Below are positions 1 to 64,000 of a stretch of DNA of 64,000 nt, one piece after another. The DNA comes from a virus. Its lineage: Duplodnaviria; Caudoviricetes. The stretch lies in IMG/VR virus record IMGVR_UViG_642791618_000001, positions 1-64,000 of that record, one strand, 5' to 3'. The translations under genes and the position numbers were made by a program. Under the pieces are notes generated by a model. The model did not search any database. It saw only the letters and a list, made by a program, of their open reading frames with translations, and had not been told where the DNA came from. The first letter of the stretch is position 1; each line of letters begins with the position of its first letter.

Positions 1-3000
1 TCAACGGCCTGCTGCACTTCCAGGGCGAAGTCGTGCGCCAGTGCGCAGCAACTCGGCGAACTGCACCGGGTCGCTGGTGGTGGCATACTTCGCTTCGACG
101 GTGTCGAGTTTTTCGAGGCACTCCTTTGCCCGGTCCAGCTTTTCCCTGGCGCCGAGTGTCTTGACGCCGGTCGGCCCGAAAAGAGCGCGCACACGATCAT
201 CGCCGAACACCACCACAAGCTGGTCGTTTACGATCTTCGTGTAGGTGTCGTTGAGCCAGTTCTCCGCCGCTTGTCTTTCTCCCGCGAGATGCTCGCGAAG
301 GATAACACAATAACGCTTCTCATTGTCACCGACGGCGGGATCAAGCCGGGCAAAGCCCATCTCGCAGAGAAGTGCCATCCACTGTCCGAACACCTCTTTT
401 TTTCTGAACTGTGGCTCGAAGGCGTAGCCCCAAAACCACTCGCGTTCTGCAACATCGAGCGACCACGTGCGACCGGCGAATAGGCGACGCAAGAGCGTGG
501 CGACGAAGGCCGGCAGTTGGGGCTCGGCTCCTTCATTCAACCGATCGAACAAGCCGGCGCGTTCTTCCGCACGATACGAACTCCTGGCCGCGGCGGAGCT
601 TTCCATTCGGCGCAGCAGATCGAGAATCTCCTCGACCTTGAGCCCGCTGTGTTCATCGGCATGAGCAAGCGTTCGGCGCGCCTCATCGCCGAGAAACATC
701 CAGCGCCAGGCGCTGAGCAATTGGTCGCGGTCTTCATCACGCAGCACGCCGCCCGGTCGGAAGGGCCAAGCGATGCGTCCGAGCTTATCCAGCGCCTCCC
801 GCCAGTTGCCGACGTGATCCTTGAGCAAACGATAAAAGCTCTGTGCGCGGGTGTGAAAGGCCGAGGTAAGCTGCCCGGAGCCCAGGACGAAGCCGCTCCA
901 CGTGGCCCGCGGGAGACCGATCTGATGGAGCATAGTCTCCTCGCGAGGCGATAGCTGAAAGACAGTAGCGAAGGTGCGGGAATCGCGCACCTTCGTCGAT
1001 GCGGCCGAGGCGATTTGATCCGCGAGAGCGCGCGACGACGTTAAGACCACCACGGGCGTTCGACCCAGCTTGTCGAACTGCGCCGTCACCACGTCACAAA
1101 GCTTCTCGTATTCCTCGATGTTCCGCACCCATGCGAGCACCGCGCGACCATCAGGATGCAGCTTCAGCCAATCCGCACGGAGTAGTCCCTTCTTCGTGCC
1201 GCCGACGGTCTCGATCGCGACGAAGTCCCCGCGCAGCGCCGGTGTGACTGGATCGTATTCCCAATGATCATCGAGCACCCGCATTGCACCGGTGAGGATC
1301 TGGCGGGCGCGTTCATTTTCGTTCTGCGCCTTGACGGCGACGAGAGCGGACTCGAGCGCGGTGTTGCCTTCCGTGTCGCGAAGCACCTGCGTCTGCGCGT
1401 TGTCGCGGCGGAGCCGCAGGTTGACCCGCTGAAGCATCGAGGCAGACGGTCCGAGATGCGTGGCGCGCTCGGGCGGAAACTCCGTCGTGTTGTGGAAAAA
1501 GAAACGCCAGAGAGCACGGGCCGCATCCTCCACCGCCGGATGCGGATAAAGCATCGCTGCAAGGTCGCAGAAATCCCGCTGTGCCAGCGGAACGAGTAAA
1601 ACGTGCCGGCCACCTTGCGGCGGTTGACCTTTGGTCTCGTGGATCGCGTAGGTGCCGAGATTGGCGAGGAGCTGCCGCAGGTCGAAGAAGCTGGTCGATG
1701 CCGCCGAGTTTCCAGCGCTCTTTCTCCCGCTGAACCGTCCGTCGCGCAACGCCTGCGCACATTGCTCCTCCGACCAGTCCACGCGCTGAAAGTATTCCGA
1801 GATTTCCTCGCCGTATTCGTTGTTCGCCTTGGTCAGCAGCTCGCGCTGTTCGTCCGTCCAAGCGGTGAGCGGTCGCGGGAGCTGGCCGTAGAGAAATTCC
1901 TCGACCGGTGCCTTCTGCGCCGCGGGAACGTTGATTCCGCGGAGCACGGTGTGGTCGAGCACATGCGTCTTCACGCGGGCGGATTTCGCCACGCACTCGC
2001 TGAAAATTCGCCCGAGCGTCGCTTCGCCACCGAGATCCCGCAGCACCTGATCCACGGAGGACATGATGACATTGAACCAACCGAAGTTGCCGCCGCTCAT
2101 CGCGTAGGCAGCTTCGACGACGCCGGTCGGATATTCCTGCGCCAGCCGCCCCTCTTCGCGGAGCTTGCGCACGAAATCGCTCACGTCGGCGAAGGCATTG
2201 CGGCTCAGGTCCACGAGTTCAAAGCGCCGCGCCGTGGACTGCACCTCGCGCAATTCGTCACCGATAGCTGGCGAGCAGAGCGCGACGTAGCGGAGCCACG
2301 GGAGTTTATGCCGCGGGTCTTCCTCCTTGATCGCCCGGGCGATTAGTTTGATCGCAGCACCGTCGAGCCGGCGGAGGTCGCCTTCCTCTTTCCCAAAGGT
2401 CACGGACTCAGTGATCGTTTCCAACTCGTCGAGCACCACAACGACGTAGGCGATGCCGAATGCTTTAAAATAGGCGTAGGCTGCTTCGCACAGGCGTGTG
2501 ACCAGTGTCTTGTCGCCATAGAGTTTTTCCGGCGTGTGTCCGGCATCTAGCTCCAGCGCCGCGGCGAGCTTGTCCTTTTCAAAGCCGAGAGCGAAGAGCC
2601 GGTCGTAGGCTTCCTTGGCGATGTTGCCCTGGATCGAGCCATCGAACTCCTCCTTCGCGAGCGGTAGCAGTGCTTTGTAGAGCCCGTAGCCAAACCAGTT
2701 GTCTGTGTTTTGGTGCTCATTCGCGATCTGCGTGTAGCGGATGAATAGGCCGAGATACTTGTCACGATCGGGCGCGTCGCGGAAGAGCGCGGAATCCGCG
2801 ATGTTGCTCCCCGACTGACGGGTGAACCAACCGCGACCCGCATCATTGATCTGTCCGATGAGTTCGTAGCCAAGACGCGATTTACCCACGCCCCACGGAG
2901 CCACCGCGGCGAAGACCTGCACGAAGCCTTCCTGGTCGTGTTCGACCACATGGATGAAGTGCTGGAAGGTTTGGAAAAACTCACCCTGACCGACGATCGG

Positions 3001-3087
3001 ATGCGTGAGAGGATAACCGGAGACACCACCGGGAGACCACTGGTGCTGGCGGCGTAAAGCTTTGGAGTCTGGAACAGAGGCCGGCAT
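1..3087 (-). CDS. Large P-loop NTPase (1028 aa), last visible gene of the defence-like operon
   Basis: Walker A APWGVGKS and Walker B VVVVLDELE. The TGA lies at positions 1-3, so the true C-terminus could be longer if there is an indel. Confidence 0.8.
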   Translation of the reverse strand: MPASVPDSKALRRQHQWSPGGVSGYPLTHPIVGQGEFFQTFQHFIHVVEHDQEGFVQVFAAVAPWGVGKSRLGYELIGQINDAGRGWFTRQSGSNIADSALFRDAPDRDKYLGLFIRYTQIANEHQNTDNWFGYGLYKALLPLAKEEFDGSIQGNIAKEAYDRLFALGFEKDKLAAALELDAGHTPEKLYGDKTLVTRLCEAAYAYFKAFGIAYVVVVLDELETITESVTFGKEEGDLRRLDGAAIKLIARAIKEEDPRHKLPWLRYVALCSPAIGDELREVQSTARRFELVDLSRNAFADVSDFVRKLREEGRLAQEYPTGVVEAAYAMSGGNFGWFNVIMSSVDQVLRDLGGEATLGRIFSECVAKSARVKTHVLDHTVLRGINVPAAQKAPVEEFLYGQLPRPLTAWTDEQRELLTKANNEYGEEISEYFQRVDWSEEQCAQALRDGRFSGRKSAGNSAASTSFFDLRQLLANLGTYAIHETKGQPPQGGRHVLLVPLAQRDFCDLAAMLYPHPAVEDAARALWRFFFHNTTEFPPERATHLGPSASMLQRVNLRLRRDNAQTQVLRDTEGNTALESALVAVKAQNENERARQILTGAMRVLDDHWEYDPVTPALRGDFVAIETVGGTKKGLLRADWLKLHPDGRAVLAWVRNIEEYEKLCDVVTAQFDKLGRTPVVVLTSSRALADQIASAASTKVRDSRTFATVFQLSPREETMLHQIGLPRATWSGFVLGSGQLTSAFHTRAQSFYRLLKDHVGNWREALDKLGRIAWPFRPGGVLRDEDRDQLLSAWRWMFLGDEARRTLAHADEHSGLKVEEILDLLRRMESSAAARSSYRAEERAGLFDRLNEGAEPQLPAFVATLLRRLFAGRTWSLDVAEREWFWGYAFEPQFRKKEVFGQWMALLCEMGFARLDPAVGDNEKRYCVILREHLAGERQAAENWLNDTYTKIVNDQLVVVFGDDRVRALFGPTGVKTLGAREKLDRAKECLEKLDTVEAKYATTSDPVQFAELLRTGARLRPGSAAGR

Positions 3088-3091
3088 AACT

Positions 3092-4294
3092 TCAGGCTGT
3101 GACGAGAGTGGCAGGTTTATCCAGCGCCGAGCGGCTGGCTGGAGCTTTTTTAATTAGACGTTCCTGTGCCCATTGCTCGGCCGCGGTGCGCAGCGCGCGG
3201 GCGAGCCGTTCACCGGCGCGATAGAAATGGTTGCTGCCAAAAATGCGCAGGCAGGCGCTGCCGAATTCCTCCGCAATCCAGTATCCGGGCCGGCGGGCGA
3301 CGCGTCCGCGTTCGTCGAAGGTCCACACTTTGCACCGTAGCAGCTCGCGGATGACTGGGGCAAGGCGGGCGTCGAGGGTGGCGGCATCTCGCGTGGGAGC
3401 GATCAGGCCCACGCCGAGGATGGCCAGAGCGCGTTGAAGCAGTTCGCTCAGTGGACCGCACACGACTTCGCGAGCATCCGGCAGGGTCACCACCACATCC
3501 ACACGCGGTGGCTGATGAAATTGCGCGATGTCGGCCACTTCGAGCGCCAGGCCGCCGGTGAGCCGCTCCGCCGCCCACGTTTCTTGCGCGAAGACAAGCT
3601 GCGCGAGCAGCATCGGCCACGGGCGCATCACTACCCAGCGCAGCACGGCTTCGTGGGGAGCATCGTCGGCTTCCCTTTCGGCTTTTGAGAGCGGCGCCCA
3701 GGTCCCGTCGAGAACCGCGGTTGCGTCATAGCAGGGCGCTTCGTCGGCATCGGGAAGGCGGAGGAGGCGGTTGCGCACCCAGGCCCCGGTCGGGTCGAGG
3801 GGGCGGAGGTCCACCGGGGCGATAATCTCCGAGGTTGGCAGCGATGCGGTTGCAGCGAGGAGCCTCAAGAGCGGCGGCGTGACGACGGCATTCTCGGCTG
3901 ACGCGCCCAGCAGGCTGCGTTCGAGTTCCGCGTGGGCCGTGGGTTTGAGCGAACCTTCCGGTAGGACGGCGCGCACTTCTTCGGCGGCGGGACCGAGCGG
4001 GCCGATGAGGTTACAGAGCGACGCAACATCTCCGCGTAGGCCGGCCTCGTGGACGCGGGCGGCGATGACGCGGAGCCAGCCGACACGCACCGCCGGTTCG
4101 ACGGCGGCGAGGGTGGCCACGGCTTCGGCTTCGTTCGGGAGCGCGGACCAAAGCTGCATGAGCGCGGGCGTAGCCACGGCACGGTTGCCGTCGGTAGAGA
4201 GCGCCCAAAGCCCGCGAGCCCGGCTGGCGGGAAATTCCCGTAAGTCGGACGCCGCCGTTTCGCCGGTCTGCAGGAGCCGAAGCAACCCGCGCAT
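3092..4294 (-). CDS. Uncharacterised 400-aa protein of the defence-like operon
   Basis: Long ORF whose ATG overlaps the protease stop (TGATG) and which ends 4 nt before the ATPase start. Confidence 0.75.
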   Translation of the reverse strand: MRGLLRLLQTGETAASDLREFPASRARGLWALSTDGNRAVATPALMQLWSALPNEAEAVATLAAVEPAVRVGWLRVIAARVHEAGLRGDVASLCNLIGPLGPAAEEVRAVLPEGSLKPTAHAELERSLLGASAENAVVTPPLLRLLAATASLPTSEIIAPVDLRPLDPTGAWVRNRLLRLPDADEAPCYDATAVLDGTWAPLSKAEREADDAPHEAVLRWVVMRPWPMLLAQLVFAQETWAAERLTGGLALEVADIAQFHQPPRVDVVVTLPDAREVVCGPLSELLQRALAILGVGLIAPTRDAATLDARLAPVIRELLRCKVWTFDERGRVARRPGYWIAEEFGSACLRIFGSNHFYRAGERLARALRTAAEQWAQERLIKKAPASRSALDKPATLVTA

Positions 4295-5127
4295 CAGGAT
4301 CGCCTCCTTTCCAAGGCTTCGGTCTCTCGATCCAGATAAGCGTCAGCTTCCGGGAAATCCTTTGCCAGCAGGTGAATCAACGCCTCGATCCGGTTAGCTT
4401 GGATTTCGCGGTCTTCCTCAAAGAACATGCTGTTGATTCCGATAAGGCGCATGCGCGCGGGAATCCAAAACAGCGAATCTTTGAACCGAGCTCTCCAAAT
4501 GCCACCACCGCTCATTCCATAGGGCTCAGGGAGGTCTTGCCATTCGCCCGTGAACACGTCGAGCACCCGCTCCGGATATTCCATTCGCATATTCAATGGG
4601 CGTGATCCCGGCTTGCCCCAATCAAAGTCCTCCGGAACGTTTGTTTGGTAGAGGAACGAGTCGTAGAGGTGGATTATGCCGTGTTCGGTCTTGTGCGCGG
4701 CTTCTGGCATTCCAAAAGTCATCGTCAGGTCTTCCGCCAGGCCTTCTGGAAACAATTCGAAGTCATCCAACGTCAGCCAGGATTTATGCGCCAATTGCCG
4801 CAGACACCATTCGGACGGGCGGAGATAGCCCACGTCGAGATCATCATCGCTCACGCCGCTCATAAAATCCTTCTCCTCGGGTGCGGCACGCAGATTGGAA
4901 GGTTTTTCCTGCGCCACAATCTGCAGCCGCTCCACGTCATGTCGCTCGATCACATGCGCCGCCGTCACGATTAGAGGAGTGTCGTTCGCACGCACCAACA
5001 TTCCCGTGCCATGGTCATAAGGCGTCTGCTCATTATGAGCAGCGATCACGACGGTCCGATCGAACAAATACCGGTTAATGGCGGGCTTTGCCTCCTTCAT
5101 TATCGCGATTTTCGTCTGATCAGTCAC
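4294..5127 (-). CDS. Trypsin-like serine protease
   Basis: HGTG..., VTAAHV (His), DLDVGYL (Asp), GMSGGGIW (Ser). No signal peptide evident. Confidence 0.85.
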   Translation of the reverse strand: MTDQTKIAIMKEAKPAINRYLFDRTVVIAAHNEQTPYDHGTGMLVRANDTPLIVTAAHVIERHDVERLQIVAQEKPSNLRAAPEEKDFMSGVSDDDLDVGYLRPSEWCLRQLAHKSWLTLDDFELFPEGLAEDLTMTFGMPEAAHKTEHGIIHLYDSFLYQTNVPEDFDWGKPGSRPLNMRMEYPERVLDVFTGEWQDLPEPYGMSGGGIWRARFKDSLFWIPARMRLIGINSMFFEEDREIQANRIEALIHLLAKDFPEADAYLDRETEALERRRS

Positions 5128-5133
5128 AGCGTC

Positions 5134-6675
5134 CTAAGTGGCTTGAGGTTGGTCGCTCTGTTGCAAGGCGCCATAAAGCGTCTCGATGTCGGGAAAGAGC
5201 GGATCGCCGGGCAGGTCAAAGCCAGCACGAGTGAGACGGGAGAGGAGAGCGCGGTCGGGCGCAGTGTCGCCGCGATCTAGTGCTTGCTGAGCAGCAGCCA
5301 GTTCTGCCTCCGTCACGCGGCCTTCGATGAGGGCTTCAACTAGTTGCTTTGAAGCAGTCGTCAGGCGCACTGCAGTGCGTCGCAGGTCAATAGATTGCCG
5401 TCGACCGGAAGAAACTGATTGGAAGAAATATGGGCTAACGCTTGCCGGGTCAGGCACGGGGAAAACGCGAAGGTTCTCTAATGAGAAAAATGCATTTATC
5501 GCTCCGTAGACCTGTTGTTCGATCAACACTTGGCCGAGGTTCGACTCGCAAAAGGCGGCAACGAAGTCCGCTGTCGCCAAATCGCGAATCGGAACACGCG
5601 CGATGTCTTGGTTGATATTGCAACCTCGAAGTTCCTCGTCGATGGCTGCCGCGTCACCGACGGTTCCTTTGATTGAGATAACCAAATCTCCCACAGCCAA
5701 TCTGCTCCGTTTGATCGTTTCTTCGCTGTCCGTGTCCATTCGTGGAAGCGTGTCCCGATAGATGTCGCCGTCATGAAAATCTTGCCCCCGAATCCAAGGC
5801 ACACCCACAGCGCCAAAGCGCGCATCCCCTGGTGTCCCCCCATTAGTGATGCCGGGATAAAGCGCCCCTAAAAAAGCGAGAGCGGTGCCAGATTTGCGGA
5901 TTGCCGCCTCGGCGTGCACGAAGCGCGGGTTGTGATACCATGCGTCCACGCGCCCGTTGAGCCGCTCAGGCCGAACCCTATAACCGCGCGTCATCGGTGC
6001 TGGTGAATAGTGGCTGAAGTATTCGTTGAAGGACGCCGCGACTCTCCGCGCTAAAGCCTTCCCTGCCTCCCTCAAGCCCTCGGCCTGGCGCACTTTCTCT
6101 CCGACGTAGCGTTCACCGTCCGAACTAAGCTCCGGTAACAAGACGTCCTTTGCATCCGTCACGCCCAAATACTGAATGATGCTACCCAGCGAGCGTCGTT
6201 CGAGTTGCCTCCGCCCGTAAGGAGTGAACAAAAAAGCTGCAACGAATTCGGTGTCGTGACTGCCATTGGGATGAATGGCGATGATGTGCTGGGTGATGTT
6301 CGCACGCGGAATCCAGTCCGGGACGACGCAAATTTTTTCGCCGACGCTGGCTTTGACGATGAGCAGGTCGCCGGGGCGAACCTCCGACGCAATCAGGTCA
6401 TGATGCACCGCCTCATCAAGGTGAGCCATGCCATCGTAGATGACAGTCATCTCGCCGACATTGCCGACACGGAAAAGGGGAACACCCGAGGCAAGGTAAA
6501 GCTCGCTCGGCAGTGCGGACCCGAACGGGCCGGCGAAGAACTTGCCGGTCTCGCGAAGTTCAACGGAGCCGAACTCACGCAAGATGCGTTCGTCGCGAAT
6601 GTGCTCGGGCCGGTAATAGTCCGGGTCGAGCCGCTTGGGCGCGAGAAGCAGAGAAGGAACGCGGGTGGCCAGCAT
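5134..6675 (-). CDS. hsdS: Type I RM specificity subunit (HsdS-like, two TRDs)
   Basis: TRD motifs GPFGSAL..GVPLFRVGNV, PGDLLIVKASVG, NITQHII, and NGGTP..GVPWIRGQD, GDLVISIKGTVG, NINQDIA. The ATG at 6675 follows the hsdM stop; the track start at 6753 overlaps hsdM. Confidence 0.85.
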   Translation of the reverse strand: MLATRVPSLLLAPKRLDPDYYRPEHIRDERILREFGSVELRETGKFFAGPFGSALPSELYLASGVPLFRVGNVGEMTVIYDGMAHLDEAVHHDLIASEVRPGDLLIVKASVGEKICVVPDWIPRANITQHIIAIHPNGSHDTEFVAAFLFTPYGRRQLERRSLGSIIQYLGVTDAKDVLLPELSSDGERYVGEKVRQAEGLREAGKALARRVAASFNEYFSHYSPAPMTRGYRVRPERLNGRVDAWYHNPRFVHAEAAIRKSGTALAFLGALYPGITNGGTPGDARFGAVGVPWIRGQDFHDGDIYRDTLPRMDTDSEETIKRSRLAVGDLVISIKGTVGDAAAIDEELRGCNINQDIARVPIRDLATADFVAAFCESNLGQVLIEQQVYGAINAFFSLENLRVFPVPDPASVSPYFFQSVSSGRRQSIDLRRTAVRLTTASKQLVEALIEGRVTEAELAAAQQALDRGDTAPDRALLSRLTRAGFDLPGDPLFPDIETLYGALQQSDQPQAT

Positions 6676-6679
6676 CTTG

Positions 6680-8731
6680 TTACTCCCCGCGGATGTATGA
6701 ACCCGTGATCCCTGCGAGATCGTTAGGTACGCCTTTGCTGTAGTCTTCGACATTGTTCTTCACCTCGTAGCCGAGGTGGTCGGCCACGCCCATGAACACA
6801 TCCTTCTGCGGCTCATCGGCAAAGTGCTCGGGGTCATTGGGACGGGCGTGACGTTTCTGGAGGTAGAGGTAGCTGGTCTTGGCTCCGGTCCCGGAGAGTT
6901 TGAAGGTGTCTGACGGCAGAGACACGACCGCTTTGACGATCGCCTTGCCCCCGTGGAACTCACCGGTGACCGGGTCTTTCTTCCCCATGATGTATTCGCG
7001 AACGTAGCGCTCGCCGGAATTGCAGAGGACTCCATCGGGCAGGATGATGATGAGTCGTCCGCCGGGCTTGAGCAGTTCCAGGCAGCGATCGATGAAGAGG
7101 ACGGCGGGATCGATGCTGGTGGGGCTGATGGGAGTCCACCGGCCCTTTTTGTCGGGGCTCGCGCCCATCGCCTTGCCGGCGACCGTCGGTGTGTAGCGAT
7201 AGACCTCTTTTTTCCCAATCGGGAACCAACCCATGCCTGCCACAAAGGTATAGGCCGTCTTGTCGCCATCGGGTTCGAGGTCGGTGCGAAAGCGTTTGAG
7301 AATCTCGCCCATTTCGGTCTCGTAGCGCTCGCGAGCTTCGTGCTGGCCTTTCTTGAACTTGGGCGTGCCGAATGGCGGATTGGTGCAGATGAGATCGAAG
7401 GTGCCGGGTTCGAGCTGATCGGTGGTGAGCGAGTTCTGGACGTAGAAGATGCGGGCCTTGGGCGCGCCGAGCAAAGCCATGTTCACGCGGGCGAGCGTGA
7501 CCATGACCGGCGCCGAGTCGGCTCCACAGAAGCTGTAGGTGAGATGGTCCTCGAAGAGTTTCTTCCGCTTCACGTCGTCGAGGTTCAGCTCGGCAAGAGC
7601 GCGCTGGAGCCGGCCGACGGCGACGACTCCGAAGCCGTAGGTGCCGCACGCCGGATCGCAATAGCGGAAGACGGGCTTGTCGCCTTTGTAGGCGGCGAGC
7701 AGCTCGGGGGTCTCGGCGAGGATGTCGTGGAAGGCGATGTCGAGCATCGACTGCTTGACCGGCGCAGGTGTGAGGTAGATGCCAAGCCCGCCCTTGCTGT
7801 CGAAATTGCCGCGCAGGAAGACATCGAACGCCCGCCCGAGGGCATCGGCCGCCATGTCGGCGAAGGTGCCGTTGGCTTTGATTTGGACGCCACGGTTGTC
7901 GGTGACGGGGCCGAGGTTTTGGATTAGGTCGAGGAGCGTCTCGTAATTGCGCTGCTGCTCGAGCTGGAGGTGGACATTCTTGTCGAAGATGGGGTGGGAC
8001 TCGCCCTTGTCGTCGGTGACGACGTAGTCCGCGTGGCCCTTGAACTGATCGAACGCGGCCTGGATCTCGGCGACGGCGGCTTTGCCGTTTGCCCGGACGT
8101 AGTCGGCATCGAAGACATCGGCGAAGCGGCGCTTCCGGTTTTCGTGGGTGAACTCAATGTTCGGATGATGAAGCCGGAAGGATTCGAGGAAGAGGAACTT
8201 GGCGACTTCGAGAATGATGTCGTTCTTGCCGTTCACTCGGTCCTTCACGGTCTGATAGACTTGCTCGTGGAACGAGTTGAAGCCGTTCATCAGGCGCTCG
8301 TATTGGCGCATCGACCAGCGATAGGTCGGGTCGGCTTTGAGGCGTTTGTATTCGCCGATCTCCTGGACAGTGGGAAGCTGGTCGATCTCGTGCGGCGGAT
8401 GATTCGCGATGTCGAAAGTGCGCTCGTGCTCGCCATCGGTGGCGATGGCGAAGACCGGGTAGGCATCCTCGGCCGTCTCGGTCGGCGTCAGCGCCCAGGC
8501 GCGGGATTGCACATGCTCCGGTCGCGCCTTATCCCACTGCTCGGGCGTGAGCGCGAGGAGCAGGAGGCGTGGGGTGAGCACGCCTTTATGCCGACCCCAG
8601 ACGATGGCGGCGGATTCGTCGTCGCCGTCGGTGAGCGGCTGTTCGAGATCGAAGCCGCGTTCGGCGAGCTTGGTGGTGAGGGACGCGAGGGCGTCCTTGG
8701 CGGTGAGTGTTTCAGTTTCAGTTTCAGGCAT
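6680..8731 (-). CDS. hsdM: N6-adenine DNA methyltransferase, HsdM family
   Basis: GIYLTP, motif I variant DPACGTYGF, motif IV TNPPFG, ILPDGVL, VVSLP..F. Confidence 0.92.
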   Translation of the reverse strand: MPETETETLTAKDALASLTTKLAERGFDLEQPLTDGDDESAAIVWGRHKGVLTPRLLLLALTPEQWDKARPEHVQSRAWALTPTETAEDAYPVFAIATDGEHERTFDIANHPPHEIDQLPTVQEIGEYKRLKADPTYRWSMRQYERLMNGFNSFHEQVYQTVKDRVNGKNDIILEVAKFLFLESFRLHHPNIEFTHENRKRRFADVFDADYVRANGKAAVAEIQAAFDQFKGHADYVVTDDKGESHPIFDKNVHLQLEQQRNYETLLDLIQNLGPVTDNRGVQIKANGTFADMAADALGRAFDVFLRGNFDSKGGLGIYLTPAPVKQSMLDIAFHDILAETPELLAAYKGDKPVFRYCDPACGTYGFGVVAVGRLQRALAELNLDDVKRKKLFEDHLTYSFCGADSAPVMVTLARVNMALLGAPKARIFYVQNSLTTDQLEPGTFDLICTNPPFGTPKFKKGQHEARERYETEMGEILKRFRTDLEPDGDKTAYTFVAGMGWFPIGKKEVYRYTPTVAGKAMGASPDKKGRWTPISPTSIDPAVLFIDRCLELLKPGGRLIIILPDGVLCNSGERYVREYIMGKKDPVTGEFHGGKAIVKAVVSLPSDTFKLSGTGAKTSYLYLQKRHARPNDPEHFADEPQKDVFMGVADHLGYEVKNNVEDYSKGVPNDLAGITGSYIRGE

Positions 8732-9119
8732 GGTCGAGGAGTTGGACGAGACCGGGGCCGAACAGGCGAAGGGCGCGATGTTCGCGGGTCAGAGCTTTGA
8801 GTTGCGCAGTCGAAGTCTGGAATTGAGCGGGGAGGAGTTTGCGGATTTCGTCCGGGTGGAGTGGCCCTCCGCCGCGGGCGCGGAGAATGCCGATGACGGC
8901 TTCGAGCAGCGCCTCCTGCGGGGAACGCTGGCCGGCAGATACGGCGATGTCGTTGCCTTCACTCCTGAGGTGGATCCCGGGCGCGACGGTGAGAAAGAGC
9001 CGGAGTTGTTCGCGAGTCCAATTACTGCCCGATTCACGGACCATGGCGTGGACCTGCGAGAGCGCCACGGGTGCGGCGCGCAGAGTCGGGAGCAGTCGAT
9101 CGAAAATGGCGGGGGTCAT
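8724..9119 (-). CDS. Small (131 aa) possible winged-helix protein
   Basis: ATG at 9119 overlaps the upstream stop (ATGA) and its stop overlaps the hsdM start. C-terminal PLHPDEIRKLL..STAQLKAL pattern is HTH-like (inference). Confidence 0.6.
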   Translation of the reverse strand: MTPAIFDRLLPTLRAAPVALSQVHAMVRESGSNWTREQLRLFLTVAPGIHLRSEGNDIAVSAGQRSPQEALLEAVIGILRARGGGPLHPDEIRKLLPAQFQTSTAQLKALTREHRALRLFGPGLVQLLDHA

Positions 9120-10465
9120 GGGCGCCGGAGTGTGGCTTGTTGGATAGCACGCGCGCGATGCAAAACGGAGCGCCATTGGCCATGGAGATCGTTCCGCCGA
9201 CGGAGCACGCGCGCGAGCGTGCGTTCCCAGCGGACGAGGGTTTCGTGCGGAAAGCGCGGGAGGAAGACGTGGGCAAGATCGGCGGCGCGGATGAACTGCT
9301 GAGCGGTGCCCGAGGTGAACAGGCGGATTTGCCGGGCGACGGGTTCGGTGGCGAGGATGAGCGCCCATGCGCCAGGCGTGTCGTGGAAACGCAGCCGCGC
9401 CCAATGATCGACGGCGAATACCGGAGCTGGCGGGTCGTCGGCCAGCCAGGCGACACGGGGATCGGAGCCGAGCGTGGACATCAGCACATCGCCGGCGTGA
9501 AGCGGCCGGCCGTAAAGCCGGGAGCCGGCCGAGGTGGAACGAGGTTCATCCGGGATGTTCAGGTCGAACGAGCGGCGAACATCGCTGAGGCGCAGTGTAC
9601 GCACTGGCTGGCCGGTTTCACCGAGCCGCTCCGACGGGGTCGGAAAGACAAGGTCAGGCAAGCGCTGCCAGTCGGCGTCCCGGTGAAGAGTCTCCGCCTG
9701 GGCGTTAGCCGCGACATGCACCGGGACCAGCGAGTCATCAATCAACTCGCAGGAGAACCAATCGCACCACGTCGGCGCGCCATAGCGAGATGCGGTTTCG
9801 TTCCAGCTCGTCCGGGCAACTTCGTTCTCGACGGTAGTACCGACCTCCCCGTGGAGTCGCATCAGCTCGGTGTCGGCCTCGGCCAACGCTGCTAGGGCCA
9901 CCCAGGCTTCCTGCGCCAAAGGCGCGAGCACTGCTGGCGGCGGAGGCAACGCGAGATCGCGCAGCACAGAAAGCCTAAGCCGCGGCAAAACGGCAGCTCC
10001 CGACCGGCGTACCAGCATATCCGTGAACGCCGCAGTGTTCAGCCAAAGAAGCCACCAAAAGGCCACGCTGCGGTCGAGGCCACGTAGGATTATGCAGTTT
10101 GCATCCACGGGATGCCGATGATGCACGGGCATGACCCACGCGGCGCGGATCGGCGCGATCTTCGTAATGAGAACGTCTGCAGGGCGAATGCACCGCGAAT
10201 GCTCGACCTCGGGCACTTCGCCATGCTGGGAGTCCATGGACAGGAAAAATTCTCCGATGTGGGCGGATCGGTACAAAATGGAGGCCTTCCCGTCGGCATC
10301 CGGATCCGCCCTCAGCCCTTCCAGGAAGTGGCGGGACGCTCCGCGAACTTTATTACTAAAGAATAAAAGATACGGACTGCGACAGAAGAAGGCGGCGTCC
10401 AGAACGTCAAAACCCGCTATGGCACTAGGGGAGATGCGCGAAGTGGCTGACGTTTCTGATTCCAT
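9116..10465 (-). CDS. Second, divergent HsdS-like specificity subunit
   Basis: IRPADVLITKI, LPRLRLSVLRDLALPPPP, LHAGDVLMSTLG, GTAQQFIRAADLAHVFLP: degenerate TRD and conserved-region pattern. Confidence 0.7.
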   Translation of the reverse strand: MESETSATSRISPSAIAGFDVLDAAFFCRSPYLLFFSNKVRGASRHFLEGLRADPDADGKASILYRSAHIGEFFLSMDSQHGEVPEVEHSRCIRPADVLITKIAPIRAAWVMPVHHRHPVDANCIILRGLDRSVAFWWLLWLNTAAFTDMLVRRSGAAVLPRLRLSVLRDLALPPPPAVLAPLAQEAWVALAALAEADTELMRLHGEVGTTVENEVARTSWNETASRYGAPTWCDWFSCELIDDSLVPVHVAANAQAETLHRDADWQRLPDLVFPTPSERLGETGQPVRTLRLSDVRRSFDLNIPDEPRSTSAGSRLYGRPLHAGDVLMSTLGSDPRVAWLADDPPAPVFAVDHWARLRFHDTPGAWALILATEPVARQIRLFTSGTAQQFIRAADLAHVFLPRFPHETLVRWERTLARVLRRRNDLHGQWRSVLHRARAIQQATLRRP

Positions 10466-10616
10466 GCAGGCTCACACCTTGCAATAGTTTGCGCGAACGT
10501 GCAAGACAAAATGAAATGTGAGTTCGCATGTATGAACACATTTCTGATTGACGACGCCAAAAAACCTGCCAAGATCGGGACCGTGATTCACCGATTCGCG
10601 AGTGCGGTCGGGGAAG

Positions 10617-10712
10617 AGCATCGGGTGGGAACGCGGAGTTACACGCGCCCCACCCGACGCTGGAGACAGACCGAAGCCCGTCCGTGAGAAGACTTCAGCT
10701 TCGGTCGGTCTG
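10617..10712 (+). promoter_or_regulatory. Structured 5-prime leader (two hairpins) upstream of the DUF1883-MBL-membrane cassette
   Basis: Stem 10617-10635 pairs with 10644-10661. Arm 10667-10677 can pair with 10698-10706 (9 bp) or 10705-10712 (8 bp). Confidence 0.4.
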
Positions 10713-10767
10713 AAAGCGGAATCAAGACAAACCAACGCCGGTAACCTCGGCAGCAGTTCAGACCGAT

Positions 10768-11028
10768 ATGAAATATCTACACGAAGAGTTCGATTGTGCG
10801 GGCGGCGAGACCGTCCGCGTGGACCTCAACAAGCAGGCCAACGTGCGCCTGCTCGACGACAACAACTACCGCCACTTCCGCTCCGGCGGCAGGTATCGAT
10901 GCGGAGGCGGCTTGGCGAAAACGACGCCGGTCTTGCTCACCGTTCCCAACGCGGGTCGCTGGCATGTCGTCGTGGACCTCGGCGGTTACGCCGGCAGCGT
11001 CCGCGCGTCCATCACCCTGCTCAACTGA
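10768..11028 (+). CDS. DUF1883-family small beta protein
   Basis: ANVRLLDDNNY..F..G.RY..GG.A..TPV.L.VP..G.WHVVVDLGGYAGSVRAS matches the DUF1883 pattern as recalled. Confidence 0.8.
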   Translation: MKYLHEEFDCAGGETVRVDLNKQANVRLLDDNNYRHFRSGGRYRCGGGLAKTTPVLLTVPNAGRWHVVVDLGGYAGSVRASITLLN

Positions 11029-11038
11029 GGAAACGACC

Positions 11039-12031
11039 ATGGCAAAAATTCATTTCCTCAACGTTGGACATGGCGATTGCACCGTCATCGAACACGGAAA
11101 CGGCAACCTGTCGGTCATCGACATCAACAACGGCACTGAACTCGACGACGATTCCGCCGATATCCTCCTCCACGCTTATGCCCGCAACACCACGGACTAC
11201 TTGGCGAAATGGATGGAGTGGAAAATTGGAGGGGTTCAAACGACCAGAATTCTCGCGGAGGCGGGATACGAAATCGAACTCACGAACCCGATTGAATTCC
11301 TCAAGAAGAACTATCCGGGACAACCGATTTTCCGATACATTCAAACCCACCCTGATTTCGACCACATGCGTGGCCTCGCGGCTCTTGAGAACTCTGGCAT
11401 CCCGGTGCTCAATTTTTGGGACGTGGCGCACACCCGGAAGTGGAAGGAGGGTGAGGACAAAGAGAGCGACAAAGCGGACTGGGAAGCCTACCAGCGCTAT
11501 CGTTCGGGGAAGAACAGCGCCACGGTGCTCAACCTGCTCCGCGGCTCCCATGGGAAATACTACAACCAGGACGACACTCCTGGTTCCGGCGGCAACGGTC
11601 TCCACATCCTCGCGCCCACCACAGAACTGGTCGCGGACTTCGACGAAGACGGGAAGCGGAACGAACTGAGCTACGTCCTCCAATATCGGGTCGCCAACCG
11701 CCGGATTATCTTCGGTGGCGACGCCGAGCAGGCGGGCTGGGAATCCATCCACAACCATTACGGCGCGAATTTGAAATGTGATGTGCTGAAGGCCAGCCAT
11801 CACGGTCGCGATACGGGATACTATCAACCGGCGGTGAAGGACATGAGCCCAACGGTGGTCATCGTCTCGGTCGGCAAGAAACCCGAGACCGATGCGAGCG
11901 ACAAATACGCCCAATATTGCCAGGAGGTCGCTTCCACCCGCTGGTATGGAGACATCACCCTGGAAATTGATGGTGAGGGAAACATGGCATGGACGACGAG
12001 CAAGCAGCGCAAGAGTAGGAGGGCGGCCTGA
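11039..12031 (+). CDS. Metallo-beta-lactamase-fold hydrolase, ComEC/Rec2 type (probable nuclease/phosphodiesterase)
   Basis: FLNVGHGDC, QTHPDFDHMRG, FGGDAE, LKASHHG. Confidence 0.88.
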   Translation: MAKIHFLNVGHGDCTVIEHGNGNLSVIDINNGTELDDDSADILLHAYARNTTDYLAKWMEWKIGGVQTTRILAEAGYEIELTNPIEFLKKNYPGQPIFRYIQTHPDFDHMRGLAALENSGIPVLNFWDVAHTRKWKEGEDKESDKADWEAYQRYRSGKNSATVLNLLRGSHGKYYNQDDTPGSGGNGLHILAPTTELVADFDEDGKRNELSYVLQYRVANRRIIFGGDAEQAGWESIHNHYGANLKCDVLKASHHGRDTGYYQPAVKDMSPTVVIVSVGKKPETDASDKYAQYCQEVASTRWYGDITLEIDGEGNMAWTTSKQRKSRRAA

Positions 12032-12777
12032 TGAAGACGAACTACTTCGACCACTATAGTTTCCGGGCTCGGCTCCAGCCGGCGTTTCTGGCGCTGGTGC
12101 CGCTCGCCGTGGGCGTGATGGCCTGGGCACAGCCCGGAGCAAAATGGGTGACGGCACTGTGGAGTTTGCTCGGCGCAGCGGGCTTTACCTTCTTCCTCGC
12201 GAATATCGCCCGAAACAGGGGGAAGAGCATCGAGCCGAAACTGTGGGAATCGTGGGGCGGCACACCGACGACGCAACTCCTGCGGCATCGAGGCGAAGGA
12301 AATCCCGTCCTTCGGGAACGCTGGCATCAGCAACTCGCGAAGCTGCTCGGCCGACCGATGCCGACCGCGGCAGAGGAGGTCGAGGACCCGGCTGCCGCAG
12401 ACGCCCTGTATGAAGCCGGAACGAAACTACTCATCGGGAAAACCTACGACGCAAAGGCGCATCCGTTCGTTTACCGGGACAACGTGAACTATGGCTTCTG
12501 CCGCAACCTACATGGCCTTCGCGGGCTCGGCATCGCTGCCTCGGTTGTCGGTGCTCTCGTGAGCGTCGGCGCGGGTGTCTGGTTTGTTGCGCAAGGGAAA
12601 GCACAACTGCTCCCGTGGGGCTCTGCCGGTATCTGCGTTGTCATGCTCCTCTGGTGGGTCTTCACCGTGACCGCAGCGTGGGTAAAAGTGCCGGCGATGA
12701 ACTACGCGCAGCATCTTTTCGCGGCGACGGAGAGCCTGACAAAAGCGAAGAAAGTGAAGCAACCACGCGACGATTAG
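12031..12777 (+). CDS. Multi-pass membrane protein (two N-terminal and two C-terminal hydrophobic helices)
   Basis: TGATG overlap with the MBL gene. Hydrophobic segments around residues 15-58 and 165-222. Confidence 0.8.
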   Translation: MKTNYFDHYSFRARLQPAFLALVPLAVGVMAWAQPGAKWVTALWSLLGAAGFTFFLANIARNRGKSIEPKLWESWGGTPTTQLLRHRGEGNPVLRERWHQQLAKLLGRPMPTAAEEVEDPAAADALYEAGTKLLIGKTYDAKAHPFVYRDNVNYGFCRNLHGLRGLGIAASVVGALVSVGAGVWFVAQGKAQLLPWGSAGICVVMLLWWVFTVTAAWVKVPAMNYAQHLFAATESLTKAKKVKQPRDD

Positions 12778-12908
12778 GCGTGCGTCTTCAAATAATTTTC
12801 GACGCGAAACTCAATCCCGCGAATGCTCTCCCACGTGTGCGCTTCGGGCCTGAGAACAGTTCGTAAGCGTCGTGGTAGAGCTTTGTGTCATCGATCTGCT
12901 GCACCGAG

Positions 12909-13928
12909 CTAACGGATTTGATAGTGCCCCACTTCTCCGGCCCCTACGAACTCGATTTGTGGCCCAAGGCTCGCCAAATCCCGTTTCGCGGTGGCGATTG
13001 AGACGGTGAACTGCTTCTCGTAATCTCGTCGTGTCAGCCGCTTGCCTTTGCGGAGCTGGGTGAGGAACCACTGCTTTCGTTCTTCCCCATCCGATTTCTC
13101 CGGCACAGCCACCTTGCCGTTCTTGCGCGTGACGCCGGCAGCAACCTCGACGGTGAGTTTGGGCGAGAGCTGATACCCGCGAGGCGTGGTGGCAATGATG
13201 TCGTTGCCGTCGCACGCCAGCCCGGCCTGTTCGGCGAGCAACTCAGATGCTCGCTTGCGGAACGTCTTCACCGCTTCAGCGATGGCCTTCTCCCCGCGCT
13301 CCACCTTGATTCGGTCAGCGAGGTCTTTGCCGGAGCAGGCTGGGAGGACGCATTTCGCCGTCCGGACGCAGAGCAGATTGATGATCTGCCAGATGCGACC
13401 GCTCGTGTTTTCGCAGAGTCGGACGCCGCACAATTCAACCGCCTCAGCGGTGACGATGAAATCGCCGCCGGTGAATGGCGTCAGAGCATGGCGTTTGGTC
13501 GTCGAAATCCGCGTGCGTTCGGTCGATGGAAGCCGGCGAGCGATGGCGTCGCCGATGGCTGTTTCGAGATTGTCGAAGGGCTTCTTCACGAAGTCGCTGG
13601 CACCGAGCTTGAAGACGCGCGTGGCGAGGTCGGGGCTGTCGTGACCATGCGCGGTGACGACGATAACGGGCGTGTGCCGATGCAGGACTGAGCCGCGAAT
13701 CTGTGACAGCAAGTTCGTGCCGGTCGGGATGAGCGGGGTCTTGCCGAAGCGCGTCGGGAGTTCGAGATCGAGCAGGATGTAGTCGTAACCTTGCTCCTTG
13801 AGCCGCAGGAGCGCGTCGTCCTGGCAGCCGACGGAATCGAACGTGTGACCCATTGATTCGACGCGGTCTTCAAGCGCCTCACGGACGCCTGGATTGTCGT
13901 CGATGATGAGGGCGTGCAGTTTCACCAT
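12909..13928 (-). CDS. Response regulator: REC domain plus winged helix plus C-terminal DeoR-like HTH
   Basis: LIIDDN, ILLDLELP (phospho-Asp), VVTAHG, FVKKP; GYQL wing; LTRRDYEKQFTVSIATAKRDL. Confidence 0.88.
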   Translation of the reverse strand: MVKLHALIIDDNPGVREALEDRVESMGHTFDSVGCQDDALLRLKEQGYDYILLDLELPTRFGKTPLIPTGTNLLSQIRGSVLHRHTPVIVVTAHGHDSPDLATRVFKLGASDFVKKPFDNLETAIGDAIARRLPSTERTRISTTKRHALTPFTGGDFIVTAEAVELCGVRLCENTSGRIWQIINLLCVRTAKCVLPACSGKDLADRIKVERGEKAIAEAVKTFRKRASELLAEQAGLACDGNDIIATTPRGYQLSPKLTVEVAAGVTRKNGKVAVPEKSDGEERKQWFLTQLRKGKRLTRRDYEKQFTVSIATAKRDLASLGPQIEFVGAGEVGHYQIR

Positions 13929-15073
13929 AGCGTTTCCTCCCGGCCTTCAATGGGCAGCAGCACAGTTACCCGCGTTCCTTCGTTCTCCACGCTGTCGATG
14001 TTTATCGATCCTCCGTGGGCGGCGATGTTCCGCCGGGCGATGGGCAGGCCAAAGCCAGTGCCGCTAAGCTGCTTCGAAGTCCGCCCCGGCACGAAGCGGC
14101 GGACCTCTTCCAGTTCGAGCGCGGAAAAGCCCATCCCATCGTCGGCAATCTCGACCTCGATCCACTCGCCTCGCAAGGCACGGGCAACGAGACGTATTTC
14201 GCCAGCACGGAAGCGGTTCGCGTCAATGGCGTGAGCTTCAAACGCGTTCTTCACCAGATTGCGAAAGGCGAGGACGATCTGGACTCGAGAGACGCCGACG
14301 GTGAGGTCCAAAGGCACCTCGGCGGAAAACTGCACGGACGAAGCATCGCACCCCCGAGCGGCAAATTCCTCACGCACCATGTTCACGGCCTCATTCACCA
14401 AGTCGGCAATGCGTTCCGTTCGCCGTTCCCGCGACGGTGCTTGCGTGTAGAGGCGCATATCGTCGAGGAGACGTTCGAGGTAGCCGACGTGGGTAGTCAT
14501 CCGACCCGCGAGCCTTTGAGTCAGCGCGGCATCGGTGCCACCACTGCGGACGAGCTGCTCGATGTTGGATTTCATCGCCGTGGCCACGCTCCTCATCTCG
14601 TGGACCGACGCGCCGACGAGTCCTTCATACATCCGCTGCGCCACATCGCGGGCGAGCCGCGCAATCTTTATACCCTGCGATTTTTCCAGCCGAGCCAGAT
14701 CGTCTTCCACTTTATCCAGCCCGCGGCGGCGTTTCGCTTCAGTGTTCTGCCCACGTCGACGGCGCTCGACCGCACGTTCGGCGGAACCTTTGACGAAAGC
14801 ATTTTCATCGGCGGTCAGTTGTGCGGCGAGTGGGGCGAAATCCGAATCGGGCAGGACGTGCAGGGCGTCGGCGACTTCCTTCCGAACCTCCCACTTCGTA
14901 TCGCCTGCGAGCAGCCGGAGCAGCGCGGAAGCCGACGACGGCGCGGTTTGGCCTGGACTGAGCAGCAGTGCTGCGTCGCGCACGAACTGCGCGCGGCGGG
15001 TCCACGCGAAGGCGTTTCGATCCGCTGTCAACGCGGCCACTGCATCATCCAAACTGGGCACGGCCTCGGACAT
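13922..15073 (-). CDS. Cytoplasmic histidine kinase with N-terminal HEAT-like repeats
   Basis: H-box SVHEMRS, N-box RNLVKNAFEA, G1 IADDGMGF, G2 GTGFGLPIAR. EVRKEVADAL and FVKGSAERAV are HEAT-like. No TM segment. ATG 15073 overlaps the ATPase stop. Confidence 0.85.
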   Translation of the reverse strand: MSEAVPSLDDAVAALTADRNAFAWTRRAQFVRDAALLLSPGQTAPSSASALLRLLAGDTKWEVRKEVADALHVLPDSDFAPLAAQLTADENAFVKGSAERAVERRRRGQNTEAKRRRGLDKVEDDLARLEKSQGIKIARLARDVAQRMYEGLVGASVHEMRSVATAMKSNIEQLVRSGGTDAALTQRLAGRMTTHVGYLERLLDDMRLYTQAPSRERRTERIADLVNEAVNMVREEFAARGCDASSVQFSAEVPLDLTVGVSRVQIVLAFRNLVKNAFEAHAIDANRFRAGEIRLVARALRGEWIEVEIADDGMGFSALELEEVRRFVPGRTSKQLSGTGFGLPIARRNIAAHGGSINIDSVENEGTRVTVLLPIEGREETLW

Positions 15074-16950
15074 CAGAATTGGTATCGCTTGCCGCGTTTG
15101 CGGAATGCTTCCTCCCCGCCTTCGAGCAGTGTGACGATGCTGTCCTTGCACTCATCCACGGTGCCTTCGCGCGTCTTTCGTCCGTGCTCGCCATCGGACT
15201 CCATCACGACGACGCGCTCGGCCTCTCCAAGCACGGGGATGTTTGGATTGTGGGTCACGAAGATGAGCTGCCGGGTCGCTTTCACCGCTTGGATATTGGC
15301 CACAACAGCCTCGAAAATGAAGCTGTTATCGAGGTTGTCCTCCGGCTGATCGATGAGCAGCGGGTTTTCGCTTTCAAGTAGCAGGATTGGCAGAATCGTC
15401 GTGCATTTCTGGCCGGTCGAAAGCTGCGTCGAGGGTTTGTAGCCTTCGCCGTCGCGCAATTCGATGGTTGGCTCATCGAGTAACTCCACGGTTTCCAGCT
15501 CAGCGAGCGTTGTCGGACGATTGAACGTGACCATCATCTTGGCAGCCTGGTCTGCGTTGAGTTCGCCACGATCCATCAGCAAGCGCGAATCGCCCGCACG
15601 CACGAGAGCCGCCAATTGCGTTGGAGGCAGCAGCCGGACGAGCTTTTGCGCGATCATACCCCGCTGCACACCGGCGCCTTTGAGCGTGTCTTCGATGAGA
15701 CGCTGGTAGGTATCCGGGTTGCCATCCTGCGCCACGGTCACGCGGATATTCGGTGCGAGAGCACGGTTCAGCCGGTCGGCGATGCCCTTGCGAAGATTGA
15801 AGCGCCGATCGCGTAATTCGGACAGTTGCGTGATCAGCTTCTGATGTGACTCAGAGTGTTTCGCGAGTTGCCGGGCAATTTCGTCCGCTTCGCGTTTGCG
15901 CTCACCGAGTTCATTGCGGCGGCGTTCAAGAGTGGCGCGCTCTGCCGACTGTGCTTGATGCTGCTTGTGTTTCTCGATCAACTCGCGGAACGCGAGTTCC
16001 TGCTGCTCGTGTGCGTTTTGCAGCTCCGTCTTGAGGGCGCTCAGATTCGCGAGAAAATCCTCAATTGTGTGGCGCGCCTTGTTGAGGTGGCCGTCGGTCG
16101 TGGTCGCGCTCGCGAGCATTTGCGTGTGCAGCCGGGTCAGGATCGCGGCATTAGGGCCGGTGAGCAGGTCTTTAGGAAGGTGGGTTCCGGTGATCGCCTT
16201 GGCATGTCCGATGAGTGACTGGATCTGCTCTACGTATTCGCAAAGTGAAGTGCTCGCTGTGCGCACAGCCCGAACTTCCCGGTCGCGGTTCCCCTTGAGC
16301 CGGTGGGCTTCGTTGATCACGGCTGCGTCGTTGCCTTGCCCACCCGCGAATGCGGCGAGCTTCGCCTCAATCACGGGCAACTGCTTGGCTTCTTCCTCAG
16401 CGGTCGCGCGCTTCGTGGTCAGCGTTTCAACCTCGCGGGCCAGCGCTGTGATGTTCTGGCAGACCACGCTGATATGCGCATTCAGACCGACAATGTCGTC
16501 CGCCGTGAAACTGTCGATGAGGTCGAGTTGATACCGACTCTGATCGGCGATGGATTCGACTTCGTTTTGGCTGAACACATCGGCGCGGAAGAGCGACTTC
16601 ACTGCGATGCCTGTCGGCTGACGTTTCAGGTCCAGAACAATGGGGTCCTCGTCGACTGCCCGGCTGATGATGTAGTGGAGCCCGTCCGCGGTTTCGATCT
16701 CGAGTTCAATCCGGCCGCCTTCGAGGTTGCCATCGACGAGCGCCTCAATGCGTTTCCGAGCCGAAGCGGCCACTTCGCGACGCGGCAGCGCGTCCATCGC
16801 GTAGCGGATGAGTTCGAGGATGGTCGTCTTGCCGGTGCCGCGCGCGCCGATGATGCAATTGAGGCCGGTGGCGAGGTCGATGCGCACGCCATCGAGGAAG
16901 CCGCCAATGATCGAGAGGCTTTTGAGTTGGTGTCTGCGTTTCGTTTTCAT
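15073..16950 (-). CDS. SMC/RecN-like coiled-coil ABC ATPase (TrlF/AAA_23-like, no PHP domain)
   Basis: Walker A GARGTGKTT, long coiled coil, signature LSTGQK, Walker B LLIDQPEDNLD, H-loop FVTHN. Confidence 0.88.
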   Translation of the reverse strand: MKTKRRHQLKSLSIIGGFLDGVRIDLATGLNCIIGARGTGKTTILELIRYAMDALPRREVAASARKRIEALVDGNLEGGRIELEIETADGLHYIISRAVDEDPIVLDLKRQPTGIAVKSLFRADVFSQNEVESIADQSRYQLDLIDSFTADDIVGLNAHISVVCQNITALAREVETLTTKRATAEEEAKQLPVIEAKLAAFAGGQGNDAAVINEAHRLKGNRDREVRAVRTASTSLCEYVEQIQSLIGHAKAITGTHLPKDLLTGPNAAILTRLHTQMLASATTTDGHLNKARHTIEDFLANLSALKTELQNAHEQQELAFRELIEKHKQHQAQSAERATLERRRNELGERKREADEIARQLAKHSESHQKLITQLSELRDRRFNLRKGIADRLNRALAPNIRVTVAQDGNPDTYQRLIEDTLKGAGVQRGMIAQKLVRLLPPTQLAALVRAGDSRLLMDRGELNADQAAKMMVTFNRPTTLAELETVELLDEPTIELRDGEGYKPSTQLSTGQKCTTILPILLLESENPLLIDQPEDNLDNSFIFEAVVANIQAVKATRQLIFVTHNPNIPVLGEAERVVVMESDGEHGRKTREGTVDECKDSIVTLLEGGEEAFRKRGKRYQF

Positions 16951-16974
16951 CGAGACGACCAATCTTGCGAAAAG

Positions 16975-17140
16975 CCGGTATCACCAAGCGAAACCCGGCT
17001 CGGTATCACAGTCCATATGGCGCGCGTGATACCGGTATCACGGATCGGCTGATACCGGCATCGTCAGCCGGGCGGCGCCATCCGGCTGACCGTACGGGAT
17101 TGGTAATTCGGAACCGCACCGGGAGGACACGATACCGGCA
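16975..17140. promoter_or_regulatory. Array of five GATACC(GG) operator-like sites in the divergent intergenic region
   Basis: Perfect 18-bp palindrome CGTGATACCGGTATCACG at 17025-17042. Related sites at 16975-16984, 17001-17009, 17050-17062 and 17131-17140. Confidence 0.7.
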
Positions 17141-17206
17141 CTCATGGGATTTCTCGGCCCGTCACGCAAACCGCGGGGCACCGAAAATCAAAACCAAATC
17201 GCAACC

Positions 17207-18162
17207 ATGAGTATTCTCGCATCCACCATCCATCGCGGCCCGCTTGTTCGGGCGCAGAAGACAGTCATTTACGGCCCCGAGGGCATCGGCAAGACCACCC
17301 TTGCGGCGCAGTTCCCATCGCCTGTGTTTCTCGACACCGAGGGCGGTACCCATCATCTCGACGTGGCGCGTTTCCCCGCGCCAAAGACTTGGGATGACGT
17401 GACGAAAACTATCGCCGCACTCGCGTCCGAGCCGCACGAGTTCAGGACTCTTGTCGTCGATACGGCGGACTGGCTTGAAAAGCTCCTCATCGAGGACGTC
17501 TGCCGCCGCGCGAACAAAACGAGCATCGAGGAATTCGGCTACGGCAAAGGCTACGTGGTGCTCGCGGAGGAGGTAACAAAGTTCCTCGCATCGCTCAATG
17601 CGCTGCTCGCTCGCGGAATGCACGTCCTGCTGCTCGCGCACTGCCGAATTGCGAAGTTCGAGCAGCCCGACGCGGCGGGCGCGTATGATCGCTACGAGCT
17701 GAAGCTCACCAAGCAGGTCGCGCCGCTGGTGAAGGAGTGGTGCGACATGCTGCTCTTCGCGAACTACTTCACGAAGATCGCGGAGAATGACAGTGGCAGA
17801 AACGCGGTGTCGGCGGACGCGAGCGCAAGCTCTATACGACCCACACGGCCGCGTGGGACGCCAAGAACCGGCACGGCTTCGAGGAAAATCTGCCGTTCGA
17901 GTTCGCCGCCGTTGCGTCGGCTTTCGGTGCCAGCACAGAAATCAAACCAGTGGCTCCGGTCGCGAATCCCGTCGAGAGGCTCGCGGAGTTGGTCTCCGGA
18001 AAAGAAGACGTGGTGAACGCATTCCTTGTCGCTCGGCAGCAAATCAAGACCGGGCAGACGTGGCGTGATGTCGCACCCGACTACGCCCTGCGCGTCATCA
18101 GCAAACCGGATGATTTCCTCCGCGCCGTCGAAGCGCAGCTCGCGAACGGAGGTGCGAAATGA
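17207..18162 (+). CDS. Phage ATP-binding recombination protein (AAA_24/Sak4-like), one frameshift near 17800
   Basis: IYGPEGIGKTT, FLDTEGG, LVVDTADWLE. The conserved tail GGRERKLYTTHTAAWDAKNR continues in another frame to the stop at 18162. Confidence 0.85.
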
Positions 18163-19177
18163 CCCTTCGCCCCTCGAATCTCCCGAAGCTCGCCATCTGC
18201 GCGTGTTTTGAGCCGAATCCGGATGCGGGCTCCGCAGCAGCACGCGGTACCATGCTGGATGGTGTGTTCCGGCGCCGCGTCCACGGCGACAAGTCCGACG
18301 ACACGGCCGTCGCGAAGGACGAACTCGACGCGGTGGATTGGGCGATCAACCAGATCGCCGCGATTGCCGGCACGACGGAAATCGTCACCGCAGAAGCCCG
18401 CTGCAAAATCGAGTGCCTTGGCCTCACCGGGACGGCGGATGCCTGGCTGCCGGAGCTGGGCATGAGCGCGGATCTCAAGACCGGTCAGCTCCGAAACTAC
18501 CGGGAGCAGATGGCCGCCTACGCACTTGGTTTCATGGAAGCAACCTTTTGCAGCGAATGGACGGCGCATTTGCTGTTCTGCGATCAGCGGCAGTTCGTCA
18601 CGTATCGTTTCAACTATGAGGAAGCGAAAGCGGTTGTGAGTGAAGTGATCGCCCAATTCCACGACCCCGCGAAACAGCCGGTGCCGTGTGACTACTGCTC
18701 GTGGTGCGCGAAAGCTGAGACGTGTCCAGCCCGGCTTGAACTTGCGGCGGCGGGGCGCTGACGCCCGCCGGGCCGGCGTTCAACTTCGAGGCCGTCCTCG
18801 CGGACGACGAGCAGCTTGGTCAATTCCTCTCCGCCTGTGCGGTGCTCGATGATTTCCGCGAACGCGCGGAGGAAATCGCGAAGAAGCGCCTCATTGGCGG
18901 CGACAAGATTCCGGGCTGGAAGCTGAGCAGCCGGAAGGCGCCGGAGTTCGTCTATCACGATGCGGTCGGACGCTACATCGACCGCTTTGGTTTCGGCGCG
19001 GTACTCGGCGCTTACGGCAATCTCAGCGGCGCGAAATTCCGCGAGCTGTGGGCCGCGAAGATGCCGGCTGACACGCCCTTTCCCGAGGAACTCATCCAAC
19101 GCGGAGCCGGCTCGGTCAGCTTGCGGCGCGTCTCCACCAAACCCACGACCACCAAACCCACACTCACTAACGCCTAA
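18159..19177 (+). CDS. PD-(D/E)XK exonuclease (DUF2800/Cas4-like), frameshift near 18750
   Basis: LRPSNL..C, GTADAW, DLKTG, QMAAYA, C.YCSWC...CP. Second half lies in the 18842-19177 frame. Confidence 0.8.
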
Positions 19178-19182
19178 ACGCC

Positions 19183-19620
19183 ATGCCTTCCTACCGCTCA
19201 TCCGAACCCACCGCCCGCCCAGATTTCGTCGAGCCGGGCGAATACACCGTCGAAGTCGTCAACGCCGAGGAAACCGTTTCCCAGAAAGGAAGCGACATGA
19301 TCGAGCTGAAGCTCCGCGTGCATCCCAGCGGCGCGACCATGTTCGACCATCTCGTGTTCATGGAGTCGGCGTTTTGGAAGATCGACTCCTTCCGCGCCGC
19401 GACCGGCGAATCGGTCACGCCGGACGAAGAAGTCGATATCCACGCCGATGACCTCATCGGTCGCACCGGCCGCGCGCGGCTCACCATCGAGGAATTCAAC
19501 GGTCGCAAGCGCAACAAGATCGCCGCCTGGCTGCCGCCGAAACCGGCAGCATCCGCGCCGGCGGCAGTCGCAGCAACTGCAGGCACCAAGCCCAAGGACG
19601 ATGACAACATCCCCTTCTAA
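19183..19620 (+). CDS. DUF669-family phage ssDNA-binding protein
   Basis: PGEY.V.V..AEET.S.KG..MIELKL; acidic SSB-like tail DDDNIPF. Confidence 0.82.
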   Translation: MPSYRSSEPTARPDFVEPGEYTVEVVNAEETVSQKGSDMIELKLRVHPSGATMFDHLVFMESAFWKIDSFRAATGESVTPDEEVDIHADDLIGRTGRARLTIEEFNGRKRNKIAAWLPPKPAASAPAAVAATAGTKPKDDDNIPF

Positions 19621-21143
19621 GGTCGCATTGCGCGGCTATCAGGTCGCGGCACACGAAGCGATCCAGCGCGGCTTCGCGGAGCATCAGCGTCAGTTGCTGG
19701 TGCTCCCGACCGGCGGCGGCAAGACCGTCGTGCTCGCACATCTTGCGGCTACGCATCAACCGCGGCGGACGCTCGTGCTCGCGCACCGCGAGGAACTCAT
19801 CACGCAGGCCGTGGACAAAATCCGCGCCGTCACCGGACTGATTCCCGAGGTTGAAATGGCCGACTTCCGCGCCAGCCTGAACGCTCCGGTCGTCGTGGCC
19901 AGTGTGCAAACGCTGGTACGCAGCTCGCGGCGCGAACGCTGGCCCCACGATCATTTCGGCCTTCTGGTCGTGGACGAAGCCCATCACTCGCTCGCGGACA
20001 GCTACCTCAACACGCTCCGCTACTTCGATGAAAACGCTTTCGTGCTCGGCGTCACCGCGACGCCTGATCGTGGCGACAAGAAGAATTTGGGTCGCTACTA
20101 CCAGAACATCCCGTACGAGGTGACACTGCTCGATCTCGTGCAGCAGAATTGGCTCTCTCCCATCCGGGTGAAGACGGTGCCGCTGGAAATCGACCTGGAC
20201 GACGTGGGCACGACCGCCGGCGACTACAACGCCCAGGATCTCGGCCATGCCATCGAGCCCTACCTGGAGCGCGTCGCCGACGTGCTCGCGGAGCACGTGC
20301 AACGGAAGATTCTCGTCTTCCTCCCGCTGATCTCGCTCAGTCGCGGCTTCGCCGAGCTCTGCCGCCAACGTGGACTGCGTGCGGAGCACGTCGATGGCAC
20401 GAGCGACGACCGGGGCGACATCCTCGCACGCTTTCGCCGCGGCGAAACGCGTGTGCTCACTAACGCCATGTTGCTCACCGAGGGCTATGACGAGCCGAGC
20501 ATTGATTGCGTTGTCTGCCTGCGGCCGACAAAAATCCGCTCGCTCTACAGCCAGATCGTCGGGCGAGGCACTCGGCTCTATCCGGGCAAGGATCACCTGC
20601 TGTTGCTCGACTTTTTGTGGATGAGCGAGGAGCACGTGCTGATGAAGCCGGCGAACCTCATCGCCGCCGACGCCGAGGAAGCAAACGCCATCACCGAGGC
20701 GCTCGGCTTTGGCGGCGATCTCGAGGAAGCGAAGGGCAAAGCCGACGCCGACCCGTGCGGCCACGCTGCGCCAGCGCCTCCGCCAGAATGCAAAGCGCAA
20801 CGCGCGGACATTCGACGCGCTGGAGTTCGCCCTGTCGCTGGGCGACGTGGACCTGGCCGACTTTGTGCCGACGATGCCCTGGCATGGCGACCCGGCCACG
20901 AGCCGACAGCGCGAGATTTTGGGCAAGTTCGGCGTTGATCCCGGCACGCTTACCTGTAAAGGCCAGGCAGCGGCGCTGCTGGACAAGCTCTTCCTCCGCC
21001 GCGACCTCGGCCTCGCCAGCGCCCGCCAGGTGCTCTGGTTGCGGAAGCTCGGCCATCCGAAACCGGAACTCGCCACCTTTGACGAAGCGAAGCAATTCCT
21101 CGATGCGAAGTGGAGCAAACCCGCCGTGCCGGCCCAGCCATGA
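19601..21143 (+). CDS. SF2 DEAD/DEAH helicase, frameshift near 20755
   Basis: LRGYQ, PTGGGKT, VVDEAHH, GVTATP, LTEGYD, QIVGRGTR. C-terminus continues in the 20709-21143 frame. Confidence 0.88.
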
Positions 21144-21343
21144 GCCGCCTACTATTCAACGAGTTGGAGGCGAGGCTGTCGCGCGTCCACACGATCCTCA
21201 CGGAGCTTCTATTGAACGAGCAGTGCCTACCCACAGATGCGTCAGACCTTGCCGATGAAGCCGAGGAACTGACGAACGAGGCAAGGGATATCCTTCATCA
21301 AGGGTATGCCTACTTCGACTCACAGCTCGGAGACCGCTTATGA
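21140..21343 (+). CDS. Small hypothetical phage protein
   Basis: ATGA overlaps at both ends. Confidence 0.6.
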   Translation: MSRLLFNELEARLSRVHTILTELLLNEQCLPTDASDLADEAEELTNEARDILHQGYAYFDSQLGDRL

Positions 21344-23371
21344 GCTTCCGATACCACTCGCGCCCGCCCCTACCGCCACGCACGCTCGATTATCTCGCGC
21401 GTGGGGCGGCCGAGGGGCAGCGCAACGCCGAGTTGTTCGACGCTGCGTGCCAGTTCCGCGATGCGGGTTTCCGCGCCGAGGAAGCCGAGCAGCAATTGCT
21501 CGCCCGCGCCACGCTCGATGGCTTGAGCGAAGCCGAAGCGCGCTCGGCGATCCGTTCCGCCTTTACCCACGGTGCCCGCGAGCCGGCGGTGGGTCATGCG
21601 GCTGAACCTGGGGCCTTGCCGCCGCCGAAACGCGTGTCCGCGGTACAGCCGCCAAAAGCGCCACTAGCGCCGGTGTCGCTGCCTTCGCCCATTGAGGGTG
21701 GATTCACCAAACTGCTCGACGCTTGCTTTGCCGCCGAGGAGTTCGTCGCCATCGCCCCGGCGCGCGAAGACGAGGCTGGAGACGTCGTGCCGACGCGCGG
21801 CGTGACGATGACACGGGAGGAATGGAAACAGCGCATCGTCGCGCGAGGCGGTATCGAGAAGTGTTTCAGTACGACGCTCGGATTGTTCGTGCGCATCAAT
21901 CCGATGGCGAAAAACGGAGCGAAGAACGAGCACGTTACGTCCTTCCGGCACGCGCTCGTCGAGTTTGACCGCGACGATGGCGGCACGCAGATCCCGAAGG
22001 AACAGCAACACGCCGCCATTCTCGCTAGCGGGCTGCCGGTCTCGGCCGTCATCGACTCCGGCAACAAGTCGCTCCACGCCTGGGTGCGCGTGGACGCGCC
22101 CGATGCGGCGGAGTACCGGCGGCGCGTGGACATCATCTGGGATTGGTTTGAAGGACGCTGCCTCGATCGCCAAAACAAGAATCCATCACGGCTGTCCCGC
22201 TGTCCCGAGGGCCGACGCACCGTGGAGGGCGAGGTCCGCATGCAGCAACTCCTCGCCCTCCATGTCGGCGCGAAATCGTGGTCCGAATGGGAAGCAGCGC
22301 ATGCGGCCGATGGTCTGCCGAAGATCATTGGCGGCGCGGAGTTCATGGCCGTGCCGAAGCCGGAACCGCCGCAACTCATTACCGGCGTGCTGCATCAGGG
22401 CAGCAAGATGATCCTCGGCGGCGCGAGCAAAAGCCGCAAATCATGGACGTTGATCGACATGATGCTCTCCGTGAGCACCGGCGTGACGTGGTGGGGTTTT
22501 GCCACGCAACGCGGGCGTGTGCTCTACATAAATTTCGAGCTGCCGGATTTCGCCTTCCAGCATCGGTTGCAAGCCATCGCCAGGCACAAAGGCATTACCG
22601 ACTTTACCGGCATCGATCTTTGGAATCTGCGCGGGTTCGCCACCGATTTCTCCGTGCTCATCCCGAAGATTCTGGCCCGGGTGAAGGATGAGCGATACGC
22701 GCTCATCGTCCTCGACCCCGTCTACAAGGGCCTCGGCAAGCGCGACGAGAACAAGGCCGGCGATATCGCATCGCTCTGCAACGAGATCGAGCAACTCGCC
22801 GTTCAATCCGGAGCGGCTGTTGTCTTCGGTGCGCACTACTCCAAGGGCAACCAGGCGGGCAAAGATGCCATCGACCGTATCGGCGGCAGCGGCGTTTTCG
22901 CGCGCGATCCCGACGTGATCCTGACTATGACGCCGCACGAGGATGACAATGCCTACGTCGTGGATCTGACGCTGCGGGCCTTGCCGCAGGTCCCATCCTT
23001 CGTTGTGCGGTGGGCTGGCTGCATCTTCCAACGTGACCAGCACGCGGACGCCACGCGGGGTGAAGACCATCGCCAAACCTGGCGGCAAAAAGAAACCCGA
23101 GCCGCAGGCCCATTACCGGCGCGGCAGCCATGCCGACCGCTATGGCGCCATGTTCGAGCAAATGCCGCCAATGGCGAACCACGCGGAGATGGAGCACAGC
23201 GATGTGCTTCACCATATCCTGCGCACCATCGAGGCCTCCGGCGAGAGCTGCACGCCGGTCAAAGCCAAGAACGTCTTCGACAGTCTGCGCCACAAGAGCT
23301 GCGGCATTATGGTCTTTGAAATGCCGTGCTGGCGGGGTCGCAAATACCGCCCGGAAGGAGGCGCGCAATGA
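21340..23371 (+). CDS. Phage primase-helicase (PriCT-like N-terminus, primase, AAA_25/RepA helicase), frameshift near 23055
   Basis: GQRNAELF, ALVEFD, IDSGNKSLHAW, NPSRLSR, GGASKSRKSW, IVLDP, HYSKG, IGGSG..ARD. Confidence 0.85.
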
Positions 23372-23588
23372 GCGCGTTTTCCGTCGTAAGTCGTTCCAGG
23401 GAGCTTTTCCCTGGCATTCCCCAGGGGAAACTTTCCCTGAGTTTCCCTTGGGGAATTCCCTATTTATTCTCTTACGAGAATAAAGCGCGAAACCGCTTCC
23501 ACGGTCTTCGCGCGCGCCATCGCGCTCACTTGGAGTTCGCGCGAGCGCAAGTGGTGTCCGCCAGATCGCCAAACGGAGTCGTCAACCC

Positions 23589-24158
23589 ATGAGCTACCAA
23601 GCCGACGACTACTCCAAAAAGCAGACGATCAAGGACGCCTCCTACGCCCGCGACTACAAGGCCTGGCTTGCCACGCTCACGCCCGAGGAACGCTGGCGTG
23701 TGGCGGAGCTGGGCCTCGACGCCCCGCTGCTGCCCAAGGACGGCGGTGGCTTCCTCGACAAGGATGCTGCGGATTCGCCAATGGCCTCCGAGGCACCCGC
23801 GCCGATCCCCGAGGACGCGCCGCCGGAAGCCACTGCCGGGATTCTCGGGACCGAGGACGTCTGGGACGTTCTCCGCCGACTGGTTGGCCAGTTATTGGCC
23901 GAACGCAACGCGCGCCTCAGTCTCGAATGCCTCGCGCTGGTCAGCGGGCTTTCTTTTCTGGGCGACTCGATGACCGCAGTAGCCCGGCGCCACGGCGTCA
24001 CCCGCGCGGCGGTCTCAAAACGCTGCGTCGAACTGACCGAACATCTCAATCTCCTGCCTTCGCGCGCCATGCGCTCTTTGACAGCCCGCCGCGCCTATCG
24101 CGCGGCCCAGGTTTCCACCCGCACCCACTATGAACGATTTGGCCATCATCACTCCTAA
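23589..24158 (+). CDS. Hypothetical protein with C-terminal HTH
   Basis: SMTAVARRHGVTRAAVSKRC. Confidence 0.65.
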   Translation: MSYQADDYSKKQTIKDASYARDYKAWLATLTPEERWRVAELGLDAPLLPKDGGGFLDKDAADSPMASEAPAPIPEDAPPEATAGILGTEDVWDVLRRLVGQLLAERNARLSLECLALVSGLSFLGDSMTAVARRHGVTRAAVSKRCVELTEHLNLLPSRAMRSLTARRAYRAAQVSTRTHYERFGHHHS

Positions 24159-24795
24159 AGTCAGGATCACACCGCTGGGCCTCGATGTTCTAGAGGACCT
24201 CACGTTCGAGGAATGGAGTGAACTCGCTCCTCACCTCGGCCAGGCCGCCCGCTCCATCTCCTTCGTGATCGGCGACTGGCTGATCTATGGCGACCGCTTT
24301 GCCGTCCAGTTCCCGCTTCCCGGTTTCACCGAGAAACTGCCCCGGACGGAACCCGAGCGCTATGAGAAGGCGATGGTCAATACCACCCTGGATCGGGTCA
24401 CGCTGCGCAACTACGCTTACGTCGCCCGGAATGTTGGAAAGTCGTGCCGAAACGACTTCCTCTCGTTTGACCACCACCGCGCTCTTGCGTCGCTGGATGA
24501 GACCAGTCAGCGGCACTGGATTGCCACCGCTTTGGCCGAGATCGACGCCGGACGGCGCATGACCGTTCGCCGTTTCCGGCGCTCCATCGAGGCCGGGCGC
24601 GTCCTCGGTGTGGAGGAACTCTACACCGATACCGGCGACACGGGTCTAACCAATCACATTCCGTTCGTGAACGGTTTGGTAGGTTGGTGGGCGCGGATGC
24701 GCAAGGCCGGATGGCTCCGGACCGCGACCGCCGAAAAGCGCGCTGCACTCAAACGCGATCTTCAGCCAGTGGCCGACATCATTTCCGAACTATGA
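24130..24795 (+). CDS. Phage protein with LmbU-like N-terminal motif
   Basis: LTFEEW..L...SISFVIGDWLIYG; LSFDHHRALA. Confidence 0.55.
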   Translation: MNDLAIITPKVRITPLGLDVLEDLTFEEWSELAPHLGQAARSISFVIGDWLIYGDRFAVQFPLPGFTEKLPRTEPERYEKAMVNTTLDRVTLRNYAYVARNVGKSCRNDFLSFDHHRALASLDETSQRHWIATALAEIDAGRRMTVRRFRRSIEAGRVLGVEELYTDTGDTGLTNHIPFVNGLVGWWARMRKAGWLRTATAEKRAALKRDLQPVADIISEL

Positions 24796-25040
24796 TCACC
24801 GACATCCAAGACCTCGAACAACAGAAAGCCCTCGACCACATCCGCGAACTGATGACCGCCCACTGGCGCGAAGCGCAGGACGCACAGGACGACGACGGCA
24901 AATTCGGTATCGCCTTCAAGGCTACTTTCGACCACGGGGCATCGCCGACAAAGTTGAAGGTGACCTGCCGCATTGCCAAGACGATCAGCGACGAAATCGA
25001 GAGTGAGGTCGAAGATCCACGGCAGCCGAAGCTGTTGTGA
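24792..25040 (+). CDS. Small hypothetical phage protein
   Basis: ATGA overlap with the previous gene; 82 aa. Confidence 0.6.
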   Translation: MITDIQDLEQQKALDHIRELMTAHWREAQDAQDDDGKFGIAFKATFDHGASPTKLKVTCRIAKTISDEIESEVEDPRQPKLL

Positions 25041-25128
25041 CGAGCAAAACGGCCGTACCAAGCGTCAGCAATATGAAAAGTGCTATCCCGGACGGCTTTT
25101 GAGACAAAAGCGTTCTCCACCCCAAAGT

Positions 25129-25365
25129 ATGTCTGATTTCGATTCATCGCAGCGACCGCCACCGTCCCCGCCGATTGCCTCAGAAAAGGTCTCTATCGAG
25201 CGAAAAATCTTTTTCCTCGACCTGAAAGAGAATCAAAGAGGGCGCTTCCTCAAAATCACTGAGGATGTCGGCGGGCGGCGTGATACGATCATGCTACCAG
25301 CGGAAGCTTTTAAGGAATTCGTCGAGGCGTTGGAGCGACTGATCGATTTTGAGGCAAAGCTTTAG
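25129..25365 (+). CDS. PUR-alpha/PurA-family ssDNA/RNA-binding protein (single PUR repeat)
   Basis: SEKVSIERKIFFLDLKENQRGRFLKITE..GGRRDTIMLP. Confidence 0.8.
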   Translation: MSDFDSSQRPPPSPPIASEKVSIERKIFFLDLKENQRGRFLKITEDVGGRRDTIMLPAEAFKEFVEALERLIDFEAKL

Positions 25366-25424
25366 AAGGCGATCCGGGCGGCTCTCGAAGGTAACTGCCT
25401 TTATTTTGACAGCCGCCAGGGAGC

Positions 25425-25784
25425 GTGAAGCTCCTACGTCATCGAGACGCCATTCCGCCGTCCCGGCTCGAACGGAAGTTCTTCCTCTTCTGGCAATCGC
25501 TGGGCGGCCCCGATCTAAAACGCGAGTTCCGATTCCACCAGACGCGCAAATGGCGCGCGGATTTCGCCCACATCGAGAGCCGCACCCTCATCGAGATCGA
25601 GGGCGGCATCTACATCCAGGGCCGACATAACCGTCCGCAGGGCTTCGCTGCGGACGCCGAGAAGTATCTCGAAGCGGCCCTCGACGGCTGGTGCGTTCTT
25701 CGCCTGACCGAGCTTCAGATCACCGCTTCCACCGTTGAGCGGATCATCGCGCTCATCCAAACGGCAGGTGTAAAGTCGGTGTAA
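25425..25784 (+). CDS. Phage PD-(D/E)XK endonuclease (DUF559/Vsr-like)
   Basis: EFRFH..RKWRADFA, IEIEGG, GRH, D.EKY..A...GW.VLR. Confidence 0.82.
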   Translation: MKLLRHRDAIPPSRLERKFFLFWQSLGGPDLKREFRFHQTRKWRADFAHIESRTLIEIEGGIYIQGRHNRPQGFAADAEKYLEAALDGWCVLRLTELQITASTVERIIALIQTAGVKSV

Positions 25785-25810
25785 AGTCAGAGCCCAACTT
25801 TACACCTTTT
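25778..25810 (+). terminator. Probable intrinsic terminator closing the replication operon; left arm tandemly duplicated
   Basis: GGTGTAAAGT-9 nt-ACTTTACACC followed by TTTT. An extra GGTGTAAAGTC copy lies at 25767-25777. Confidence 0.5.
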
Positions 25811-26077
25811 GGAGGCTCGTTTTGGCCACGTTTCCGGCCAGATATATCCGGTATAAACGGCTCATCAAAAGCACTTTGTAATCGCGTTTTCAGTGCGTAG
25901 CAGGCCGATTTTGCGACGACAAAAAGTGGAAGGTTCAAAAACACTTCCTCATAGGATTTGAGTGATGGTCGCCTCACCCAAGTGCCAGAACGAACTCGGG
26001 AATAGATTTCCTCCTCACCGCAGTCGTAAACGGAAAATCGCCTCGCCGTCTGCTGAGTTTCCGCCAAAGTAGGGGAA

Positions 26078-27250
26078 ATGTCACAGGCGGATTCTATTGG
26101 AGCCTTAACACTCAACCTGCTGGGACGCAAGTTTCGGCAGGGGCGGCCACTATTTGCTCCCCCGGCTCAGTCGGTGCGCAGTTATGGGGCCGCGTACGCC
26201 GAAATCTGGTTCCCATCTGGGGGATGCCACTTCGACGCGAAGGGCGAATGCACAATGTGCAATTATGGGCGTTCGAGGAAGGTCAGCGCCGCGACGATGA
26301 TTGAGGCGGTACGGGCGGGACTCGCCAGTCTGCCAATAATCCCAAAAACTTTATGGGTGAGTGCGTTCAATGTCTTGGACGATCGCGAAGTCTCCCCGGA
26401 AGCGCGCCGCGGTATTTTTGCCGTGCTCGAAACTACGCCGGTGGAGCGTGTGTTGCTCGAGACGCATCCGTTGAGTGTAACCACAGAGAAGATCCAAGAA
26501 TTGCAGGCTTTAATTCCTGGAAAATCCCTCGGCATCGAACTTGGGATTGAAACGATGGCAGATTTCGCGCGCAAGTGGTGTATAAACAAGCAACTTACGA
26601 AACAAGAGATTCGGCACGCGATCGCGACCATCCAGGCGGCGGGCGCAATTCCCTATGTAAATCTTTTAATCGGCACGCCTTTCCTCTCGGCGGCCGAATG
26701 CCTCCGCGAGACTCGGGCTTCCATTGAGGCCCTGTTGGCGCTCGGCGTCCGCGACATCTGTCTTTTTCCCACCCATGTCAAAGAATTCACAGTCGTCGAG
26801 CAACTTGCCCGCCTCAACCTTTACCAACCACTTCCGCTGTGGGCACTGGTAGAGTTGCTCGTAAGCGTGCCTCCCGAGACCAGATGTAGTCTTTACTACG
26901 CTTGGGTGACCGATGTCGACCATCCCGGAAAGCCGGTCTCCATCCCCCCGCGCACAGGAGCCGAGGTCTACGCCGACGTCGTCTCTTTGCTTTATGCGTA
27001 CTTGGCGACGCGTGACGACGAGCAGATCGCGAGACTCGCTGCTTTACGAACGCCGTGCCGTGATGAGTTTTGCACCCGCCTCGCGCAGAAGCCCGCTTCG
27101 CCGCTGCCGCAACGCATTCTGGAAGGGGTCGAGGCACTTTGCGGAAGTGCCTTGCCTGGTCACTTCGAACGCTACAAGCAGGAAATCATTCAGGAAATTA
27201 CGAATGACTGGGAAATCGCGTGCCAAGAAACGCACCATCAACTATGTTAA
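26078..27250 (+). CDS. Radical SAM enzyme, RaSEA/TIGR01210-like (copy 1)
   Basis: CX7CX2C motif GCHFDAKGECTMCNY; IELGIET; LYQPLPLWALVELL. Confidence 0.8.
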   Translation: MSQADSIGALTLNLLGRKFRQGRPLFAPPAQSVRSYGAAYAEIWFPSGGCHFDAKGECTMCNYGRSRKVSAATMIEAVRAGLASLPIIPKTLWVSAFNVLDDREVSPEARRGIFAVLETTPVERVLLETHPLSVTTEKIQELQALIPGKSLGIELGIETMADFARKWCINKQLTKQEIRHAIATIQAAGAIPYVNLLIGTPFLSAAECLRETRASIEALLALGVRDICLFPTHVKEFTVVEQLARLNLYQPLPLWALVELLVSVPPETRCSLYYAWVTDVDHPGKPVSIPPRTGAEVYADVVSLLYAYLATRDDEQIARLAALRTPCRDEFCTRLAQKPASPLPQRILEGVEALCGSALPGHFERYKQEIIQEITNDWEIACQETHHQLC

Positions 27251-27690
27251 CAATGCGCTCAGCCGCCGAACACGAGGTTCCGACACTGCATCGGCTCGGT
27301 CTGTCGAGCTTTCAAAATCGGGATCGTTTCGATTGGGGTTGGACTGAGGAGTATTTGCAGTACCTGCTGAGCACTTCAAGCGGGTTCCTCCACGTGGCGG
27401 AGGTTGCCGGAGAACCGCAGATCGTTGGTTTGCATTGCGGTGTCTGGAACTACCCGGAATGCCGGGAGGACCAGTGCCGCTTTTATTGGCTGTACATCGA
27501 CAGCCGATTTCGCCGGCGCGGAATCGGAACACAGTTGATTCAGTATTCGCTAGCGCGCGCCGCAGAAAGAGGCAAGCGGAGCGCCATCGTGGGAATATGG
27601 GGTTCGGATGAGCCGGCGAGGCAGGTCGTTGAGCACCTCGGTTTTCAGCAAGTGGAAACGTTGAATCTGATGCGTCTCACGCTGGATTAA
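27244..27690 (+). CDS. GNAT N-acetyltransferase
   Basis: LYIDSRFRRRGIGTQL; A...Y..LGF-type end. Confidence 0.85.
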   Translation: MLTMRSAAEHEVPTLHRLGLSSFQNRDRFDWGWTEEYLQYLLSTSSGFLHVAEVAGEPQIVGLHCGVWNYPECREDQCRFYWLYIDSRFRRRGIGTQLIQYSLARAAERGKRSAIVGIWGSDEPARQVVEHLGFQQVETLNLMRLTLD

Positions 27691-27738
27691 ACGAGTTGGA
27701 GACAATAGGCTGCTTGTCTTCCACCAATCTTTTCCCAA

Positions 27739-28695
27739 GTGAGTTCTACATCCGGCCCATCCCCAATTTTGATCGCGGAAACCCCGCTGCACGCCGCGGA
27801 AAATTATCACCCGCCGGGAAACTTGTTTGTGAAGCTCGAGGGCGAGCAGCCTACGGGCAGCATCAAGCATCGTGCGGCAGTTTTCATGCTAGAAGCAACT
27901 CGCCGCGAACTGCAAGATGCCAAACTGGAGCTCATCGAGTCGACCTCTGGCAATCTCGGTGTTGCGCTCGGCTCGCTTGCACCTCATTACGGATACGAAC
28001 TTCTCTGCATTGTGGACCAGTTGATTCCGTCCTCGAAACTCGATAGGCTGCAGCGGGTCGCAAAAATTCAGAGTGTTCCGGCGACCGGTCATTCCGATGC
28101 GCGTGCCGCCCGTATTGCTTTGGCGGAGGAGCTAAGCCATCGCCCGGGCTATTTTTGGGTCAACCAGTATGCCAGCGAATCCAACCGGCGCGCGCATCTC
28201 GAATCGACCGGGCCAGAGCTCTCGCGTCAGGTCGGAGCTTCATTGAGGTGGCTCGTCTGTTCCATCGGCTCGGGCGGCACGGCCTGCGGTTTGGCCGCTT
28301 GGTTCGCTCGCCAGAATCCCGCCGTCTCCGTGGTTGCCGTGGAACCTTGGGGGTCCACCATTTTCGGAACGCACGCGGCACCTTACCTCTCCGTCGGAGC
28401 GGGCTTGCACGAACCGAGCGCCATCGTGAAGCGGTGGGGCAGTCCGCTGGCAGCTCATGCGCAGGTACCGGATTCTGCGGCCATCTCCGAGGTTAAGCGT
28501 TTCCAGGAACTCGAAGGAATCGCCCTTGGCATTACCTCCGGCGCTTGTCTAGCCATCGCCCGGCAGCTGGCCGCTTCGCACCCGGGGGACATGGTCGTCG
28601 CGCTCTCGGCCGATTACGGAACGGCTTATCGCGATATCATCGACGCCGGCCAAATCATCGACCGCTATCCCTTCCCCATAAACTCACTCAAATAG
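27739..28695 (+). CDS. PLP-dependent cysteine-synthase-family enzyme, SbnA-like
   Basis: KLEGEQPTGSIKHR (PLP Lys), IESTSGNLGVAL, WVNQY, IGSGGT. Confidence 0.85.
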   Translation: MSSTSGPSPILIAETPLHAAENYHPPGNLFVKLEGEQPTGSIKHRAAVFMLEATRRELQDAKLELIESTSGNLGVALGSLAPHYGYELLCIVDQLIPSSKLDRLQRVAKIQSVPATGHSDARAARIALAEELSHRPGYFWVNQYASESNRRAHLESTGPELSRQVGASLRWLVCSIGSGGTACGLAAWFARQNPAVSVVAVEPWGSTIFGTHAAPYLSVGAGLHEPSAIVKRWGSPLAAHAQVPDSAAISEVKRFQELEGIALGITSGACLAIARQLAASHPGDMVVALSADYGTAYRDIIDAGQIIDRYPFPINSLK

Positions 28696-30962
28696 TGCGC
28701 CCGCCGTCCACCGATCAACTTTCCGTCACGGGGGTACGACTTCACAACCTGAAGAGCGTTTCTGTCTCGATTCCACATTTTCGGCATACCGTCTGCACCG
28801 GTGTCTCGGGTTGCGGCAAGAGTTCCTTAGTTTTCGACTGCATTTACGCCCTGTGCGAATACGAGTTGCTGCAGTCGCTTTCCACATACGCTCGCGGCGC
28901 CATCCCACTGCCTGTCGTGCCGGACGTTGAGCACGCAAGCGGGTTGCTCCCACCGGTTGTAATCGATCAAGCGGACTTGGGACGAAACCCGCGGTCAACC
29001 ATCGGTACTTCTACGGAAGCCTACACGTTTCTACGGCTTCTTTTCGCCCGTGCCGCCGTGCCGGTGCTCGACGCCAGTGCGTTCTCCTTCAATTCTCCCG
29101 AAGGAGCGTGTCCGGCTTGCCGTGGGCTCGGCCAGATTTTGACGCCAGATCCGGAACGCCTTTTCGATCTCTCCAAATCGCTCGGCGAAGGCGCCATCCG
29201 ACACCGCGCGTGGAAGGTTGGAGGCCGGTACTGGAACATCATCAAAGCCACAGAGTTTTTTGAGATGGACGCTCCTCTCGGTCAGTGGCCCAAGGAAAAG
29301 CTCGATCACCTTATGCACGCGGCCCCGGCCGAAGTTGCCAACCGTGTGCCCGGATTCGTTCAACGGTTTACCTTTGAGGGGGTGGTTGAACGCCTCCGCG
29401 AGCGGCTCGCCGACGATCGCGGACTCGATTCGGCGGACTACGACGCGCAGTTCTTCACAACACAGTGGTGCGCGACCTGCGGGGGAACAAGGCTCCAGCA
29501 GAGGGCGCTGGCCTGCCGTCTGAATGGACTCAATATCGCCGATGCAGCGGGGCTTGCTGTTCCAGAACTGAAGAACTTCGTCCGCAGCCTGGAGATGAGC
29601 ACCCTCGCCACCGTCGTCGATTCGCTAAGTCGCATCCTGGAAAACCTGGAGATGGTGGAACTCAGTTACCTCACCTTGGATCGCCCTATTACCACCGTTT
29701 CCGGTGGCGAAATGCAGCGGATCAAGATTGCGCGGGAGCTGGGTTCCCGTTTGATGGGCATACTCTATATTCTCGATGAGCCTTCGAGGGGTCTTCACGC
29801 CAAGAACGTCGAGGCGGTGAATTCGATAATCACCAAACTCAAAGAGCGGGGGAATACGATCCTGAGTGTCGAGCACAACCGCGCGGTCGTGGAGTTGGCT
29901 GATAACATCGTCGAACTCGGTCCTGGCGCCGGCTCGCGGGGTGGCCAAATCACCGAGACGGGAACTCCAGCGGATTTCAAAAACAGCAGCGGGCCGACGG
30001 GCAGGCTCCTATCTGCGGCGAAGCAGCACATCTCACCGCCCCCGCCGAAAGCGTTTACTGAGTGGCACTTTTTTAGCGATTTGCGGCGCAATAACTTGAA
30101 GATTGAGAAACTCAAAATTCCGCGCGCGGCACTCACTTGCCTCGTGGGGGTTTCTGGCGCAGGAAAATCGTCACTCCTGGAGGAGATGCAGTTACGCGAT
30201 CCCGCTAGCGTGCGCGTGGCTCAGCGGCAGATCGGAGCGTCCGTGCGCTCGAACGTCTGCACCTATCTCAATTTTTTCGACGAAATTCGCAATCTGTTCG
30301 CCAAGAAAGCAAATGCGTCCGCAAGCCTTTTCGCGTTCAACAGTGACGGCGCTTGTCCCGAGTGCGGCGGACGCGGCAGCATCACTCTCGATCTCCACTT
30401 TCTGGGCAGCGCAATGGCACCCTGTCGCACCTGCAATGGAAAACGCTACCGGGCCGAAGTCCTTGGGTATACTTGGCAGGACCGCAACATCTCCGAAGTC
30501 TTGGAACTTCCTGTAGAGGAGGCCGCCACTTTTTTCCGGGAAGGGAAGAAAATCCGCAGCGCGCTGGAGTTGCTCTTGGGATGTGGCCTGGGCTATATCC
30601 GGCTTGGGCAGTCGCTGGACACCTTTTCCGGCGGCGAACTGCAAAGAGTGAAGTTGATTTATGGTCTGAACGATCCCACTGCTCTCTATCTGCTTGATGA
30701 GCCGTCGCGCGGGTTGCATCCGGACGACATCGAACGCATCGTCTCTTTGCTACGTACGCTCACTGCTCGCGGCAAGACCGTGGTTGCCTCGGAACACTCG
30801 TTGGATCTGGTTGCTCGCGCAGACTGGGTGGTGGAATTGGGACCCGGGGCAGCCAATGCCGGCGGGAAGGTGATCGCTGCTGGCACGGTTCGAGAGATCA
30901 TAAGAGCGACGACAAGCATCACCGCGCAATATCTTAAGTCCTATGTCAGACCTGGAACTTGA
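28695..30962 (+). CDS. Short UvrA paralogue (about 755 aa, DrrC/class II type)
   Basis: Two ABC modules (GVSGCGKSS and GVSGAGKSS; SGGEMQR and SGGELQR; LDEPSRGLH twice) with Zn-finger CxxC pairs. GTG start overlaps the previous TAG. Confidence 0.88.
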   Translation: MRPPSTDQLSVTGVRLHNLKSVSVSIPHFRHTVCTGVSGCGKSSLVFDCIYALCEYELLQSLSTYARGAIPLPVVPDVEHASGLLPPVVIDQADLGRNPRSTIGTSTEAYTFLRLLFARAAVPVLDASAFSFNSPEGACPACRGLGQILTPDPERLFDLSKSLGEGAIRHRAWKVGGRYWNIIKATEFFEMDAPLGQWPKEKLDHLMHAAPAEVANRVPGFVQRFTFEGVVERLRERLADDRGLDSADYDAQFFTTQWCATCGGTRLQQRALACRLNGLNIADAAGLAVPELKNFVRSLEMSTLATVVDSLSRILENLEMVELSYLTLDRPITTVSGGEMQRIKIARELGSRLMGILYILDEPSRGLHAKNVEAVNSIITKLKERGNTILSVEHNRAVVELADNIVELGPGAGSRGGQITETGTPADFKNSSGPTGRLLSAAKQHISPPPPKAFTEWHFFSDLRRNNLKIEKLKIPRAALTCLVGVSGAGKSSLLEEMQLRDPASVRVAQRQIGASVRSNVCTYLNFFDEIRNLFAKKANASASLFAFNSDGACPECGGRGSITLDLHFLGSAMAPCRTCNGKRYRAEVLGYTWQDRNISEVLELPVEEAATFFREGKKIRSALELLLGCGLGYIRLGQSLDTFSGGELQRVKLIYGLNDPTALYLLDEPSRGLHPDDIERIVSLLRTLTARGKTVVASEHSLDLVARADWVVELGPGAANAGGKVIAAGTVREIIRATTSITAQYLKSYVRPGT

Positions 30963-31755
30963 GGGCTCGCCGGCAGTGGCTCTGGCCGACTACGATTCGA
31001 TTGCGCGCGTGTACGATCTCTGGGCCTCTTGCGATCCAGCTTCCAAGCCGTGCTGGGATTTCTATCGCAGGGAAGTGACGCGTCATGGTGGAGTTTGCCT
31101 CGAAGTCGGCGTGGGAACCGGTGCTGTCATGCTTGGGGCGGGTCCTACCGTCGCTCACTATTACGGGATCGATCTTTCCCGCAGCATGCTCGCAGAACTG
31201 GAAACAAAACGGGCTAGCCTGCCTCCTCTCCCTTTCTCCTACACACTCATCCATGGCGACGTTCGACAAATCCGGCTGAGCGGCCCCCCGCCAACGCTAG
31301 CGATTGTTCCCTTTCGCACTGTGGGGCATTTTCTGACTGCAGACTCTAGGATAGCTCTGTTGCGCCACTTACGGGAAATCTGTGCGCCGGGAGCACGCTG
31401 CATCCTCGATCACTACAAGTTTAACCTGAAGTGGGCTCAGCAGCACGATCGCGTTACCCGATGGATGGGCGAGGGAACCATCAATGGCCAAACTTTCGTA
31501 CTCTCGGACACGTATGCTTATGATTTCGCGCGCCGCGAGATGGAATGTCTGCTCTGCGTGGAGGAGATCGCCAGGCATGGGACGGTGGTGAACAAGCGAT
31601 ACAGCGCGTTTCGTTTTTCGTGGCTCGAAGACGACGAAGTCTATCGCTACGCGGAAATAGCGGGGTGGCGGGTCGAGCAACGGTGGGGTGACTTTGAGTA
31701 TTCCGATTTCTCCGGCGACGCGAAAGACCAGGTCTGGCTCTTACGTGCGCCATGA
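30943..31755 (+). CDS. Class I SAM-dependent methyltransferase
   Basis: CLEVGVGTG, GIDLSRSML, GDVR. Confidence 0.88.
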   Translation: MSDLELEGSPAVALADYDSIARVYDLWASCDPASKPCWDFYRREVTRHGGVCLEVGVGTGAVMLGAGPTVAHYYGIDLSRSMLAELETKRASLPPLPFSYTLIHGDVRQIRLSGPPPTLAIVPFRTVGHFLTADSRIALLRHLREICAPGARCILDHYKFNLKWAQQHDRVTRWMGEGTINGQTFVLSDTYAYDFARREMECLLCVEEIARHGTVVNKRYSAFRFSWLEDDEVYRYAEIAGWRVEQRWGDFEYSDFSGDAKDQVWLLRAP

Positions 31756-32663
31756 GGCCGAACGATTGCTACTCGCTCGCCCGTACATCGGCCCGGAGTT
31801 CCACATTCCTGTCCCTGCTAGCGCATGCAACTGGCTTGCCTGGAGCAGCCGTTTGGACAGGATACCTGGCTTCGTTGAGTCTCGATCTGGATCTCCCTCG
31901 GCGCTGGCTTGCCTCCTGCGTGCCCTATCTCGATCTACTTTTACAGGCCATGGCCTACATGCCTTCCGGCGCGTCCGTTGGCGAGGTCGAGTCGGGGCAG
32001 ATCGATGATTTGGCCCGTGGCTTTTCGACCGGCGAACACCTCATTCTCGGTCCCTTGGACAGAAGTTCCTTGTGCGGACGACCGGCGCCTTTGCTATGGG
32101 AAGGCGCGCCAACTTTTGTGCAAATCATAGGGTGCGAAGAAAATACGGGCGCGATGATCCTTCGCCTACCGGGGACGCATTCGCTTTGCAGCTTGTCCGC
32201 AGAGGCATTGGTAGCGCCGCCGGGAATGCGGAGCGCGTGGTTTGCTGCCACCCCGCTTGGCCTACAGGCTTGCGAAGAGCACCTCCGACGCCTTCTGTCC
32301 TCCTGCCGTTTGGAGGTAGTTTGCCTTGCGGATCTGGCACGGTGGATGCGTGCGCTGTGCGAACGAATTGCCGGGTGTCCGCTAACCTCGACGGAAAGGC
32401 ATTGCCTTCGGGCTGCTCTTCGGGCTCTACAGGAGTGTCTGTGCGATGCTACTCTGTTTGCGCAGCGGCTCCAAAAGGTGGCGCAGTTTCTGCCGCCTGC
32501 CGAGCACGCATTCCTCATCGAACGGGCTGTATCAGCGATGCACCTGCTCGCACGCGCTCCGTCCGTCCTTGTAGGCTTCGACGTAAATCCAGCGTCCTGG
32601 CTGGAGGAGCTTGGGCGCGTGCTGGCGACGACGACGGTGGTGAGACTGGCACCCAAACAATAA
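31752..32663 (+). CDS. Hypothetical protein, probable degenerate BtrH-like/papain-fold paralogue of 38216-39151
   Basis: N-terminal NDCY and LILGPLDRSSL resemble YGCH and LVGPLDMGLL of the other gene. Confidence 0.45.
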   Translation: MRPNDCYSLARTSARSSTFLSLLAHATGLPGAAVWTGYLASLSLDLDLPRRWLASCVPYLDLLLQAMAYMPSGASVGEVESGQIDDLARGFSTGEHLILGPLDRSSLCGRPAPLLWEGAPTFVQIIGCEENTGAMILRLPGTHSLCSLSAEALVAPPGMRSAWFAATPLGLQACEEHLRRLLSSCRLEVVCLADLARWMRALCERIAGCPLTSTERHCLRAALRALQECLCDATLFAQRLQKVAQFLPPAEHAFLIERAVSAMHLLARAPSVLVGFDVNPASWLEELGRVLATTTVVRLAPKQ

Positions 32664-32664
32664 T

Positions 32665-33282
32665 ATGCCAATTTCCCATGCAAACGTCCTGTTCGGACTG
32701 GATTGCGCCAGCGCACCTGTGCGCGGTTCCGTTCCGGCCGAAAACCTGCTGTTGAAGCTCAATCCTGCGCTGCTTCCGGAAAGCGAACCTGCGGCCATAA
32801 TTATCGCTGCCGAGGCACCGATACTGTCCGATGCGACAATCTCCTACCAGACACTCGTGCATCTGCGGCAGCCCCGCGCTTCCTCACTTGTTTTTCTCAC
32901 GAGCGCCGGTGAAACGCTCGCGATGGCGCTCCTCGCTGCGAGCCTCACACTTGATGGTGCCGAAGCCGGTGCTTTTGTGCTGGCCTACATTCTTGAAAGC
33001 GTCTCCCCCGCTCCTGTCGGCGCGCGGGATTACGAGGCGTTCGCTTTCCTGATCCATCGGGTTCCCCCGCCGGACTGCGCCGTGTTGGTGGCGGAACTTA
33101 AGGAAGGCACGTCCAAGAGTTTCGCCCGTGAGGTTCTTTCCGCGGCGGCACTGCAGCGGATTGTCGAGCATGCCCGTGCGGCTCGGCCTCTCAGGCAAAC
33201 CACGCTGCTAATCGGTCGCGCTCCCGGGTTGGACGGGGAGCAAAAATGTCATTTGCTGCGCCTACATGAGAAAGAAATGTGA
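32665..33282 (+). CDS. Hypothetical protein, possibly a degenerate ketosynthase/thiolase-fold fragment
   Basis: Coupled ORF. SAGETLAMALL..SLTLDGAEAGA weakly recalls KS N-terminal-like proteins. Confidence 0.4.
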   Translation: MPISHANVLFGLDCASAPVRGSVPAENLLLKLNPALLPESEPAAIIIAAEAPILSDATISYQTLVHLRQPRASSLVFLTSAGETLAMALLAASLTLDGAEAGAFVLAYILESVSPAPVGARDYEAFAFLIHRVPPPDCAVLVAELKEGTSKSFAREVLSAAALQRIVEHARAARPLRQTTLLIGRAPGLDGEQKCHLLRLHEKEM

Positions 33283-34447
33283 AGCTTTCTGGCAACGATG
33301 GGCAGCCGAGCCGGGGAACTTGTCTGCCACGCTCGAAACGCCGAGGTATTTCTATTCGGGCGAACTGCTCACCCTCGCTTGGCACGCCCTGCACTCGAGT
33401 CTGCCCGCGGACGCGCAACTGCTGTACTCGCTGAAGGCCAACCCGCATCCGACGATCGTACGCTACTTTGCCGAGCACGGTGCGCTTTTCGATGTGGCCA
33501 GCCGTGGGGAAATGGAACTGCTCCTGGCGACCCAGGGCTCGCTGCAGCGGGCGGTATGGATCAGCCCGTGCAAAAGGGAAGCAGACTATCTCTGGGCGGT
33601 GCAACACGGCCTAGGCGCATCCGTGATCGATTCCAGAGAGGAAATAGGCACCGTGCGCCGGGTTGCGGCGACCCAGCCAGACACCATGCCCAGCTATCTG
33701 CTACGCGTTCAGCGACGCGCGGCTTCCGCGGGGACTTCCCTCTGGGCGGACTCGCAGTTCGGTGTCACTTTGGATGAGGCAATCGAGTTTACGCACACCC
33801 TGCGCCGGGACGGGATCCAGATCGCCGGGTTGCACGGCTATTTTGCCTCAAACCTTTTCGCCGAACAGGAGATTGCCCAAAATACCCAGGACTTGATGGC
33901 GCAGGCGCTCACCTGGCAGGCGTCTACTGGCACCTCGATGCGTGTCCTTGACGTCGGAGGAGGGTTTGGCTGGCCGCTTGGCGTTGAGGACGGCGAGCTT
34001 TCGTTACCGAGACTCCGGGACTGCCTAGCCCCCCTGGCCGCGGAGTTTTCCCCAGGCACTGCATTGTGGTTCGAATCGGGCCGTTTTCTCACCGCCGGCG
34101 CGGGTGTGCTCGTGCTCACCGTGATGAGCGTAAAAGAGCGCCCCGGCACGACCTCCGTCGTGCTAGACGGCGGAATGAATATCTTCGGCCTTCCCTCGAT
34201 GCGCCTGGGATTTCGTCCGCTGACGGTGATTCTTCTCGCGCGCGAGTGGGCTGGTCCCCTGCAGCCGCACACGCTTTTCGGCCCCTTGTGCACCCCGGGG
34301 GACAAATTTTGCGAGAAAGTGCTGCTGCCACCGCTTAAGGCCGGTGACCGCTTGGCTATTCTGCATGCGGGTGCTTACGGAGCCACGGCGGGGCGCTCTT
34401 CATTTCTCTCTTTCCCGGACGCGCACGAAACTGTACTTGCCGGTTGA
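33266..34447 (+). CDS. Fold-type III PLP decarboxylase (LysA/ODC/BtrK family)
   Basis: YSLKANPH, DVASRGE, DVGGGFG, FESGRFL, GPLCTPGD, AGAYG. Confidence 0.88.
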   Translation: MRKKCEAFWQRWAAEPGNLSATLETPRYFYSGELLTLAWHALHSSLPADAQLLYSLKANPHPTIVRYFAEHGALFDVASRGEMELLLATQGSLQRAVWISPCKREADYLWAVQHGLGASVIDSREEIGTVRRVAATQPDTMPSYLLRVQRRAASAGTSLWADSQFGVTLDEAIEFTHTLRRDGIQIAGLHGYFASNLFAEQEIAQNTQDLMAQALTWQASTGTSMRVLDVGGGFGWPLGVEDGELSLPRLRDCLAPLAAEFSPGTALWFESGRFLTAGAGVLVLTVMSVKERPGTTSVVLDGGMNIFGLPSMRLGFRPLTVILLAREWAGPLQPHTLFGPLCTPGDKFCEKVLLPPLKAGDRLAILHAGAYGATAGRSSFLSFPDAHETVLAG

Positions 34448-34456
34448 CCACATCCC

Positions 34457-34714
34457 ATGAACGAAGTCACCGAAATCGAAGAGTTGAAGCGGCTGCTTGC
34501 GCAACTTGCCCCAGGGAATCAACCCGCGATCCTCTCCCTTGCGCCCGAAGACAAGCTGCCGTTGGACTCGATGGGAATGGTTAGTTTTGCGGTCGCCTTA
34601 GAAGATTATTATGGGCTCAGATTCCGGCCCGATGTCCACGATCTCGTTTCAATTTTTTCCAACCTGCGGTCGCTTGACGAATTCATCGCTCGCGAACGCC
34701 AGGCCGCCACATGA
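34457..34714 (+). CDS. Acyl/aminoacyl carrier protein
   Basis: 85 aa, acidic, LPLDSMGMVSFAVALED phosphopantetheine Ser motif. Confidence 0.88.
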   Translation: MNEVTEIEELKRLLAQLAPGNQPAILSLAPEDKLPLDSMGMVSFAVALEDYYGLRFRPDVHDLVSIFSNLRSLDEFIARERQAAT

Positions 34715-35889
34715 GAGACACCAATCCTTTTCTCTCCGCGGTAATGCGGAAGGTGCGAAGCGGCCGTCCCCGGCTAGAGACCGCCGAACCTTTCTTCACG
34801 CGGGTCGAGCCGGTCCCCCGGGGAAACTACGTCGAGATTTGGTTCCTGACCTCGGGTTGCACTTGGGATGCCCGCGGCGGATGCACCATGTGCAATTATG
34901 GCGCCGGTCCTCAAAACATTGCGCCACTGTTCATGCAGCAAGCCGTGGAGCAGGCGCTCGCGGTGCTTCCAGTCGCTCCTGCCGAGCTCATGGTATCGCC
35001 GTCCGGTGGCATGCTGGATGACCGCGAAGTTCCGCCGAAAGCTCGCCAAGGAATTTACGCCGCGATGGCGAAGAGCACTGCCGATCTGCTGCTGATCGAG
35101 ACGCGCTCGGAGACGGCTACCGAGCGCCATCTCGACGAGTACCGCGCGACCTTTCCACACCGATCCCTAGCCATTGAGTTTGGGTTGGAATCGGCCTCTT
35201 CGTGGATCTCGACGTTCTGTGTGAATAAGGGCGCCGAGCCGGACCGCTTTGCCGCCGCCGCCGCCGCCGCACATCGGCGCGAGATCGGCGTCTATGCAAA
35301 CGTCTGTATCGGCACGGCCTTTCTCTCGGCGCGTGAGTCTGTTGAAGACGCGGTGCAGACCGCGCGGTGGGCCTTCGCGCACGGAGGCGAGCGGGTGGTC
35401 CTTTTCCCTCTGCACATCAAGCGATTCACACTTCTGGAGGTCTTGCACCATGCCGGCCTATATCCGCGCGTCTCTCTCTGGTCGCTGGTAGAATGCCTGC
35501 GCCGCTTGGGTTCGGAAAACAGTCACCGGGTCGAGATCGCGTGGTACAAATCGTACTACACGCAAAAATCGAAGATGACCTTCTCCCCTACGACCTGCGA
35601 CATCTGCCTGCCGACCGTCCTGACGCTCATGGACACCTATCGCCAAACGCAGGATTTCGCCGTTATCGAGAAGCTCGCAGCCTTTTCCTGCGCTTGCCAC
35701 GAGGAATGGAGAGCCGCCATCGAAGCGGAGCCTTCGTCGTCGCTGCCGGAACGCGTCCTGCGCTCGTACGAATTTCTAGACGATCACCTCGGCGTTGGTG
35801 CGCGTGATGAACTTGCGAGCGTTTCGCGTCGGCTTTTTGTAGAAGAACCCTTCACCTATGCTACTTGGAAGGCCCATGATCTCGCTTGA
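34711..35889 (+). CDS. Radical SAM enzyme, RaSEA/TIGR01210-like (copy 2)
   Basis: CX7CX2C motif GCTWDARGGCTMCNY; IEFGLES; LYPRVSLWSLVECL. Confidence 0.8.
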   Translation: MRDTNPFLSAVMRKVRSGRPRLETAEPFFTRVEPVPRGNYVEIWFLTSGCTWDARGGCTMCNYGAGPQNIAPLFMQQAVEQALAVLPVAPAELMVSPSGGMLDDREVPPKARQGIYAAMAKSTADLLLIETRSETATERHLDEYRATFPHRSLAIEFGLESASSWISTFCVNKGAEPDRFAAAAAAAHRREIGVYANVCIGTAFLSARESVEDAVQTARWAFAHGGERVVLFPLHIKRFTLLEVLHHAGLYPRVSLWSLVECLRRLGSENSHRVEIAWYKSYYTQKSKMTFSPTTCDICLPTVLTLMDTYRQTQDFAVIEKLAAFSCACHEEWRAAIEAEPSSSLPERVLRSYEFLDDHLGVGARDELASVSRRLFVEEPFTYATWKAHDLA

Positions 35890-36748
35890 AGTCGCGCAGA
35901 ATTTTCTCCGCCGGAACGTTCCTTCCGGCAGACCTATGCTTGTCTTCCTTTCCGGCGGAGTCGACTCCGATGTCGTGGCCCGTCTGGCTGTCGCCACCTT
36001 CGGCGCCGCGCGCGTCGTCGGCGCCACCTGCTTGCAAGCCGCGCAAGATCCCGCTCATCCAGAGAATGCCGCGCGGCTCGCCCGCACTTTGGGCATCGAA
36101 TACGCGCAATTGAACTTGGGGCAGATGCCAGCCGAACTCGCCGCCGAGCTGGCGCGGGCCTCTCCCCGATTCGACGATGGGGAAAACGGCTGGCTGATCG
36201 AGGCGAGAGCCAAGTGCGCTTTGCGAACCTCCATCGCCGCACTCTACCACGATCGGGGCTACTACATCTTAGGGTGTGGCAATCGCACAGAATTGCGCTT
36301 GGGGTTCTTCATGCCACTTGGGGACGGAATTTGCCACGCCGCCCCAATCCTGCACTTGTTCAAAACCGAGGTGTATGTCCTTGCCCAGGCATTGGGCACC
36401 GACTCCCAAGTGATCGAGCAACCGCCGTCTGCGGGTTTTTGGCCCGGTCAGTCGGACTTGGAGGATATCGCCTACTGGATGCTCCATGGTGGCCCCATCG
36501 TCCGGCCCGTGCATTTTTCGGAAGAAGATATCGCGGAGGTCGAACGGATGCGCCGCGTCCTGAGCTTTGCAGGGCTCGACGCGGCCCTTAAGGAATACGA
36601 GCGCGGCTCTGCTCCCGCCTTTGCGGCGTCCGTCTCAGGTCTGGAGCTCAAGATCGTGGAACGTGTTTACCGCGTCGCCGAGGCAGCGCGGGCGCTCAAG
36701 CTAATTCCCATGTGTGCGTCGCTTCTCTCGGAAGCTGCGCCGACATGA
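35876..36748 (+). CDS. NAD+ synthetase (NadE)-like ATP-dependent amidotransferase
   Basis: FLSGGVDS PP-loop, GNRTE, GDG, PILHLFKTEV, PPSAG. Canonical TKYGD reads MPLGD here. Confidence 0.82.
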   Translation: MISLEVAQNFLRRNVPSGRPMLVFLSGGVDSDVVARLAVATFGAARVVGATCLQAAQDPAHPENAARLARTLGIEYAQLNLGQMPAELAAELARASPRFDDGENGWLIEARAKCALRTSIAALYHDRGYYILGCGNRTELRLGFFMPLGDGICHAAPILHLFKTEVYVLAQALGTDSQVIEQPPSAGFWPGQSDLEDIAYWMLHGGPIVRPVHFSEEDIAEVERMRRVLSFAGLDAALKEYERGSAPAFAASVSGLELKIVERVYRVAEAARALKLIPMCASLLSEAAPT

Positions 36749-38241
36749 AGACGCTGGCGCTCCTTCTCCGAGCCGCGAGCGCTGACGCCGGATCCGCCGT
36801 AGCCCTGCTTTCGGACCGGCATCGGCTCTCTTATGCAGATACGTGGCGGCAAGTGGAGCAACTCGGTTGCGAGTTGCAGGCTGCGGGACTGACGCCTGGG
36901 AAGCGTGTAATCGCGATCACATCCCTGACCGTCGAGACTGTGCTCATGTTGGTCGCCATTTCGTGGACTGGCGCCATCATCATTCCGGCCGTCGCCTCGG
37001 GGCCTGGAGCCGATCTGAACGGCGTTAGGCAGTTCAGTCCTTGTCATTTGATCGGCACAGCCGAGCATCTCGAACCCTTCGATGTAGAGCTTTGTGCAGA
37101 ATTCAGGGTGGGTGAAAAGCGTTACTTCCTAGGCCGGTGGGAAGACGACCAAGATGGTGATGCACCGACCCGCGACGAAACCATCTTCCTCACCTCGGGC
37201 ACCACGGATGGCCCGCTGGGTGTGGTCTGTTCGCAAGCCCAAATCGCTTTCTGCCAAGCGGCAATCCAACAACGGCTCCGTTACGTTCCACAAGATCGCG
37301 TGTTGATCGGCGGCCCACTTTCATTCGATTACCACTACTATCAACTGCTGCTCGCCTTTGCCGCGCGCGCGACGTTAGTCGTCTGCGATCAGGTGCAAAA
37401 CCCCCTGGCAATGGCCGACCGAATTCTCCGGATGAAAGTCACCGTCCTGCCGTTGATCCCATACAGCTTCCGCCTGCTGCTAAAGTCGCGCATGCTGGAA
37501 AGGGGCGACTATTCCTGCGTGCGCCTGCTCTCTGCCACCGGAGAGGTGTGGCCCAAGCGCGAAATCGAACTCCTTGCGCAAGCGTTTCCCGCTGCCAGCG
37601 TATTTCCAATGTATGGGCTCACGGAGTGCAAGCGGGTCAGTATCCTCGATCAGCGGCTCAATCCGGAGTTACTCGGGGCGGTGGGCTTTCCGCTCACAGG
37701 GACACGAGTGCAGATTTTTGACCCCAACCACAGCGCATTGTCCACTGGCGACGTTGGCGAGATCGCCGTTGAAGGACCTCATTTGGCTGATGGGTACTTT
37801 CAGCGTCCCGAGGCCACATGCAGACGTTTTCATCAGCACCCGGATGGGAGACGCTTCCTGCTCACGGGCGACCAAGGCTACCTGGACGAGCGGGGCGCTC
37901 TTTGGTTCGTCGGGCGTGATACCCAACTGATCAAATACCGGGGCATTCGCACCTCCGCGGCGGCGATTGAAACCGCCTTCCTCCAGTGCCCGAATGTCCA
38001 GCGCGCCGTCGCGATGAATGTTCTCACGCGGTCCGGAGAAAAGGTCGCCGTGATGATCGAACTGGCCGATCAGAGCGCTGCCGGCGACACGAAGATCGCG
38101 GAGACTGTGCGAAGTCTGTGGCCCTTACACGGGCAGCCGGATTACTTTGAATTCGGCTTCATTCCTCTCCTTGCCAATGGCAAACCAGCCCGCGCCAAGG
38201 TTGCCACTTTACTCCATGAACGGTGCACCCGAATCGAATGA
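36745..38241 (+). CDS. AMP-binding adenylation enzyme (acyl-CoA/acyl-ACP ligase family)
   Basis: LTSGTTDGP, YGLTE, LTGDQG, GRDTQLIKYRG, PLLANGK. Confidence 0.88.
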   Translation: MKTLALLLRAASADAGSAVALLSDRHRLSYADTWRQVEQLGCELQAAGLTPGKRVIAITSLTVETVLMLVAISWTGAIIIPAVASGPGADLNGVRQFSPCHLIGTAEHLEPFDVELCAEFRVGEKRYFLGRWEDDQDGDAPTRDETIFLTSGTTDGPLGVVCSQAQIAFCQAAIQQRLRYVPQDRVLIGGPLSFDYHYYQLLLAFAARATLVVCDQVQNPLAMADRILRMKVTVLPLIPYSFRLLLKSRMLERGDYSCVRLLSATGEVWPKREIELLAQAFPAASVFPMYGLTECKRVSILDQRLNPELLGAVGFPLTGTRVQIFDPNHSALSTGDVGEIAVEGPHLADGYFQRPEATCRRFHQHPDGRRFLLTGDQGYLDERGALWFVGRDTQLIKYRGIRTSAAAIETAFLQCPNVQRAVAMNVLTRSGEKVAVMIELADQSAAGDTKIAETVRSLWPLHGQPDYFEFGFIPLLANGKPARAKVATLLHERCTRIE

Positions 38242-39151
38242 ACGGAACCCGTGGATCGAAGGAGCTCTGTCGCTCCGTCAACTCTCGTATGGATGCCACG
38301 TTCTGGCAGCCTTTCAGCTCATGCCGGAACTCGAGGAATTGCTGAGCGCTACCGAACTAGCCGGTCTTACGGGACTCTGTTTTGGTTTGTCTCACGTCGA
38401 CAGAGATCGCGCGCGTCAACTCGTTCCTAGTGTTTCTCCTCTTCCGGCATTGTCCAGCGCCTTGGGTGCCTTGGGAATTGCCTCGTCGCTGAAACACTGG
38501 GGCGAACAGGAGGGCGATGCCGCGTACCGCGATCTGGCCGTGCAGACCGAACGCCGTCCCACGTTGGTCGGTCCGTTGGATATGGGACTGCTTTTCCACA
38601 ATCCGTCGGCGCTGGTTTACCGTGGTCTTGATCACATGCTCGTCGCGCTCGAGGTGCACGAACACGAGATACTCGTAACCGACAGTGAAGGATTTCCCGC
38701 CGTCGTCATTCCACGGGAAGAATTCTTGACGGCGTGGCGGGCTATCTCCGTTCCTGAATCGCATCGCTCTTTCAATAGTCTATGCGTCGACAGAGTTTCG
38801 CCGTTTAGGGATGAGGAGCGTGAACGTGCGCACCTCCGGGAGGCGCTGCTTGCGCAGCGCCCTGCTTCCAGTGCGCACGTCGCGGCCATAATACAGCGGA
38901 TCAGCGCCAGCCAATCTGAGGACGAGGGCAGTGGATTGGAACTCAATCTGGCGGCTCTCTTGGAGAGAGCGTCATGCACGTTGCAGATTACCTATTATTT
39001 CTCCGACGGAGATTGGGCTACCATCTCTGAAGCTCTGCTCGAATTGGTCGCGACGCTCGGCGGCATTCTCGGCCCGCCGCTGGCTCCAGGGCGCCGCATG
39101 GCCGCCCTCAAGGGTGTGGCGCGCTATTTCGACCGCCTTTGCGCAGTATAA
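38216..39151 (+). CDS. Papain-fold protein, BtrH N-terminal-like (putative ACP-dependent acyltransferase); start uncertain
   Basis: Candidate triad Cys (YGCH), His (GLDHML), Asp (VTDSEG); GPLDMGLL motif. Confidence 0.55.
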   Translation: MNGAPESNERNPWIEGALSLRQLSYGCHVLAAFQLMPELEELLSATELAGLTGLCFGLSHVDRDRARQLVPSVSPLPALSSALGALGIASSLKHWGEQEGDAAYRDLAVQTERRPTLVGPLDMGLLFHNPSALVYRGLDHMLVALEVHEHEILVTDSEGFPAVVIPREEFLTAWRAISVPESHRSFNSLCVDRVSPFRDEERERAHLREALLAQRPASSAHVAAIIQRISASQSEDEGSGLELNLAALLERASCTLQITYYFSDGDWATISEALLELVATLGGILGPPLAPGRRMAALKGVARYFDRLCAV

Positions 39152-39154
39152 CCC

Positions 39155-40090
39155 ATGCAGATTATTGCGATCACCTACGCCTTGGGTTCAGAGCAAATTC
39201 CCGTTGAAAAGCTCGGACTTCAGGCCGCACTTCCTCCGGCGGCGATTGCTCAAATGCTGGACAATGGTTTGCAGACGGTTCCCGTTTGGCCTGGTGAAAA
39301 GCGCCCCCTGGCTTTGCAAAGCTTTATCGCCAGCTTTGGACGCGAACAATGCGAAGCGCTTCATTCCCTCAAGGCGGTGATCGTGGCCAAAACTCACTTG
39401 GGAGCGCACACGTTGCGAGCCGAGGATGCTCGCGATTGGTTTTCCAGCCGGGAGGGCCATCCGGCGCTCGCAATGGAGGTTACGGGCCAGCCCTGCGCCA
39501 TCCTGCACAGTGGCGTCGAACTCGCACGAAGGCTTCTTGCGCGATCGAATGGAGAAGAACCCAGCTGCGTCTTGCTGGTCGGTTGCGACGTTGCGGAAAA
39601 CGCTGCAGAGCGGTGCTATTTTGGAAGCGCCATGGGGGATGCCTGTGTAGCGATGCTATTGAGCATGCGGGCGGGAGGACCAGCCATACTGGGATCCCAC
39701 GTCGAAACGAACATTGTAGCGCCCCTCGGAGAGCAAAGCGATCCGAACGAGATTGCTCGATTCCGCCAGCATAATGTATTTTGGATTCGCGAGGCCATTT
39801 TCAGAGGGTTGGCGAAAGCGGATCGCTCGCTTGATACCCACTGCATCATACTTCCTCACACTCCAAACAGGCACATCGTCGAAGCCATCCGCCAGTCACT
39901 GGCTCTGCCGCACGACCGCATCATTTCGGAGTTCATGGCAACGACTGGTCATTGCTGCTCGAACGACTCATTCATCACCTTTGCCCGCCTCGTGGCCCAA
40001 GGTAGACTCCAGAAATACTCCACAGCAGTGCTTGTGAATGGCGGATTTGGTGGTACTCGTGGCGTGACGGTGATCGAGCCCTCATCATGA
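39155..40090 (+). CDS. KAS III/FabH-like condensing or acyl-transfer enzyme
   Basis: GQPCAILH (Cys), LPHTPN (His), TGHCCSND (His in place of the FabH Asn), NGGFG. Confidence 0.82.
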   Translation: MQIIAITYALGSEQIPVEKLGLQAALPPAAIAQMLDNGLQTVPVWPGEKRPLALQSFIASFGREQCEALHSLKAVIVAKTHLGAHTLRAEDARDWFSSREGHPALAMEVTGQPCAILHSGVELARRLLARSNGEEPSCVLLVGCDVAENAAERCYFGSAMGDACVAMLLSMRAGGPAILGSHVETNIVAPLGEQSDPNEIARFRQHNVFWIREAIFRGLAKADRSLDTHCIILPHTPNRHIVEAIRQSLALPHDRIISEFMATTGHCCSNDSFITFARLVAQGRLQKYSTAVLVNGGFGGTRGVTVIEPSS

Positions 40091-41028
40091 AGCTTCCGCT
40101 CAACATCCACCTCTACATCACCCCGTATTGCCCGGTGCCATGCCGGCACTGCTATTATGAGGCGTTGCGGCCCGGGGCACCTTACAGTGGACAGCTTTCG
40201 GCAGAGCAAATGGCCAGCGTGATTGTGGCGCTGGATACGGAATACGACATGGACGTTCATTTGGAGGGAGGGGAAGCATTCCTGAGCGACGACCTGGCCG
40301 AGCTTCTGGCACGCGTGCCGACGGACACATGGCAAAAGATCACCATCACAACCAGCGGCGCCCTAAAGCCGAAATTCGACGTCAAACTCCTGCGCTCGGT
40401 CGGAGATTTGCGCGTGTCGGTGGAAGGAATGAACGCCGAGCAGCATTTCACCTTACGAGGAATGCAGATCGATCGCACCGAGAGCTTCATGCTCGATCTC
40501 CAGCGCGATGGCGTTCGCTTTTCCATCCGCTCGACCCTGTTCACGGAGAACGTGCAGCATTGGATGGGGCTTGCTCAATACGCCCGTCAATTGGGAGCTG
40601 CCCAATTGTCCTGGTATGAACTCCAACCGGTGGGCCGCGCGAACCAAACGGCCGAGCATGGCTTCCTGACCCCGCAACAGATCGATAGTTTTTTGGCCTC
40701 GCTCAGTGCGCAGAGAAGTTCGGACCTTCCGCTCCTGTGTCGCTTTCAGTTTCCTGAGCGGCGCGTGGAAGCCGTCGGCCAACGAACACGCTCATTGAGC
40801 GCCTCGGGTTGGCACGTGCGAAGCCTGCCCGATATCCCTAGCCTCACGATCAACCCCAATGGAGATATCGGCGTCAGTCCCTGGAAGATTACTGCTCAAC
40901 ATGTAGGCGACCGGTTCGGAAACGTGAGGGACTCGGGATGGTTGGAAAAGGTCCGAAAAGCTTACGGGGAAGGCAATCTACATGACGCCTCGCCGAGCAC
41001 CTCTAGGCTTCGCATCAGTTCCGATTAA
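40087..41028 (+). CDS. Radical SAM enzyme (canonical CX3CX2C)
   Basis: ITPYCPVPCRHCYY, GGEAFL, ITTSG. Confidence 0.85.
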   Translation: MKLPLNIHLYITPYCPVPCRHCYYEALRPGAPYSGQLSAEQMASVIVALDTEYDMDVHLEGGEAFLSDDLAELLARVPTDTWQKITITTSGALKPKFDVKLLRSVGDLRVSVEGMNAEQHFTLRGMQIDRTESFMLDLQRDGVRFSIRSTLFTENVQHWMGLAQYARQLGAAQLSWYELQPVGRANQTAEHGFLTPQQIDSFLASLSAQRSSDLPLLCRFQFPERRVEAVGQRTRSLSASGWHVRSLPDIPSLTINPNGDIGVSPWKITAQHVGDRFGNVRDSGWLEKVRKAYGEGNLHDASPSTSRLRISSD

Positions 41029-41050
41029 GACCTGCGCAAACCAAGATGGC

Positions 41051-41539
41051 GTGAGCGGAAACAGTAAAATAGACATCCCGTTATTGAATCGGGTCACGTC
41101 CCCGGGTTCCGTCCGACTCGCCGACAGAGAGGAGGCAGACGTGTGTGTCGAATTCTTTGCTCGTCACCTCACTGAGGACAATGTTTTCTCTCGGGAATTC
41201 CTGTGTCCGATGGGAGTGAGAGCGGCAGTGACCCGCGGGCAAGTCATCGTTTGCAAGGTCGGTTTGGAAGTAATTGCGGCAGTCCGGTTTTACTGTCGCA
41301 AACGAACTGCCTGCGTTTCAATTTACCAATTTGCGGTGAACCCCACCTGGCGCGGCCATCGGCTTTCGCTAGAGATGATAAAGGCGGTGCCTCGGGGTTT
41401 GCGCATTTCATGTTGCTCGCCATCGTCCTCCTTAAATGAGTATTACGTCAAAACGGGGTGGACGTTGCGCCGCCGAAGCTGTCAGAAGAACGAGTGGACA
41501 TTGCCATGCAGCAGCGCAGAGCAATCACCACCCCTTTGA
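41051..41539 (+). CDS. GNAT-fold acetyltransferase
   Basis: IYQFAVNPTWRGHRLS; LNEYYVKTGW. Confidence 0.7.
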   Translation: MSGNSKIDIPLLNRVTSPGSVRLADREEADVCVEFFARHLTEDNVFSREFLCPMGVRAAVTRGQVIVCKVGLEVIAAVRFYCRKRTACVSIYQFAVNPTWRGHRLSLEMIKAVPRGLRISCCSPSSSLNEYYVKTGWTLRRRSCQKNEWTLPCSSAEQSPPL

Positions 41540-41656
41540 GTGGTTTCCAAAGCGCCGGGCTCCGCATGCGGGCGGACGAATCCGCGCGACCCTCTTTGGC
41601 GCGCAAACCTCGGAGTGACCCGCCGCGCCGAGATCGCGAGTTTCAGCTCGTTACCG

Positions 41657-42289
41657 CTAAAACAAGTGAATGCCGTGCTGGGTGCGTCCGTTGGTAAATT
41701 GCCGTGAATTATCTTTCCGCACCACCGGGCAGTAGACTTTGGTTAAAAACTTTGACTCATCTAATGCAGGCACCATTGAGCCAGCCCCTCCCCCTGCAAT
41801 CAAAGAGCCATATATTTCGAGCCAGTCTCCGCCTGAGTAGGCGAACTCAGTGCTCGGAAGCTGGTCGTGGAGCAACGTCTCTACAGAAGGCCGGATGTTC
41901 GCATACGGACCCTCCACTACAAGCTCCGCATATTGTCCTCCCTGCGTATATGTTAGTGCAAGCGCAGACTCGCGCCCCGCACCATCCTTGTCGAGAATCT
42001 CTCGCAGAGCAGAGAACGGGGATGCATTGTTCTGCAAGAACAGACACAACGAAAACGCGGTCAAGGCTGAGTGATCTCCCCTCCACTCGCCGCGCCATCT
42101 TGCGCCGTGTGTGATAAGTTGCCCCGGTGCCAATTCACAACCGAGGAGCGAAGTTCTTACGCCAGTCCTTTGCTCCCAATTCACAAAGGACGCATGAAGA
42201 TCTCTCATTTCAGAATCCGGCGACCGCCCGCTCGTAAAGTGGGTTGGGATTGACGCAATACGCAACGAGGGCAATTCTAGAATTTGCAT
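41657..42289 (-). CDS. GyrI-like small-molecule-binding domain protein
   Basis: GGQYAELVVEGPYANIRPSVETLL..LP, WLEIY, FLTKVYCPV. Confidence 0.7.
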   Translation of the reverse strand: MQILELPSLRIASIPTHFTSGRSPDSEMRDLHASFVNWEQRTGVRTSLLGCELAPGQLITHGARWRGEWRGDHSALTAFSLCLFLQNNASPFSALREILDKDGAGRESALALTYTQGGQYAELVVEGPYANIRPSVETLLHDQLPSTEFAYSGGDWLEIYGSLIAGGGAGSMVPALDESKFLTKVYCPVVRKDNSRQFTNGRTQHGIHLF

Positions 42290-42724
42290 GGTCTATTCGA
42301 CAACTTTTAATAAATGGAAGAGAAGCGCAGACGATTTGTGCCTCTGGAGTCAATTGACCGTCAACCAAAATTCTTAAAGGTGGACAGACGGGTTTAGGCG
42401 GTTGGAACGGAGCATGATGCTCTTGGCTTTCTGCGTAGAGGCACGTTCAAGGCTTTGGCGCCTGCGTCTTGGAAAGGGCCGAGATTGCGCGTTTAACAGG
42501 CGAATTCGGCCTGCGATTTCGGTGAGATGGGCGCTTGTCTCGGACGCACGAAGCACGAACGGCCTTCTGTTTCCAACACGCCGAACGCCCACCGGCTCGT
42601 GGCCGCAGGCGCTTGCGTTCAGCCCGGGCGTCTCAACTCTCGTCCAGGTTGCCAAACAGCCGGGCTGGGATGGCTTCAACGCCTTCTGGTCATGCCGGAA
42701 GAAATCCGCCTTTCGCTTCCCGTA

Positions 42725-43348
42725 CTACCCCAGAAACCGATGCTTGCACCACCCCCGGCACTCCTCCATCGCGCTCCGTAGCTGCACCGGGTAGCTCGAA
42801 CCTGCCTTCTTCATCACCACGCCTTCGAAGAAATCGCAGCCAAGCGCGCGGTTCGCCTCGCGAAGCCTCGCGTAAAACGTCAGTGCACCGGCTTGATCTT
42901 CAACGCGCAGATTCGGCGTTAGGCACACAGCATTGATCGGAACTGAGCGCGTCGTATCTCCCGAGAACACCGGATCGCGAGGCAGCAAAGATTCCAGCAT
43001 CGCCCGCCGCTGCTCGTAGCTCGGCGTTTTGGCTTCTTGAACCACATCCAGCACGACGAGCGTGCCACGACCGAGATTGTGGCGGCGTTCCAACGCTTCA
43101 CAATCAGCCCAAACGAGGCCGCGGCTGGCCAACTTCGCCAGGGAAGCCAGCGCGGGCCAGAAGCAATCTGCGATTGTGAGCAATGCACCGTGCCGATTCC
43201 ACATCGTCCCGGTCGGCGTGTGGATGAGTGCGCGCCACCCGTTCAATTTTGGCTCAGCATACCACAGCCCGCGTTTCGGCGGAGCCAACTCGAGTCGCCC
43301 GCCCTGAATCGGCCGTGCGGGATACGTGATCAGCGGAGGCACGTTCAT
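42725..43348 (-). CDS. ATP-dependent ligase-family nucleotidyltransferase domain, no OB domain
   Basis: Motif I EPKLNGWR, III DCEAL, IIIa VVLDV, IV EGVVMK, V GWCK at the C-terminus. Confidence 0.78.
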   Translation of the reverse strand: MNVPPLITYPARPIQGGRLELAPPKRGLWYAEPKLNGWRALIHTPTGTMWNRHGALLTIADCFWPALASLAKLASRGLVWADCEALERRHNLGRGTLVVLDVVQEAKTPSYEQRRAMLESLLPRDPVFSGDTTRSVPINAVCLTPNLRVEDQAGALTFYARLREANRALGCDFFEGVVMKKAGSSYPVQLRSAMEECRGWCKHRFLG

Positions 43349-43566
43349 GGCCTTGGAACCTCCGTCTCGGAAGGGTCGGATTGCGCATTTATCACACGAA
43401 TTTGGCCTTCGATTTCCGCGCCAAGTATGGAGGGATTGGCGTTCGTCTCGGAATCACGAGCGGCCTTCTGATGGATGGCTTTCGCGGCAGCTTCGAGATC
43501 ATCGAGCGTGGTGACGCAGCGTTCGCCGTCGAAGATCGTCAGGACAATTGGTTTGCTAGTCTTCAT
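43345..43566 (-). CDS. Small hypothetical protein
   Basis: Overlaps both neighbours. Confidence 0.55.
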   Translation of the reverse strand: MKTSKPIVLTIFDGERCVTTLDDLEAAAKAIHQKAARDSETNANPSILGAEIEGQIRVINAQSDPSETEVPRP

Positions 43567-44299
43567 CTGGGAGCATCACGGTTATCGCAGGCTGCGGATC
43601 GTCGAGATCGCTGGGACCACACACTGCCTTCAGGTTCACGAGTGGCGGCGTACGGTCGCGATTGTCGTTGCGGACATGCAGGCCGAAGAGCATCTGCGGG
43701 CCGCTGGTTCGTCGGGCGGCGCAACGCAACATCCACATCACATCCCACAGCCGGCCTTTCTCATCCTGGCAGCGTACGCCCTCGGGCACTCGCACGTAGT
43801 TCTCCCACACCGCCCGGGTGAGATAGACCGGGAATTTCAGCCCGGCCTCGCGGGCCATTTCGCTCACGTCGATCTGGACGCCATCGGAGAGCGCGTCCTT
43901 CCGGGTGTAGCTGTAAATCACGTCACCGAACAAGCGGTCATCGGGGACAAACTTGTGCCGGCCGGCGTGCCCGGCGCCAAGCTGGCAGCGACGGCCGCCA
44001 AACTTACTTTCGTAAGCGTCGCACTGCATATTCGAGCCGCAGTCGTCGCATTTCAGGTGATCGGGCGGTTGACCGGAACGGCCGCAGGCTGGGCACGTTG
44101 AGCCACTCTCTTTCTCCTGCCACAGCACGATTTCCAACGGGCCATGAACGCGCTCCATCGCCTGCCGCAGTTCCGCCGCCGACTCTTCATCGGCGGCGGT
44201 GAACACTCCCGCGAGGTTCGGGTTGCTCGTCACGGTTTTCGTCGGCGAACTGACCCAGTGGCCGTCAGCGAGCCGCAGCGTGAACTTGATCTCATTCAT
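43556..44299 (-). CDS. Zn-ribbon plus DUF6573-like protein
   Basis: CPAC and CDDC; VIYSYTR.DAL.DGVQIDV..AREAG.K.PV.LT.AVW..YV..P..QDE.GRLWDV. Confidence 0.7.
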   Translation of the reverse strand: MNEIKFTLRLADGHWVSSPTKTVTSNPNLAGVFTAADEESAAELRQAMERVHGPLEIVLWQEKESGSTCPACGRSGQPPDHLKCDDCGSNMQCDAYESKFGGRRCQLGAGHAGRHKFVPDDRLFGDVIYSYTRKDALSDGVQIDVSEMAREAGLKFPVYLTRAVWENYVRVPEGVRCQDEKGRLWDVMWMLRCAARRTSGPQMLFGLHVRNDNRDRTPPLVNLKAVCGPSDLDDPQPAITVMLPDED

Positions 44300-45020
44300 C
44301 TTCGTTTCCTCCGCGTCCGAGTTTCGTCTTCACGCTCGCGCTGATCGGCACGACCTTGTCGAGTTCGTGGTTCTCAGCGACCGAGAACAGCGTGTGTCGC
44401 GCGGTGTGAAACTCCTTCGTCGGCTTGATGGTCGCCTTCGCCGAGAGCGCCGTGCTGGCCCCGTGCCGGGCAAACAACTCCTGCAGTTCCGCGAGCAGCG
44501 GCTCGACCGCAGCATCCGGAATGAGATCACCTTTGATCTTCAACTCGAAGGACTGCTTGAAATACCGGGCCGCGTGCCCACCGGCGATTCGCGTGATGGC
44601 GGGTTCGTCGCTCGTGCCACGGTAGGAGTTGGAGAACCCCACGCGCACGACCTTGCCGTCTTCCGACCGCGCCTCGACCGACGAGGCCACGGCGTGCTGG
44701 CCGTGGTAGTGCTGGAAGTAGAACGGCTTCGCGATAGCGATCAGCTCGGCTTTCTCCAGTTCGAGTGCGCCTTCGAGCGCTTCGACCTGGGCGCTCTTGT
44801 CGAGGATGCTGGTGACCAACTCGCCGACTTGGCCGTCGGGGTCGGGCAACAGCGGGTAGGCTTTCGCCGATTTGCTGGCCGGCGTCTGCGTGGCGAACCC
44901 TGCGAGGCTGACCTTCTTTAAGGCCGGAGCGGGTGCGGGTGTGGGTGCTTTCGGTTCTGCGGGTCCGGAGCCGGACTGGCGTTCGGGCGCCGCACTGGTG
45001 GTTGCTTTCGTTTTCTTCAT
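44292..45020 (-). CDS. Hypothetical phage protein
   Basis: 242-aa ORF with an A/C-rich leader, coupled to the next gene. Confidence 0.7.
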   Translation of the reverse strand: MKKTKATTSAAPERQSGSGPAEPKAPTPAPAPALKKVSLAGFATQTPASKSAKAYPLLPDPDGQVGELVTSILDKSAQVEALEGALELEKAELIAIAKPFYFQHYHGQHAVASSVEARSEDGKVVRVGFSNSYRGTSDEPAITRIAGGHAARYFKQSFELKIKGDLIPDAAVEPLLAELQELFARHGASTALSAKATIKPTKEFHTARHTLFSVAENHELDKVVPISASVKTKLGRGGNEDE

Positions 45021-45059
45021 TGGTTTTTCGGTTTGGTTGTTTCTGGTTCTCGCCGTCGA

Positions 45060-45992
45060 CTACGCGGACTGCGTAGCTTCACGGCAAAAAGTGGTGCGGT
45101 GATCGGCGTGGGCGGACTTCACCTTGGCAACTTCGGCGATCAGGGCCGTGCCGGTGACCTTCCACCGCTGCGGGTCGTCCGCCGTGGAGCCCGCGAAGAT
45201 CGCGTTCAGGCAGACGTTCAAAATGTCGCCGCCAGACAGCCCCTTCGATTCCGTGGCGAGGATGTTCAGGTCGGCGAACACGCGCTCGCGGTTCGGCAGG
45301 TGCAGCTCGAAGAGCCGCCGGCGCATCGCCTTGTCCGGCAGCCGGAACTTGATGTGGCGTGAAATGCGCCGGAGCAGCGCCGGATCGTAATTGCCGAACA
45401 GATTCGTCGTCACAATCACCACGCCGTTGAACCGGTCGAGTTCCTGCATCAGCACATTGCGGTTCTGATTGATCGAGGTCGCGCAGCTCTCCCCGATGTT
45501 CACACGGCGGGAGAGCAGCGAATCCGCCTCATCGAAGAACAGGACTGCGCCGAGTTCGCTCGCCCGCTTGAAACACGCGGCGATGTGCTTGGCCGTGTCG
45601 CCGAGGTATTTCGAGATCACCGCGCTGTAGTCCACTTGATAGAGCGGCTGGCTGAGCCACAGCGCTACGCCGAGAGCGGCGCGCGTCTTGCCCGTGCCCG
45701 GCGAGCCGTGGAAGTTCAGGATGCAGCGGCCGTCCTGCGGCTGAAGGCGGCTGATGCTCCACACGGCCTCGAGGTCGGCGCGACGCTGGATGGCGCGCAG
45801 GCCGGCGGCGATGTCTTCGCGCACGTCCGCGTGGAGTACTAGGTCATCGAGCGCGTGGTGCGGCTGCGGGGTGACGAGCACGCCCAGATCGGGCGCTTCG
45901 CCATTGGATGCGCCGTTATTGCGGCGGCGCGGGTTACGATGGTCTGCCGCGGTCGCGGCATCCGGTGGCAGGGTTTCTTCGTGTTCAGGCAT
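45060..45992 (-). CDS. AAA+ ATPase (classical AAA clade)
   Basis: HGSPGTGKT, LFFDEADSLLSRR, TTN...YDPALLRR. Confidence 0.85.
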   Translation of the reverse strand: MPEHEETLPPDAATAADHRNPRRRNNGASNGEAPDLGVLVTPQPHHALDDLVLHADVREDIAAGLRAIQRRADLEAVWSISRLQPQDGRCILNFHGSPGTGKTRAALGVALWLSQPLYQVDYSAVISKYLGDTAKHIAACFKRASELGAVLFFDEADSLLSRRVNIGESCATSINQNRNVLMQELDRFNGVVIVTTNLFGNYDPALLRRISRHIKFRLPDKAMRRRLFELHLPNRERVFADLNILATESKGLSGGDILNVCLNAIFAGSTADDPQRWKVTGTALIAEVAKVKSAHADHRTTFCREATQSA

Positions 45993-45999
45993 AGGTGGT

Positions 46000-46206
46000 T
46001 TAAGGTTGCGTCCTTGTCCTCGTTCGCGCCGCTCGCGGAAGTCCATCGCTGATAGGCTCCAAATTTTTCGCCTTTTGCTTCACGCCCTGGCGCTTGGCGC
46101 GAGAAGTGAGTCGCGGGCGTTTTTCGTAGGTCCGCTCGCAACGGGCGCAGACTCCCGACCCGTCCTCGCTTGGTCGGCCGCAGTATCGGCATCGGGTCTC
46201 TTTCAC
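46000..46206 (-). CDS. Small Zn-finger protein
   Basis: CRYCG...CARC; GTG overlaps the previous stop. Confidence 0.55.
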   Translation of the reverse strand: MKETRCRYCGRPSEDGSGVCARCERTYEKRPRLTSRAKRQGVKQKAKNLEPISDGLPRAARTRTRTQP

Positions 46207-46892
46207 AGCAGCCCGCCTCCTTCCACATCGAGCCACGTCTCCAGATCAGCCATCGCCGCGCGCACGCAGCCGCCGCTTCCGACGGCAATACGCAGGGCCA
46301 CATCGCGCGGCACTTTCCAATGCGCCCGCAGGAAATCCGCGATTTCCTCGGTGCCCGGCGCCGTCAGCTTGATCGACTGGAACCGGGTCTGGAACCGCTC
46401 CGTCAGCAGGTCGAGCTGCAGGTTGCTCGTGCCGATCAGCGCTTTCCCGGGCGGCAGCTTATCGAGATACGTCAGGAGGATGTCCTGCGCGTCCTTTGAG
46501 CAGCGGTCCAGCTCGTTGATGATCTTCACCGACCAGTTCGAGAACAGCGACCCGTAAGGCAGCGTCTCCATCCAACTTCGCACGGCATCGACGGTCACTT
46601 CCTTACCGTTGAAGCTCTCAATCCCGAGCGCCGTGCCGGTCAGTTCGCGCGCCACGAGTTCGGCGACCGTAGTCTTGCCGACGCCGGGCGGGCCGTAGAG
46701 CAGGAGCTTGCAGGCCGCATTCCGCACATCACGCACCCGTCGCGCCTTCGAGGCCTGGGCTGCACACACCGAACGGGCCTGACCGATCAGGTCGTCCGCC
46801 GACTGCGGCCGCCAGTTCATCGGTGAAGGCCTGGGCTCTGGCTTCAGTGGCGCAGGCTTGTGGCCGTTCCTTGAGTTAAGCCGCAACCGCAT
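46203..46892 (-). CDS. Clamp-loader-clade AAA+ domain (RarA/RFC-like), stand-alone
   Basis: WRPQSADDLIGQ, LLYGPPGVGKTT, IINELDRCS.DAQD.LL, RFQTR. Strong AGGAGG SD. Confidence 0.8.
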   Translation of the reverse strand: MRLRLNSRNGHKPAPLKPEPRPSPMNWRPQSADDLIGQARSVCAAQASKARRVRDVRNAACKLLLYGPPGVGKTTVAELVARELTGTALGIESFNGKEVTVDAVRSWMETLPYGSLFSNWSVKIINELDRCSKDAQDILLTYLDKLPPGKALIGTSNLQLDLLTERFQTRFQSIKLTAPGTEEIADFLRAHWKVPRDVALRIAVGSGGCVRAAMADLETWLDVEGGGLL

Positions 46893-47034
46893 AGCCGCCT
46901 CCTTTCAGGCTCACCAATTCGCGCAGCTTCTCGGCCACGGTGGCCGCGCCCCTTTTATAGAGCGCGACCACCACCAGTTCGCCGTCGAGCCAAACGGCCC
47001 AGTGCCGCGTGCCGTAACGAGTGACTGTGACCAC
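46876..47034 (-). CDS. Small conserved-type phage protein
   Basis: VTRYG.R.WAVW.DGELV.V.LYKRGA; GTG start just after the upstream stop. Confidence 0.55.
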   Translation of the reverse strand: MVTVTRYGTRHWAVWLDGELVVVALYKRGAATVAEKLRELVSLKGGGYAVAA

Positions 47035-47036
47035 GG

Positions 47037-47630
47037 CTACCAGCCCTCCCGGCGCACGCGTGCCTTCACGGTGTTGATCGACAGGTCGAAGTGCGCCGCC
47101 GTCTGCTTCGGGCTGCGGCAGTGCTTGTAGAACCGCTTCACAGCCCGCCAATCCGTCATCGCGGGCAGCGGCGTCTCCGGCTCCGCGCTGCGTCCGTTAG
47201 TGGCCGGTGTATCAGCCTCTCGGGAGCGCGTGGAATCGCGTTGGAAGGCGTCGAAGCGACGGCTGGATGGGGAGTGAGTCCCATTCGTCGAGGCCGCGGT
47301 CTGTCGGCCTTCGAGTGCGGCGAGACGCTGCTCGATGGGGCGCAGCCGGTCGGCCACGGCGACGTTCGCCGCGTCCCCGACGATCTTGCTCACGTCGATG
47401 GACGAGCAGCCGCTCCTGCGGGAGCCGATCACTTCGAGCACCTTGGTGGCGACGATCTCACGGATCAGTTCCACGGGGATTTCCGTGATCGAATAGACCA
47501 CGCCGGTGAGCGACTGCAGCCCGAGCAGACTCTTCATCTGCTCGCGTGCCGTCCGCGGATTCTCGGCCTCGATGCGATCATCGAAGACGACTTTGCCAGC
47601 CTTGCTGGCGATCAATTTGAACAACTTCAT
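47037..47630 (-). CDS. Hypothetical protein with C-terminal HTH
   Basis: SPKQTAAHFDLSINTVKARVRR. Confidence 0.7.
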   Translation of the reverse strand: MKLFKLIASKAGKVVFDDRIEAENPRTAREQMKSLLGLQSLTGVVYSITEIPVELIREIVATKVLEVIGSRRSGCSSIDVSKIVGDAANVAVADRLRPIEQRLAALEGRQTAASTNGTHSPSSRRFDAFQRDSTRSREADTPATNGRSAEPETPLPAMTDWRAVKRFYKHCRSPKQTAAHFDLSINTVKARVRREGW

Positions 47631-47651
47631 TTTGGTTTCTGTGGATGCGGG

Positions 47652-48311
47652 TCAGCTTTGGTGATTGCCGAGTGCCAGCGGGAGCTGCCCCATGTTTCCC
47701 GTTGGATTCGGTTTGCGACGCGGCTCCGCAGACTGCGGAGTTTGTGCCGAAAAAGATGCGCGCCCCGCGCTCGCGGTGAGGTAGGGCAGAAAGCTAGTGT
47801 TGCTGACGAGGAAGCGGCGCCACGGCTGCCAGTCGCCATAGAGTTCAATTTCCTTGTCCGTCATCACCGCCCAACGCCCCGGCAGCTTTTTGAGCAGCTT
47901 CGTTCCCTTGTGATGCACGAGCGCGGCCACCGCGCGGCTGTCGCTCATCGGGCCTTCAAGGTCGCCGATGACTTCCGACGCCGCTTCCCAGTTGCCCCAT
48001 GTGCCGTTGTGGAAGAGCACCGATTTGCACACACCCTCATAGCCCAGCGCCGCCTCTGCGGTCACGGGAAACGGATGGCAGAGCAGCGGCTCGACGCCAC
48101 CAACACTCGCCCACCGAAAATGGATGACCACTTCACCCGGCACCTGCTGAATCAGATGGTTCACTTCCCCGGGCGTGAGCGACTTCTCCCAGTGAATGCG
48201 GCGCTTCTCGCGCCATGCCACACCCGCTCCGTGCGGATTGGCGGCGTGACACGCGCGGAGGACAGTCAGGTCAGGGCGTTGCTTGGGCGGGCAGATCAGG
48301 ACGACACACAT
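47652..48311 (-). CDS. Class II (Ntn) glutamine amidotransferase-like protein
   Basis: N-terminal MC, NPHGAG, HFRWAS, CHPF, LFHNG. Confidence 0.82.
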   Translation of the reverse strand: MCVVLICPPKQRPDLTVLRACHAANPHGAGVAWREKRRIHWEKSLTPGEVNHLIQQVPGEVVIHFRWASVGGVEPLLCHPFPVTAEAALGYEGVCKSVLFHNGTWGNWEAASEVIGDLEGPMSDSRAVAALVHHKGTKLLKKLPGRWAVMTDKEIELYGDWQPWRRFLVSNTSFLPYLTASAGRASFSAQTPQSAEPRRKPNPTGNMGQLPLALGNHQS

Positions 48312-48348
48312 GGGAAATGGATGGGCTGAGGATTGAGAAAGGCGGGGT

Positions 48349-49287
48349 TCACAGCCGGGCCTCCGGGTAGCGCTCATCGAACTTGCGGCAGAGGCGTAGC
48401 GCCTCCGGGCCGTAGCTGGGGAAATCGCGGTGCAGCCGGCCGAACAGTCCCAGCGCGCAGGGCCGCGCGCCGCCGGTCCACCCGAGGTAATCCCAGAGAA
48501 AATGCATCGCGCTCTCGGCGGTGGCCGTCCGCTTGGCTTGCAGCTTGTTTTTGCGAAACGCGCCAAGGCACTGGACTTGGGCGGCCCGGCGGCAGAGCCC
48601 AAGCACCGTCGCCAAGTGATGCAGCACCTTCTCGAGGCTCGTGGTGCCAGCGAACACGCGGAACTCCACCGCGCCCACATACTCGTCGCCGCGCATCCGA
48701 AAGGATTTTTGGAGGTTCAACATTCCGCGCCCGCAGGCCACTGCCGCGGCTTCTTTGTCCGCGACGCTGCTCGTGTTCACGATCTTCCTCATGTGGCGCT
48801 CGACATCGGCAGCAAGCGTGTGGCTGTAGCGGCTCAGGTGGCGTCCGGTGCCCGTCTGGCCATAGAGCGACATGGCGTGCCACTGGGCGATGTGCGCGAG
48901 CTTCCGGACAAACTCGCTCACCTTGCCCGCCTCCTGGCTGCCGATCACCGACTCGATGCCCACGGTGATATGTACACCGCACGAGGTATCGACGGGTCGC
49001 GCCGATCGCGGTCATCCAATCGATGAAGCTGGCCAGAGCGCCTCAACGCCCTCGGTTCCGTGGAGGATAGGCGAAACAAACTCGCAGGGCATCTCGCCCG
49101 GCTCACAGGTGATGGAACCGTCGCGATCAGCCCGCCACGTCGCACCGTTAAAGGTGGGCGCGGTGAGAGTCTCTCCGTTGGTCGCACGGGCGCTCCTCAC
49201 CGGATAACCGGCGTGATAGCCGCCGACGGCGAGCCCGCACGTACGCGGCACTTTGGTTTCAAGTTCAACGCCGAAGCGGATGTTCAT
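48349..49287 (-). CDS. Putative amidoligase (COOH-NH2 ligase type 2), two frameshifts near 49040 and 48990
   Basis: FGVELE, WRADRDGSI, EFVSPIL, SCGVHITVG (reassembled across frames), VEFR. Confidence 0.78.
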
Positions 49288-49364
49288 CGCTTCAACGTCC
49301 TCGGGTTTCCGCAGACTACGCGGAGTGCGTAGTTTTTGCGCATGGCTTGGGATGGTGGTTGCAG

Positions 49365-49469
49365 ACATGCCCTTGCCTCGTTCAGACGGCCCGCGAACGG
49401 GAAGCCGAAGTGATCGCCATATTTTTCACCATTTTGCGGAGCGGCCTTCGGTTGGCGCGAAAGATGAAG
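49365..49469 (-). repeat. 105-nt duplicated upstream element, copy A
   Basis: Gapless alignment with 50755-50859: identical terminal 25 nt CCTTCGGTTGGCGCGAAAGATGAAG and 16 of 17 identical at the other end. Confidence 0.8.
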
Positions 49470-49504
49470 TTCAAAAAGCCTGCTAACGCTCGCGGCCATT
49501 TTGT

Positions 49505-50386
49505 TCACAGGTCCCATGCCTCGCGGAACCCGACGAACTTGGGGAAACGCGGCGCTTCCTTCGCGCCGCTGGGCTGATGCTTGAACTTCACCAGCCGGCC
49601 AATCAGCGACTCCCGCTGATGCCACAGCGTCACACGATCAACGCCGCCCAGGACGTGGTTGTAGCCCAAGCGGAACTCCACGTCCGAATCGACGAGCTTG
49701 ACGATGAATCCGCCGAGTTCGCCCCGGCCCACCTTGCCCGCCTGCGCCGAGCTGCGCTTGGTGCGCCCGAAGGCGTCACGCTGCGCCTCGTTCAGGTTGC
49801 TCATGCCTTCGTAGGTGTCGAGCACCACGGCTTCCGCATCCTCGAACCGTTTGATCTTTAGCAACCAGCCCTCGCGCTCGGTCGAGCGTCCGCATTTGTA
49901 GGGCGATTCCGGCGTGCGGATCATTACGCCCTCGTAGCCGTCTGCGAGACAGTCTTCCTCGTAGTGTGCGAGCTGCGCGGCATCGCGAATCTCAACCGGC
50001 AAGACTTTCTCGACGTGTGCGAACTGCGGCAGCCGCTTGAGTTCCTGCATCCGGCAGGCATAGGGCACGTCCACGCCGTCGCTCACGTAATCGAACACGG
50101 CGAAGGTGAAGTCCGGCTCCCCGGACTCGCGCCCGATGTGACCGGCGGTTTCACTGAACGTGGTCCCGTTGACGACCAGCTCGCCATCGAGGCCGTCGGG
50201 TAGGTTCGCTTCAATCCAGCCGCGCGTGAAGCGGTTGGAAACGGGCTTGAACGAGCGCGTCAGGGCGCGCCCGTTGATCTTCAGGCAACGTATGCCGTCG
50301 AGCTTCGGCGTGGCGAGCACGGGGAAGCTCAGGGCATCGGGGCGCTCGCACTTTCCGGCGAGCATCGGCTTGGTGATGTGGTTCAT
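49505..50386 (-). CDS. ATP-dependent DNA ligase (minimal NTase plus OB, phage type)
   Basis: TPKLDGIR, DGEL, FAVFD, EGVMIR, LLKIKRFEDAEA, PRFP.F. Confidence 0.9.
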   Translation of the reverse strand: MNHITKPMLAGKCERPDALSFPVLATPKLDGIRCLKINGRALTRSFKPVSNRFTRGWIEANLPDGLDGELVVNGTTFSETAGHIGRESGEPDFTFAVFDYVSDGVDVPYACRMQELKRLPQFAHVEKVLPVEIRDAAQLAHYEEDCLADGYEGVMIRTPESPYKCGRSTEREGWLLKIKRFEDAEAVVLDTYEGMSNLNEAQRDAFGRTKRSSAQAGKVGRGELGGFIVKLVDSDVEFRLGYNHVLGGVDRVTLWHQRESLIGRLVKFKHQPSGAKEAPRFPKFVGFREAWDL

Positions 50387-50499
50387 CGTTTGGTTCCTGG
50401 TTTTGGTTTCTGGTCTAGGCTGCGGAGGAACACGCCGAGTTCGGCGAGCGACTCCGCGAAAATGGCGCGCATCAACCGGCGGAGGATTTTGTACGGCAT
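50383..50499 (-). CDS. 38-aa small ORF coupled to the ligase
   Basis: Stop overlaps the ligase ATG (ATGA). Confidence 0.35.
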   Translation of the reverse strand: MPYKILRRLMRAIFAESLAELGVFLRSLDQKPKPGTKR

Positions 50500-50515
50500 A
50501 CGCGGACTGCGTAGT

Positions 50516-50758
50516 TCACGCACAAAAGGAGAGCTGGCCGTCCGTCGTGACCGCGCTCAGCCGGCCGACGAGCGTGGCGAGGTTGAACTTGCGCAGGCTG
50601 CGCTTCTCCACGTCGAAAACGGTGATCAGCCCGCCGCCGCGCAATTTTTCCGGCGAGGTGACAAAGCGCATCGTGCGCGTAGCGCCCGAGGCTTTAATGA
50701 AGGTGCCGACAAATTCAGTGCGCCTGCCGGCTTGGGCGGTGGTGGATTGCATATACAT
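50516..50758 (-). CDS. Small SH3/WYL-like beta-barrel protein
   Basis: F.K..G..R.M...VFDVEK...R.F pattern. Confidence 0.55.
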   Translation of the reverse strand: MYMQSTTAQAGRRTEFVGTFIKASGATRTMRFVTSPEKLRGGGLITVFDVEKRSLRKFNLATLVGRLSAVTTDGQLSFCA

Positions 50759-50859
50759 GGCCTTGCCTCGTCCGCCGCCCCTCGCGGAGTCCATCCGTTT
50801 GCTTCTCCTTATTTTCCACCATGTTTTCGAGCGCCCTTCGGTTGGCGCGAAAGATGAAG
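50755..50859 (-). repeat. 105-nt duplicated upstream element, copy B
   Basis: See copy A; ends at the ATG of the 50516-50758 gene. Confidence 0.8.
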
Positions 50860-51016
50860 GCGAGCCGGAATCCTGCTGGCAGCCTACGCCATTTGCGGAA
50901 AATGTGCCGGCAAGTTGCCCGCTCGTTTATCACCCGAAATTGCCCTTCGATTTGGACAGCGGCAAAAGAGTCAGCGCCCGCGGGTGGTATGGTGATATTG
51001 CCCGCAGCCGCACAGA

Positions 51017-51567
51017 TCAGTCGTCGATAATATCGTCGAACAGCCCCGGCTGGAATGGTTCCAGTGCCGCCTGCTCATCGCGGAAAAACTCGGCCTTGGT
51101 CTTGCCCATCTTGCGGCCCTTCTGCGTGTGGCAGTCGAAAGGCATTATTCGGGAATCTTCTCGCGCCCGCCCTTGAGTAGGTCGCCGGCGAGCTTATCCG
51201 CATCGAGGCCGGCCATCTGGTCATAGACGAAGTTCTGCAAATGGTCGGCGTCGCGATTCTTCTTCGCCGCGCACAGTAGGATCACGGCCTTGCTGATAAA
51301 GATGCGGCCTTTCGGCTGCTTCGCCGGCACATTGGCGTTCACGACCGCGTAGCTGTCGTGCAGAGCCTTCACCTCTTGGGTCAGGATGCCCCAGCAATCT
51401 TCCGCCGAAACCGTGAGTAGTCGCTTCCAGACATAATTGCCGTAACCGCTGGCCCACAGTTCCAGTGCCCAATAACCCGCAAGACGAGTATCTCCCCGGC
51501 GAATAGCCTTCTGCATCGCCGAGGAAACCTCGCCAAATTCATACCCGCGTTTGGTTAGGAATCGCAT
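51017..51567 (-). CDS. Stand-alone RarA/MgsA C-terminal-like helical domain, frameshift near 51150
   Basis: SAMQKAIRRGD...A.YWA.EL...VWKRL..SAEDCWG. Tail FDCHT..G continues in another frame. Confidence 0.72.
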
Positions 51568-51723
51568 GTCTTGATTTTCGTTCGCCAAGAACGTGAGGCC
51601 AAAAAGAAAGGAGGGTGTTGAGGGGTGCCGCGAGCGGTCGGACGATGGGTTTGAGGACATTCCTTCCTCCTCGTCGTCCGGCCCGGGTGGTGTCCATCGC
51701 GGAATAGCTCCATTTGCATCGCG

Positions 51724-52557
51724 CTACGCATCGAGGCTGAAGGACTGGCGCCGGTGCACGTCAATCGCGGTCTTGTCCTGGCTCTGGTAACTCTCGAACC
51801 GGATGTGGGCCTTCCATTTCCGCTTGAGGTACCGTTTCTCAGCCGCAATGCGATCGGCGGAACGGAAGAGCGAATTGCCGCCGAGGTTTTTGTCCCGCTC
51901 CTGCACGAAACAGAAACGGGCCTCGTTGAACACGAGACGATTGATCATCAGTTCTTCGAGCGTGGCGTCGATGTCACACTTGCACTTGAGCAATTCATCC
52001 CATCTTGGCACGCCGCCGCTCGCATCACGCACGACACCAACTGCCCCACCGACCCAATGGTGAACACCAAACGGATCATTGCGCTGGAGCAGCCGCGGAT
52101 CGCTGCGCTGATGCCACCCAAACAATCGCGCCCCGGCGCCGCGCGCACAGTAGACGCTGTTTTCCAGCATGGCCAGCGTTTCGTCCGTCGAGAGCTTCCG
52201 GCAGCGCAGCGACACCATGCAGACACACGCGGTGATGTCGTCGTCGAGCATCACAATGGCGCCTTCGGTGAAGTGCGCGAGGATCCAATTCCGCACGGCG
52301 CTGACTCCGGTCACTTCGTCGGGAATCGTGACCGTCTCCAGCGTGACGTGCGCGTAATCAGCCCGCTCGCTTTCGGGGACGACGAGCGTCGCCGTCGGGA
52401 ACAGGCGATGGCTGGTGATCGCCCGTGGGCGGCTGCGGGACATGATCACCAGGCGCAGGCTCAGTGGGGTCAGTTCCGGCCAGTCCTTCGGGGAGAGACG
52501 GTTGATTTCCGCTGGCCGCAGCGGCTTTGCGGGCGAGTTCGAGGAGACGTTTTCCAT
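51724..52557 (-). CDS. GT-A-fold glycosyltransferase, TAGT/GREB1-like; start uncertain (52557 or 52443)
   Basis: MSRSR..TS, LVVPESE..DY, GVSAVRNWIL, VMLDDDI, D..L, N.GG, L.RKW. Confidence 0.68.
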   Translation of the reverse strand: MENVSSNSPAKPLRPAEINRLSPKDWPELTPLSLRLVIMSRSRPRAITSHRLFPTATLVVPESERADYAHVTLETVTIPDEVTGVSAVRNWILAHFTEGAIVMLDDDITACVCMVSLRCRKLSTDETLAMLENSVYCARGAGARLFGWHQRSDPRLLQRNDPFGVHHWVGGAVGVVRDASGGVPRWDELLKCKCDIDATLEELMINRLVFNEARFCFVQERDKNLGGNSLFRSADRIAAEKRYLKRKWKAHIRFESYQSQDKTAIDVHRRQSFSLDA

Positions 52558-53164
52558 GGAGCACACGGCCGAGGCCGATCTTTTTGGTTTTGCGGGTGAT
52601 CGAGAAATCCACTTCGCGGACACCGAGGAGCTGGAGTGCGAGCATCCAGTCGCGGAGATCGTGGAAAAAAAATGCGAGATAGTCGTGATGTTCGAACGCC
52701 TGGATCTCCATCCGCGGCACCGTTTCCACGTCATCCTCCGGCTTCTCGTCGTAGAGCCGGGCGATCTCATCTTCCATGAAACCCGTGAGTTCCACGTCGA
52801 ACGAAGGGTCGCTCGTACGGATGGCTTCGATCACACGCTTGAGATCGTCTTCATCCAGCTCCGCCAGTTCCGAGAGGCGGTTGTCGGCGAGCAGGTCCGC
52901 GAGTTCCTCCGCCTCGCTCGCGTAGTCCTGATAATCCACCGGCACTTTCTCCGCGCCCATGAGCAGCGCGGCCTCCAGGCGTCCGTGGCCGCGCACGATC
53001 ATGCCGCTGCGTTTGCTGACAGTGATCGGTCCGCGCCAGCCCTGCTCCTGAATGATGGAGGCGAGAAGCTGAATCTGATGCGCGCTGTGGCGATTCGGAT
53101 TGGCCGGGTTCGGCTTGAGGGTCGCTGGATCGACGAGGGCGTTGTGGGCGCAGTGGACTTTCAC
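52358..53164 (-). CDS. ParB/Srx-like N-terminal domain protein
   Basis: LKPNPANPNRH..QI..L..I...GW..PI.V, GHGRL.AA, ADNRL.E. Confidence 0.85.
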   Translation of the reverse strand: MKVHCAHNALVDPATLKPNPANPNRHSAHQIQLLASIIQEQGWRGPITVSKRSGMIVRGHGRLEAALLMGAEKVPVDYQDYASEAEELADLLADNRLSELAELDEDDLKRVIEAIRTSDPSFDVELTGFMEDEIARLYDEKPEDDVETVPRMEIQAFEHHDYLAFFFHDLRDWMLALQLLGVREVDFSITRKTKKIGLGRVLHGKRLLELARKAAAASGNQPSLPEGLAGTDPTEPAPGDHVPQPPTGDHQPSPVPDGDARRPRKRAG

Positions 53165-53231
53165 GATGCCCGCCGCGTGTCAAAGCGGCCCGCCTTGACC
53201 GAACTACGCTACCTGCGGACATTGGGCGGCG

Positions 53232-53450
53232 ATGAAGCACAAAAAGTTCAAGGAGACGCTCGTCGCGTGGCGCAAGGATAACGCCTACACGCAGCAGGAA
53301 GCGGCGGACCGGCTGGGTGTTTCGCGGCGGTCGCTGGAGAATTGGGAACAGGAGCGAGCGATGCCGCAGGGCTTCGGACTCAGCGCCATGCTGAAGATCA
53401 TTCAGGAGCCGAATGCGAAATCGGCGCGGCGGCACAAGCGCGGAAAGTGA
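53232..53450 (+). CDS. XRE/Cro-like HTH regulator
   Basis: TQQEAADRLGVSRRSLENWEQ. Confidence 0.85.
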   Translation: MKHKKFKETLVAWRKDNAYTQQEAADRLGVSRRSLENWEQERAMPQGFGLSAMLKIIQEPNAKSARRHKRGK

Positions 53451-53474
53451 GATAATCGTTTCGGCACGATTATC
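53451..53474. promoter_or_regulatory. 24-bp palindrome (terminator or operator), copy 1
   Basis: GATAATCGT-TTCGGC-ACGATTATC, identical to 58553-58576. Confidence 0.65.
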
Positions 53475-53498
53475 GTGTGTTGACGCACGGCGGGGCGC

Positions 53499-54092
53499 AT
53501 GGACGCCATTCCGCCGGACGTAGCCAAGAAACTCCTCAACCGCGACTTCGCCAATCTCGTCAAACGAGTGCAGGCGGGCGGGAAGATTAGCCGCGCCGAA
53601 CGCGCGATGTTGCAGTCGCTGGCGGCGGGCGCCGGCGGTGACGGCCCCGCCTACGTGCGCAATTTCGTCGAGCTGGCCGAGACGCTGAAGGTCACCCGCC
53701 AGACGATCAACGGCTGGAAGAAATTCGAGGATGCGCCGAAGCCCGAATCAAACGGCCTGCATGACGTGGCGAAATGGAAGGAATTCATGCGTCAGCGCGG
53801 GCTCAAAGGCGGCGAGGAAACCCCGGACATCCAGCAGGCGCTCAGGGCGCGGAAACTTCTCGCCGAGGTCGAGGAGCGGGAATTGCGGCTAGCGGTGAAA
53901 CGCGGCGAGTTCATTTCCGTTGAGCAGGTGCGTGGCGACTGGACGAATCTCGTCGGCCAGGCGACTGCGTTGCTGCGCCGCAAGTTCGAGAACGAGCTGC
54001 CGCCGATCCTTTCGGGCCTCGACGCCACCGGCATCCAGGAGGAGTGCCGCAAAGCCATCGACGAAGTGCTGGCAGTGCTGCACGCGGAATGA
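53499..54092 (+). CDS. Probable terminase small subunit
   Basis: HTH (LAETLKVTRQTINGW) plus coiled coil, ATGA-coupled to the large terminase. Confidence 0.7.
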   Translation: MDAIPPDVAKKLLNRDFANLVKRVQAGGKISRAERAMLQSLAAGAGGDGPAYVRNFVELAETLKVTRQTINGWKKFEDAPKPESNGLHDVAKWKEFMRQRGLKGGEETPDIQQALRARKLLAEVEERELRLAVKRGEFISVEQVRGDWTNLVGQATALLRRKFENELPPILSGLDATGIQEECRKAIDEVLAVLHAE

Positions 54093-55926
54093 ACGAGAAG
54101 CTTGTCGCCATCTGGCGCGAGGCATGGCGGCCTCCGGATCGCCGACCGCCGTGGGCGTGGGCCGAGGAACACATCGGTTCGATCCCGTACTCGCCGATTC
54201 CGGGCCGCTTTCGCTCGGACAACTCCCCGCAGATCCGCGAGCCGCTCGAGGCCATCGTCGATCCCAAGGTCCGGCTCGTCTTCATCATCGCGGCGATTCA
54301 ATCGAGCAAGACGAGCGTGGGCGAGATCGGGCTTTGCCACATCATCGCGAATCTCCCAGGCCCAGCGCTGTGGCTCGACCAGACGGACGACGACGCCAAA
54401 GACCAGGCGGAATCGCGTCTGCACAAGCTTTTCGAGGATTGCGCGCCAGTGCGGGCGCTCTTTCCCGGTGACCGGCACAAGAAGCGGAACACCACGATCC
54501 ATTTCCGCAATGGCATGACGCTCTGGGTGCTCGGTGCGCACAACAAGACGAATCTTCAGCGCCGGTCGATTCGCTGGCTTTATCGGGCGATGAAACATGG
54601 CGCTGGCTTTCTCGGTCACATGGCCGAGGGCCGAGGGCGCGCGTCACCGCATTCGGGCTGGCTGGGCAAGTGCATCTTTCATGTCGCAGGGTGGCGAGGA
54701 AAACGACGATACGCATCGGAAATTCGAGACGACCGACATGCGGGAGTGGGACGTTCCAATGCCCGAAATGTGGCACGCGGCAGCCGTGGTCGTGGGAACA
54801 AATCGAGTGGTCCAAATCGGCGCGTGATGACCAGGGAGAATGGGACTACGCGGAAGTACGGCGGACGGCGGCGATGCGCTGCGCCTCCTGCAACCACTAC
54901 TTCGACGATAGCGACCGCACGCGCCGTGAACTCAACGCCAACGGTCGCTTCATCCCACAGAACCCACGCGCCGCGAAAGAAAGCGTCGGCTTCCACTGGA
55001 ACAGCATTTCCGCGATGAGCTGGGGCGCTCTGGCGGAGCTGTATCTGCGCGCCAAGGCCATTGCCCGGCGCGGCGACATCAGCGCGCTCAAGCAATTTTA
55101 CCAGAAGAGGCTGGCGTTTCCGTGGCGTGAATACGAAGAGGACTACAAGCTGGAGATCACGCGAGGCGGTTACCGCAAAGGCGAACTCTGGGAGGACGAA
55201 GCCGGCGTAAACGGCCGTGGCCAGCTCGTGGCGGCACCTTTCGAGCCGGGCGACATCGCCGCTCCGCTGCGCATCCTGACTGTGGACTGCCAGATGGATC
55301 ATGTGTTCGCCGTGGTGCGCTCGTGGAGCGCCAATGGTTCATCGCGACTGATCTGGAATGAACGGCTCCTCACGTTCGACGATGTGGAGGCGCTGCAAAT
55401 GCGCTTCGGCATTCATCCGAGCCTCGTCTTTCTCGATGCCGGCTACGCGACCTACGACGTGTATAGGGAATGCGGCAAACGCGGCTGGGTTGCGCTCATG
55501 GGCGACCGCCGGCCAACGTTCGTCCACCGCACCAAAACAGGGAAGTCCGTGCAGCGGTTCTACTCGCCGAGACGCAAGGTGGTCCTCGGGCACGCCAGCC
55601 ATTGCTACGTCCATTACTGGAGCAACCTGAACCTTAAGGACACGCTGGCCCGACTGCGGCGCAACCAGGACCCGGAGCGGGGCGCGACCTGGGAGGTGCC
55701 CGACGACATCGACGACGAGTATCTCGCGCAGATGGAAAGCGAACGCCGGGTGAAAAAGGGCGGCAAATGGATATGGGAACGGGTCGGCAAGCGGCCGAAT
55801 CATTACTGGGATGCCGAGTGTCTCCAGGCGGTAGCGGCCACGATGCTCAAGCTGATCGGCCGCGAATCGGTGAGTGCCGAACCCGTGAAGGAAGGAGCCG
55901 CAGTTGACGCGGCGGAGTCGGCATGA
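54089..55926 (+). CDS. Terminase large subunit, lambda GpA family; several indels at about 54580-54770
   Basis: W...W.PP...P..WAE, QSSKT, GDE (reassembled), CPKCG, TVDCQ, FLDAG, NHYWDAE. Confidence 0.88.
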
Positions 55927-56153
55927 AACACGACTCTTTCTTTTATCCGCTCAAACTTACCCTCGGTTTCCTGGCGATTGTCGCGGTGGGACTTCTCGGA
56001 GGCTGCGCCGGCAGCGCCCTCGACCGCGAATTTCGCTCGAAGGTCAAATCCGACACTGTCGACGTCCAGGGCACCTACGACCCGGCCACCGATTCAGTGG
56101 GCGGCGAGATTCGCAACACTCTCGAGTTTCGCGACCCCAAAACCGTCCGCTGA
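55923..56153 (+). CDS. Small lipoprotein (possible lysis accessory)
   Basis: Hydrophobic signal and lipobox LGGC. Confidence 0.6.
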   Translation: MKHDSFFYPLKLTLGFLAIVAVGLLGGCAGSALDREFRSKVKSDTVDVQGTYDPATDSVGGEIRNTLEFRDPKTVR

Positions 56154-56162
56154 TCGCGCGCC

Positions 56163-56852
56163 ATGTTCACCGTCCCGCCTGCCTCCGCCGCCACACTTGG
56201 CGGCATTGATTTCAGCGTCGCCACGCCCGTGGCCGGCTTTTGCCAATCGCTTTTCGATACGTTTGATCGCCAAGACAGCCAAAGCGATCCGAGCCAATGC
56301 AAAGCGATCCTCCGCTTCCCGAGCGGCGTGATTTCCTGGAGTTCCAAGCTCGCCATCGATGCCGACGGTGTTGCCGCCGACCCCGGCCGCCGCTGTGGCA
56401 CGCAACTCGACCCGCTCGACGGCCAGAACGACACGTCGTTTCATTTTCCGAACGGTTGCCCGCTCTCCAGCGAGCGGCATCCCTTCATCGTTCTCCCCCT
56501 CGGCGTCTTCCGTGCCGCTACGGGCCTCTCGATCGGCGATCTCGCTGTCGTCATCTATCGCGACATTCTCACCGCAGCGATCTGCGGCGATCTCGGGCCG
56601 AGCCACAAGATCGGGGAAGGCTCGATCCGCGTGCATGAAGCGTTTCATCCACCCGCGCCCGACCCGTGTGCGGTGCGAAATCCCGACGGCAGTTGCCGCC
56701 GCATTCACGATGCGAGCATCGAGCAGGATGTGCTCTTCTTTGTCTTCCCCGGTTCCGCCATCGGTTCCGCGCTGACTCCGGACAACGCCGAGATGCTCAT
56801 CAAAGCGCGCGCGTTCGCGCTGTTCGCCCAACTCCACAGCCCATCGGCATAA
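56163..56852 (+). CDS. Glycoside hydrolase family 75 (chitosanase-like), candidate endolysin
   Basis: LAIDADG, QNDTSF, PFIVLP, GDLAVV, GDLGP..IGEGS. Confidence 0.72.
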   Translation: MFTVPPASAATLGGIDFSVATPVAGFCQSLFDTFDRQDSQSDPSQCKAILRFPSGVISWSSKLAIDADGVAADPGRRCGTQLDPLDGQNDTSFHFPNGCPLSSERHPFIVLPLGVFRAATGLSIGDLAVVIYRDILTAAICGDLGPSHKIGEGSIRVHEAFHPPAPDPCAVRNPDGSCRRIHDASIEQDVLFFVFPGSAIGSALTPDNAEMLIKARAFALFAQLHSPSA

Positions 56853-56854
56853 GC

Positions 56855-57109
56855 ATGGCCGCTCCCGATTACTCCATCGGCTTCACCCGTGAAGAGGTGG
56901 AGGAGATTCTGGCCGCGCAGAAAGCAGAACTGAAGCGCGCGCTTGCGGCCTGGCAGGAGTCGGGTTCGACCATCACCAAACGCCGGATCGACGAGATCCA
57001 CGCGATCATCGAGGCCTGCCAGATCGCGCTCAAGAAACTTGCCCCCGAGGTCTATGGAAAACGGGCGCGCGTCGACACGAGCGCGGTCTTCGGCTTTCTC
57101 CCGAAATGA
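56855..57109 (+). CDS. Probable head-tail joining protein (gpW position)
   Basis: Small helical protein directly before and overlapping the portal start. Confidence 0.55.
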   Translation: MAAPDYSIGFTREEVEEILAAQKAELKRALAAWQESGSTITKRRIDEIHAIIEACQIALKKLAPEVYGKRARVDTSAVFGFLPK

Positions 57110-58548
57110 ACCCGTTGCTCAAATTGGCGCGTGCGATTCTGCCGCGCGCGTGGTTCAGCCCGTATGAGGGAGCCAATTACTCGCCGCGCCGCGCGCGCGT
57201 GCCGGGGTTCTTTCCACGCGACGCGAAGCTCGACCTTTCGTCGGGGCCGCGCCGGGAATTGGTCCGCCGCTCGCGCTACCTGCACAAGAATTCCGGGTTC
57301 GTGCGCGAACTGGTCGGCAGCATGGCCATCTACGCTACGGGTGACGGCATCAAGCCGCAGGCGCTTTCTGCGGATGCCAATTGGAACAAAGCCGCCCATG
57401 AATACTTTGCACGCTGGGCAGCGCGGTGTGAAATCACCCAGCGATTCTCGTTCGCGGAATGCCAGTCGCTCGTCTGCCGCGGCATGGACGTGGACGGTGA
57501 ATACTTCCTCCTCAAGACGCGGGACGCCCTTGGGGCGGCAAAGCTCCAGCTTATCGAATCGCACCGGATCGGGGATGCCGAGCAGGGTAATACAGAAGAT
57601 GGCATCGAGTTCGATGCCTACGGCGCGCCCGCATTCTACCGGATCTTGCTCGATGGCGGAGGGTTCAAGGACATCCCCGCGCCGTTGATGCTCCACGTCT
57701 TCGAACCGGAGAATGTGACCGGCGTCCGCAATGCGCCGACCTTGCAGCATTCGGTCAATCATCTCCTGGATGAAATGGAGCTAATCGCCCTGGAGAAACA
57801 CGCGGTCAAAGACAACGCCGACGTGGCGCGGGTGCTCAAAACCGAGCGCGGCGATCTCGATGAGGACGGAGACTTCACGATCCGGCAGCCGGGAAACGTC
57901 GACCCGGCGGCAACCGAGCCGAGCGCGTTGCAACGGATCGTCGGCGGCAAACTCGTGGCGCTCAAACCCGGCGAATCCTTGGACAGCTTTCAATCGAACC
58001 GGCCAAGCCCGACCTTCACCGGATTCCTCGAATATCTGCGGCGGGATTCCGCGCTTGGCCACATCCCGTACGAGTTTGCGGCGGATTCGAGCAAGGTCGG
58101 CGGCGCGGGTGTGCGACTCGTCGTCGCTAAAGCCGACCGCCGGTTCAGTTATCGGCAACTCATCCTCATCGAACGGTTCCTCAAGCCGGTGTGGCTCTTT
58201 GTCATCGGCGACGCCATCGCCACGAAGCGTCTGCCCGAGGTCGTGAATTGGACGAAGGTCGCATTCACTACGCCGCGGCGCATCACCGTCGATGCGGGCC
58301 GCGAAGCGCAGCAAAACCGGGCGGACGTGGAAACCGGCTTAAAAACCATCGAGGAACATTTCGCGGAACAGGGCATGGACTTCGCCGAGGAAATGGAGAT
58401 TCGCGCGCAGAACGCTCGGGCGCTGCTCGATCTGGCCAAGAAATACGACATTCCGCTGGAGATGCTTTGGAACCCGGATGGCGGCACCGCCGCAACGCCC
58501 GCTGTCGGCGAAAGCGACGACCCGCCGCCTTCGGGCGTTGCGCGATAA
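57106..58548 (+). CDS. Phage portal protein, lambda family
   Basis: YEGA, RSRYL..N, DGEYF, LQLIESHRI, GIEFD..G.P..Y, RI.VD..RE. Confidence 0.9.
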   Translation: MNPLLKLARAILPRAWFSPYEGANYSPRRARVPGFFPRDAKLDLSSGPRRELVRRSRYLHKNSGFVRELVGSMAIYATGDGIKPQALSADANWNKAAHEYFARWAARCEITQRFSFAECQSLVCRGMDVDGEYFLLKTRDALGAAKLQLIESHRIGDAEQGNTEDGIEFDAYGAPAFYRILLDGGGFKDIPAPLMLHVFEPENVTGVRNAPTLQHSVNHLLDEMELIALEKHAVKDNADVARVLKTERGDLDEDGDFTIRQPGNVDPAATEPSALQRIVGGKLVALKPGESLDSFQSNRPSPTFTGFLEYLRRDSALGHIPYEFAADSSKVGGAGVRLVVAKADRRFSYRQLILIERFLKPVWLFVIGDAIATKRLPEVVNWTKVAFTTPRRITVDAGREAQQNRADVETGLKTIEEHFAEQGMDFAEEMEIRAQNARALLDLAKKYDIPLEMLWNPDGGTAATPAVGESDDPPPSGVAR

Positions 58549-58550
58549 GC

Positions 58551-58586
58551 GAGATAATCGTTTCGGCACGATTATCTCCCTGTTTT
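58551..58586 (+). terminator. Palindrome copy 2 followed by a U-tract (probable terminator/operator)
   Basis: GAGATAATCGT-TTCGGC-ACGATTATCTC then CCTGTTTTT. Confidence 0.6.
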
Positions 58587-58604
58587 TGACAGACGGCGTG
58601 GGAC

Positions 58605-59414
58605 GTGACCCAGCTCTTGCACTCCCTCTACCATCAGCCCTGGCTCATCACGCCCGAGGCTCACGCTGCAATGCGCCGGGCGGCCCGGGCCTGCGACCTC
58701 TTCAGCGATCCGCCGGCTGAGCCGCCGGACTCCGATCTTCTGCAAATCGAGAACGGCATCGGCATCATCCCGATCACCGGCGTGCTGATGAAGCGCCCGG
58801 ATATTTTCTCGCGCGTACTGCTCGGCGCGGCCGACATGGACGAAATCAGCGAGGCTATCAACGAGGCTGGCGACCGCGAAGATGTGCAGGCGGTTCTTTT
58901 GGACATCGACTCGCCTGGCGGCACCGTCACCGGCACGCCCGAGCTCGCGGCCGCGGTGGCGGCGCTCTCAAGAGCCAAATACGTCTATGCGTTCTCGGAC
59001 GGGCAGATGTGCAGCGCGGCCTACTGGATCGCGTCACAGGCCGATGTAATCTTCTCGACGCCCAGCGCGCGGGTCGGCTCCATCGGGGTGCTACTCCCGA
59101 TGCTGGATGAGACCGAGGCGTTCAAGCAGGAGGGGCTGAAGGTCGATCTCTTTGCCGCCGGCAAATACAAGAGTGTCGGCGTGCCGGGCGTGGCGCTGAC
59201 CGACGACCAGCGCACCTGGCTCCAGTCCATGATCGACGAGATCAATGGCGAATTTCAGGCGGCGGTGCTGGCCCGTGGCCGTGCCATCGATCCCGCCGCG
59301 ATGGAAGGGCAGGATTTCTCGGGGCAGAAAGCGTTTGAGAATTCCCTCACCGCCGGGGTCATGCTGGATCGCGCCACGGTGCTGACCAAGATGCAGGCGC
59401 GGCATGTGAGTTGA
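58605..59414 (+). CDS. S49-family prohead protease (lambda gpC-like)
   Basis: LLDIDSPGG, CSAAYWIAS, VGSIGV, GKYK. Confidence 0.9.
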   Translation: MTQLLHSLYHQPWLITPEAHAAMRRAARACDLFSDPPAEPPDSDLLQIENGIGIIPITGVLMKRPDIFSRVLLGAADMDEISEAINEAGDREDVQAVLLDIDSPGGTVTGTPELAAAVAALSRAKYVYAFSDGQMCSAAYWIASQADVIFSTPSARVGSIGVLLPMLDETEAFKQEGLKVDLFAAGKYKSVGVPGVALTDDQRTWLQSMIDEINGEFQAAVLARGRAIDPAAMEGQDFSGQKAFENSLTAGVMLDRATVLTKMQARHVS

Positions 59415-59433
59415 CAGCGAACGCCGGGAAACA

Positions 59434-59955
59434 ATGAAAACTCTCGACGAGCAACTCGAAGACGCCCTCGCACGGGTCAAGCAACTCGAAGCCGACGCCC
59501 AGGCGAGCAGCACGCTGCTCACCGAGGCGGCCCGGCAATCGGACGAGTTGCGGACGAAAGTCACGGCGTTCACCAAGGAATCCGACGCACTCACCCTGGC
59601 CAATCAGGAACTCTCCGAACAGCGCGACCAACTTTCCCGCGACCTGGTGGCCGCCAAACAGTCACTTACCTCCACGGCAAACACGATCGAGGAACTGGCC
59701 AAGGCCAAGGAACAAATCACCACGCTGACCAGCGAGATCGAAACGCTCAAGGCCAACGCCAAGACCGCTGAGCGTATCGCCGCCGAGCACTACGGCGCCG
59801 CCAGTCCGCAGCCCGTGCCCGTCACGCCCCGGGGCGATGCCGAGGCCGAAGCTCTGCTCACCCGGTTCAAGGCCATCACCGACCCGAAGGAGCAAACCAC
59901 CTTCTGGCGCTCCCTCACCGCCCAACAGCGCACCCAGATCCTCAACGCCAAGTAA
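59434..59955 (+). CDS. Coiled-coil scaffolding-like protein
   Basis: Heptad-rich protein between the protease and capsid genes. Confidence 0.6.
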   Translation: MKTLDEQLEDALARVKQLEADAQASSTLLTEAARQSDELRTKVTAFTKESDALTLANQELSEQRDQLSRDLVAAKQSLTSTANTIEELAKAKEQITTLTSEIETLKANAKTAERIAAEHYGAASPQPVPVTPRGDAEAEALLTRFKAITDPKEQTTFWRSLTAQQRTQILNAK

Positions 59956-59967
59956 CCGACCACTCCC

Positions 59968-60861
59968 ATGCCGAACACACTCACCAATGTAAATGACATC
60001 AAGGTCGCGCAAACGGCGCTCCAGCCGTGGATGGCTGCGCTCCTGCCGTTGCGCGCCTTTTCGACCAACTTTTCGCCCGAACCCGCCGATAAGCTCGACA
60101 CCGTGCGGGTGCCCGTCGTGGGCGCTCCGTCCCAGTCCAGCGATTTCGTCGACAGCTACACGGGCAACCCGGATTCCACGGTCACGGTAATCCCGGTGCA
60201 GTTGAACCGGCACAAATTCAAGACGATCCACGTCACGGCGCGGGAGGCAAGCGAGACGGCGCTCAATGTCCTTGAAACGCTGGTTTCCAGCGCGGTCAAG
60301 CAGCTCGCGACCGATGTTCTCCAGGACATCTTCTCGACGATCACCGCAGCCAATTTCGGCAATCCCGCCATTCCCGCGGTTGCTGCCGCCAATTTCGACT
60401 ACAAGAAGGTGCTCGCCATCCGCGGTGCGTGCAGCAACGCGAAGATGCCCGTGACGGATCGCGGCCTAGTGCTCGATGGCGCCTACTACACCAATCTGCT
60501 CGGCGACGATGTGGTGGCGAAGAGCTTCATCCAGCCGGTCGCACAGCCCGGCGTGGTCGAGGCGCAGATCCGCCGCCTCGCTGGATTCGACATGTATGAG
60601 ACGGTCATCCTGCCGGACAACGGAGAAAAGCTTGTGGGCTTCGCCTCGCACCCGAGCGGCATGGCCGTCGCGATGCGCTACCTTCCGCCGGTCGCCGATT
60701 ACGATGAATCGGGCGCGGTCACCGATCCCGAGACGGGCCTCACCTTCGGCTACCTGCGCTTCACGGAGATTCAATCCAACCGGATCTTCGTCACAGTGGA
60801 ATGCCTCTACGGCTTCATGCCTGCCGTCGCGAACGGCATCCAGCGCATCGTTCAGCCGTAA
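59968..60861 (+). CDS. Major capsid protein (HK97 fold inferred)
   Basis: 297 aa, after the scaffold gene; DTVRVP, GVV..RLAGFDMYE, ECLYG features. Confidence 0.75.
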   Translation: MPNTLTNVNDIKVAQTALQPWMAALLPLRAFSTNFSPEPADKLDTVRVPVVGAPSQSSDFVDSYTGNPDSTVTVIPVQLNRHKFKTIHVTAREASETALNVLETLVSSAVKQLATDVLQDIFSTITAANFGNPAIPAVAAANFDYKKVLAIRGACSNAKMPVTDRGLVLDGAYYTNLLGDDVVAKSFIQPVAQPGVVEAQIRRLAGFDMYETVILPDNGEKLVGFASHPSGMAVAMRYLPPVADYDESGAVTDPETGLTFGYLRFTEIQSNRIFVTVECLYGFMPAVANGIQRIVQP

Positions 60862-60894
60862 GCGCGGCACGAAACATTTCGGTGGTTGCAAAAG

Positions 60895-60927
60895 CCCCGC
60901 TGCTGGAAACGGCAGCGGGGTTATTTC
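60895..60927 (+). terminator. Intrinsic terminator after the capsid gene
   Basis: CCCCGCTGCTG-GAAA-CGGCAGCGGGG followed by TTATTTC. Confidence 0.8.
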
Positions 60928-61731
60928 TTAAACCGCGCCCGCCTCCCGACGAATCGCATGTACGCTTCGGTTCCATAGCATGCGCAACGGTTGAAAAGCA
61001 CCGATCCGCGACCAGAGCATTCTAACTTCCCCGTTGCGATTTAAGAAAGAGCCGGCGACTCCAGGGCGGATGGCGTGACGTGAAATAAAGAATTGAAACG
61101 CGAATCCGCGAAACGTCAGCAGACAGCCGTTGTGTCCCTCAGTTCTAGTGCTGAAAGGCTGCGAAAGTAGCTGGCGCACGTCGATTTCCGGCTCAGGCAA
61201 AAAGGGCGCTACCAAACATCCGTATTCATCGGGCTCCCCTGGGTCTTCTTTGTCCAACATGCGTCGCATGATTTCCTCGTGAGGCCCAAGATCGACACAT
61301 CGAAAAAATGCACCTTTCGCAACTCCTACGCGCCATAAAAGTGACAACAAAAAGAGCTTTAGCCGAGGGTAATCTAGACCACGGAGAGTGACAATTCTGT
61401 CCTCTGGCTTCTGAGGAAGAGGAAGCACGACGCTCAACACGCTCTCAGACGCATACTGTTCGTACCTGCTAAAGCGCCTTTCGCAATTTTCGCACAACAG
61501 ACGCTCCCAAAAGCCAGTCTGATGCGTCGTGTCCGAGATCCGGCCTGATTGAAGATCACGAACGACAACCATGCGAGGATGAACCGTAGGATCAAGCACC
61601 GCCTTGTAGGCCAAATCGGGCAAGATGTGTGATCGGCATAGCTTTGCGGATCTCCCGCAAAGCGCGCAAGATTGGGAAGATGGATTCAAGATTGTGGCAC
61701 TCTTTATAGTGCAGAAGTAAGACGACCGCAA
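60928..61731 (-). CDS. HNH-like endonuclease moron inserted antisense in the head-tail region
   Basis: CALC..SHILP, LLCENCE..FS.YE; visibly AT-richer codon usage. Confidence 0.65.
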   Translation of the reverse strand: MRSSYFCTIKSATILNPSSQSCALCGRSAKLCRSHILPDLAYKAVLDPTVHPRMVVVRDLQSGRISDTTHQTGFWERLLCENCERRFSRYEQYASESVLSVVLPLPQKPEDRIVTLRGLDYPRLKLFLLSLLWRVGVAKGAFFRCVDLGPHEEIMRRMLDKEDPGEPDEYGCLVAPFLPEPEIDVRQLLSQPFSTRTEGHNGCLLTFRGFAFQFFISRHAIRPGVAGSFLNRNGEVRMLWSRIGAFQPLRMLWNRSVHAIRREAGAV

Positions 61732-61788
61732 AGCCGCGCTCGGACTTCAATTCTGGAGCGCCGCCGCCTTTGACATCCGCGCGGGAGC

Positions 61789-62097
61789 ATGTCGCTCCAG
61801 GATGAAAAAGCCGCCGCCCTCACCGAGATTCTAGCTGTCACCGGCGAACCCGTCGTGTGGCAAGGTCAGACCTACCAGGCTCTGGTCACCGACAATCCGC
61901 TGAGCCTCGAACTCGCGCTTGGTGGCTTCGTGGCCAAAGGCGATTGCACGATGAAGATCCCGCGCGCGGCGTTCACGGACGAGAAACCGAAGATCGGCGA
62001 TCCGATTCAATTCCAGGAAACGGACTACCGCATCACACGCGTCACTGACCATCCGCAGTATCCAATGCTGGTGCTCGTGGCCGAACCGAAGGAGTAA
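61789..62097 (+). CDS. Head-tail joining protein (gpFII-like)
   Basis: Small beta protein, PKIGDPI....DYRITRV; expected position. Confidence 0.65.
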   Translation: MSLQDEKAAALTEILAVTGEPVVWQGQTYQALVTDNPLSLELALGGFVAKGDCTMKIPRAAFTDEKPKIGDPIQFQETDYRITRVTDHPQYPMLVLVAEPKE

Positions 62098-62099
62098 CG

Positions 62100-62507
62100 A
62101 TGATCGACCACGCTCTCGACGATACGCTGCTTGCGTATCTCAAACAAATGCCCCAGCTCACGGCGCTCAACGGTTACACCGGCCAGGAAAACGCAGAACA
62201 CAAGCTGCCGGCGCTCACGGTCAGCACCACAACGGCCGAGGCGCTTGCCGGCTCCGACCTGGCTTTCAAGGGCGAAGTGGACGTGATCATCGAAAGCGAG
62301 GCGCACGACACGACTGCCGATGCCCATGCCGAGCGCGTGGAATCGGTGCGCGCAGCCCTCGCGGATCGCGCCACGGTCATTGCCGCGCTGAACGCGACGG
62401 AAAAACTGCACATCTATGGCTATGCCCCAATCGGCACCGAGCCCACCGTGGGCGACGCCCGTTTCAACACGAAGATCAAGTATCGGTTCGGCTTCGGGCC
62501 AGCATGA
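62100..62507 (+). CDS. Tail completion/terminator-like protein
   Basis: Position and size; LPALTV motif. Confidence 0.5.
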   Translation: MIDHALDDTLLAYLKQMPQLTALNGYTGQENAEHKLPALTVSTTTAEALAGSDLAFKGEVDVIIESEAHDTTADAHAERVESVRAALADRATVIAALNATEKLHIYGYAPIGTEPTVGDARFNTKIKYRFGFGPA

Positions 62508-62533
62508 GCGTTGACACCGAAAGCGAGGCAACC

Positions 62534-62713
62534 GTGAACGCCATCCAGGAAACCCTCACCAAACATCGGCAGGAAAAGGCCATGATCGAAAAGCGCTCGG
62601 CGGGCGATCAGCAACGCCTGCGCGAACTCGACGCCATCATTGCGGCGCTGGAAGCCATTCCCCCGGCACCCACCGACGTTCTGGCCGAAGCACTCACCAC
62701 GAACCAGAACTAA
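62534..62713 (+). CDS. Small coiled-coil protein
   Basis: GTG preceded by the TTGACA motif; in frame with track ORF 62504-62713. Confidence 0.5.
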   Translation: MNAIQETLTKHRQEKAMIEKRSAGDQQRLRELDAIIAALEAIPPAPTDVLAEALTTNQN

Positions 62714-62716
62714 GCC

Positions 62717-63049
62717 ATGCCCGCCAGCGACGTATCATTCGGCATTACGCGCCATGAAGGCGCGCTCATCGACTCGGTGGAGACCGACGACAGCGTGCAG
62801 GTCAAGGAATTGGCGGGCAGCGACGGCGAAATCGCCCGCGTCCGGCCCTATCGCAAAATGACCGAGGGCTCGGTGAAGGGACACGGCACACTTTCGGTGG
62901 TACCCGGCGTCGGCGACCCCGGCGTGACCGGCGTGGGCAGCACGGGCGTGACCGTGATCACGAACGTGAAGCAGAACGAGACCAACGAGGATTTCGACGG
63001 CTGGGAATACAGCTTCAAGAATTACCCGAACGCCGAGGCCGTGAGCTAA
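62717..63049 (+). CDS. Probable small tail tube protein
   Basis: Beta-rich 110-aa protein upstream of the chaperone genes (synteny only). Confidence 0.5.
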   Translation: MPASDVSFGITRHEGALIDSVETDDSVQVKELAGSDGEIARVRPYRKMTEGSVKGHGTLSVVPGVGDPGVTGVGSTGVTVITNVKQNETNEDFDGWEYSFKNYPNAEAVS

Positions 63050-63051
63050 CC

Positions 63052-63495
63052 ATGAAAAAAGGCGATCAACTTTGCATCCTGCGCGCCGATGTGAACACCG
63101 AAGCGGACGCACTCAATATCCTGCGCCTGGTCGGGGCGCTCACGGCAGTCGGCGTTCAACTCGATGACGATTGCCCGTATCTGGAAACGCGCGAGCTGGT
63201 CGAAGCCGGCGAACGCCGTTTGGTCACTTGGACCCTCAAGGCCCGGAGCATTTGCGGCCGGTTTGAAACGCGCAAACTCATCGACGCCTGGCACGATCCG
63301 GTCTGGACGACGCAACACCTGGAGCATCCCTTCGCCTACATCAAGACGGCGTTCCAAAACGCCAGCTTGCTCGGCGCGGAAGTCGCCCGGCTCGCACCGG
63401 TCGCACTCATCCGTAAAGGCCGTCGATTCGCGCTCGTGCCCTTCGATGCGACGCCGGAACGCCGCCAGGAACTTCTCACCGCTCTCGAAAAATGA
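63052..63495 (+). CDS. Hypothetical tail-region protein
   Basis: Coupled ORF in the tail operon. Confidence 0.6.
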   Translation: MKKGDQLCILRADVNTEADALNILRLVGALTAVGVQLDDDCPYLETRELVEAGERRLVTWTLKARSICGRFETRKLIDAWHDPVWTTQHLEHPFAYIKTAFQNASLLGAEVARLAPVALIRKGRRFALVPFDATPERRQELLTALEK

Positions 63496-63941
63496 ACGCT
63501 GCCGAAAGAACGCAAGCCAATCTCGACACGTTCGTCGAACCCGCGCCGTGCGCAGGCGGTATCACGCTGCGCCCGTTCTCCGCTGGAACACTTACGCTCT
63601 GCCGTGCGCTCGGGCTCACCATGATCACTGGGGCCGCCAAGGAGGAGCTTGAGGCGATGTCGGCCGAGGACAAGCAACGGCAGCTCACGACGTTTCTGTT
63701 CATTCAATCCCAGCCGCTGGGCGTGGTGAAAAAGGCCGTGAAGATCGCTCGCGAAAATCGGGCGGCATTTGAGGAGGAGTATCTGCTGCCATTTGAGCTG
63801 GACCTGCCGGTGGCGGCGATGTTCGAGACTATGAGCCAGCTTGAGCAGAGCCTCGTTTCCATCGAGGCCGCGCAGGTGGAAGTCCACGCCCGGCCAGGCG
63901 GACGACAGAACGAGTCGAAGACTCAGCCAACCCCAAACTGA
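63492..63941 (+). CDS. Tail assembly chaperone (gpG-like) with a -1 frameshift extension running off the window
   Basis: Ends ACC CCA AAC TGA. Slippery heptamer C CCA AAC at 63932-63938; -1 frame open to 64000 (LIEPVWTASFVFTLARETGWP). Confidence 0.72.
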   Translation: MNAAERTQANLDTFVEPAPCAGGITLRPFSAGTLTLCRALGLTMITGAAKEELEAMSAEDKQRQLTTFLFIQSQPLGVVKKAVKIARENRAAFEEEYLLPFELDLPVAAMFETMSQLEQSLVSIEAAQVEVHARPGGRQNESKTQPTPN

Positions 63942-64000
63942 TTGAGCCGGTGTGGACGGCGAGTTTCGTCTTCACACTGGCGCGAGAAACCGGGTGGCCC

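Follow-up and report, generated by a model that had tools for sequence, protein, structure and literature searches.

A conserved operon with a Type I-like methylase and HerA and NurA-like genes but no HsdR, probably a 'MADS-like' defence system

The seven genes at positions 1–10,465 of the window (the 64,000-nt stretch of DNA analysed here) are only the 5′, promoter-proximal half of a longer, 10- to 11-gene operon, which is probably one conserved, methylation-associated, 'MADS-like' defence operon in a defence-rich island, with HerA–NurA replacing HsdR. An earlier note on this DNA had inferred methylation-based self/non-self defence; a methylation-linked multi-gene system without HsdR is indeed present, but the protease that the note had included is not part of it, and a second target motif is unlikely.

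Organisation and conservation of the operon

As previously noted, the seven genes are co-oriented and tightly packed; these minus-strand open reading frames either overlap or are separated by no more than 8 nt (Table 1). The downstream genes that had been placed outside the window were found on the minus strand beyond position 1, in the form of the ATPase remainder, a 271-aa protein, a NurA-like protein, HerA, a 203-aa protein and a Ser/Thr kinase with TPR repeats. We define the core set as the small protein, HsdM, HsdS, the 400-aa protein, the giant ATPase and the five downstream genes that follow it.

Table 1. Features of the operon within the window.
Feature	Positions	Strand	Remarks
S-like protein, 449 aa	9116..10465	-	divergent full-length HsdS homologue, two TRD-like halves
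Small conserved protein, 131 aa	8724..9119	-	directly upstream of HsdM
HsdM-type N6-adenine DNA methyltransferase, 683 aa	6680..8731	-	NPPF and SAM-binding motifs
HsdS specificity subunit, 513 aa	5134..6675	-	alternative start at 6753 gives 539 aa
Trypsin-like serine protease, 277 aa	4294..5127	-	strain-specific passenger; occupies a variable slot flanked by HsdS and the 400-aa gene
Conserved core protein, 400 aa	3092..4294	-	C-terminal half weakly winged-helix-like
Giant ORC/Cdc6-type AAA+ ATPase, first 1021 codons of ~1413 aa	1..3087	-	continues past the left edge of the window
One-base surplus site	23..25	.	GGG on the plus strand, CCC in the gene; breaks the ATPase frame

We gathered 80 related loci, 65 of which had enough flank for the analysis of gene order; junction lengths were compared in 69. 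The gene-neighbourhood search proposed in the earlier note bears out the conserved linkage of the ATPase with HsdM, as homologues of HsdM occur in 68 of the 80 loci (47–69% identity) and the ten core pieces all lie in the same order on one strand in 62 of the 65 flanked ones. Judged by their record titles, the loci represent at least eight phyla (the groups being Acidobacteriota, Planctomycetota, Cyanobacteria, Desulfobacterota, Sumerlaeota, Fibrobacterota, Bdellovibrionota and alpha-, beta- and gamma-Proteobacteria), across which HerA is 70–77% identical, and the core set is found in 252 of 5,426 complete E. coli genomes.

The operon sits in a defence-rich mobile island. Its neighbours are GmrSD_N+HNH, PDC-M48B-like, ABC-ATPase (Ppl/LmuB-like), serine recombinase and ParB genes, and the island also holds ParB/RepB genes, DUF932 and a replication-type module (AAA_24, SF2 helicase, AAA_25). 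The E. coli copy lies next to an integrase and tRNA-Leu, behind McrBC.

The methylation module

The earlier assignments of HsdM and of the second HsdS both stand. HsdM matches Pfam N6_Mtase (2.4e-21, residues 295–473) behind an N-terminal extension of ~290 aa, carries the NPPF motif in its translation and scores 814 bits with the PADLOC model MTase_I (PDLC03023), while HsdS matches PADLOC Specificity_I at 1e-59. Homologues of HsdS were found in 73 of the 80 loci at an identity of only 23–44%; the match in one locus reaches 60%, but over 63 C-terminal residues only. The target-recognition domains (TRDs) are variable, and the best-conserved parts are the central and C-terminal regions. In E. coli, an alignment spanning 80% or more of the HsdS gene was obtained for only 17 of 211 matching genomes, whereas the HerA gene is near-constant (at least 80% of length at 95–99% identity in 249 of 252 genomes), a signature of TRD swapping. 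By gene comparison, HsdM and HsdS make up a Type I-like adenine-methylation module, and its S subunit exchanges TRDs even between strains of a single species.

No HsdR was seen in the earlier note, which regarded one immediately beyond position 1 as evidence against its reading; we looked for it there, and the extended operon encodes none. The sole HsdR match of the genome lies on another contig, adjoining its own HsdM and HsdS, and a tblastn search with this genome's own HsdR gave no homologue at all among the 80 loci.

The first gene is HsdS-like, as had been proposed: its product matches PADLOC Specificity_I at 4.7e-5, and its family aligns with the HsdS family over 417 columns, which is full length (hhalign probability 99.3, E 1.5e-20). 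It is accessory, occurring in 35 of the 80 loci and in about half (32/65) of those with enough flank; McrB/McrC occupy its place in L065, L068, L070 and E. coli, and McrBC replaces it in Enterobacterales. It is most conserved within its TRD-like cores and little conserved in the linkers, the inverse of true HsdS, so that a second variable motif, and with it the idea of two specificity subunits marking two motifs, is unlikely.

The HerA, NurA-like and kinase block

HerA and the Ser/Thr kinase belong to the same operon, 4–7 kb beyond position 1, so the remark that no kinase is visible applies inside the window but not to the operon. HerA (560 aa) is canonical, with HAS-barrel and DUF87 domains (Pfam DUF87 8.6e-43), and matches PDB HerA chains, including those of defence HerAs, at 3.9e-47 and 2.8e-32. 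Its gene adjoins and overlaps that of the NurA-like protein, a language-model look-alike of NurA (Atlas score 0.97, 231/256 features, 30/30 matches in NurA-bearing clusters) whose family matches Pfam NurA only with an E of 0.11, in one of the 11 members scanned. The kinase (480 aa) is a stand-alone, Hanks-type enzyme with a Pkinase domain (1.8e-37) and TPR repeats.

The giant ATPase

The earlier note had taken a 1028-aa ATPase as a whole gene. This length is an artefact of an assembly error, one surplus base at positions 23–25. Relatives are ~1414 aa long (1401–1441 aa for 117 of 119 among the matches listed), and the next open reading frame past position 1 supplies the missing C-terminus, with 79% identity to residues 1024–1412 of the closest relative. 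Comparison of frames with this relative (break between GARLR and LEVQ) places one extra C in CGCCCTGG, and a Logan contig of run X1 (96 kb, independent assembly, word depth 384) lacks the extra base and is identical in the other 999 bases.

The Walker A (WGxGKSR) and Walker B (LDELET) motifs are invariant, and no match was found in Pfam (including DUF499), PADLOC or NCBIfam. The top Foldseek match of the structural model (pLDDT 83.7) is the BrxC N-terminus (9zll_B, E 1.8e-4, 491 columns), and VIA aligns the model with ORC/Cdc6 (Z 12.3, 246 residues, rmsd 4.0) and BrxC (Z 11.8, 337 residues, model 12–549, rmsd 5.6). The head is thus predicted from the model to be an ORC/Cdc6-type AAA+ domain, most like BREX BrxC, a likeness at fold level only (target-normalised TM-score 0.32, 10–12% identity), with ORC/Cdc6 chains scoring equally.

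Core proteins without known family and passengers

The 131-aa gene overlaps the stop of the S-like gene with its start and the start of HsdM with its end; it, or its 128-aa E. coli equivalent, has homologues in 63 of the 80 loci and in 60 of the 65 with enough flank. The 400-aa protein occurs in 77 of the 80 loci. Neither matches anything in Pfam, PADLOC, NCBIfam or PDB sequences, and the 271-aa and 203-aa proteins gave no significant family or PDB-sequence match. The AlphaFold model of the 400-aa protein (pLDDT 92.1, pTM 0.89) finds its best Foldseek PDB match at E 0.9, and in a wide VIA search its residues 202–380 score best (Z 6.2) against ORC/Cdc6, MarR and ArsR winged helices. Mechanistic roles given to these four proteins are guesses.

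The protease had been counted as a component of the system; it is instead a passenger, specific to the strain and lodged in a hot slot, outside the conserved system. Its residues His58, Asp98 and Ser206 are invariant in 14 of 14 aligned sequences, and it matches PADLOC PDC-S45 at 1.9e-5 and Pfam Trypsin_2 at only 0.012. No homologue was found in the 80 related loci or in 400 other genomes of the phylum, and only 15 proteins among 5.8 billion match, every one metagenomic. In 30 of 69 loci, passengers, even IS66, separate the 400-aa gene from HsdS or from the ATPase gene, and the slot contents elsewhere are unrelated, including YhcG/PDC-S02, Fic, PIN, Schlafen and BRO-N genes.

Alternative explanations and relation to known systems

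That the locus is made up of two or three independent units, with an orphan Type I methylase (M+S) for epigenetic regulation merely adjoining a separate defence or repair system of ATPase, NurA-HerA and kinase, would be in keeping with junctions that tolerate such insertions and with an exchangeable front position (S-like in some loci, McrBC in Enterobacterales). We consider this improbable, given that order and strand are kept across many phyla, that both junctions measure less than 200 nt in 39 of 69 loci, and that the ATPase block occurs without M/S among the 80 loci only at contig ends or in rearrangements (L081 and L082 among the flanked ones). TRD swapping of S is, moreover, typical of methylases linked to restriction rather than of regulatory orphans. 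A role in serving a mobile element (maintenance, DNA processing or HerA-NurA repair with an epigenetic mark) instead of host defence would suit the serine recombinase, ParB/RepB, DUF932 and replication-type module of the island, and in archaea and some bacteria HerA-NurA serves to resect DNA ends. It is quite improbable, though: tblastn with the ATPase gave zero matches in 72,556 plasmids and 50,697 phage records, the genes next to the operon and in its slots are of kinds typical of defence, diversification of the S subunit occurs within one species, and the operon's domain types recur in MADS, which has been tested as a defence system.

It is highly improbable that the operon is a divergent copy of canonical MADS (mad1–mad8, P. 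aeruginosa SMC4386) or a BREX subtype. PADLOC mad2, mad5, mad6 and mad8 do match HsdM, HsdS, kinase and HerA (3.5e-16, 7.5e-14, 1.6e-46 and 7.3e-29), and both operons encode a Type I-like methylase and S, a Ser/Thr kinase domain and a HerA/FtsK-class ATPase domain but no HsdR, with self/non-self discrimination via m6A, predicted for the present operon, as a further likeness. However, NCBIfam MAD2, MAD5 and MAD6 score 111, 87 and 125 bits against cut-offs of 720, 400 and 460, a 4- to 6-fold shortfall; profiles of the ATPase, 400-, 271-, 383- and 203-aa families yield no match (E up to 1) when run against three canonical Pseudomonas MADS loci; hhalign of the NurA-like and 203-aa families against MAD6, MAD7 and MAD8 stays below 1% probability; and HerA matches MAD8 by BLAST at only 0.003. 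The OLD-like MAD3/MAD4 pair is absent here, the kinase is far from the 1402 aa of MAD6 and HerA, with its own NurA-like partner, from the 1852 aa of MAD8, and the giant BrxC-like ATPase and four family-less proteins are extra. With BREX/Pgl the operon shares a methylation-based layout without a classical restriction enzyme and a large ORC/Cdc6-type AAA+ ATPase, for which the BrxC N-terminal half gives the longest structural alignment (337–348 residues, Z 11.3–11.8); a kinase is also described for type 2 BREX (PMC12839542). Yet the methylase is of HsdM/HsdS type, HerA and a NurA-like protein are present, and no operon gene matches PglZ (as already noted from the sequence), PglX or any Brx model, including BrxA, BrxB and BrxL, in Pfam, PADLOC or NCBIfam.

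Type I restriction-modification systems share the NPPF HsdM, the two-TRD HsdS with conserved central and C-terminal regions and the within-species TRD swapping, but here eight other conserved genes stand in place of HsdR. The HerA-NurA end-resection complex and the Sir2-HerA and DUF4297-HerA systems share a stand-alone HAS-barrel and DUF87 HerA, next to a NurA-like gene, whereas here HerA belongs to a methylase operon that also encodes a kinase and a giant AAA+ ATPase.

The whole operon best fits the putative 'MADS-like' system (madl1–madl11), going by its main-text description, which has no gene-by-gene domain list: a MADS-related set of 11 genes, one of them for an N6-methyltransferase, that was found in 10 of 444 P. 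aeruginosa islands (Maestri et al., bioRxiv 10.1101/2023.03.30.534895). The architecture, which the earlier note could not name, is to that extent loosely nameable, with the kinase and HerA as members outside the window. As far as that description goes, the likeness lies in an operon of ~11 genes (here ten conserved ones and the S-like gene) with an N6-methyltransferase in defence islands, and the present copy differs in its passenger serine protease and the ATPase frame broken in the deposited assembly. The 90%-identity HerA cluster of a Pseudomonas locus includes a P. aeruginosa protein; P. aeruginosa is not represented among the 120 Pseudomonas-ATPase relatives in the matches listed. 'MADS-like' is not a name used in databases, and we found no experiment on this system in openly readable texts.

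As a 'MADS-like' defence system, the operon would act as follows: 1) M2S would methylate a strain-specific bipartite site as the mark of self, 2) the BrxC-like ATPase, with the 400-aa and 271-aa (possibly winged-helix) proteins, would scan DNA and sense unmarked sites, 3) the ATPase would then license the HerA-NurA translocase-nuclease, substituting for HsdR, to degrade the invader, and 4) the kinase would regulate or back up the response, as in MADS and Pgl.

Gene content of the operon

The window corresponds to positions 193024-257023 of contig C60 of the source genome (G000:C60:193024-257023), and its left end carries seven consecutive ORFs on the minus strand, which overlap or lie at most 8 nt apart (ORF map). 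Three of their products, the 131-, 400- and 1028-aa proteins, match nothing in Pfam, PADLOC or NCBIfam. Examination of the 18 kb to the left (stretch L002) revealed that the operon continues past position 1 on the same strand and encodes, among others, a HerA-type protein and a protein kinase. The earlier note had reported that no kinase is visible, which is correct inside the window but does not hold for the operon, and a reading confined to the window missed both the kinase and HerA. After the kinase follow genes for a DUF932 protein, a GmrSD_N+HNH protein, an HNH protein, two ParB/RepB proteins and a large serine recombinase, beside sulfatase genes.

Features of the operon, its left flank and its cargo slots, with the number of related loci matched by tblastn (positions without a prefix are those of the window)
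Feature	Position	Strand	Match or remark	Loci matched (of 80)
S-like protein, 449 aa	9116-10465	-	weak S match; family profile comparison	35
Small protein, 131 aa	8724-9119	-	no Pfam, PADLOC or NCBIfam match	24 (window query alone)
HsdM, 683 aa	6680-8731	-	Pfam N6_Mtase, PADLOC MTase_I	68
HsdS, 513 aa (539 aa from alternative start at 6753)	5134-6675	-	PADLOC Specificity_I	73
Protease-like, 277 aa	4294-5127	-	Pfam Trypsin_2, E 0.012	0
400-aa protein	3092-4294	-	no family match	77
ATPase, N-terminal part, 1028 aa as read in window	1-3087	-	frame broken by surplus base in deposited assembly	80
ATPase, C-terminal part, 390 aa	L002 16869-18041	-		75
271-aa protein	L002 16057-16872	-	no family match	73
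383-aa protein	L002 14909-16060	-	no family match; NurA-like by Atlas	72
HerA, 560 aa	L002 13212-14894	-	DUF87 8.6e-43, HAS-barrel 0.0014	72
203-aa protein	L002 12626-13237	-	no family match	70
Kinase, 480 aa	L002 11187-12629	-	Pkinase 1.8e-37, TPR	70
Island left end	L002 3002-11121 (G000:C60:178001-186120)		GmrSD_N+HNH protein NsnA-like, 1.5e-23; borders sulfatase genes	
DUF932 protein				1
GmrSD-like protein				0
Cargo, ~355 aa	e.g. L008 8943-10010		12 loci, between 400-aa gene and ATPase; no Pfam/PADLOC match	
Cargo, ~400 aa	e.g. L048 6798-8003		7 loci, between HsdS and 400-aa gene; no Pfam/PADLOC match	
Cargo, YhcG/DUF1016 PD-(D/E)XK nucleases			seven-member cluster, three scanned; PADLOC PDC-S02	
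Cargo, PIN			4	
Cargo, Fic			4; PDC-S04/SoFic	
Cargo, singletons			Schlafen/AlbA, BRO-N (PDC-S13), DUF4058, HATPase + STAS-like pair, IS66 transposase	

On the other side of the operon, and divergent from it, lies a gene for a 411-aa protein (10796-12031, plus strand) that matches PADLOC PDC-M48B (4.4e-28) and, weakly, LmuA, with no match in Pfam. Further on, a response-regulator receiver protein, a HATPase_c/HEAT protein and a 629-aa ABC-type ATPase are encoded together (12909-16962, minus strand); the last contains AAA_21/AAA_23 and is matched by PADLOC Ppl (2.6e-27), mad3 (1.3e-14), LmuB and AriA-like models, and the trio may be a further defence module. An AAA_24 protein, a 496-aa SF2 helicase (ResIII and Helicase_C) and an AAA_25 protein (17144-23319, plus strand) resemble a mobile element's replication module. 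No nuclease domain is present in the helicase, which is not an HsdR partner of the operon.

A giant ATPase, probably intact, with a BrxC- and Cdc6-like head

The largest gene in the window had been described as that of a 1028-aa ATPase. As a whole gene this is refuted by the length of its relatives (1401-1441 aa in 117 of the 119 among the matches listed), by a C-terminus that lies past position 1, and by a surplus base between the two parts. The 390-aa ORF past position 1 shares 79% identity with the closest relative over the latter's residues 1024-1412, and the two frames join at GARLR|LEVQ, where the assembly reads CGCCCTGG and one C fewer (window 23-25) restores the frame. Of the words sampled from this stretch, 96% occur in a public sequencing run, which may be the source of the deposited genome; in a 96-kb contig independently built from this run (word depth 384), the other 999 bases are identical and one letter fewer is found at 23-25. 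The simplest reading is that the consensus of the deposited assembly is wrong at 23-25 and that the gene, for about 1413 aa, is intact. Among the related loci, 72 of 80 have an ATPase ORF of at least 1380 aa.

We modelled the window's 1028 residues from an alignment of 48 sequences (mean pLDDT 83.7, pTM 0.69), in all of which the Walker A (WGxGKSR) and Walker B (LDELET) motifs are invariant. Foldseek returned as top PDB match the N-terminal half of BrxC in the Acinetobacter BREX complex (9zll_B, E 1.8e-4, 491 columns), followed by PAB2304, ORC4 and TnsC. With VIA-align, Cdc6 in the Drosophila ORC–Cdc6 entry 7jgr aligned over 246 residues (model 15-373, Z 12.3, rmsd 4.0), and the longest alignments were to BrxC, over 337 (Z 11.8, rmsd 5.6) and 348 residues (Z 11.3, rmsd 5.7) within model residues 12-549. 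These likenesses concern the head region; the fold searches hardly probe residues 560-1413. Atlas neighbours fall into AAA_22, AAA_16, nSTAND1 and KAP clusters (0.92-0.93), which we regard as a lead only; Pfam gave no DUF499 match, and the family profile searched against PDB sequences returned only coiled-coil noise (e.g., influenza HA2, E 0.004, profile positions 1170-1263).

Conservation and spread

The operon is real and conserved, a putative methylation-associated defence operon whose kind has been noticed in print before. Scanning one genome per species with two peptide patterns yielded 89 stretches with ATPase relatives, a lower bound, the best 80 of which were kept with 10-kb flanks and searched by tblastn with 15 queries. 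The linkage of the ATPase with HsdM, on which the earlier note had made its defence reading depend, is borne out by this gene-neighbourhood search: HsdM is found in 68 of the 80 loci, and all ten core pieces lie on one strand and in the same order in 62 of the 65 loci that are flanked by sufficient DNA on either side, the exceptions being L032, L081 and L082. The count for the small protein rises to 63 of 80 once its 128-aa E. coli equivalent is added as a second query.

Their record titles place the loci in Acidobacteriota, Planctomycetota, Cyanobacteria, Desulfobacterota, Sumerlaeota, Fibrobacterota and Bdellovibrionota as well as alpha-, beta- and gamma-Proteobacteria. HerA is 70-77% identical throughout, which across such groups suggests that a constrained machine has spread horizontally. 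Of 5,426 complete E. coli genomes, 252 contain a match to the HerA gene of a Pantoea locus, in every case on the chromosome; tblastn found no match to the ATPase in plasmids and phages. The family is thus widespread (at least eight phyla, besides these E. coli genomes) and strongly conserved, and most of its genes are annotated as "hypothetical" by NCBI. In E. coli O121 RM8352, where the operon stands behind McrB/McrC and adjoins a frameshifted integrase and a tRNA-Leu, the NCBI names are "HsdM family", "subunit S", "HerA domain-containing", "serine/threonine-protein kinase" and six times "hypothetical protein".

One swappable specificity subunit and a fixed S-like protein

With matches to Pfam N6_Mtase (2.4e-21) and PADLOC MTase_I (814 bits) and an NPPF motif in its translation, the 683-aa protein is, on these grounds, an HsdM-type adenine methyltransferase. 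Its neighbour HsdS matches PADLOC Specificity_I (1e-59) over both halves. The first gene of the operon, which had been called HsdS-like, matches S models weakly on its own (PADLOC, 4.7e-5), and the name proved apt at the family level, where profile-profile comparison aligns it with HsdS over 417 columns (probability 99.3, E 1.5e-20).

The two families are conserved in opposite ways. In the true HsdS family, conservation is highest in the central (0.49) and C-terminal (0.37-0.51) regions and low in the TRDs (0.14-0.27), whereas in the S-like family it peaks (0.45) within the TRD-like cores and is low in the linkers (0.13-0.23). Among the 211 E. coli genomes that match the S gene, only 17 align over 80% or more of it, and the sampled rows of the others align over about 17% or less; for the HerA gene, in contrast, the count is 249 of 252. 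Together with the conservation layouts, this marks HsdS as a subunit of swappable specificity; the layout of the S-like protein, by contrast, indicates a surface that stays fixed. Half of the loci moreover lack the S-like protein, and in Enterobacterales McrBC stands in its place, with the McrB/McrC pair directly ahead of the small protein in E. coli O121 RM8352 (L092 1-3516) and in L065, L068 and L070. This speaks against the suggestion that two S subunits mark two motifs: given the fixed surface, the absence from half of the loci and the substitution by McrBC, a second variable methylation motif from the S-like protein is unlikely. Two loci have unusual S regions, one with two tandem HsdS genes plus an S-like gene (L029 4543-7654), the other with an IS66 transposase within the S region and an ATPase split after 430 aa (L071 2395-11248).

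The absence of HsdR noted in the window extends to the operon as a whole, as none of its 13 genes, including those beyond position 1, matches HsdR in Pfam, PADLOC or NCBIfam. The single TIGR00348 match in the source genome is on contig C37, and tblastn with this HsdR as the sole query, which distant HsdR families could escape, finds none in the 80 related loci. The C37 stretch (G000:C37:38000-56000) holds an apparently complete classical Type I RM system, with an HsdR of 1111 aa adjoining S-size and HsdM-like ORFs.

HerA, a NurA-like neighbour and the proteins without family

The 560-aa protein, which matches HerA chains in the PDB at 3.9e-47 to 2.8e-32, is, by its HAS barrel and DUF87 domains, of the HerA hexameric translocase type. 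Overlapping its start is the gene for the 383-aa protein, all 30 of whose Atlas matches are NurA clusters (score 0.97, 231/256 features); Pfam NurA is annotated on 58%, 31% and 12% of the members of these look-alike clusters. Pfam NurA itself reaches E 0.11, a weak value, in one of 11 family members scanned, and the family profile has no match in the PDB.

The other small proteins are more elusive. Profiles of the 131-, 203-, 271- and 400-aa families, like that of the NurA-like one, found nothing below E 0.05 among PDB sequences, and Pfam gave no significant match on 66 members of the family-less core and slot families; for the 131-, 203- and 271-aa families, neither search was significant. 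For the 271-aa family, three of the 11 scanned members show Pfam wHTH-PRTase_assc at 0.016-0.27, a lead only. The model of the 400-aa protein is confident (pLDDT 92.1); Foldseek against the PDB found nothing (best E 0.9), and the VIA wide search returned winged-helix-like matches only (Z at most 6.2, residues 202-380). In the 203-aa family, D85/E101/E103/K117 are invariant, from which a PD-(D/E)XK nuclease was guessed. This guess is unsupported, because the 132 clusters that its profile retrieves from 1.84 billion representatives are all stand-alone proteins of ~190-220 aa or fragments, and Pfam is empty on 22 distant members.

Cargo slots around the 400-aa gene

The serine protease, encoded between HsdS and the 400-aa gene, had been counted as part of the system, a view contradicted by the lack of a homologue in all 80 related loci. 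Its His58, Asp98 and Ser206 are invariant in 14 of 14 aligned sequences (contexts TAAHV and GMSGGG), and besides Trypsin_2 it matches PADLOC PDC-S45 weakly (1.9e-5). No homologue was found in 400 other genomes of the phylum (E up to 1e-5), and the 15 matching proteins in a set of 5.8 billion are all metagenomic. Judging from this distribution, the protease is cargo and lies outside the conserved system.

Across the family, an expansion of 400 nt or more affects the HsdS/400-aa or the 400-aa/ATPase junction in 30 of 69 loci, and both junctions are below 200 nt in the other 39. Counting from 120 aa upwards, 49 ORFs are inserted in these slots, and they are, as far as the models recognise them, of the kinds that PADLOC lists as single-gene defence candidates.

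Relation to known systems

The operon shares HsdM and a two-TRD HsdS with Type I RM and differs from it in having no linked HsdR helicase-nuclease, so that the classical system is rejected as its family. BREX is likewise rejected: no operon protein matches PglZ or PglX models in Pfam, PADLOC or NCBIfam. The head of the ATPase fits the BrxC/PglY type (Z 11.8 for BrxC) and ORC/Cdc6 chains (Z 12.3) equally well. The architectures in the parts consulted of the accounts of BREX-related systems (PMC12839542) and of Dnd and HerA/FtsK capture systems (PMC10853773) are other than the operon's. With HerA-NurA systems it shares a HerA with HAS barrel and DUF87, the NurA-like partner being predicted by Atlas.

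Canonical MADS comes closer. As far as the consulted parts of its descriptions go, it comprises eight genes, with a methylase, an S subunit, the OLD-like MAD3/MAD4, a kinase and a MAD7/MAD8 ATPase-nuclease module (PMC13662399; bioRxiv 10.1101/2023.03.30.534895), and MAD6, MAD7 and MAD8 are mandatory in its authors' detection model. The operon's matches to NCBIfam MAD2, MAD5 and MAD6 reach 111, 87 and 125 bits against cut-offs of 720, 400 and 460, i.e. they fall 4- to 6-fold below. PADLOC finds no mad3/mad4 (E up to 0.1 for window genes, 0.01 for downstream genes) and no mad7 in the operon, and these results together speak against canonical MADS as the family. The mad8 model matches HerA (7.3e-29) at the domain level only, and BLAST between HerA and MAD8 gives E 0.003. 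In hhalign, the NurA-like and 203-aa families stay below 1% probability against MAD6, MAD7 and MAD8. We further fetched three canonical MADS loci from Pseudomonas via the MAD2 model, two of which exceed its cut-off; partners there are limited to HsdM, HsdS and the kinase (phmmer 4e-20, 3e-9 and 1e-34), and profiles of the ATPase, 400-, 271-, 383- and 203-aa families retrieve nothing at E up to 1. Because only these three proteins are partnered, hhalign stays below 1% and the MAD2, MAD5 and MAD6 scores are under the cut-offs, the operon is not a member of MADS, even if it works partly like it.

The same preprint names a "MADS-like" system of 11 genes that includes an N6-methyltransferase and is present in 10 of 444 P. 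aeruginosa islands; its main text, so far as consulted, carries no gene list (bioRxiv 10.1101/2023.03.30.534895). Within the literature found on the operon's architecture, this is the only place where the name occurs. Set against the ~11 genes and N6-methyltransferase of that system in defence islands, the operon has ten conserved genes plus the S-like one, HsdM and an island context. A 531-aa P. aeruginosa protein on a 9.5-kb contig falls within the 90%-identity HerA cluster of a Pseudomonas locus, and none of the 120 listed relatives of the Pseudomonas ATPase is from P. aeruginosa. As the gene number fits and the HerA cluster has a P. aeruginosa member, it is likely, with appreciable doubt left, that the operon is the preprint's "MADS-like" system.

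Proposed mechanism and significance

In outline, an M2S complex would write the self mark, the BrxC-like AAA+ ATPase and its small partners would sense unmarked DNA, HerA-NurA would degrade it, and the kinase would regulate this degradation or serve as a back-up. We tentatively go further, to a proposal that we consider somewhat more probably wrong than right, namely that the family embodies a restriction mechanism so far demonstrated in no system, in which an M2S mark, a BrxC-like reader, a kinase-controlled NurA-HerA shredder and core-activated slot effectors act together. The Type I-style M2S would then set a strain-specific m6A mark; a BrxC-like ORC/Cdc6 AAA+ machine, in place of HsdR, would read its absence and unleash the NurA-HerA shredder, with a Hanks kinase in control; and the slots on either side of the 400-aa gene would take swappable back-up effectors activated by the core, here a rare serine protease, elsewhere a PD-(D/E)XK nuclease, Fic, PIN or Schlafen protein. 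If true, the family would bridge Type I RM, BREX and MADS, and its identity with "MADS-like" would amount to a name without a mechanism.

For annotation, the gain is that the "1028-aa ATPase" can be explained by a one-base assembly error and the protease as cargo; five of the ten core proteins have no PADLOC or NCBIfam model, and the literature searched yielded no experiment on this system. The copy in enterobacteria, which are tractable in the laboratory, makes it directly testable. The family joins elements of Type I RM, BREX and MADS to a putative NurA-HerA motor, and solving it would show how restriction is achieved by methylation-based systems without a classical restriction subunit, a question that it shares with BREX and MADS.

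Follow-up and report, generated by a model that had tools for sequence, protein, structure and literature searches.

A probable mobile signalling cassette of an SMC/Rad50-like ATPase, a soluble histidine kinase and a response regulator at the early-operon junction of a prophage

Background

What do an ABC ATPase, a histidine kinase and a response regulator do at the junction of a prophage where a lambdoid phage would keep its cI repressor? The question is raised by the window analysed here, which is the whole stretch of 64,000 nucleotides given by positions 1 to 64,000 of the IMG/VR record IMGVR_UViG_642791618_000001, and which holds a real prophage. SMC/Rad50-like ATPases are sensors that turn on nucleases, and two-component systems are sensors of small molecules or envelope states. 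In the literature we found no published description of an ATPase-kinase-regulator triad, and as a signalling cassette the triad is apparently undescribed.

In the following sections, we describe the three genes and their products, the control region beside them and their distribution, and then weigh the explanations that these data allow.

Results and discussion

Gene arrangement

The cassette consists of three co-oriented ORFs on the minus strand (Table 1). The stop codon of the ATPase gene and the start codon of the kinase gene have one base in common (TGATG), and the overlap of the kinase gene with the regulator gene is 7 nt long (ATGGTGA). The first-pass annotation had described three coupled genes heading away from a phage replication operon, and the overlapping ends of these ORFs and the operon that diverges from them bear this description out. 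The divergent operon is of phage type and contains Sak4-like, exonuclease-like, helicase and primase genes, with terminase, portal and head genes farther along.

Table 1. Coordinates of the cassette, the control region and the first divergent gene in the window
Feature	Position	Strand	Remarks
Response regulator: REC, predicted OmpR-type winged helix, predicted second winged helix	12909..13928	-	339 aa
Soluble histidine kinase: N-terminal HEAT-like repeats, DHp with H-box (VHEMRS), HATPase_c	13922..15073	-	383 aa, start M27
SMC/Rad50-like ABC ATPase, TrlF/Ppl clade, without PHP	15073..16950	-	625 aa, start M5; presumed input component
Divergent control region with operator array	16951..17143	.	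site clustering and conserved composite palindrome
Sak4-like (AAA_24), gene 1 of the divergent phage replication/recombination operon	17144..18016	+	Pfam AAA_24 2.5e-53, PHROG 124

The ATPase

The ATPase matches AAA_21, AAA_23 and SMC_N in Pfam. Its Walker A (GARGTGKT), signature (LSTGQK), Walker B (LLIDQPED) and H-loop (THNPN) motifs are invariant in 46 homologues and, as in SMC/Rad50-like proteins, are split by a long antiparallel coiled coil. In the AF2 model (pLDDT 88), this coiled coil (helices 138-398) extends from an ABC head, and the best Foldseek matches of the model are Rad50, Smc, JetC, MukB and LmuB (E 1e-12 to 1e-8), with RecN also matched. No CxxC motif was noted by eye at the apex of the coiled coil (about 200-268).

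Among NCBIfam profiles, TrlF_fam_ATP matches at E 9.7e-98 over profile positions 286-944 of 944, with a score of 329 bits that is under the curated cut-off of 350, and Spaf_1101 (1.5e-47) and Ppl (2.2e-39) also match. PADLOC returned Ppl (2.6e-27), a partial match to LmuB (1.6e-12) and a weak match to AriA. No PHP domain was detected in the protein by Pfam, and positions 1-285 of the TrlF profile, which we take to be the PHP phosphoesterase domain, are unmatched; in the model, the N-terminus consists of 8 residues ahead of the first head strand, and none of the best 120 homologues contains a PHP domain. Judged by its sequence, the ATPase belongs to the TrlF/Ppl clade, minus the PHP nuclease domain.

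Ppl, TrlF (NF045780) and Spaf_1101 (NF045781) likewise have a homologous ABC ATPase with a coiled-coil insert. However, Ppl and TrlF carry PHP fused to the ATPase, whereas the ATPase of the triad has a kinase and a regulator as its partners instead of a fused nuclease. Similarly, Lamassu LmuB, Wadjet JetC and PARIS AriA combine an ABC head with a long coiled coil, but they activate nucleases (LmuA, JetD and AriB), whereas the triad has no conserved nuclease partner and its conserved partners would form a phosphorelay. Identity of the triad with Lamassu was considered and rejected, since the LmuB match is partial and 80 loci show no conserved fourth gene that could stand for the LmuA effector (or LmuC).

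The kinase and the regulator

The kinase matches HATPase_c in Pfam (1.8e-18), and its sequence has the makeup of a histidine kinase, with a putative phospho-accepting His in a DHp helix and a HATPase_c domain that carries the N, G1, F and G2 boxes. The H-box His (H158) and the residues of these boxes (N272/N276, D311-G313-G315, F327 and G338-G342) are invariant in 26 homologues. The protein had been called soluble, with HEAT-like repeats in place of a sensor domain, and we reach the same view: no hydrophobic segment was seen in the sequence, and the HEAT_2 match (1.5e-4), which is under the Pfam cut-off, is joined by HEAT_2 annotations on many homologues.

The regulator begins with a REC domain (Response_reg, 2.3e-18), in which an acidic pocket, a probable phospho-acceptor Asp and the conserved Thr and Lys can be recognised; D11, D54, T92, K116, T313 and R316 are invariant in 57 sequences. 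Its AlphaFold model (pLDDT 89.5) shows a REC domain followed by two winged helices, the first of OmpR type (148-262) and the second at 280-339, and the best Foldseek matches are full-length OmpR/PhoB regulators (VanR, MtrA, RpaA and KdpE). On this model and these matches, the earlier assertion of two DNA-binding domains holds for the predicted fold. The regulator resembles the OmpR/PhoB family in its predicted full-length fold of REC plus winged helix, but it differs in that Pfam Trans_reg_C is not detected and a further winged helix of about 60 aa is predicted at the C-terminus. In addition, its putative sites are palindromic, whereas regulators of the OmpR/PhoB family usually bind direct repeats. 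PADLOC gave only receiver-domain matches for this protein, to PDC-M60B/C and SduA.

Detocs (DtcA kinase, DtcB buffer receiver and DtcC receiver-effector) and Ambrosia resemble the triad in that a two-component phosphorelay occurs in an anti-phage setting; unlike the triad, they have no SMC-like ATPase. In Detocs, an enzyme domain carried on a receiver serves as the effector. Identity with Detocs was rejected, since the sole receiver protein of the triad has a predicted DNA-binding output and no PADLOC model, perhaps from a version that does not include the Detocs models, matched the kinase at E up to 0.01. The receiver protein of Ambrosia likewise contains a wHTH, and a role in turning on defence genes has been proposed for it (bioRxiv 10.1101/2025.09.30.679545).

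The divergent control region

The 193-bp gap between the ATPase and Sak4-like genes contains no plausible ORF and no small Cro-like gene, and no HTH_3 or S24 gene lies at the junction, as expected from the earlier statement that it has no cI/Cro gene. The sole HTH_3 in the window belongs to a 72-aa XRE protein (53232-53450), and no S24 peptidase gene is present in the prophage. Pfam detects neither HTH_3 nor an S24 autopeptidase domain in any of the three cassette proteins, which argues against a cI-type repressor among them.

The gap contains five of the seven GATACCGG sites in the window, where 0.97 are expected, and it is the sole cluster of such sites (at least three within 200 bp) in the 7.85-Mb genome. 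Sites of the TGATACCGG type lie at 16975-16984, 17000-17009, 17025-17042 (a perfect 18-bp palindrome), 17050-17062 and 17131-17140, and CCATATGG lies at 17013-17020. One operator-type site ends 3 nt ahead of the ATG of the Sak4-like gene, which is presumably a regulated target of the array. We infer that the regulator binds the array (16975-17140); another, unrecognised repressor could use it.

Related sites are found beyond the window. In other Verrucomicrobial loci, the ATPase start is preceded, at a distance of about 55-95 nt, by a composite palindrome (CCGGTRTCA, about 6 nt, CCATATGG, about 4 nt, TGAYACCGG). The regulators of these loci share only ~40% identity, and their divergent modules are of different kinds (Sak4 type versus PDDEXK/PIF1 type). 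Site clusters in these loci occur upstream of the ATPase only. In L101, an unrelated viral contig, the GTCATATGAC palindrome occurs five times against 0.27 expected, with two sites upstream of the ATPase and the other three ahead of the operon that follows (helicase and primase). In most Planctomycete loci, the region upstream of the ATPase showed no shared operator.

The layout resembles a lambdoid immunity region in having a leftward regulator operon divergent from a rightward early operon, several related palindromic sites between the two, and cargo of defence type beyond the regulator; in lambda, rexAB lies behind cI. However, the lambdoid region uses cI and cro, whereas here the DNA-binding protein would be a phosphorylation-dependent response regulator.

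Distribution and mobility

The kinase is encoded at at least 236 places in species-representative genomes, of which 80 were fetched, mostly from Planctomycetota and Verrucomicrobiota. All 80 loci keep the order ATPase-kinase-regulator, with conserved sizes and small gene overlaps throughout, while the flanks vary and no fourth gene is conserved; the triad forms a self-contained unit. The pairwise identities of its proteins correlate (r 0.84-0.89). The ATPase forms at least 760 clusters at 90% identity and occurs in ~37 IMG/VR viral contigs, in which the kinase is next wherever the contig extends far enough; within 10 kb of the ATPase, 20 of these contigs have a Sak4 or helicase gene and 13 have a serine integrase.

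The spread is patchy: 8 of 401 genomes sampled in the phylum have the triad, and it is absent from nine other genomes sampled from the same order as the window's genome, which has a single copy, inside the prophage. Near-identical copies are found in different orders, rows of other phyla are nested inside the Planctomycetota clade, some genomes have several copies, and some copies are broken or decayed.

The triad is divergent from a phage replication/recombination module in 11 Verrucomicrobial genome loci and several viral contigs. A phage-type replication gene or large serine recombinase was found near it, with our own probes, in 22 of the 51 genome loci with at least 8 kb of flank. The adjacency to phage replication genes for which the first-pass annotation had proposed a search therefore exists, but not as a general rule.

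Interpretation

The triad is a widespread mobile signalling cassette and, since it stands here beside a genome-unique operator array common to it and the replication genes, it probably links some DNA or infection signal to gene control. More specifically, we give about an even chance to the reading that it is a mobile two-component cassette gated by the ATPase, with a regulator that acts on the promoter of the cassette itself and on the adjacent one. The ATPase-to-kinase-to-regulator phosphorelay proposed earlier fits here in part: the architecture is as described and the relay is a plausible reading of it, while the signal steps belong to the model. As input, the PHP-less ATPase may read a DNA-linked signal (DNA ends, replicating or foreign DNA, or a phage protein), by analogy with its Lamassu and PARIS relatives; Lamassu senses DNA ends and PARIS AriA senses Ocr (PMC12663957, PMC11464382). 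The ATPase would contact the HEAT-repeat N-terminus of the sensor-less cytoplasmic kinase and so hand on the signal, and the kinase, which has the motifs for phosphotransfer, would set the phosphorylation state of the OmpR-type regulator with its second winged helix. The regulator would then bind the TGAYACCGG / CCATATGG array beside the cassette's own promoter. In the window's prophage, the cassette would regulate itself and gate the phage early genes, since the array fills the region common to the cassette and the Sak4/helicase/primase operon. This copy heads the prophage arm with the defence cargo; elsewhere, the cassette is found among defence systems or beside a serine integrase. Weighing against this reading are the lack of a shared operator in most Planctomycete loci, the co-oriented defence genes upstream of the triad in many loci and the S24 repressor next to it in three. 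Alternatively, the ATPase could be the regulated effector rather than the sensor.

Possible, if rather unlikely, is that the triad defends on its own against phages or plasmids and, like rexAB behind cI, is cargo of the prophage within its immunity region. In this reading, the ATPase detects the invader, the regulator only autoregulates or amplifies, protection comes from DNA clamping by the ATPase or from an unseen target, and proximity to the early operon is incidental. Among 20 neighbours tested with PADLOC, 15 are known defence proteins, including type III RM, BREX PglZ/BrxL/BrxC/PglX/PglW, SspB/C, HmaA, LmuB, OLD-like and PDC-S06 proteins, and integrases often adjoin the triad. The kinship of the ATPase with the defence protein Ppl, and the patchy spread with horizontal transfer, multiple copies and decay, point the same way, as do three loci (L044, L049 and L055) in which an HTH_3 + S24 repressor lies directly upstream and co-oriented. 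However, none of the three proteins has a nuclease, NADase, pore or other effector domain, no fourth gene is conserved, the sole output domain is predicted to bind DNA, and no PADLOC system model fits the triad. Furthermore, the operators extend to the start of the Sak4 gene, and in L101 the triad's operator marks the early operon too.

The same loci bear on a more far-reaching view, which we consider unlikely, that the cassette is a master switch of Planctomycetota/Verrucomicrobiota temperate phages and integrative elements. The SMC/Rad50-like ATPase would read the DNA state (breaks, replicating or foreign DNA) and set its partner's kinase/phosphatase balance, and the phosphorylated regulator would replace cI at operators between the lysogenic and early operons. 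The early-operon junction, the genome-unique array, the 11 similar Verrucomicrobial layouts and the L101 palindrome give the earlier idea of a cI substitute partial support. The defence neighbours stand against it, many loci having co-oriented defence genes, not phage early genes, upstream of the triad; and a repressor lies beside the triad in the three S24 loci, so the triad is no general cI replacement.

Decidedly less probable is an infection-sensing regulator of neighbouring defence cargo, comparable to BrxR and the two-component part of Ambrosia, whose activation would raise transcription from its own promoter with read-through into co-oriented downstream defence genes. A large same-strand defence system follows the regulator in all six Verrucomicrobial loci tested (BREX in L001, HKD-SNF2 helicase and a Mokosh MkoA-like gene in L004, Hma in L013, type III RM in L002, Ssp in L024 and PglW in L027), and a co-oriented HsdS gene follows the triad in the window. 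The Ambrosia two-component module, a proposed controller of RM-like genes, provides a precedent (bioRxiv 10.1101/2025.09.30.679545). In Planctomycete loci, however, the defence genes are upstream of the triad, a convergent MBL cassette (10768-12777) stands between the triad and the co-oriented operon in the window, and the stretch from the regulator to the downstream genes has no operator cluster. Finally, an ordinary host two-component system beside an unrelated ATPase gene, in the prophage by chance, is already disfavoured and very improbable: the REC and HATPase_c matches are generic, but the strict three-gene conservation with overlaps, the co-evolution of the three proteins, the single prophage-borne copy absent from related genomes and the viral contigs all speak against it.

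Conclusions

A conserved mobile operon that joins an SMC-like ATPase to a two-component system, as in the reading that we favour, would be a new route from a DNA or infection event to a transcriptional decision. The cassette occupies both the lysogeny-control position of phages and the defence-gene position of islands. Its operator array and small size make bench tests straightforward, and it occurs often enough to be studied. Should it prove to be a defence system, it would be one in which no killing domain can be recognised. If the master-switch view is true, it would be the first prophage switch run by a phosphorelay, SMC-like-gated and independent of RecA-driven repressor cleavage; and if the cassette gates prophage early genes, it would offer an induction route that is independent of RecA and open to testing, in two phyla that have been little studied.

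Gene organization and prophage setting

ORF calling identifies three minus-strand ORFs across 12909-16962 of the window, which encode an ATPase, a histidine kinase and a response regulator (the triad). A single base is common to the ATPase stop and the kinase start (TGATG), and the kinase gene overlaps the regulator gene by 7 nt. On the far side of a 193-bp gap (16951-17143) that contains no plausible ORF, the plus strand carries a Sak4-like gene, followed by an exonuclease-like gene and then helicase and primase genes. Farther along the window come the genes for small and large terminase, portal and major head protein. Because terminase, portal, head and replication genes are all present, the setting of the triad is a real prophage. 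The first-pass annotation had described three coupled genes divergent from a phage replication operon, with no cI or Cro gene at the junction, and both parts of this description are borne out.

The window corresponds to C60:193024-257023 in a 7.85-Mb assembly, where the triad occurs once. Among the relatives found, a Chthoniobacterales MAG (locus L001) is the closest, and a megablast search of 12800-21000 against phage records returned no matches. The window and L001 are collinear from 24952 down to 13009 and differ beyond that point; therefore, the DNA after the regulator is taken to be a cargo slot.

Other genes of the region are as follows. To the left of the window, C60:187625-193040 contains five further minus-strand ORFs in a row (~200 to 560 aa), on the same strand as the genes at 1-10465 and the triad, which would amount to ~16 kb if they form a single operon. 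An 86-aa protein (10768-11028, plus strand) heads a convergent MBL cassette in the window; in L005 and L081 a match to it directly follows the regulator in the same orientation, and this type of gene beside the regulator may mark a recurrent accessory effector slot. The MBL-fold protein of that cassette (10796-12031, plus strand) matches the PADLOC model PDC-M48B (4.4e-28), and its N-terminal part matches LmuA weakly (9.9e-8). The only HTH_3 protein of the window, a 72-aa XRE protein (53232-53450, plus strand), is encoded immediately ahead of the small terminase gene and divergently from a minus-strand gene for a protein that resembles ParB by eye; it is a candidate second prophage regulator.

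Coordinates of the triad, its divergent gap and related features in other loci
Feature	Location	Strand	Remark
ATPase, 625 aa	15073-16950	-	likely start
Kinase, 383 aa	13922-15073	-	likely start
Regulator, 339 aa	12909-13928	-	likely start
Sak4-like gene	17144-18016	+	first gene beyond the gap
Array site types TGATACCGG and CCATATGG	16951-17143
CCATATGG palindrome	17013-17020		divergent gap
Sigma-like proteins	L069 14118-14651, L078 12249-12743, L038 6724-7461, L084 12569-13111, L081 15609-16229		PHROG sigma-factor match; Pfam Sigma70_r2 in 3 nearest neighbours
GGTGGAACCCAGCCTGCCGGCTCTGTCATGCCGGACAT leader	L033, L046, L053, L056, L065, L069, L073, L074, L076

Domains of the three proteins

The ATPase matches AAA_21, AAA_23 and SMC_N in Pfam, Spaf_1101 and Ppl in NCBIfam, and Ppl in PADLOC. 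Its match to the NCBIfam TrlF family (E 9.7e-98) covers profile positions 286-944 only and, at 329 bits, stays below the cut-off of 350. All 46 homologues compared keep Walker A, the signature motif, Walker B and the H-loop unchanged. The AlphaFold model (pLDDT 88) predicts an ABC head, an antiparallel coiled coil over residues 138-398 and a helical insert over 413-487, and the top Foldseek ranks are Rad50, Smc heads, JetC, MukB, LmuB and RecN. The protein thus shows the defining features of an SMC/Rad50-like ATPase. Its family comprises at least 760 clusters at 90% identity, the names of which say merely "AAA family ATPase" or similar.

The kinase has a HATPase_c domain and a sub-threshold HEAT_2 match in Pfam; HEAT_2 is annotated on many homologues, and no membrane segment is seen in the sequence, in agreement with the earlier description of a soluble kinase with HEAT-like repeats. 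The H-box and ATP-lid motifs are invariant among homologues. In the regulator, the receiver is intact according to Pfam, with D11, D54, T92 and K116 invariant. By sequence, the kinase and the regulator carry the defining motifs of a two-component system. In the model of the regulator (pLDDT 89.5), the receiver is followed by two winged helices, the first of OmpR type, so that the two DNA-binding domains initially proposed are recovered in the predicted structure; structural comparison places full-length OmpR/PhoB regulators first. The two recognition helices lie at 213-235 and 311-320, and the latter includes the invariant residues T313 and R316. Taken alone, the second winged helix has no phmmer match in the PDB and only low-score leads in the ESM Atlas (Trans_reg_C and HTH_24).

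Distribution of the cassette

A search of species-representative genomes with the kinase profile yields at least 236 places, of which 80 were fetched. Locus context was obtained by related-locus retrieval and our own ORF calling, which picks some antisense ORFs in high-GC DNA. The fetched loci belong mainly to Planctomycetota and Verrucomicrobiota, with a few from Lentisphaerae and Gemmatimonadota, one from Caulobacterales and one from a candidate-phylum bin.

As far as the contigs reach, the order ATPase-kinase-regulator is kept in all 80 loci; the proteins are of about 625, 385 and 340-390 aa, the genes overlap slightly, and pairwise identities of the three proteins correlate with r of 0.84-0.89. 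Outside the triad no gene is conserved in these loci; the biggest flanking cluster, a large serine recombinase, occurs in 15. The ATPase is found in 8 of 401 genomes sampled across the phylum and in none of nine others in the same order. The tree separates a Verrucomicrobial clade, which includes the window, from a Planctomycete clade, in which rows from other phyla are nested and near-identical copies occur across different orders. Finally, insertions, frameshifts or stops interrupt some copies. Constant order, co-variation, variable flanks, patchiness, the tree and the broken copies together characterize the triad as a self-contained, horizontally mobile accessory cassette.

Among the decayed genes, the L036 ATPase is split by a ~3.5-kb insertion and the L052 kinase by one of ~2 kb; the ATPase is frameshifted in L055 and L080, and the regulator has internal stops in L011 and L038.

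Genes adjoining the cassette

The triad is divergent from a Sak4/exonuclease/helicase/primase operon in the window, L001, L004, L013 and the viral locus L088. Seven further Verrucomicrobial loci have it divergent from an operon of unknown-protein, PDDEXK and PIF1 genes, sometimes headed by a 74-aa protein that resembles a small HTH by eye and has no Pfam match. The proposed adjacency to phage replication genes holds for both kinds of locus but is not general: in genome loci with a flank of at least 8 kb, limited probes detect a phage-type replication gene or serine recombinase in only 22 of 51.

Scanning IMG/VR with the ATPase profile gives ~37 viral contigs that encode the ATPase at full length, and the kinase comes next in nearly every one that reaches far enough; within 10 kb, 20 have Sak4 or a helicase and 13 a large serine recombinase. 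Eight IMG/VR loci (L101, L107-L109, L111, L112, L122 and L125) have an integrase gene immediately upstream of the ATPase, in the opposite orientation, and a regulator of ~255 aa, which leaves the C-terminal region of the window's regulator unmatched. In this short-regulator group the triad is followed by Sak4 and a helicase, with a small HTH_17 gene between regulator and Sak4 in L125. A serine recombinase lies within 10 kb of the triad in 18 of 88 loci, and in eight of these its frame is convergent, 9-23 nt past the point where the regulator match ends. In the window's genome, the only large serine recombinase lies 13 kb left of the window, also convergent with the regulator. Planctomycete and viral loci also encode small sigma-70/ECF-like proteins, either beside the triad or beside its integrase (see the table).

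The suggestion that the triad stands where cI would be fits the window, where the junction is free of HTH_3 and S24 domains, but not L044, L049 and L055, where a co-oriented HTH_3 + S24 repressor gene immediately precedes the ATPase.

Defence genes form another class of neighbours, known defence proteins accounting for 15 of 20 neighbours tested. Co-oriented genes upstream in Planctomycete loci include type III RM, PDC-S06 (with a 4-nt overlap into the ATPase start), BREX PglZ/BrxL, LmuB and an OLD-like ATPase. Downstream in Verrucomicrobial loci, the co-oriented genes are BREX BrxF/BrxC/PglX, HmaA, type III RM, SspB/C, PglW, and an HKD-SNF2 helicase with a Mokosh MkoA-like gene.

The operator array

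The divergent gap contains GATACCGG sites at five places, among them a perfect 18-bp palindrome (17025-17042), and one site stops 3 nt short of the Sak4 ATG. In the 7.85-Mb genome, at least three GATACCGG sites within 200 bp are found at this array only, and the 14-bp palindrome is unique. The array is unique in the genome, adjoins the cassette promoter and is shared with the phage early operon.

Other Verrucomicrobial loci have a related composite element (CCGGTRTCA, ~6 nt, CCATATGG, ~4 nt, TGAYACCGG) ~55-95 nt upstream of the ATPase start, and a CCGGTGTCAAA-form site closer to the divergent gene, the reverse strand of which reads TTGACA, a possible -35 box. Their regulators are ~40% identical to that of the window, their divergent operons are of two kinds, and their site clusters occur upstream of the ATPase only, never after the regulator. 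We assign the array to the regulator since, in the fetched flanks, it is the sole DNA-binding protein common to these loci; it is predicted to bind there.

A scan of all loci for an 8-mer repeated upstream of the ATPase and clustered elsewhere gives one clear case, L101/L082. The viral locus L101 is an independent case, with five copies of the palindrome GTCATATGAC against 0.27 expected: two of them precede the ATPase ATG by 100-125 nt, and the other three are upstream of the next plus-strand operon (helicase and primase). No common operator was found upstream of the ATPase in most Planctomycete loci; there, TGTCA/TGACA-type words are weakly enriched and a -35 box is probable. One Planctomycete subclade has a conserved leader (GGTGGAACCCAGCCTGCCGGCTCTGTCATGCCGGACAT...) ~60-180 nt upstream of the ATPase, in which ARAGORN detects no tRNA and which may be a promoter, an operator, an RNA element or an element end.

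Positions 17063-17090 hold a 14-nt imperfect palindrome without a spacer, GTCAGCCGGGCGGC / GCCATCCGGCTGAC, which is unrelated to the GATACCGG sites and may act as a second operator or form a hairpin. A sigma-70 consensus scan of 12700-17300 gave no promoter, and a LexA-type box (TGTTC-N4-GAACA) is absent from the window.

Proposed function

The cassette is a coupled, co-evolving three-gene unit with intact ATPase, kinase and receiver motifs, and its regulator is predicted to carry DNA-binding folds. In the model that we propose, the ATPase would be the input of a phosphorelay, by analogy with Lamassu and PARIS; Lamassu is reported to sense DNA ends, and the PARIS ATPase a phage protein (PMC12663957, PMC11464382). 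As the kinase has no sensor of its own, the signal would enter through its HEAT repeats (residues 1-130), and the regulator would bind the array and govern the promoters of both the cassette and the early operon. We consider the chances of this ATPase-gated phosphorelay acting at the array to be evenly balanced; its strong form, in which the cassette is a prophage master switch, is unlikely.

The main rival, that the triad is a defence system carried in the immunity region, is favoured by neighbours like those of defence islands and by the kinship of the ATPase to Ppl; against it, no effector domain is present and the operators extend to the early genes, and we hold it to be rather unlikely. 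That the triad is a sensor-regulator for adjoining defence cargo, as proposed for the two-component part of Ambrosia (bioRxiv 10.1101/2025.09.30.679545), seems quite improbable.

Comparison with known systems excludes several identities. Ppl/TrlF proper is similar in the ATPase region, but its PHP domain is missing from the cassette ATPase (no Pfam match, and none annotated on the best 120 homologues). The cassette also lacks a conserved effector of the Lamassu type. Detocs is rejected since no PADLOC kinase model matches at E up to 0.01 and the receiver bears no enzymatic effector, and cI since neither HTH_3 nor S24 is present in the three proteins. Literature searches covering SMC-like or ABC ATPases with histidine kinase, response regulator and defence, and TrlF, turned up no account of the triad. 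We rate the cassette as a putative phosphorelay in which an SMC-like input would replace the sensor domain or, equally, as an ABC-ATPase sensor in which a phosphorelay would replace the nuclease.

Follow-up and report, generated by a model that had tools for sequence, protein, structure and literature searches.

Why would a temperate phage carry a multi-enzyme pathway behind its replication genes, and what might that pathway make? The DNA analyzed here, a window of 64,000 nucleotides (64 kb) in whose numbering all positions are given, holds a dense run of 16 genes on the + strand (26078-41539), followed by a single convergent gene (41657-42289). The first-pass annotation had counted 14 + 1 genes and overlooked g07 (32665-33282), but its gene and family assignments proved correct on ORF and profile checks. 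It was also right that the cluster lacks an NRPS/PKS, an exporter and a PPTase; nor did we find a regulator or a known product within the window's cluster. We favor, with a probability of roughly 0.55, an orphan, NRPS/PKS-independent carrier-protein biosynthetic gene cluster (BGC) for a small molecule acting on DNA or nucleotides, equipped with co-inherited self-protection.

The proposed prophage location of the cluster is borne out by replication, packaging and head genes and by an integrase beside a tRNA. The phage helicase/primase module lies on one side, and ligase, terminase, portal and capsid genes on the other:

from about 17144, left of the helicase/primase: AAA_24, DUF2800 and DUF669 genes
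19448-23319, + strand: replication module (SF2 helicase, primase), upstream of the cluster and on the same strand
25766-25812, + strand: terminator-like hairpin and U-run, directly after the last replication-operon gene and upstream of g01
49505-50386, − strand: ligase
54670-55926, + strand: large terminase
57106-58548, + strand: portal
59968-60861, + strand: major capsid protein

The prophage ends in the integrase adjoining tRNA-Glu, at about 77.7-79.1 kb on the scale of the window and thus beyond its 64 kb. Its tail genes are hardly recognizable, and a search for an att repeat at the prophage found none. In rough terms, the cluster is self-contained cargo of a ~60-kb prophage at tRNA-Glu in a soil bacterium, the left end being approximate. 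The hairpin before g01 (ΔG = −27.7 kcal/mol, z = −3.4; 0 of 200 shuffles fold equally well) suggests that the cluster is a separate transcription unit. An assembly chimera, earlier named as a possible refutation, is unlikely, because the same run, when reassembled independently, yielded a single 96-kb contig spanning both cluster junctions.

The cluster comprises the following genes:

26078-27250, + strand: g01, RaSEA/queuine-lyase-like radical SAM 1, CX7CX2C (TIGR01210 2.9e-33, below cut-off; orthologues aligned)
27244-27690, + strand: g02, GNAT acetyltransferase (PF00583 3e-12; start from the gene call)
27769-28695, + strand: g03, SbnA/CysK-like PLP beta-replacement enzyme (PALP 1.9e-47; TIGR03945 3e-53, below cut-off)
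28695-30962, + strand: g04, class II UvrA-like ABC ATPase (UvrA 6.7e-188, below cut-off)
30943-31755, + strand: g05, SAM-dependent methyltransferase (profile match)
31752-32663, + strand: g06, BtrH-like paralogue of g13 (hhalign 95%)
32665-33282, + strand: g07, half-thiolase, Ketoacyl-synt_2/chain-length-factor (CLF)-like (TM 0.69, feature score 0.87, which make the CLF-like identity a lead only; L008 homologue 3e-9)
33266-34447, + strand: g08, fold-type III PLP decarboxylase, LysA/TIGR03099-like (profile matches)
34457-34714, + strand: g09, acyl carrier protein (ACP), LDS motif, Ser37 (NF006617 6e-7; PP-binding matches in orthologues)
34711-35889, + strand: g10, RaSEA/queuine-lyase-like radical SAM 2 (TIGR01210 4e-42, below cut-off; queuine lyase 6p78 1e-10)
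35858-36748, + strand: g11, NadE-like PP-loop ATP pyrophosphatase (profile matches)
36712-38241, + strand: g12, stand-alone amino-acid adenylation enzyme (FD..A4 Asp, NGK A10 Lys; profile matches)
38147-39151, + strand: g13, BtrH-type papain-fold transacylase (Cys50/His163/Asp179 invariant; start codon uncertain)
39155-40090, + strand: g14, KAS III-like thiolase (nearest solved DpsC, CerJ and FabH, all weak)
40087-41028, + strand: g15, radical SAM with an SkfB/MoaA/viperin-like core (profile matches)
40982-41539, + strand: g16, GNAT-like, last conserved gene (weak PF00583 match in the L008 orthologue, 51% identity); the true start is probably downstream of the called one
41657-42289, − strand: g17, probable GyrI-like small-molecule-binding protein, convergent (feature score 0.91 with 181 shared; TM 0.62-0.64 to GyrI-like models)

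The two proteins first described as BtrH-like are indeed related. For g13, the BtrH-type assignment follows from BtrH_N matches (PF14399) in its orthologues in loci L003 and L002 and from the papain-like Cys-His-Asp triad. Its paralogue g06 lacks the catalytic Cys and His, and we do not regard it as a catalytic transacylase; it lies directly upstream of the decarboxylase in other loci, with g07 intervening in the window and in L008. In actinobacterial loci the adenylation enzyme is fused to a BtrH-like domain, which ties g12 to g13. A likely partner for g07 is g14, which is not a FabH-type KAS III: it matched the C-terminal ACP_syn_III domain alone (1.7e-11), and FabH models reached only ~20 bits, below their cut-offs. 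Nor is g03 a true SbnA (TIGR03945, 181 vs. a 350-bit cut-off; no SbnB-like gene in the cluster).

The CX7CX2C motif and significant profile similarity (6p78, 1e-10) place the RaSEA-like enzymes in the RaSEA/queuine-lyase superfamily. The radical SAM cysteines C50, C58 and C61 are invariant in 28/28 sequences aligned, and g10 has four additional invariant cysteines. The nearest solved relatives are queuine lyase and then ELP3, a tRNA-modification enzyme; RaSEA, which acts on tRNA, and queuine lyase cleave C-N bonds on 7-deazaguanine (nucleobase) adducts. As true RaSEA, however, g01 and g10 fail (115 and 145 bits vs. the 212-bit equivalog cut-off of TIGR01210). No ArcS/TGT-type partner occurs in the cluster or prophage; the two TGT genes are on other contigs. 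A distant RaSEA-like enzyme accompanies a QueC-like enzyme in a clearly thiotemplated plasmid cluster with a PPTase and ABC transporters. Judging by its translation, the third radical SAM enzyme, g15, lacks C-terminal SPASM cysteines. Its orthologue adjoins that of g03 in other loci.

From family membership we infer each chemical step of a possible pathway. The adenylation enzyme g12 would load onto the ACP g09 a diaminopimelate-like amino acid, one that bears a further amino-acid center; PPTase activity would come from the host, which encodes two PPTases elsewhere in its genome. LysA-like g08 would then strip the distal carboxylate to leave a primary amine, in the manner of BtrK from the butirosin pathway, and g14 with g07 would condense or transfer an acyl unit. 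Together with g06, its inactive paralogue, the transacylase g13 could pass the chain from the ACP to an amine, and the PP-loop enzyme g11 might adenylate a carboxylate or carbonyl and couple it to an amine. Next, g01 and g10 would split C-N bonds, the chemistry of their RaSEA and queuine-lyase relatives, so that an amide or amidine nitrogen remains. The neighboring pair g15 and g03 may provide a non-proteinogenic beta-substituted amino acid, and g05, g02 and g16 would tailor the product. Finally, g04 would shield the producer's DNA, like DrrC and Ecm16, and the lysogen would gain from the product through competition or superinfection exclusion.

Is this cassette complete, and is it peculiar to the phage? 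The same core, in synteny, occurs in Nocardia, in Lachnospiraceae/Clostridium, in a Bacteroidota-like genome and on several metagenome contigs, although the family is rare (~158 protein clusters among 5.8 billion). One metagenome contig of 48% GC carries all 16 genes in identical order at 32-67% identity; the cassette, which had been called complete-looking, is therefore complete and moves as a unit. Viral contigs (2.9 million), phage records (50,697) and 60 relatives of the host yielded no member, which makes the prophage location exceptional. No characterized cluster, paper or defense-system model resembling the cluster was found.

Most family members have ordinary chromosomal, BGC-like surroundings. 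Their neighbors include ATP-grasp and MFS proteins in one locus; TetR, JmjC/cupin and desaturase proteins in another; a NusG-like protein, a second adenylation enzyme and a GT2 in a third; and, in a fourth, a hydrolase together with a copper amine oxidase and an SHMT-like protein. These neighborhoods, with MFS, TetR, NusG-like, ATP-grasp and variable tailoring proteins, favor a small molecule. It had also been asked whether homologous clusters lie in defense islands or prophages. A reduced relative, related to g10, does lie in a defense island beside BREX and STAND NTPases (NB-ARC/TPR), but the rest are mostly chromosomal and the phage collections gave none.

The argument for DNA as the target centers on g04. 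The description 'short UvrA' was apt: compared with host UvrA, it lacks ~147 residues where the UvrB-binding domain would lie. Across its family the two Walker A motifs, the two signature motifs and eight Zn cysteines are invariant, and the UvrA DNA-binding domain is matched as well; the two ATPase sites, the Zn modules and the lack of a UvrB-binding domain give it class II architecture. Every related locus with sufficient flank has a UvrA-like gene except L016, from termite gut, where none lies within the 21 kb covered and the operon extends past them. In a tree built without DrrC and Ecm16, the UvrA-like proteins of the cluster family group together in a clade that excludes four other class II UvrAs from Nocardia. 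The link between the cluster and a DNA-binding UvrA-like protein is strong and evolutionarily stable. In Clostridia the protein and two RaSEA-like radical SAM domains form one fusion, a 1522-aa open frame that is 90% identical at the amino acid level between two assemblies and keeps both CX7-8CX2C motifs intact. In L009, separate UvrA-like and RaSEA-like genes share 11 nt, and in the P0040 locus the overlap is 4 nt. Such fusions and overlaps would be odd for a mere resistance protein.

Together with the 7-deazaguanine chemistry of both radical SAM relatives, the fusion keeps alive a nucleic-acid-directed reading, the main rival, which we nevertheless consider unlikely. Here the UvrA-like protein would be one subunit of a radical SAM machine and would direct it to DNA. 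The carrier pathway would build an amine-bearing group for DNA or a DNA-bound intermediate, to be installed, trimmed or removed on a nucleobase by UvrA-recruited RaSEA-like C-N lyases, or adducts would be reversed directly, as by spore photoproduct lyase; either way phage DNA would be marked or protected. The co-inheritance of the UvrA-like clade, the position of the cluster directly behind the replication module on the same strand and the reduced relative beside BREX all fit. Yet the conserved genes include no transglycosylase, base-flipping transferase, nuclease or helicase partner, no DNA transglycosylase was found in the prophage, and TGT and QueC are encoded elsewhere in the genome. The metabolite-type neighborhoods, the absence from the viral and phage collections and the hairpin between replication operon and cluster, which uncouples the two, also speak against it, and the two fusion-bearing contigs, being 88.6% identical, count as a single lineage. 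If true, the reading would describe a new kind of DNA hypermodification or direct adduct reversal, used by a temperate phage.

The product may instead have nothing to do with DNA, being a modified amino acid or a polyamine-like or cofactor-like compound, with the UvrA-like ATPase serving, for example, as a chaperone or scaffold; we think this more doubtful still. Among the cluster genes we recognized no known DNA-reactive warhead enzyme, the termite-gut locus fits, and g17 is not conserved. The eight Zn cysteines, both ATPase sites and the DNA-binding-domain match of the UvrA-like proteins weigh against it, as does their retention across phyla as class II proteins like DrrC and Ecm16 (PMC9328131, PMC10192343).

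PADLOC matched g04 to two ABC-ATPase models, mad3 and mad8 (the former for an OLD-type ATPase; PMC13662399), and g15 weakly to pVip, with no specific multi-component match to one known defense system. An inducible anti-phage or superinfection-exclusion module, the ecological version of our preferred explanation with defense as the selected function, is the least probable reading, for although the cluster is prophage cargo in a variable position, was not found in the 60 relatives, has a g10 relative beside BREX and NB-ARC/TPR NTPases and includes in g15 a weak likeness to prokaryotic viperins, most of the family sits in BGC-like chromosomal surroundings and the PADLOC matches reflect generic ABC-ATPase and radical SAM similarity.

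A DNA-directed small molecule is the most likely product. Of the interpretation first offered, the complete and conserved pathway, the lack of a characterized counterpart, the prophage setting and the UvrA link have stood. The anti-phage role is weakened, its one indirect hint being the reduced relative beside BREX, and so is g17 as a second resistance gene. That gene is real and probably has a GyrI-like fold, judged from features and TM score, with no Pfam match at E 0.01 (the GyrI-like family is PF06445), but a homologue is absent from 10/10 related loci.

How does a DNA-directed metabolite cluster of this kind compare with known systems? The closest relatives of g01 and g10 are in ArcS-RaSEA and queuine lyase, which share CX7CX2C and radical C-N cleavage of an amine adduct. 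In contrast, the new cluster is bacterial, contains an ACP and a PP-loop enzyme, and lacks an ArcS/TGT partner; its family has two to three paralogues per cluster. Closthioamide-type clusters are NRPS-independent and thiotemplated, combining a papain-like transacylase, carrier proteins and a PP-loop enzyme with the GyrI-like CtaZ. They presumably share with the new cluster a stand-alone carrier, an AMP-ligase, a papain-like transacylase, a PLP decarboxylase, a PP-loop enzyme, a neighbor that is probably GyrI-like and the lack of a megasynthase. We take the differences to be that the window has no ATP-grasp or chorismate lyase and adds three radical SAM enzymes and a UvrA-like protein; moreover, the related loci of the new family lack the GyrI-like gene.

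The butirosin AHBA side-chain module (BtrI ACP, BtrJ, BtrK decarboxylase, BtrH transacylase) resembles the cluster in that an amino acid is tethered to an ACP, decarboxylated by a PLP enzyme while carrier-bound and passed to an amine by a papain-fold, BtrH-type acyl transfer. There, however, loading is by ATP-grasp rather than by an adenylation enzyme, and the new cluster lacks aminoglycoside genes and BtrG while adding three radical SAM enzymes and PP-loop, SbnA-like, KAS III/CLF and UvrA-like proteins. DrrC and Ecm16 are class II UvrA self-resistance proteins (PMC9328131, PMC10192343, PMC10413001) that g04 resembles in length (~750 aa), in lacking the UvrB-binding domain, in both ATPase sites and Zn modules and in lying inside a biosynthetic operon. 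As for differences, g04 belongs to a clade specific to its cluster family and distinct from the four other Nocardia class II UvrAs, its counterparts in some lineages are fused to or overlap radical SAM genes, and the clusters are not PKS/NRPS. Prophage-borne BGCs that equip the lysogen, such as sublancin on SPbeta, are known, and a survey found phage BGCs to be nearly all bacteriocins (bioRxiv 10.1101/2020.10.01.322628). The new cluster is instead a 16-enzyme non-ribosomal pathway. It belongs to a rare, widely scattered and uncharacterized family accompanied by a DNA-damage-sensor-like protein, and it is very unusual phage cargo.

On the + strand, 16 abutting or overlapping ORFs (g01 to g16) run from 26078 to 41539 and are followed by one convergent ORF, g17 (41657-42289). 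Pfam and NCBIfam searches bore out the family assignments of the first-pass annotation, which had described a 16-kb biosynthetic cluster inside a prophage. That observation was confirmed with small corrections, among them the addition of g07, which had been overlooked.

Cluster genes with direct matches to Pfam or NCBIfam families
g01 and g10, + strand: radical SAM (rSAM) enzymes; the top model is the archaeosine enzyme RaSEA, and both score under its cut-off
g02, + strand: GNAT
g03, + strand: SbnA/CysK-like PLP enzyme
g04, + strand: UvrA-like ATPase
g05, + strand: methyltransferase
g08, + strand: LysA-like decarboxylase
g09, + strand: ACP
g11, + strand: NadE-like PP-loop enzyme
g12, + strand: amino-acid adenylation enzyme
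g14, + strand: KAS III-like protein
g15, + strand: third radical SAM enzyme

The genes g06, g07, g13 and g16 had no direct family match and were assigned by other comparisons. g13 is a BtrH-type papain-fold transacylase (BtrH_N match in an orthologue; Cys50, His163 and Asp179 invariant), g06 is a g13 paralogue without the Cys and His, and g07 is a chain-length-factor-like half-thiolase; g16 is, judging from its orthologue, GNAT-like. g17 has a GyrI-like fold. An assignment of g13 as an aziridine synthase was rejected, since its weak single-sequence match to AziU3/Azi29 (E 0.13-0.15) was lost in a profile search. Pfam searches of ten additional ORFs in the window gained nothing.

Phage replication genes (AAA_24, DUF2800, DUF669, helicase and primase) lie upstream of the cluster on the same strand, and downstream are a DNA ligase, AAA+ proteins, a TET-associated-glycosyltransferase-like gene, the large terminase, portal and major capsid protein. 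An integrase adjoins tRNA-Glu ~15 kb beyond the window; no att repeat was found around this tRNA gene, and no repeats were found flanking the cassette. Between the replication operon and g01 lies a stable hairpin with a U-run (25766-25812), and a scan for consensus promoters and terminators was uninformative, shuffled sequences giving more sites. GC content is 58.8% in the cluster vs ~62% in the remainder of the prophage, within a host genome of 7.85 Mb (62 contigs, 61% GC). The first-pass annotation had raised the prospect of an assembly chimera. This is unlikely, because when the same sequencing run was reassembled independently, both junctions fell inside one 96-kb contig, with even depth across them. 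Soil metagenome contigs of 90-99% identity cover most of 24.0-25.8 kb and none of the cluster; being short, with none bridging the cluster, they give no evidence of its absence.

To the right of the cluster, one base of the deposited sequence is missing from the Logan reassembly of this run at each of positions 42475, 42482 and 42525. Indel errors are possible across 42.4-42.7 kb, a region of short ORFs in which a ligase-like fragment starts. That fragment (42725-43348, −) has a weak partial match only (phrog_114, 5.5e-6); a second ATP-dependent DNA-ligase-like gene in the prophage (49505-50386, −) matches at full length (2.8e-54). Direct repeats ~900 nt apart and 80-90% identical (42438-42482/43336-43380, and also 42550-42569/43451-43470) stand upstream of leftward genes; either gene starts may have been duplicated here or the repeat may be regulatory. 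The same arm encodes a DUF6573 protein (43556-44299, −; 5e-26). Another prophage gene, at 51724-52770 (−), matches the TET-associated glycosyltransferase family weakly (PF20691, 4e-6, just below cut-off) and a phage HMC glucosyltransferase PHROG (8.6e-12); DNA glycosylation may be a separate function of this phage. Immediately left of the replication genes, 12909-16962 (−) encodes a response regulator, a histidine kinase and an SMC/AAA_23-like ATPase, belonging to the host or to the element.

Relatives of g10 number ~158 among 5.8 billion protein clusters, and the same core genes recur at the loci around them, in Nocardia, Lachnospiraceae/Clostridium, a Bacteroidota-like genome, an actinobacterial-type contig, a termite-gut contig and others. 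One metagenome contig of 48% GC (L008) has all 16 + strand genes in identical order, at 32-67% identity, between unrelated flanks. Thus, the cassette is complete and mobile. No homologue of g17 occurs in the other related loci, the convergent gene of L008 being non-homologous; the conserved unit is g01 to g16. The family was not found among 60 relatives of the host. Searches with g10 (RaSEA2) recovered no relative from IMG/VR, as a single protein or as a profile, nor from GenBank phages by tblastn, and by megablast neither the cluster nor the window arms matched any GenBank phage.

Compared with the host's own UvrA, the g04 protein is missing ~147 residues where the UvrB-binding domain sits, and it retains both Walker A motifs, both signature motifs and eight Zn cysteines. 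A UvrA-like gene is present in all loci with enough flank except the termite-gut contig (L016), whose operon runs beyond the 21 kb of sequence covered there. The copies from the cluster family form one clade (support 95/93), whose branching parallels the g10 identities; the UvrAs of the host and four further class II UvrAs from a Nocardia genome fall outside it. UvrA-like self-resistance proteins of the DrrC/Ecm16 type have been described (PMC9328131, PMC10192343), and this pattern fits a co-inherited member of that type, a role that predicts a product binding or damaging DNA. Besides a canonical UvrA on contig C62, the host genome (G000) encodes a double-length UvrA of ~1840 aa (G000:C46:86639-91327).

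A simple self-resistance role does not readily fit two Clostridial assemblies, which share 88.6% identity and in which a single open frame of 1522 aa covers a UvrA-like protein and two RaSEA-like domains, both radical SAM motifs being intact. The UvrA-like and RaSEA-like genes of two further lineages overlap, by 4 nt in one and 11 nt in the other. Wider searches returned one double-RaSEA protein only among longer RaSEA2-containing proteins, and showed no fusion among longer UvrA-like proteins, where matches were swamped by double UvrAs. The fusion and overlaps would suit a system in which the UvrA-like protein takes radical SAM enzymes to DNA, for modification processing or adduct reversal. 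The nearest solved relative of the g10-family profile is queuine lyase and the next is ELP3; RaSEA and queuine lyase act on a nucleobase, 7-deazaguanine, and ELP3 is a tRNA-modification enzyme, and for this reason we keep the DNA-guided system in view. It is the main rival to the explanation preferred below, though clearly the less likely of the two. Against it, the family conserves neither a transglycosylase nor any other enzyme that would install a base, the TGT and QueC genes of the host are located elsewhere, and the family was not found in IMG/VR or GenBank phages.

The best explanation, to which we give a probability of about 0.55, is an orphan carrier-protein cluster making a DNA-directed metabolite, with UvrA-type self-protection. 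Three comparative points favour a small-molecule pathway. First, accessory genes vary between loci in the manner of tailoring and export genes: ATP-grasp and MFS at one locus; TetR, JmjC/cupin and desaturase at another; a NusG-like protein, nitroreductase, second adenylation enzyme and GT2 at a further one; and a copper amine oxidase, SHMT-like enzyme and hydrolase at yet another. Second, in actinobacterial loci the adenylation enzyme is fused to a BtrH-like domain, which connects both the loading and the off-loading step with the carrier protein. Third, a distant RaSEA-like radical SAM lies in an unnamed, clearly thiotemplated cluster on a B. thuringiensis HD1002 plasmid (NZ_CP009349.1, 305999-330961), together with a QueC-like protein, two adenylating enzymes, two carrier proteins, KS/CLF, FabZ, FabG, AsnB, a PPTase and ABC transporters. 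PPTases are also encoded by our host.

Queuine lyase cleaves a C-N bond in an amine adduct by radical chemistry. RaSEA, too, uses radical chemistry to break the C-N bond of an amine adduct (PMC11298593). From these precedents we propose that the LysA-like decarboxylase would expose a carrier-bound amine, which the PP-loop enzyme could couple to a carboxylate or carbonyl. Cleavage of the alkyl-N bond by the RaSEA-like enzymes would follow, and the nitrogen would remain as an amide or amidine.

The first-pass interpretation is partly supported: the neighbourhoods favour a small molecule, and the UvrA-like link points to DNA. Its suggested defence role is only hinted at. PADLOC returned nothing on the cluster beyond generic ABC-ATPase and radical SAM similarity, and its mad3/mad8 matches were ruled out as generic OLD/ABC-ATPase similarity (PMC13662399). 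On one metagenome contig (L015, 1-21815), a RaSEA-nitroreductase fusion, a decarboxylase, a QueC-like/DUF7411 protein, an aminotransferase and two NB-ARC/TPR NTPases neighbour BrxL, PglZ and an Eco57I-like gene (BREX) and a KAP NTPase. This may be a reduced, defence-island version of the cluster chemistry, and its place beside BREX hints at a defence role.

In this uncharacterised family, two or three RaSEA/queuine-lyase-like radical SAMs occur together with a co-evolving UvrA-like protein, a carrier protein and a PP-loop enzyme, a combination that therefore implies new enzymology, for example radical C-N lyases beyond tRNA and queuine metabolism. The family probably offers a new DNA-directed compound or, should the UvrA-like protein instead guide the radical SAMs, a new principle of DNA modification or repair; for biochemistry, the Clostridial UvrA-rSAM-rSAM fusion is a direct handle. 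No characterised cluster or paper with this gene set came up in the literature searched. Literature searches on RaSEA with BGCs, on BtrH with radical SAM and UvrA, and on amidine/archaeosine synthases gave nothing relevant, and a paper on uvrA-guided genome mining has no mention of 'radical SAM' or 'Nocardia'. Prophage carriage of a non-ribosomal pathway with 16 enzymes would show that phages are able to transfer complex chemistry among hosts. Since the gene set was unmatched in the literature searched and the BGCs in a survey of phages are nearly all bacteriocins (bioRxiv 10.1101/2020.10.01.322628), the pathway family and its prophage carriage are both new forms of known types.
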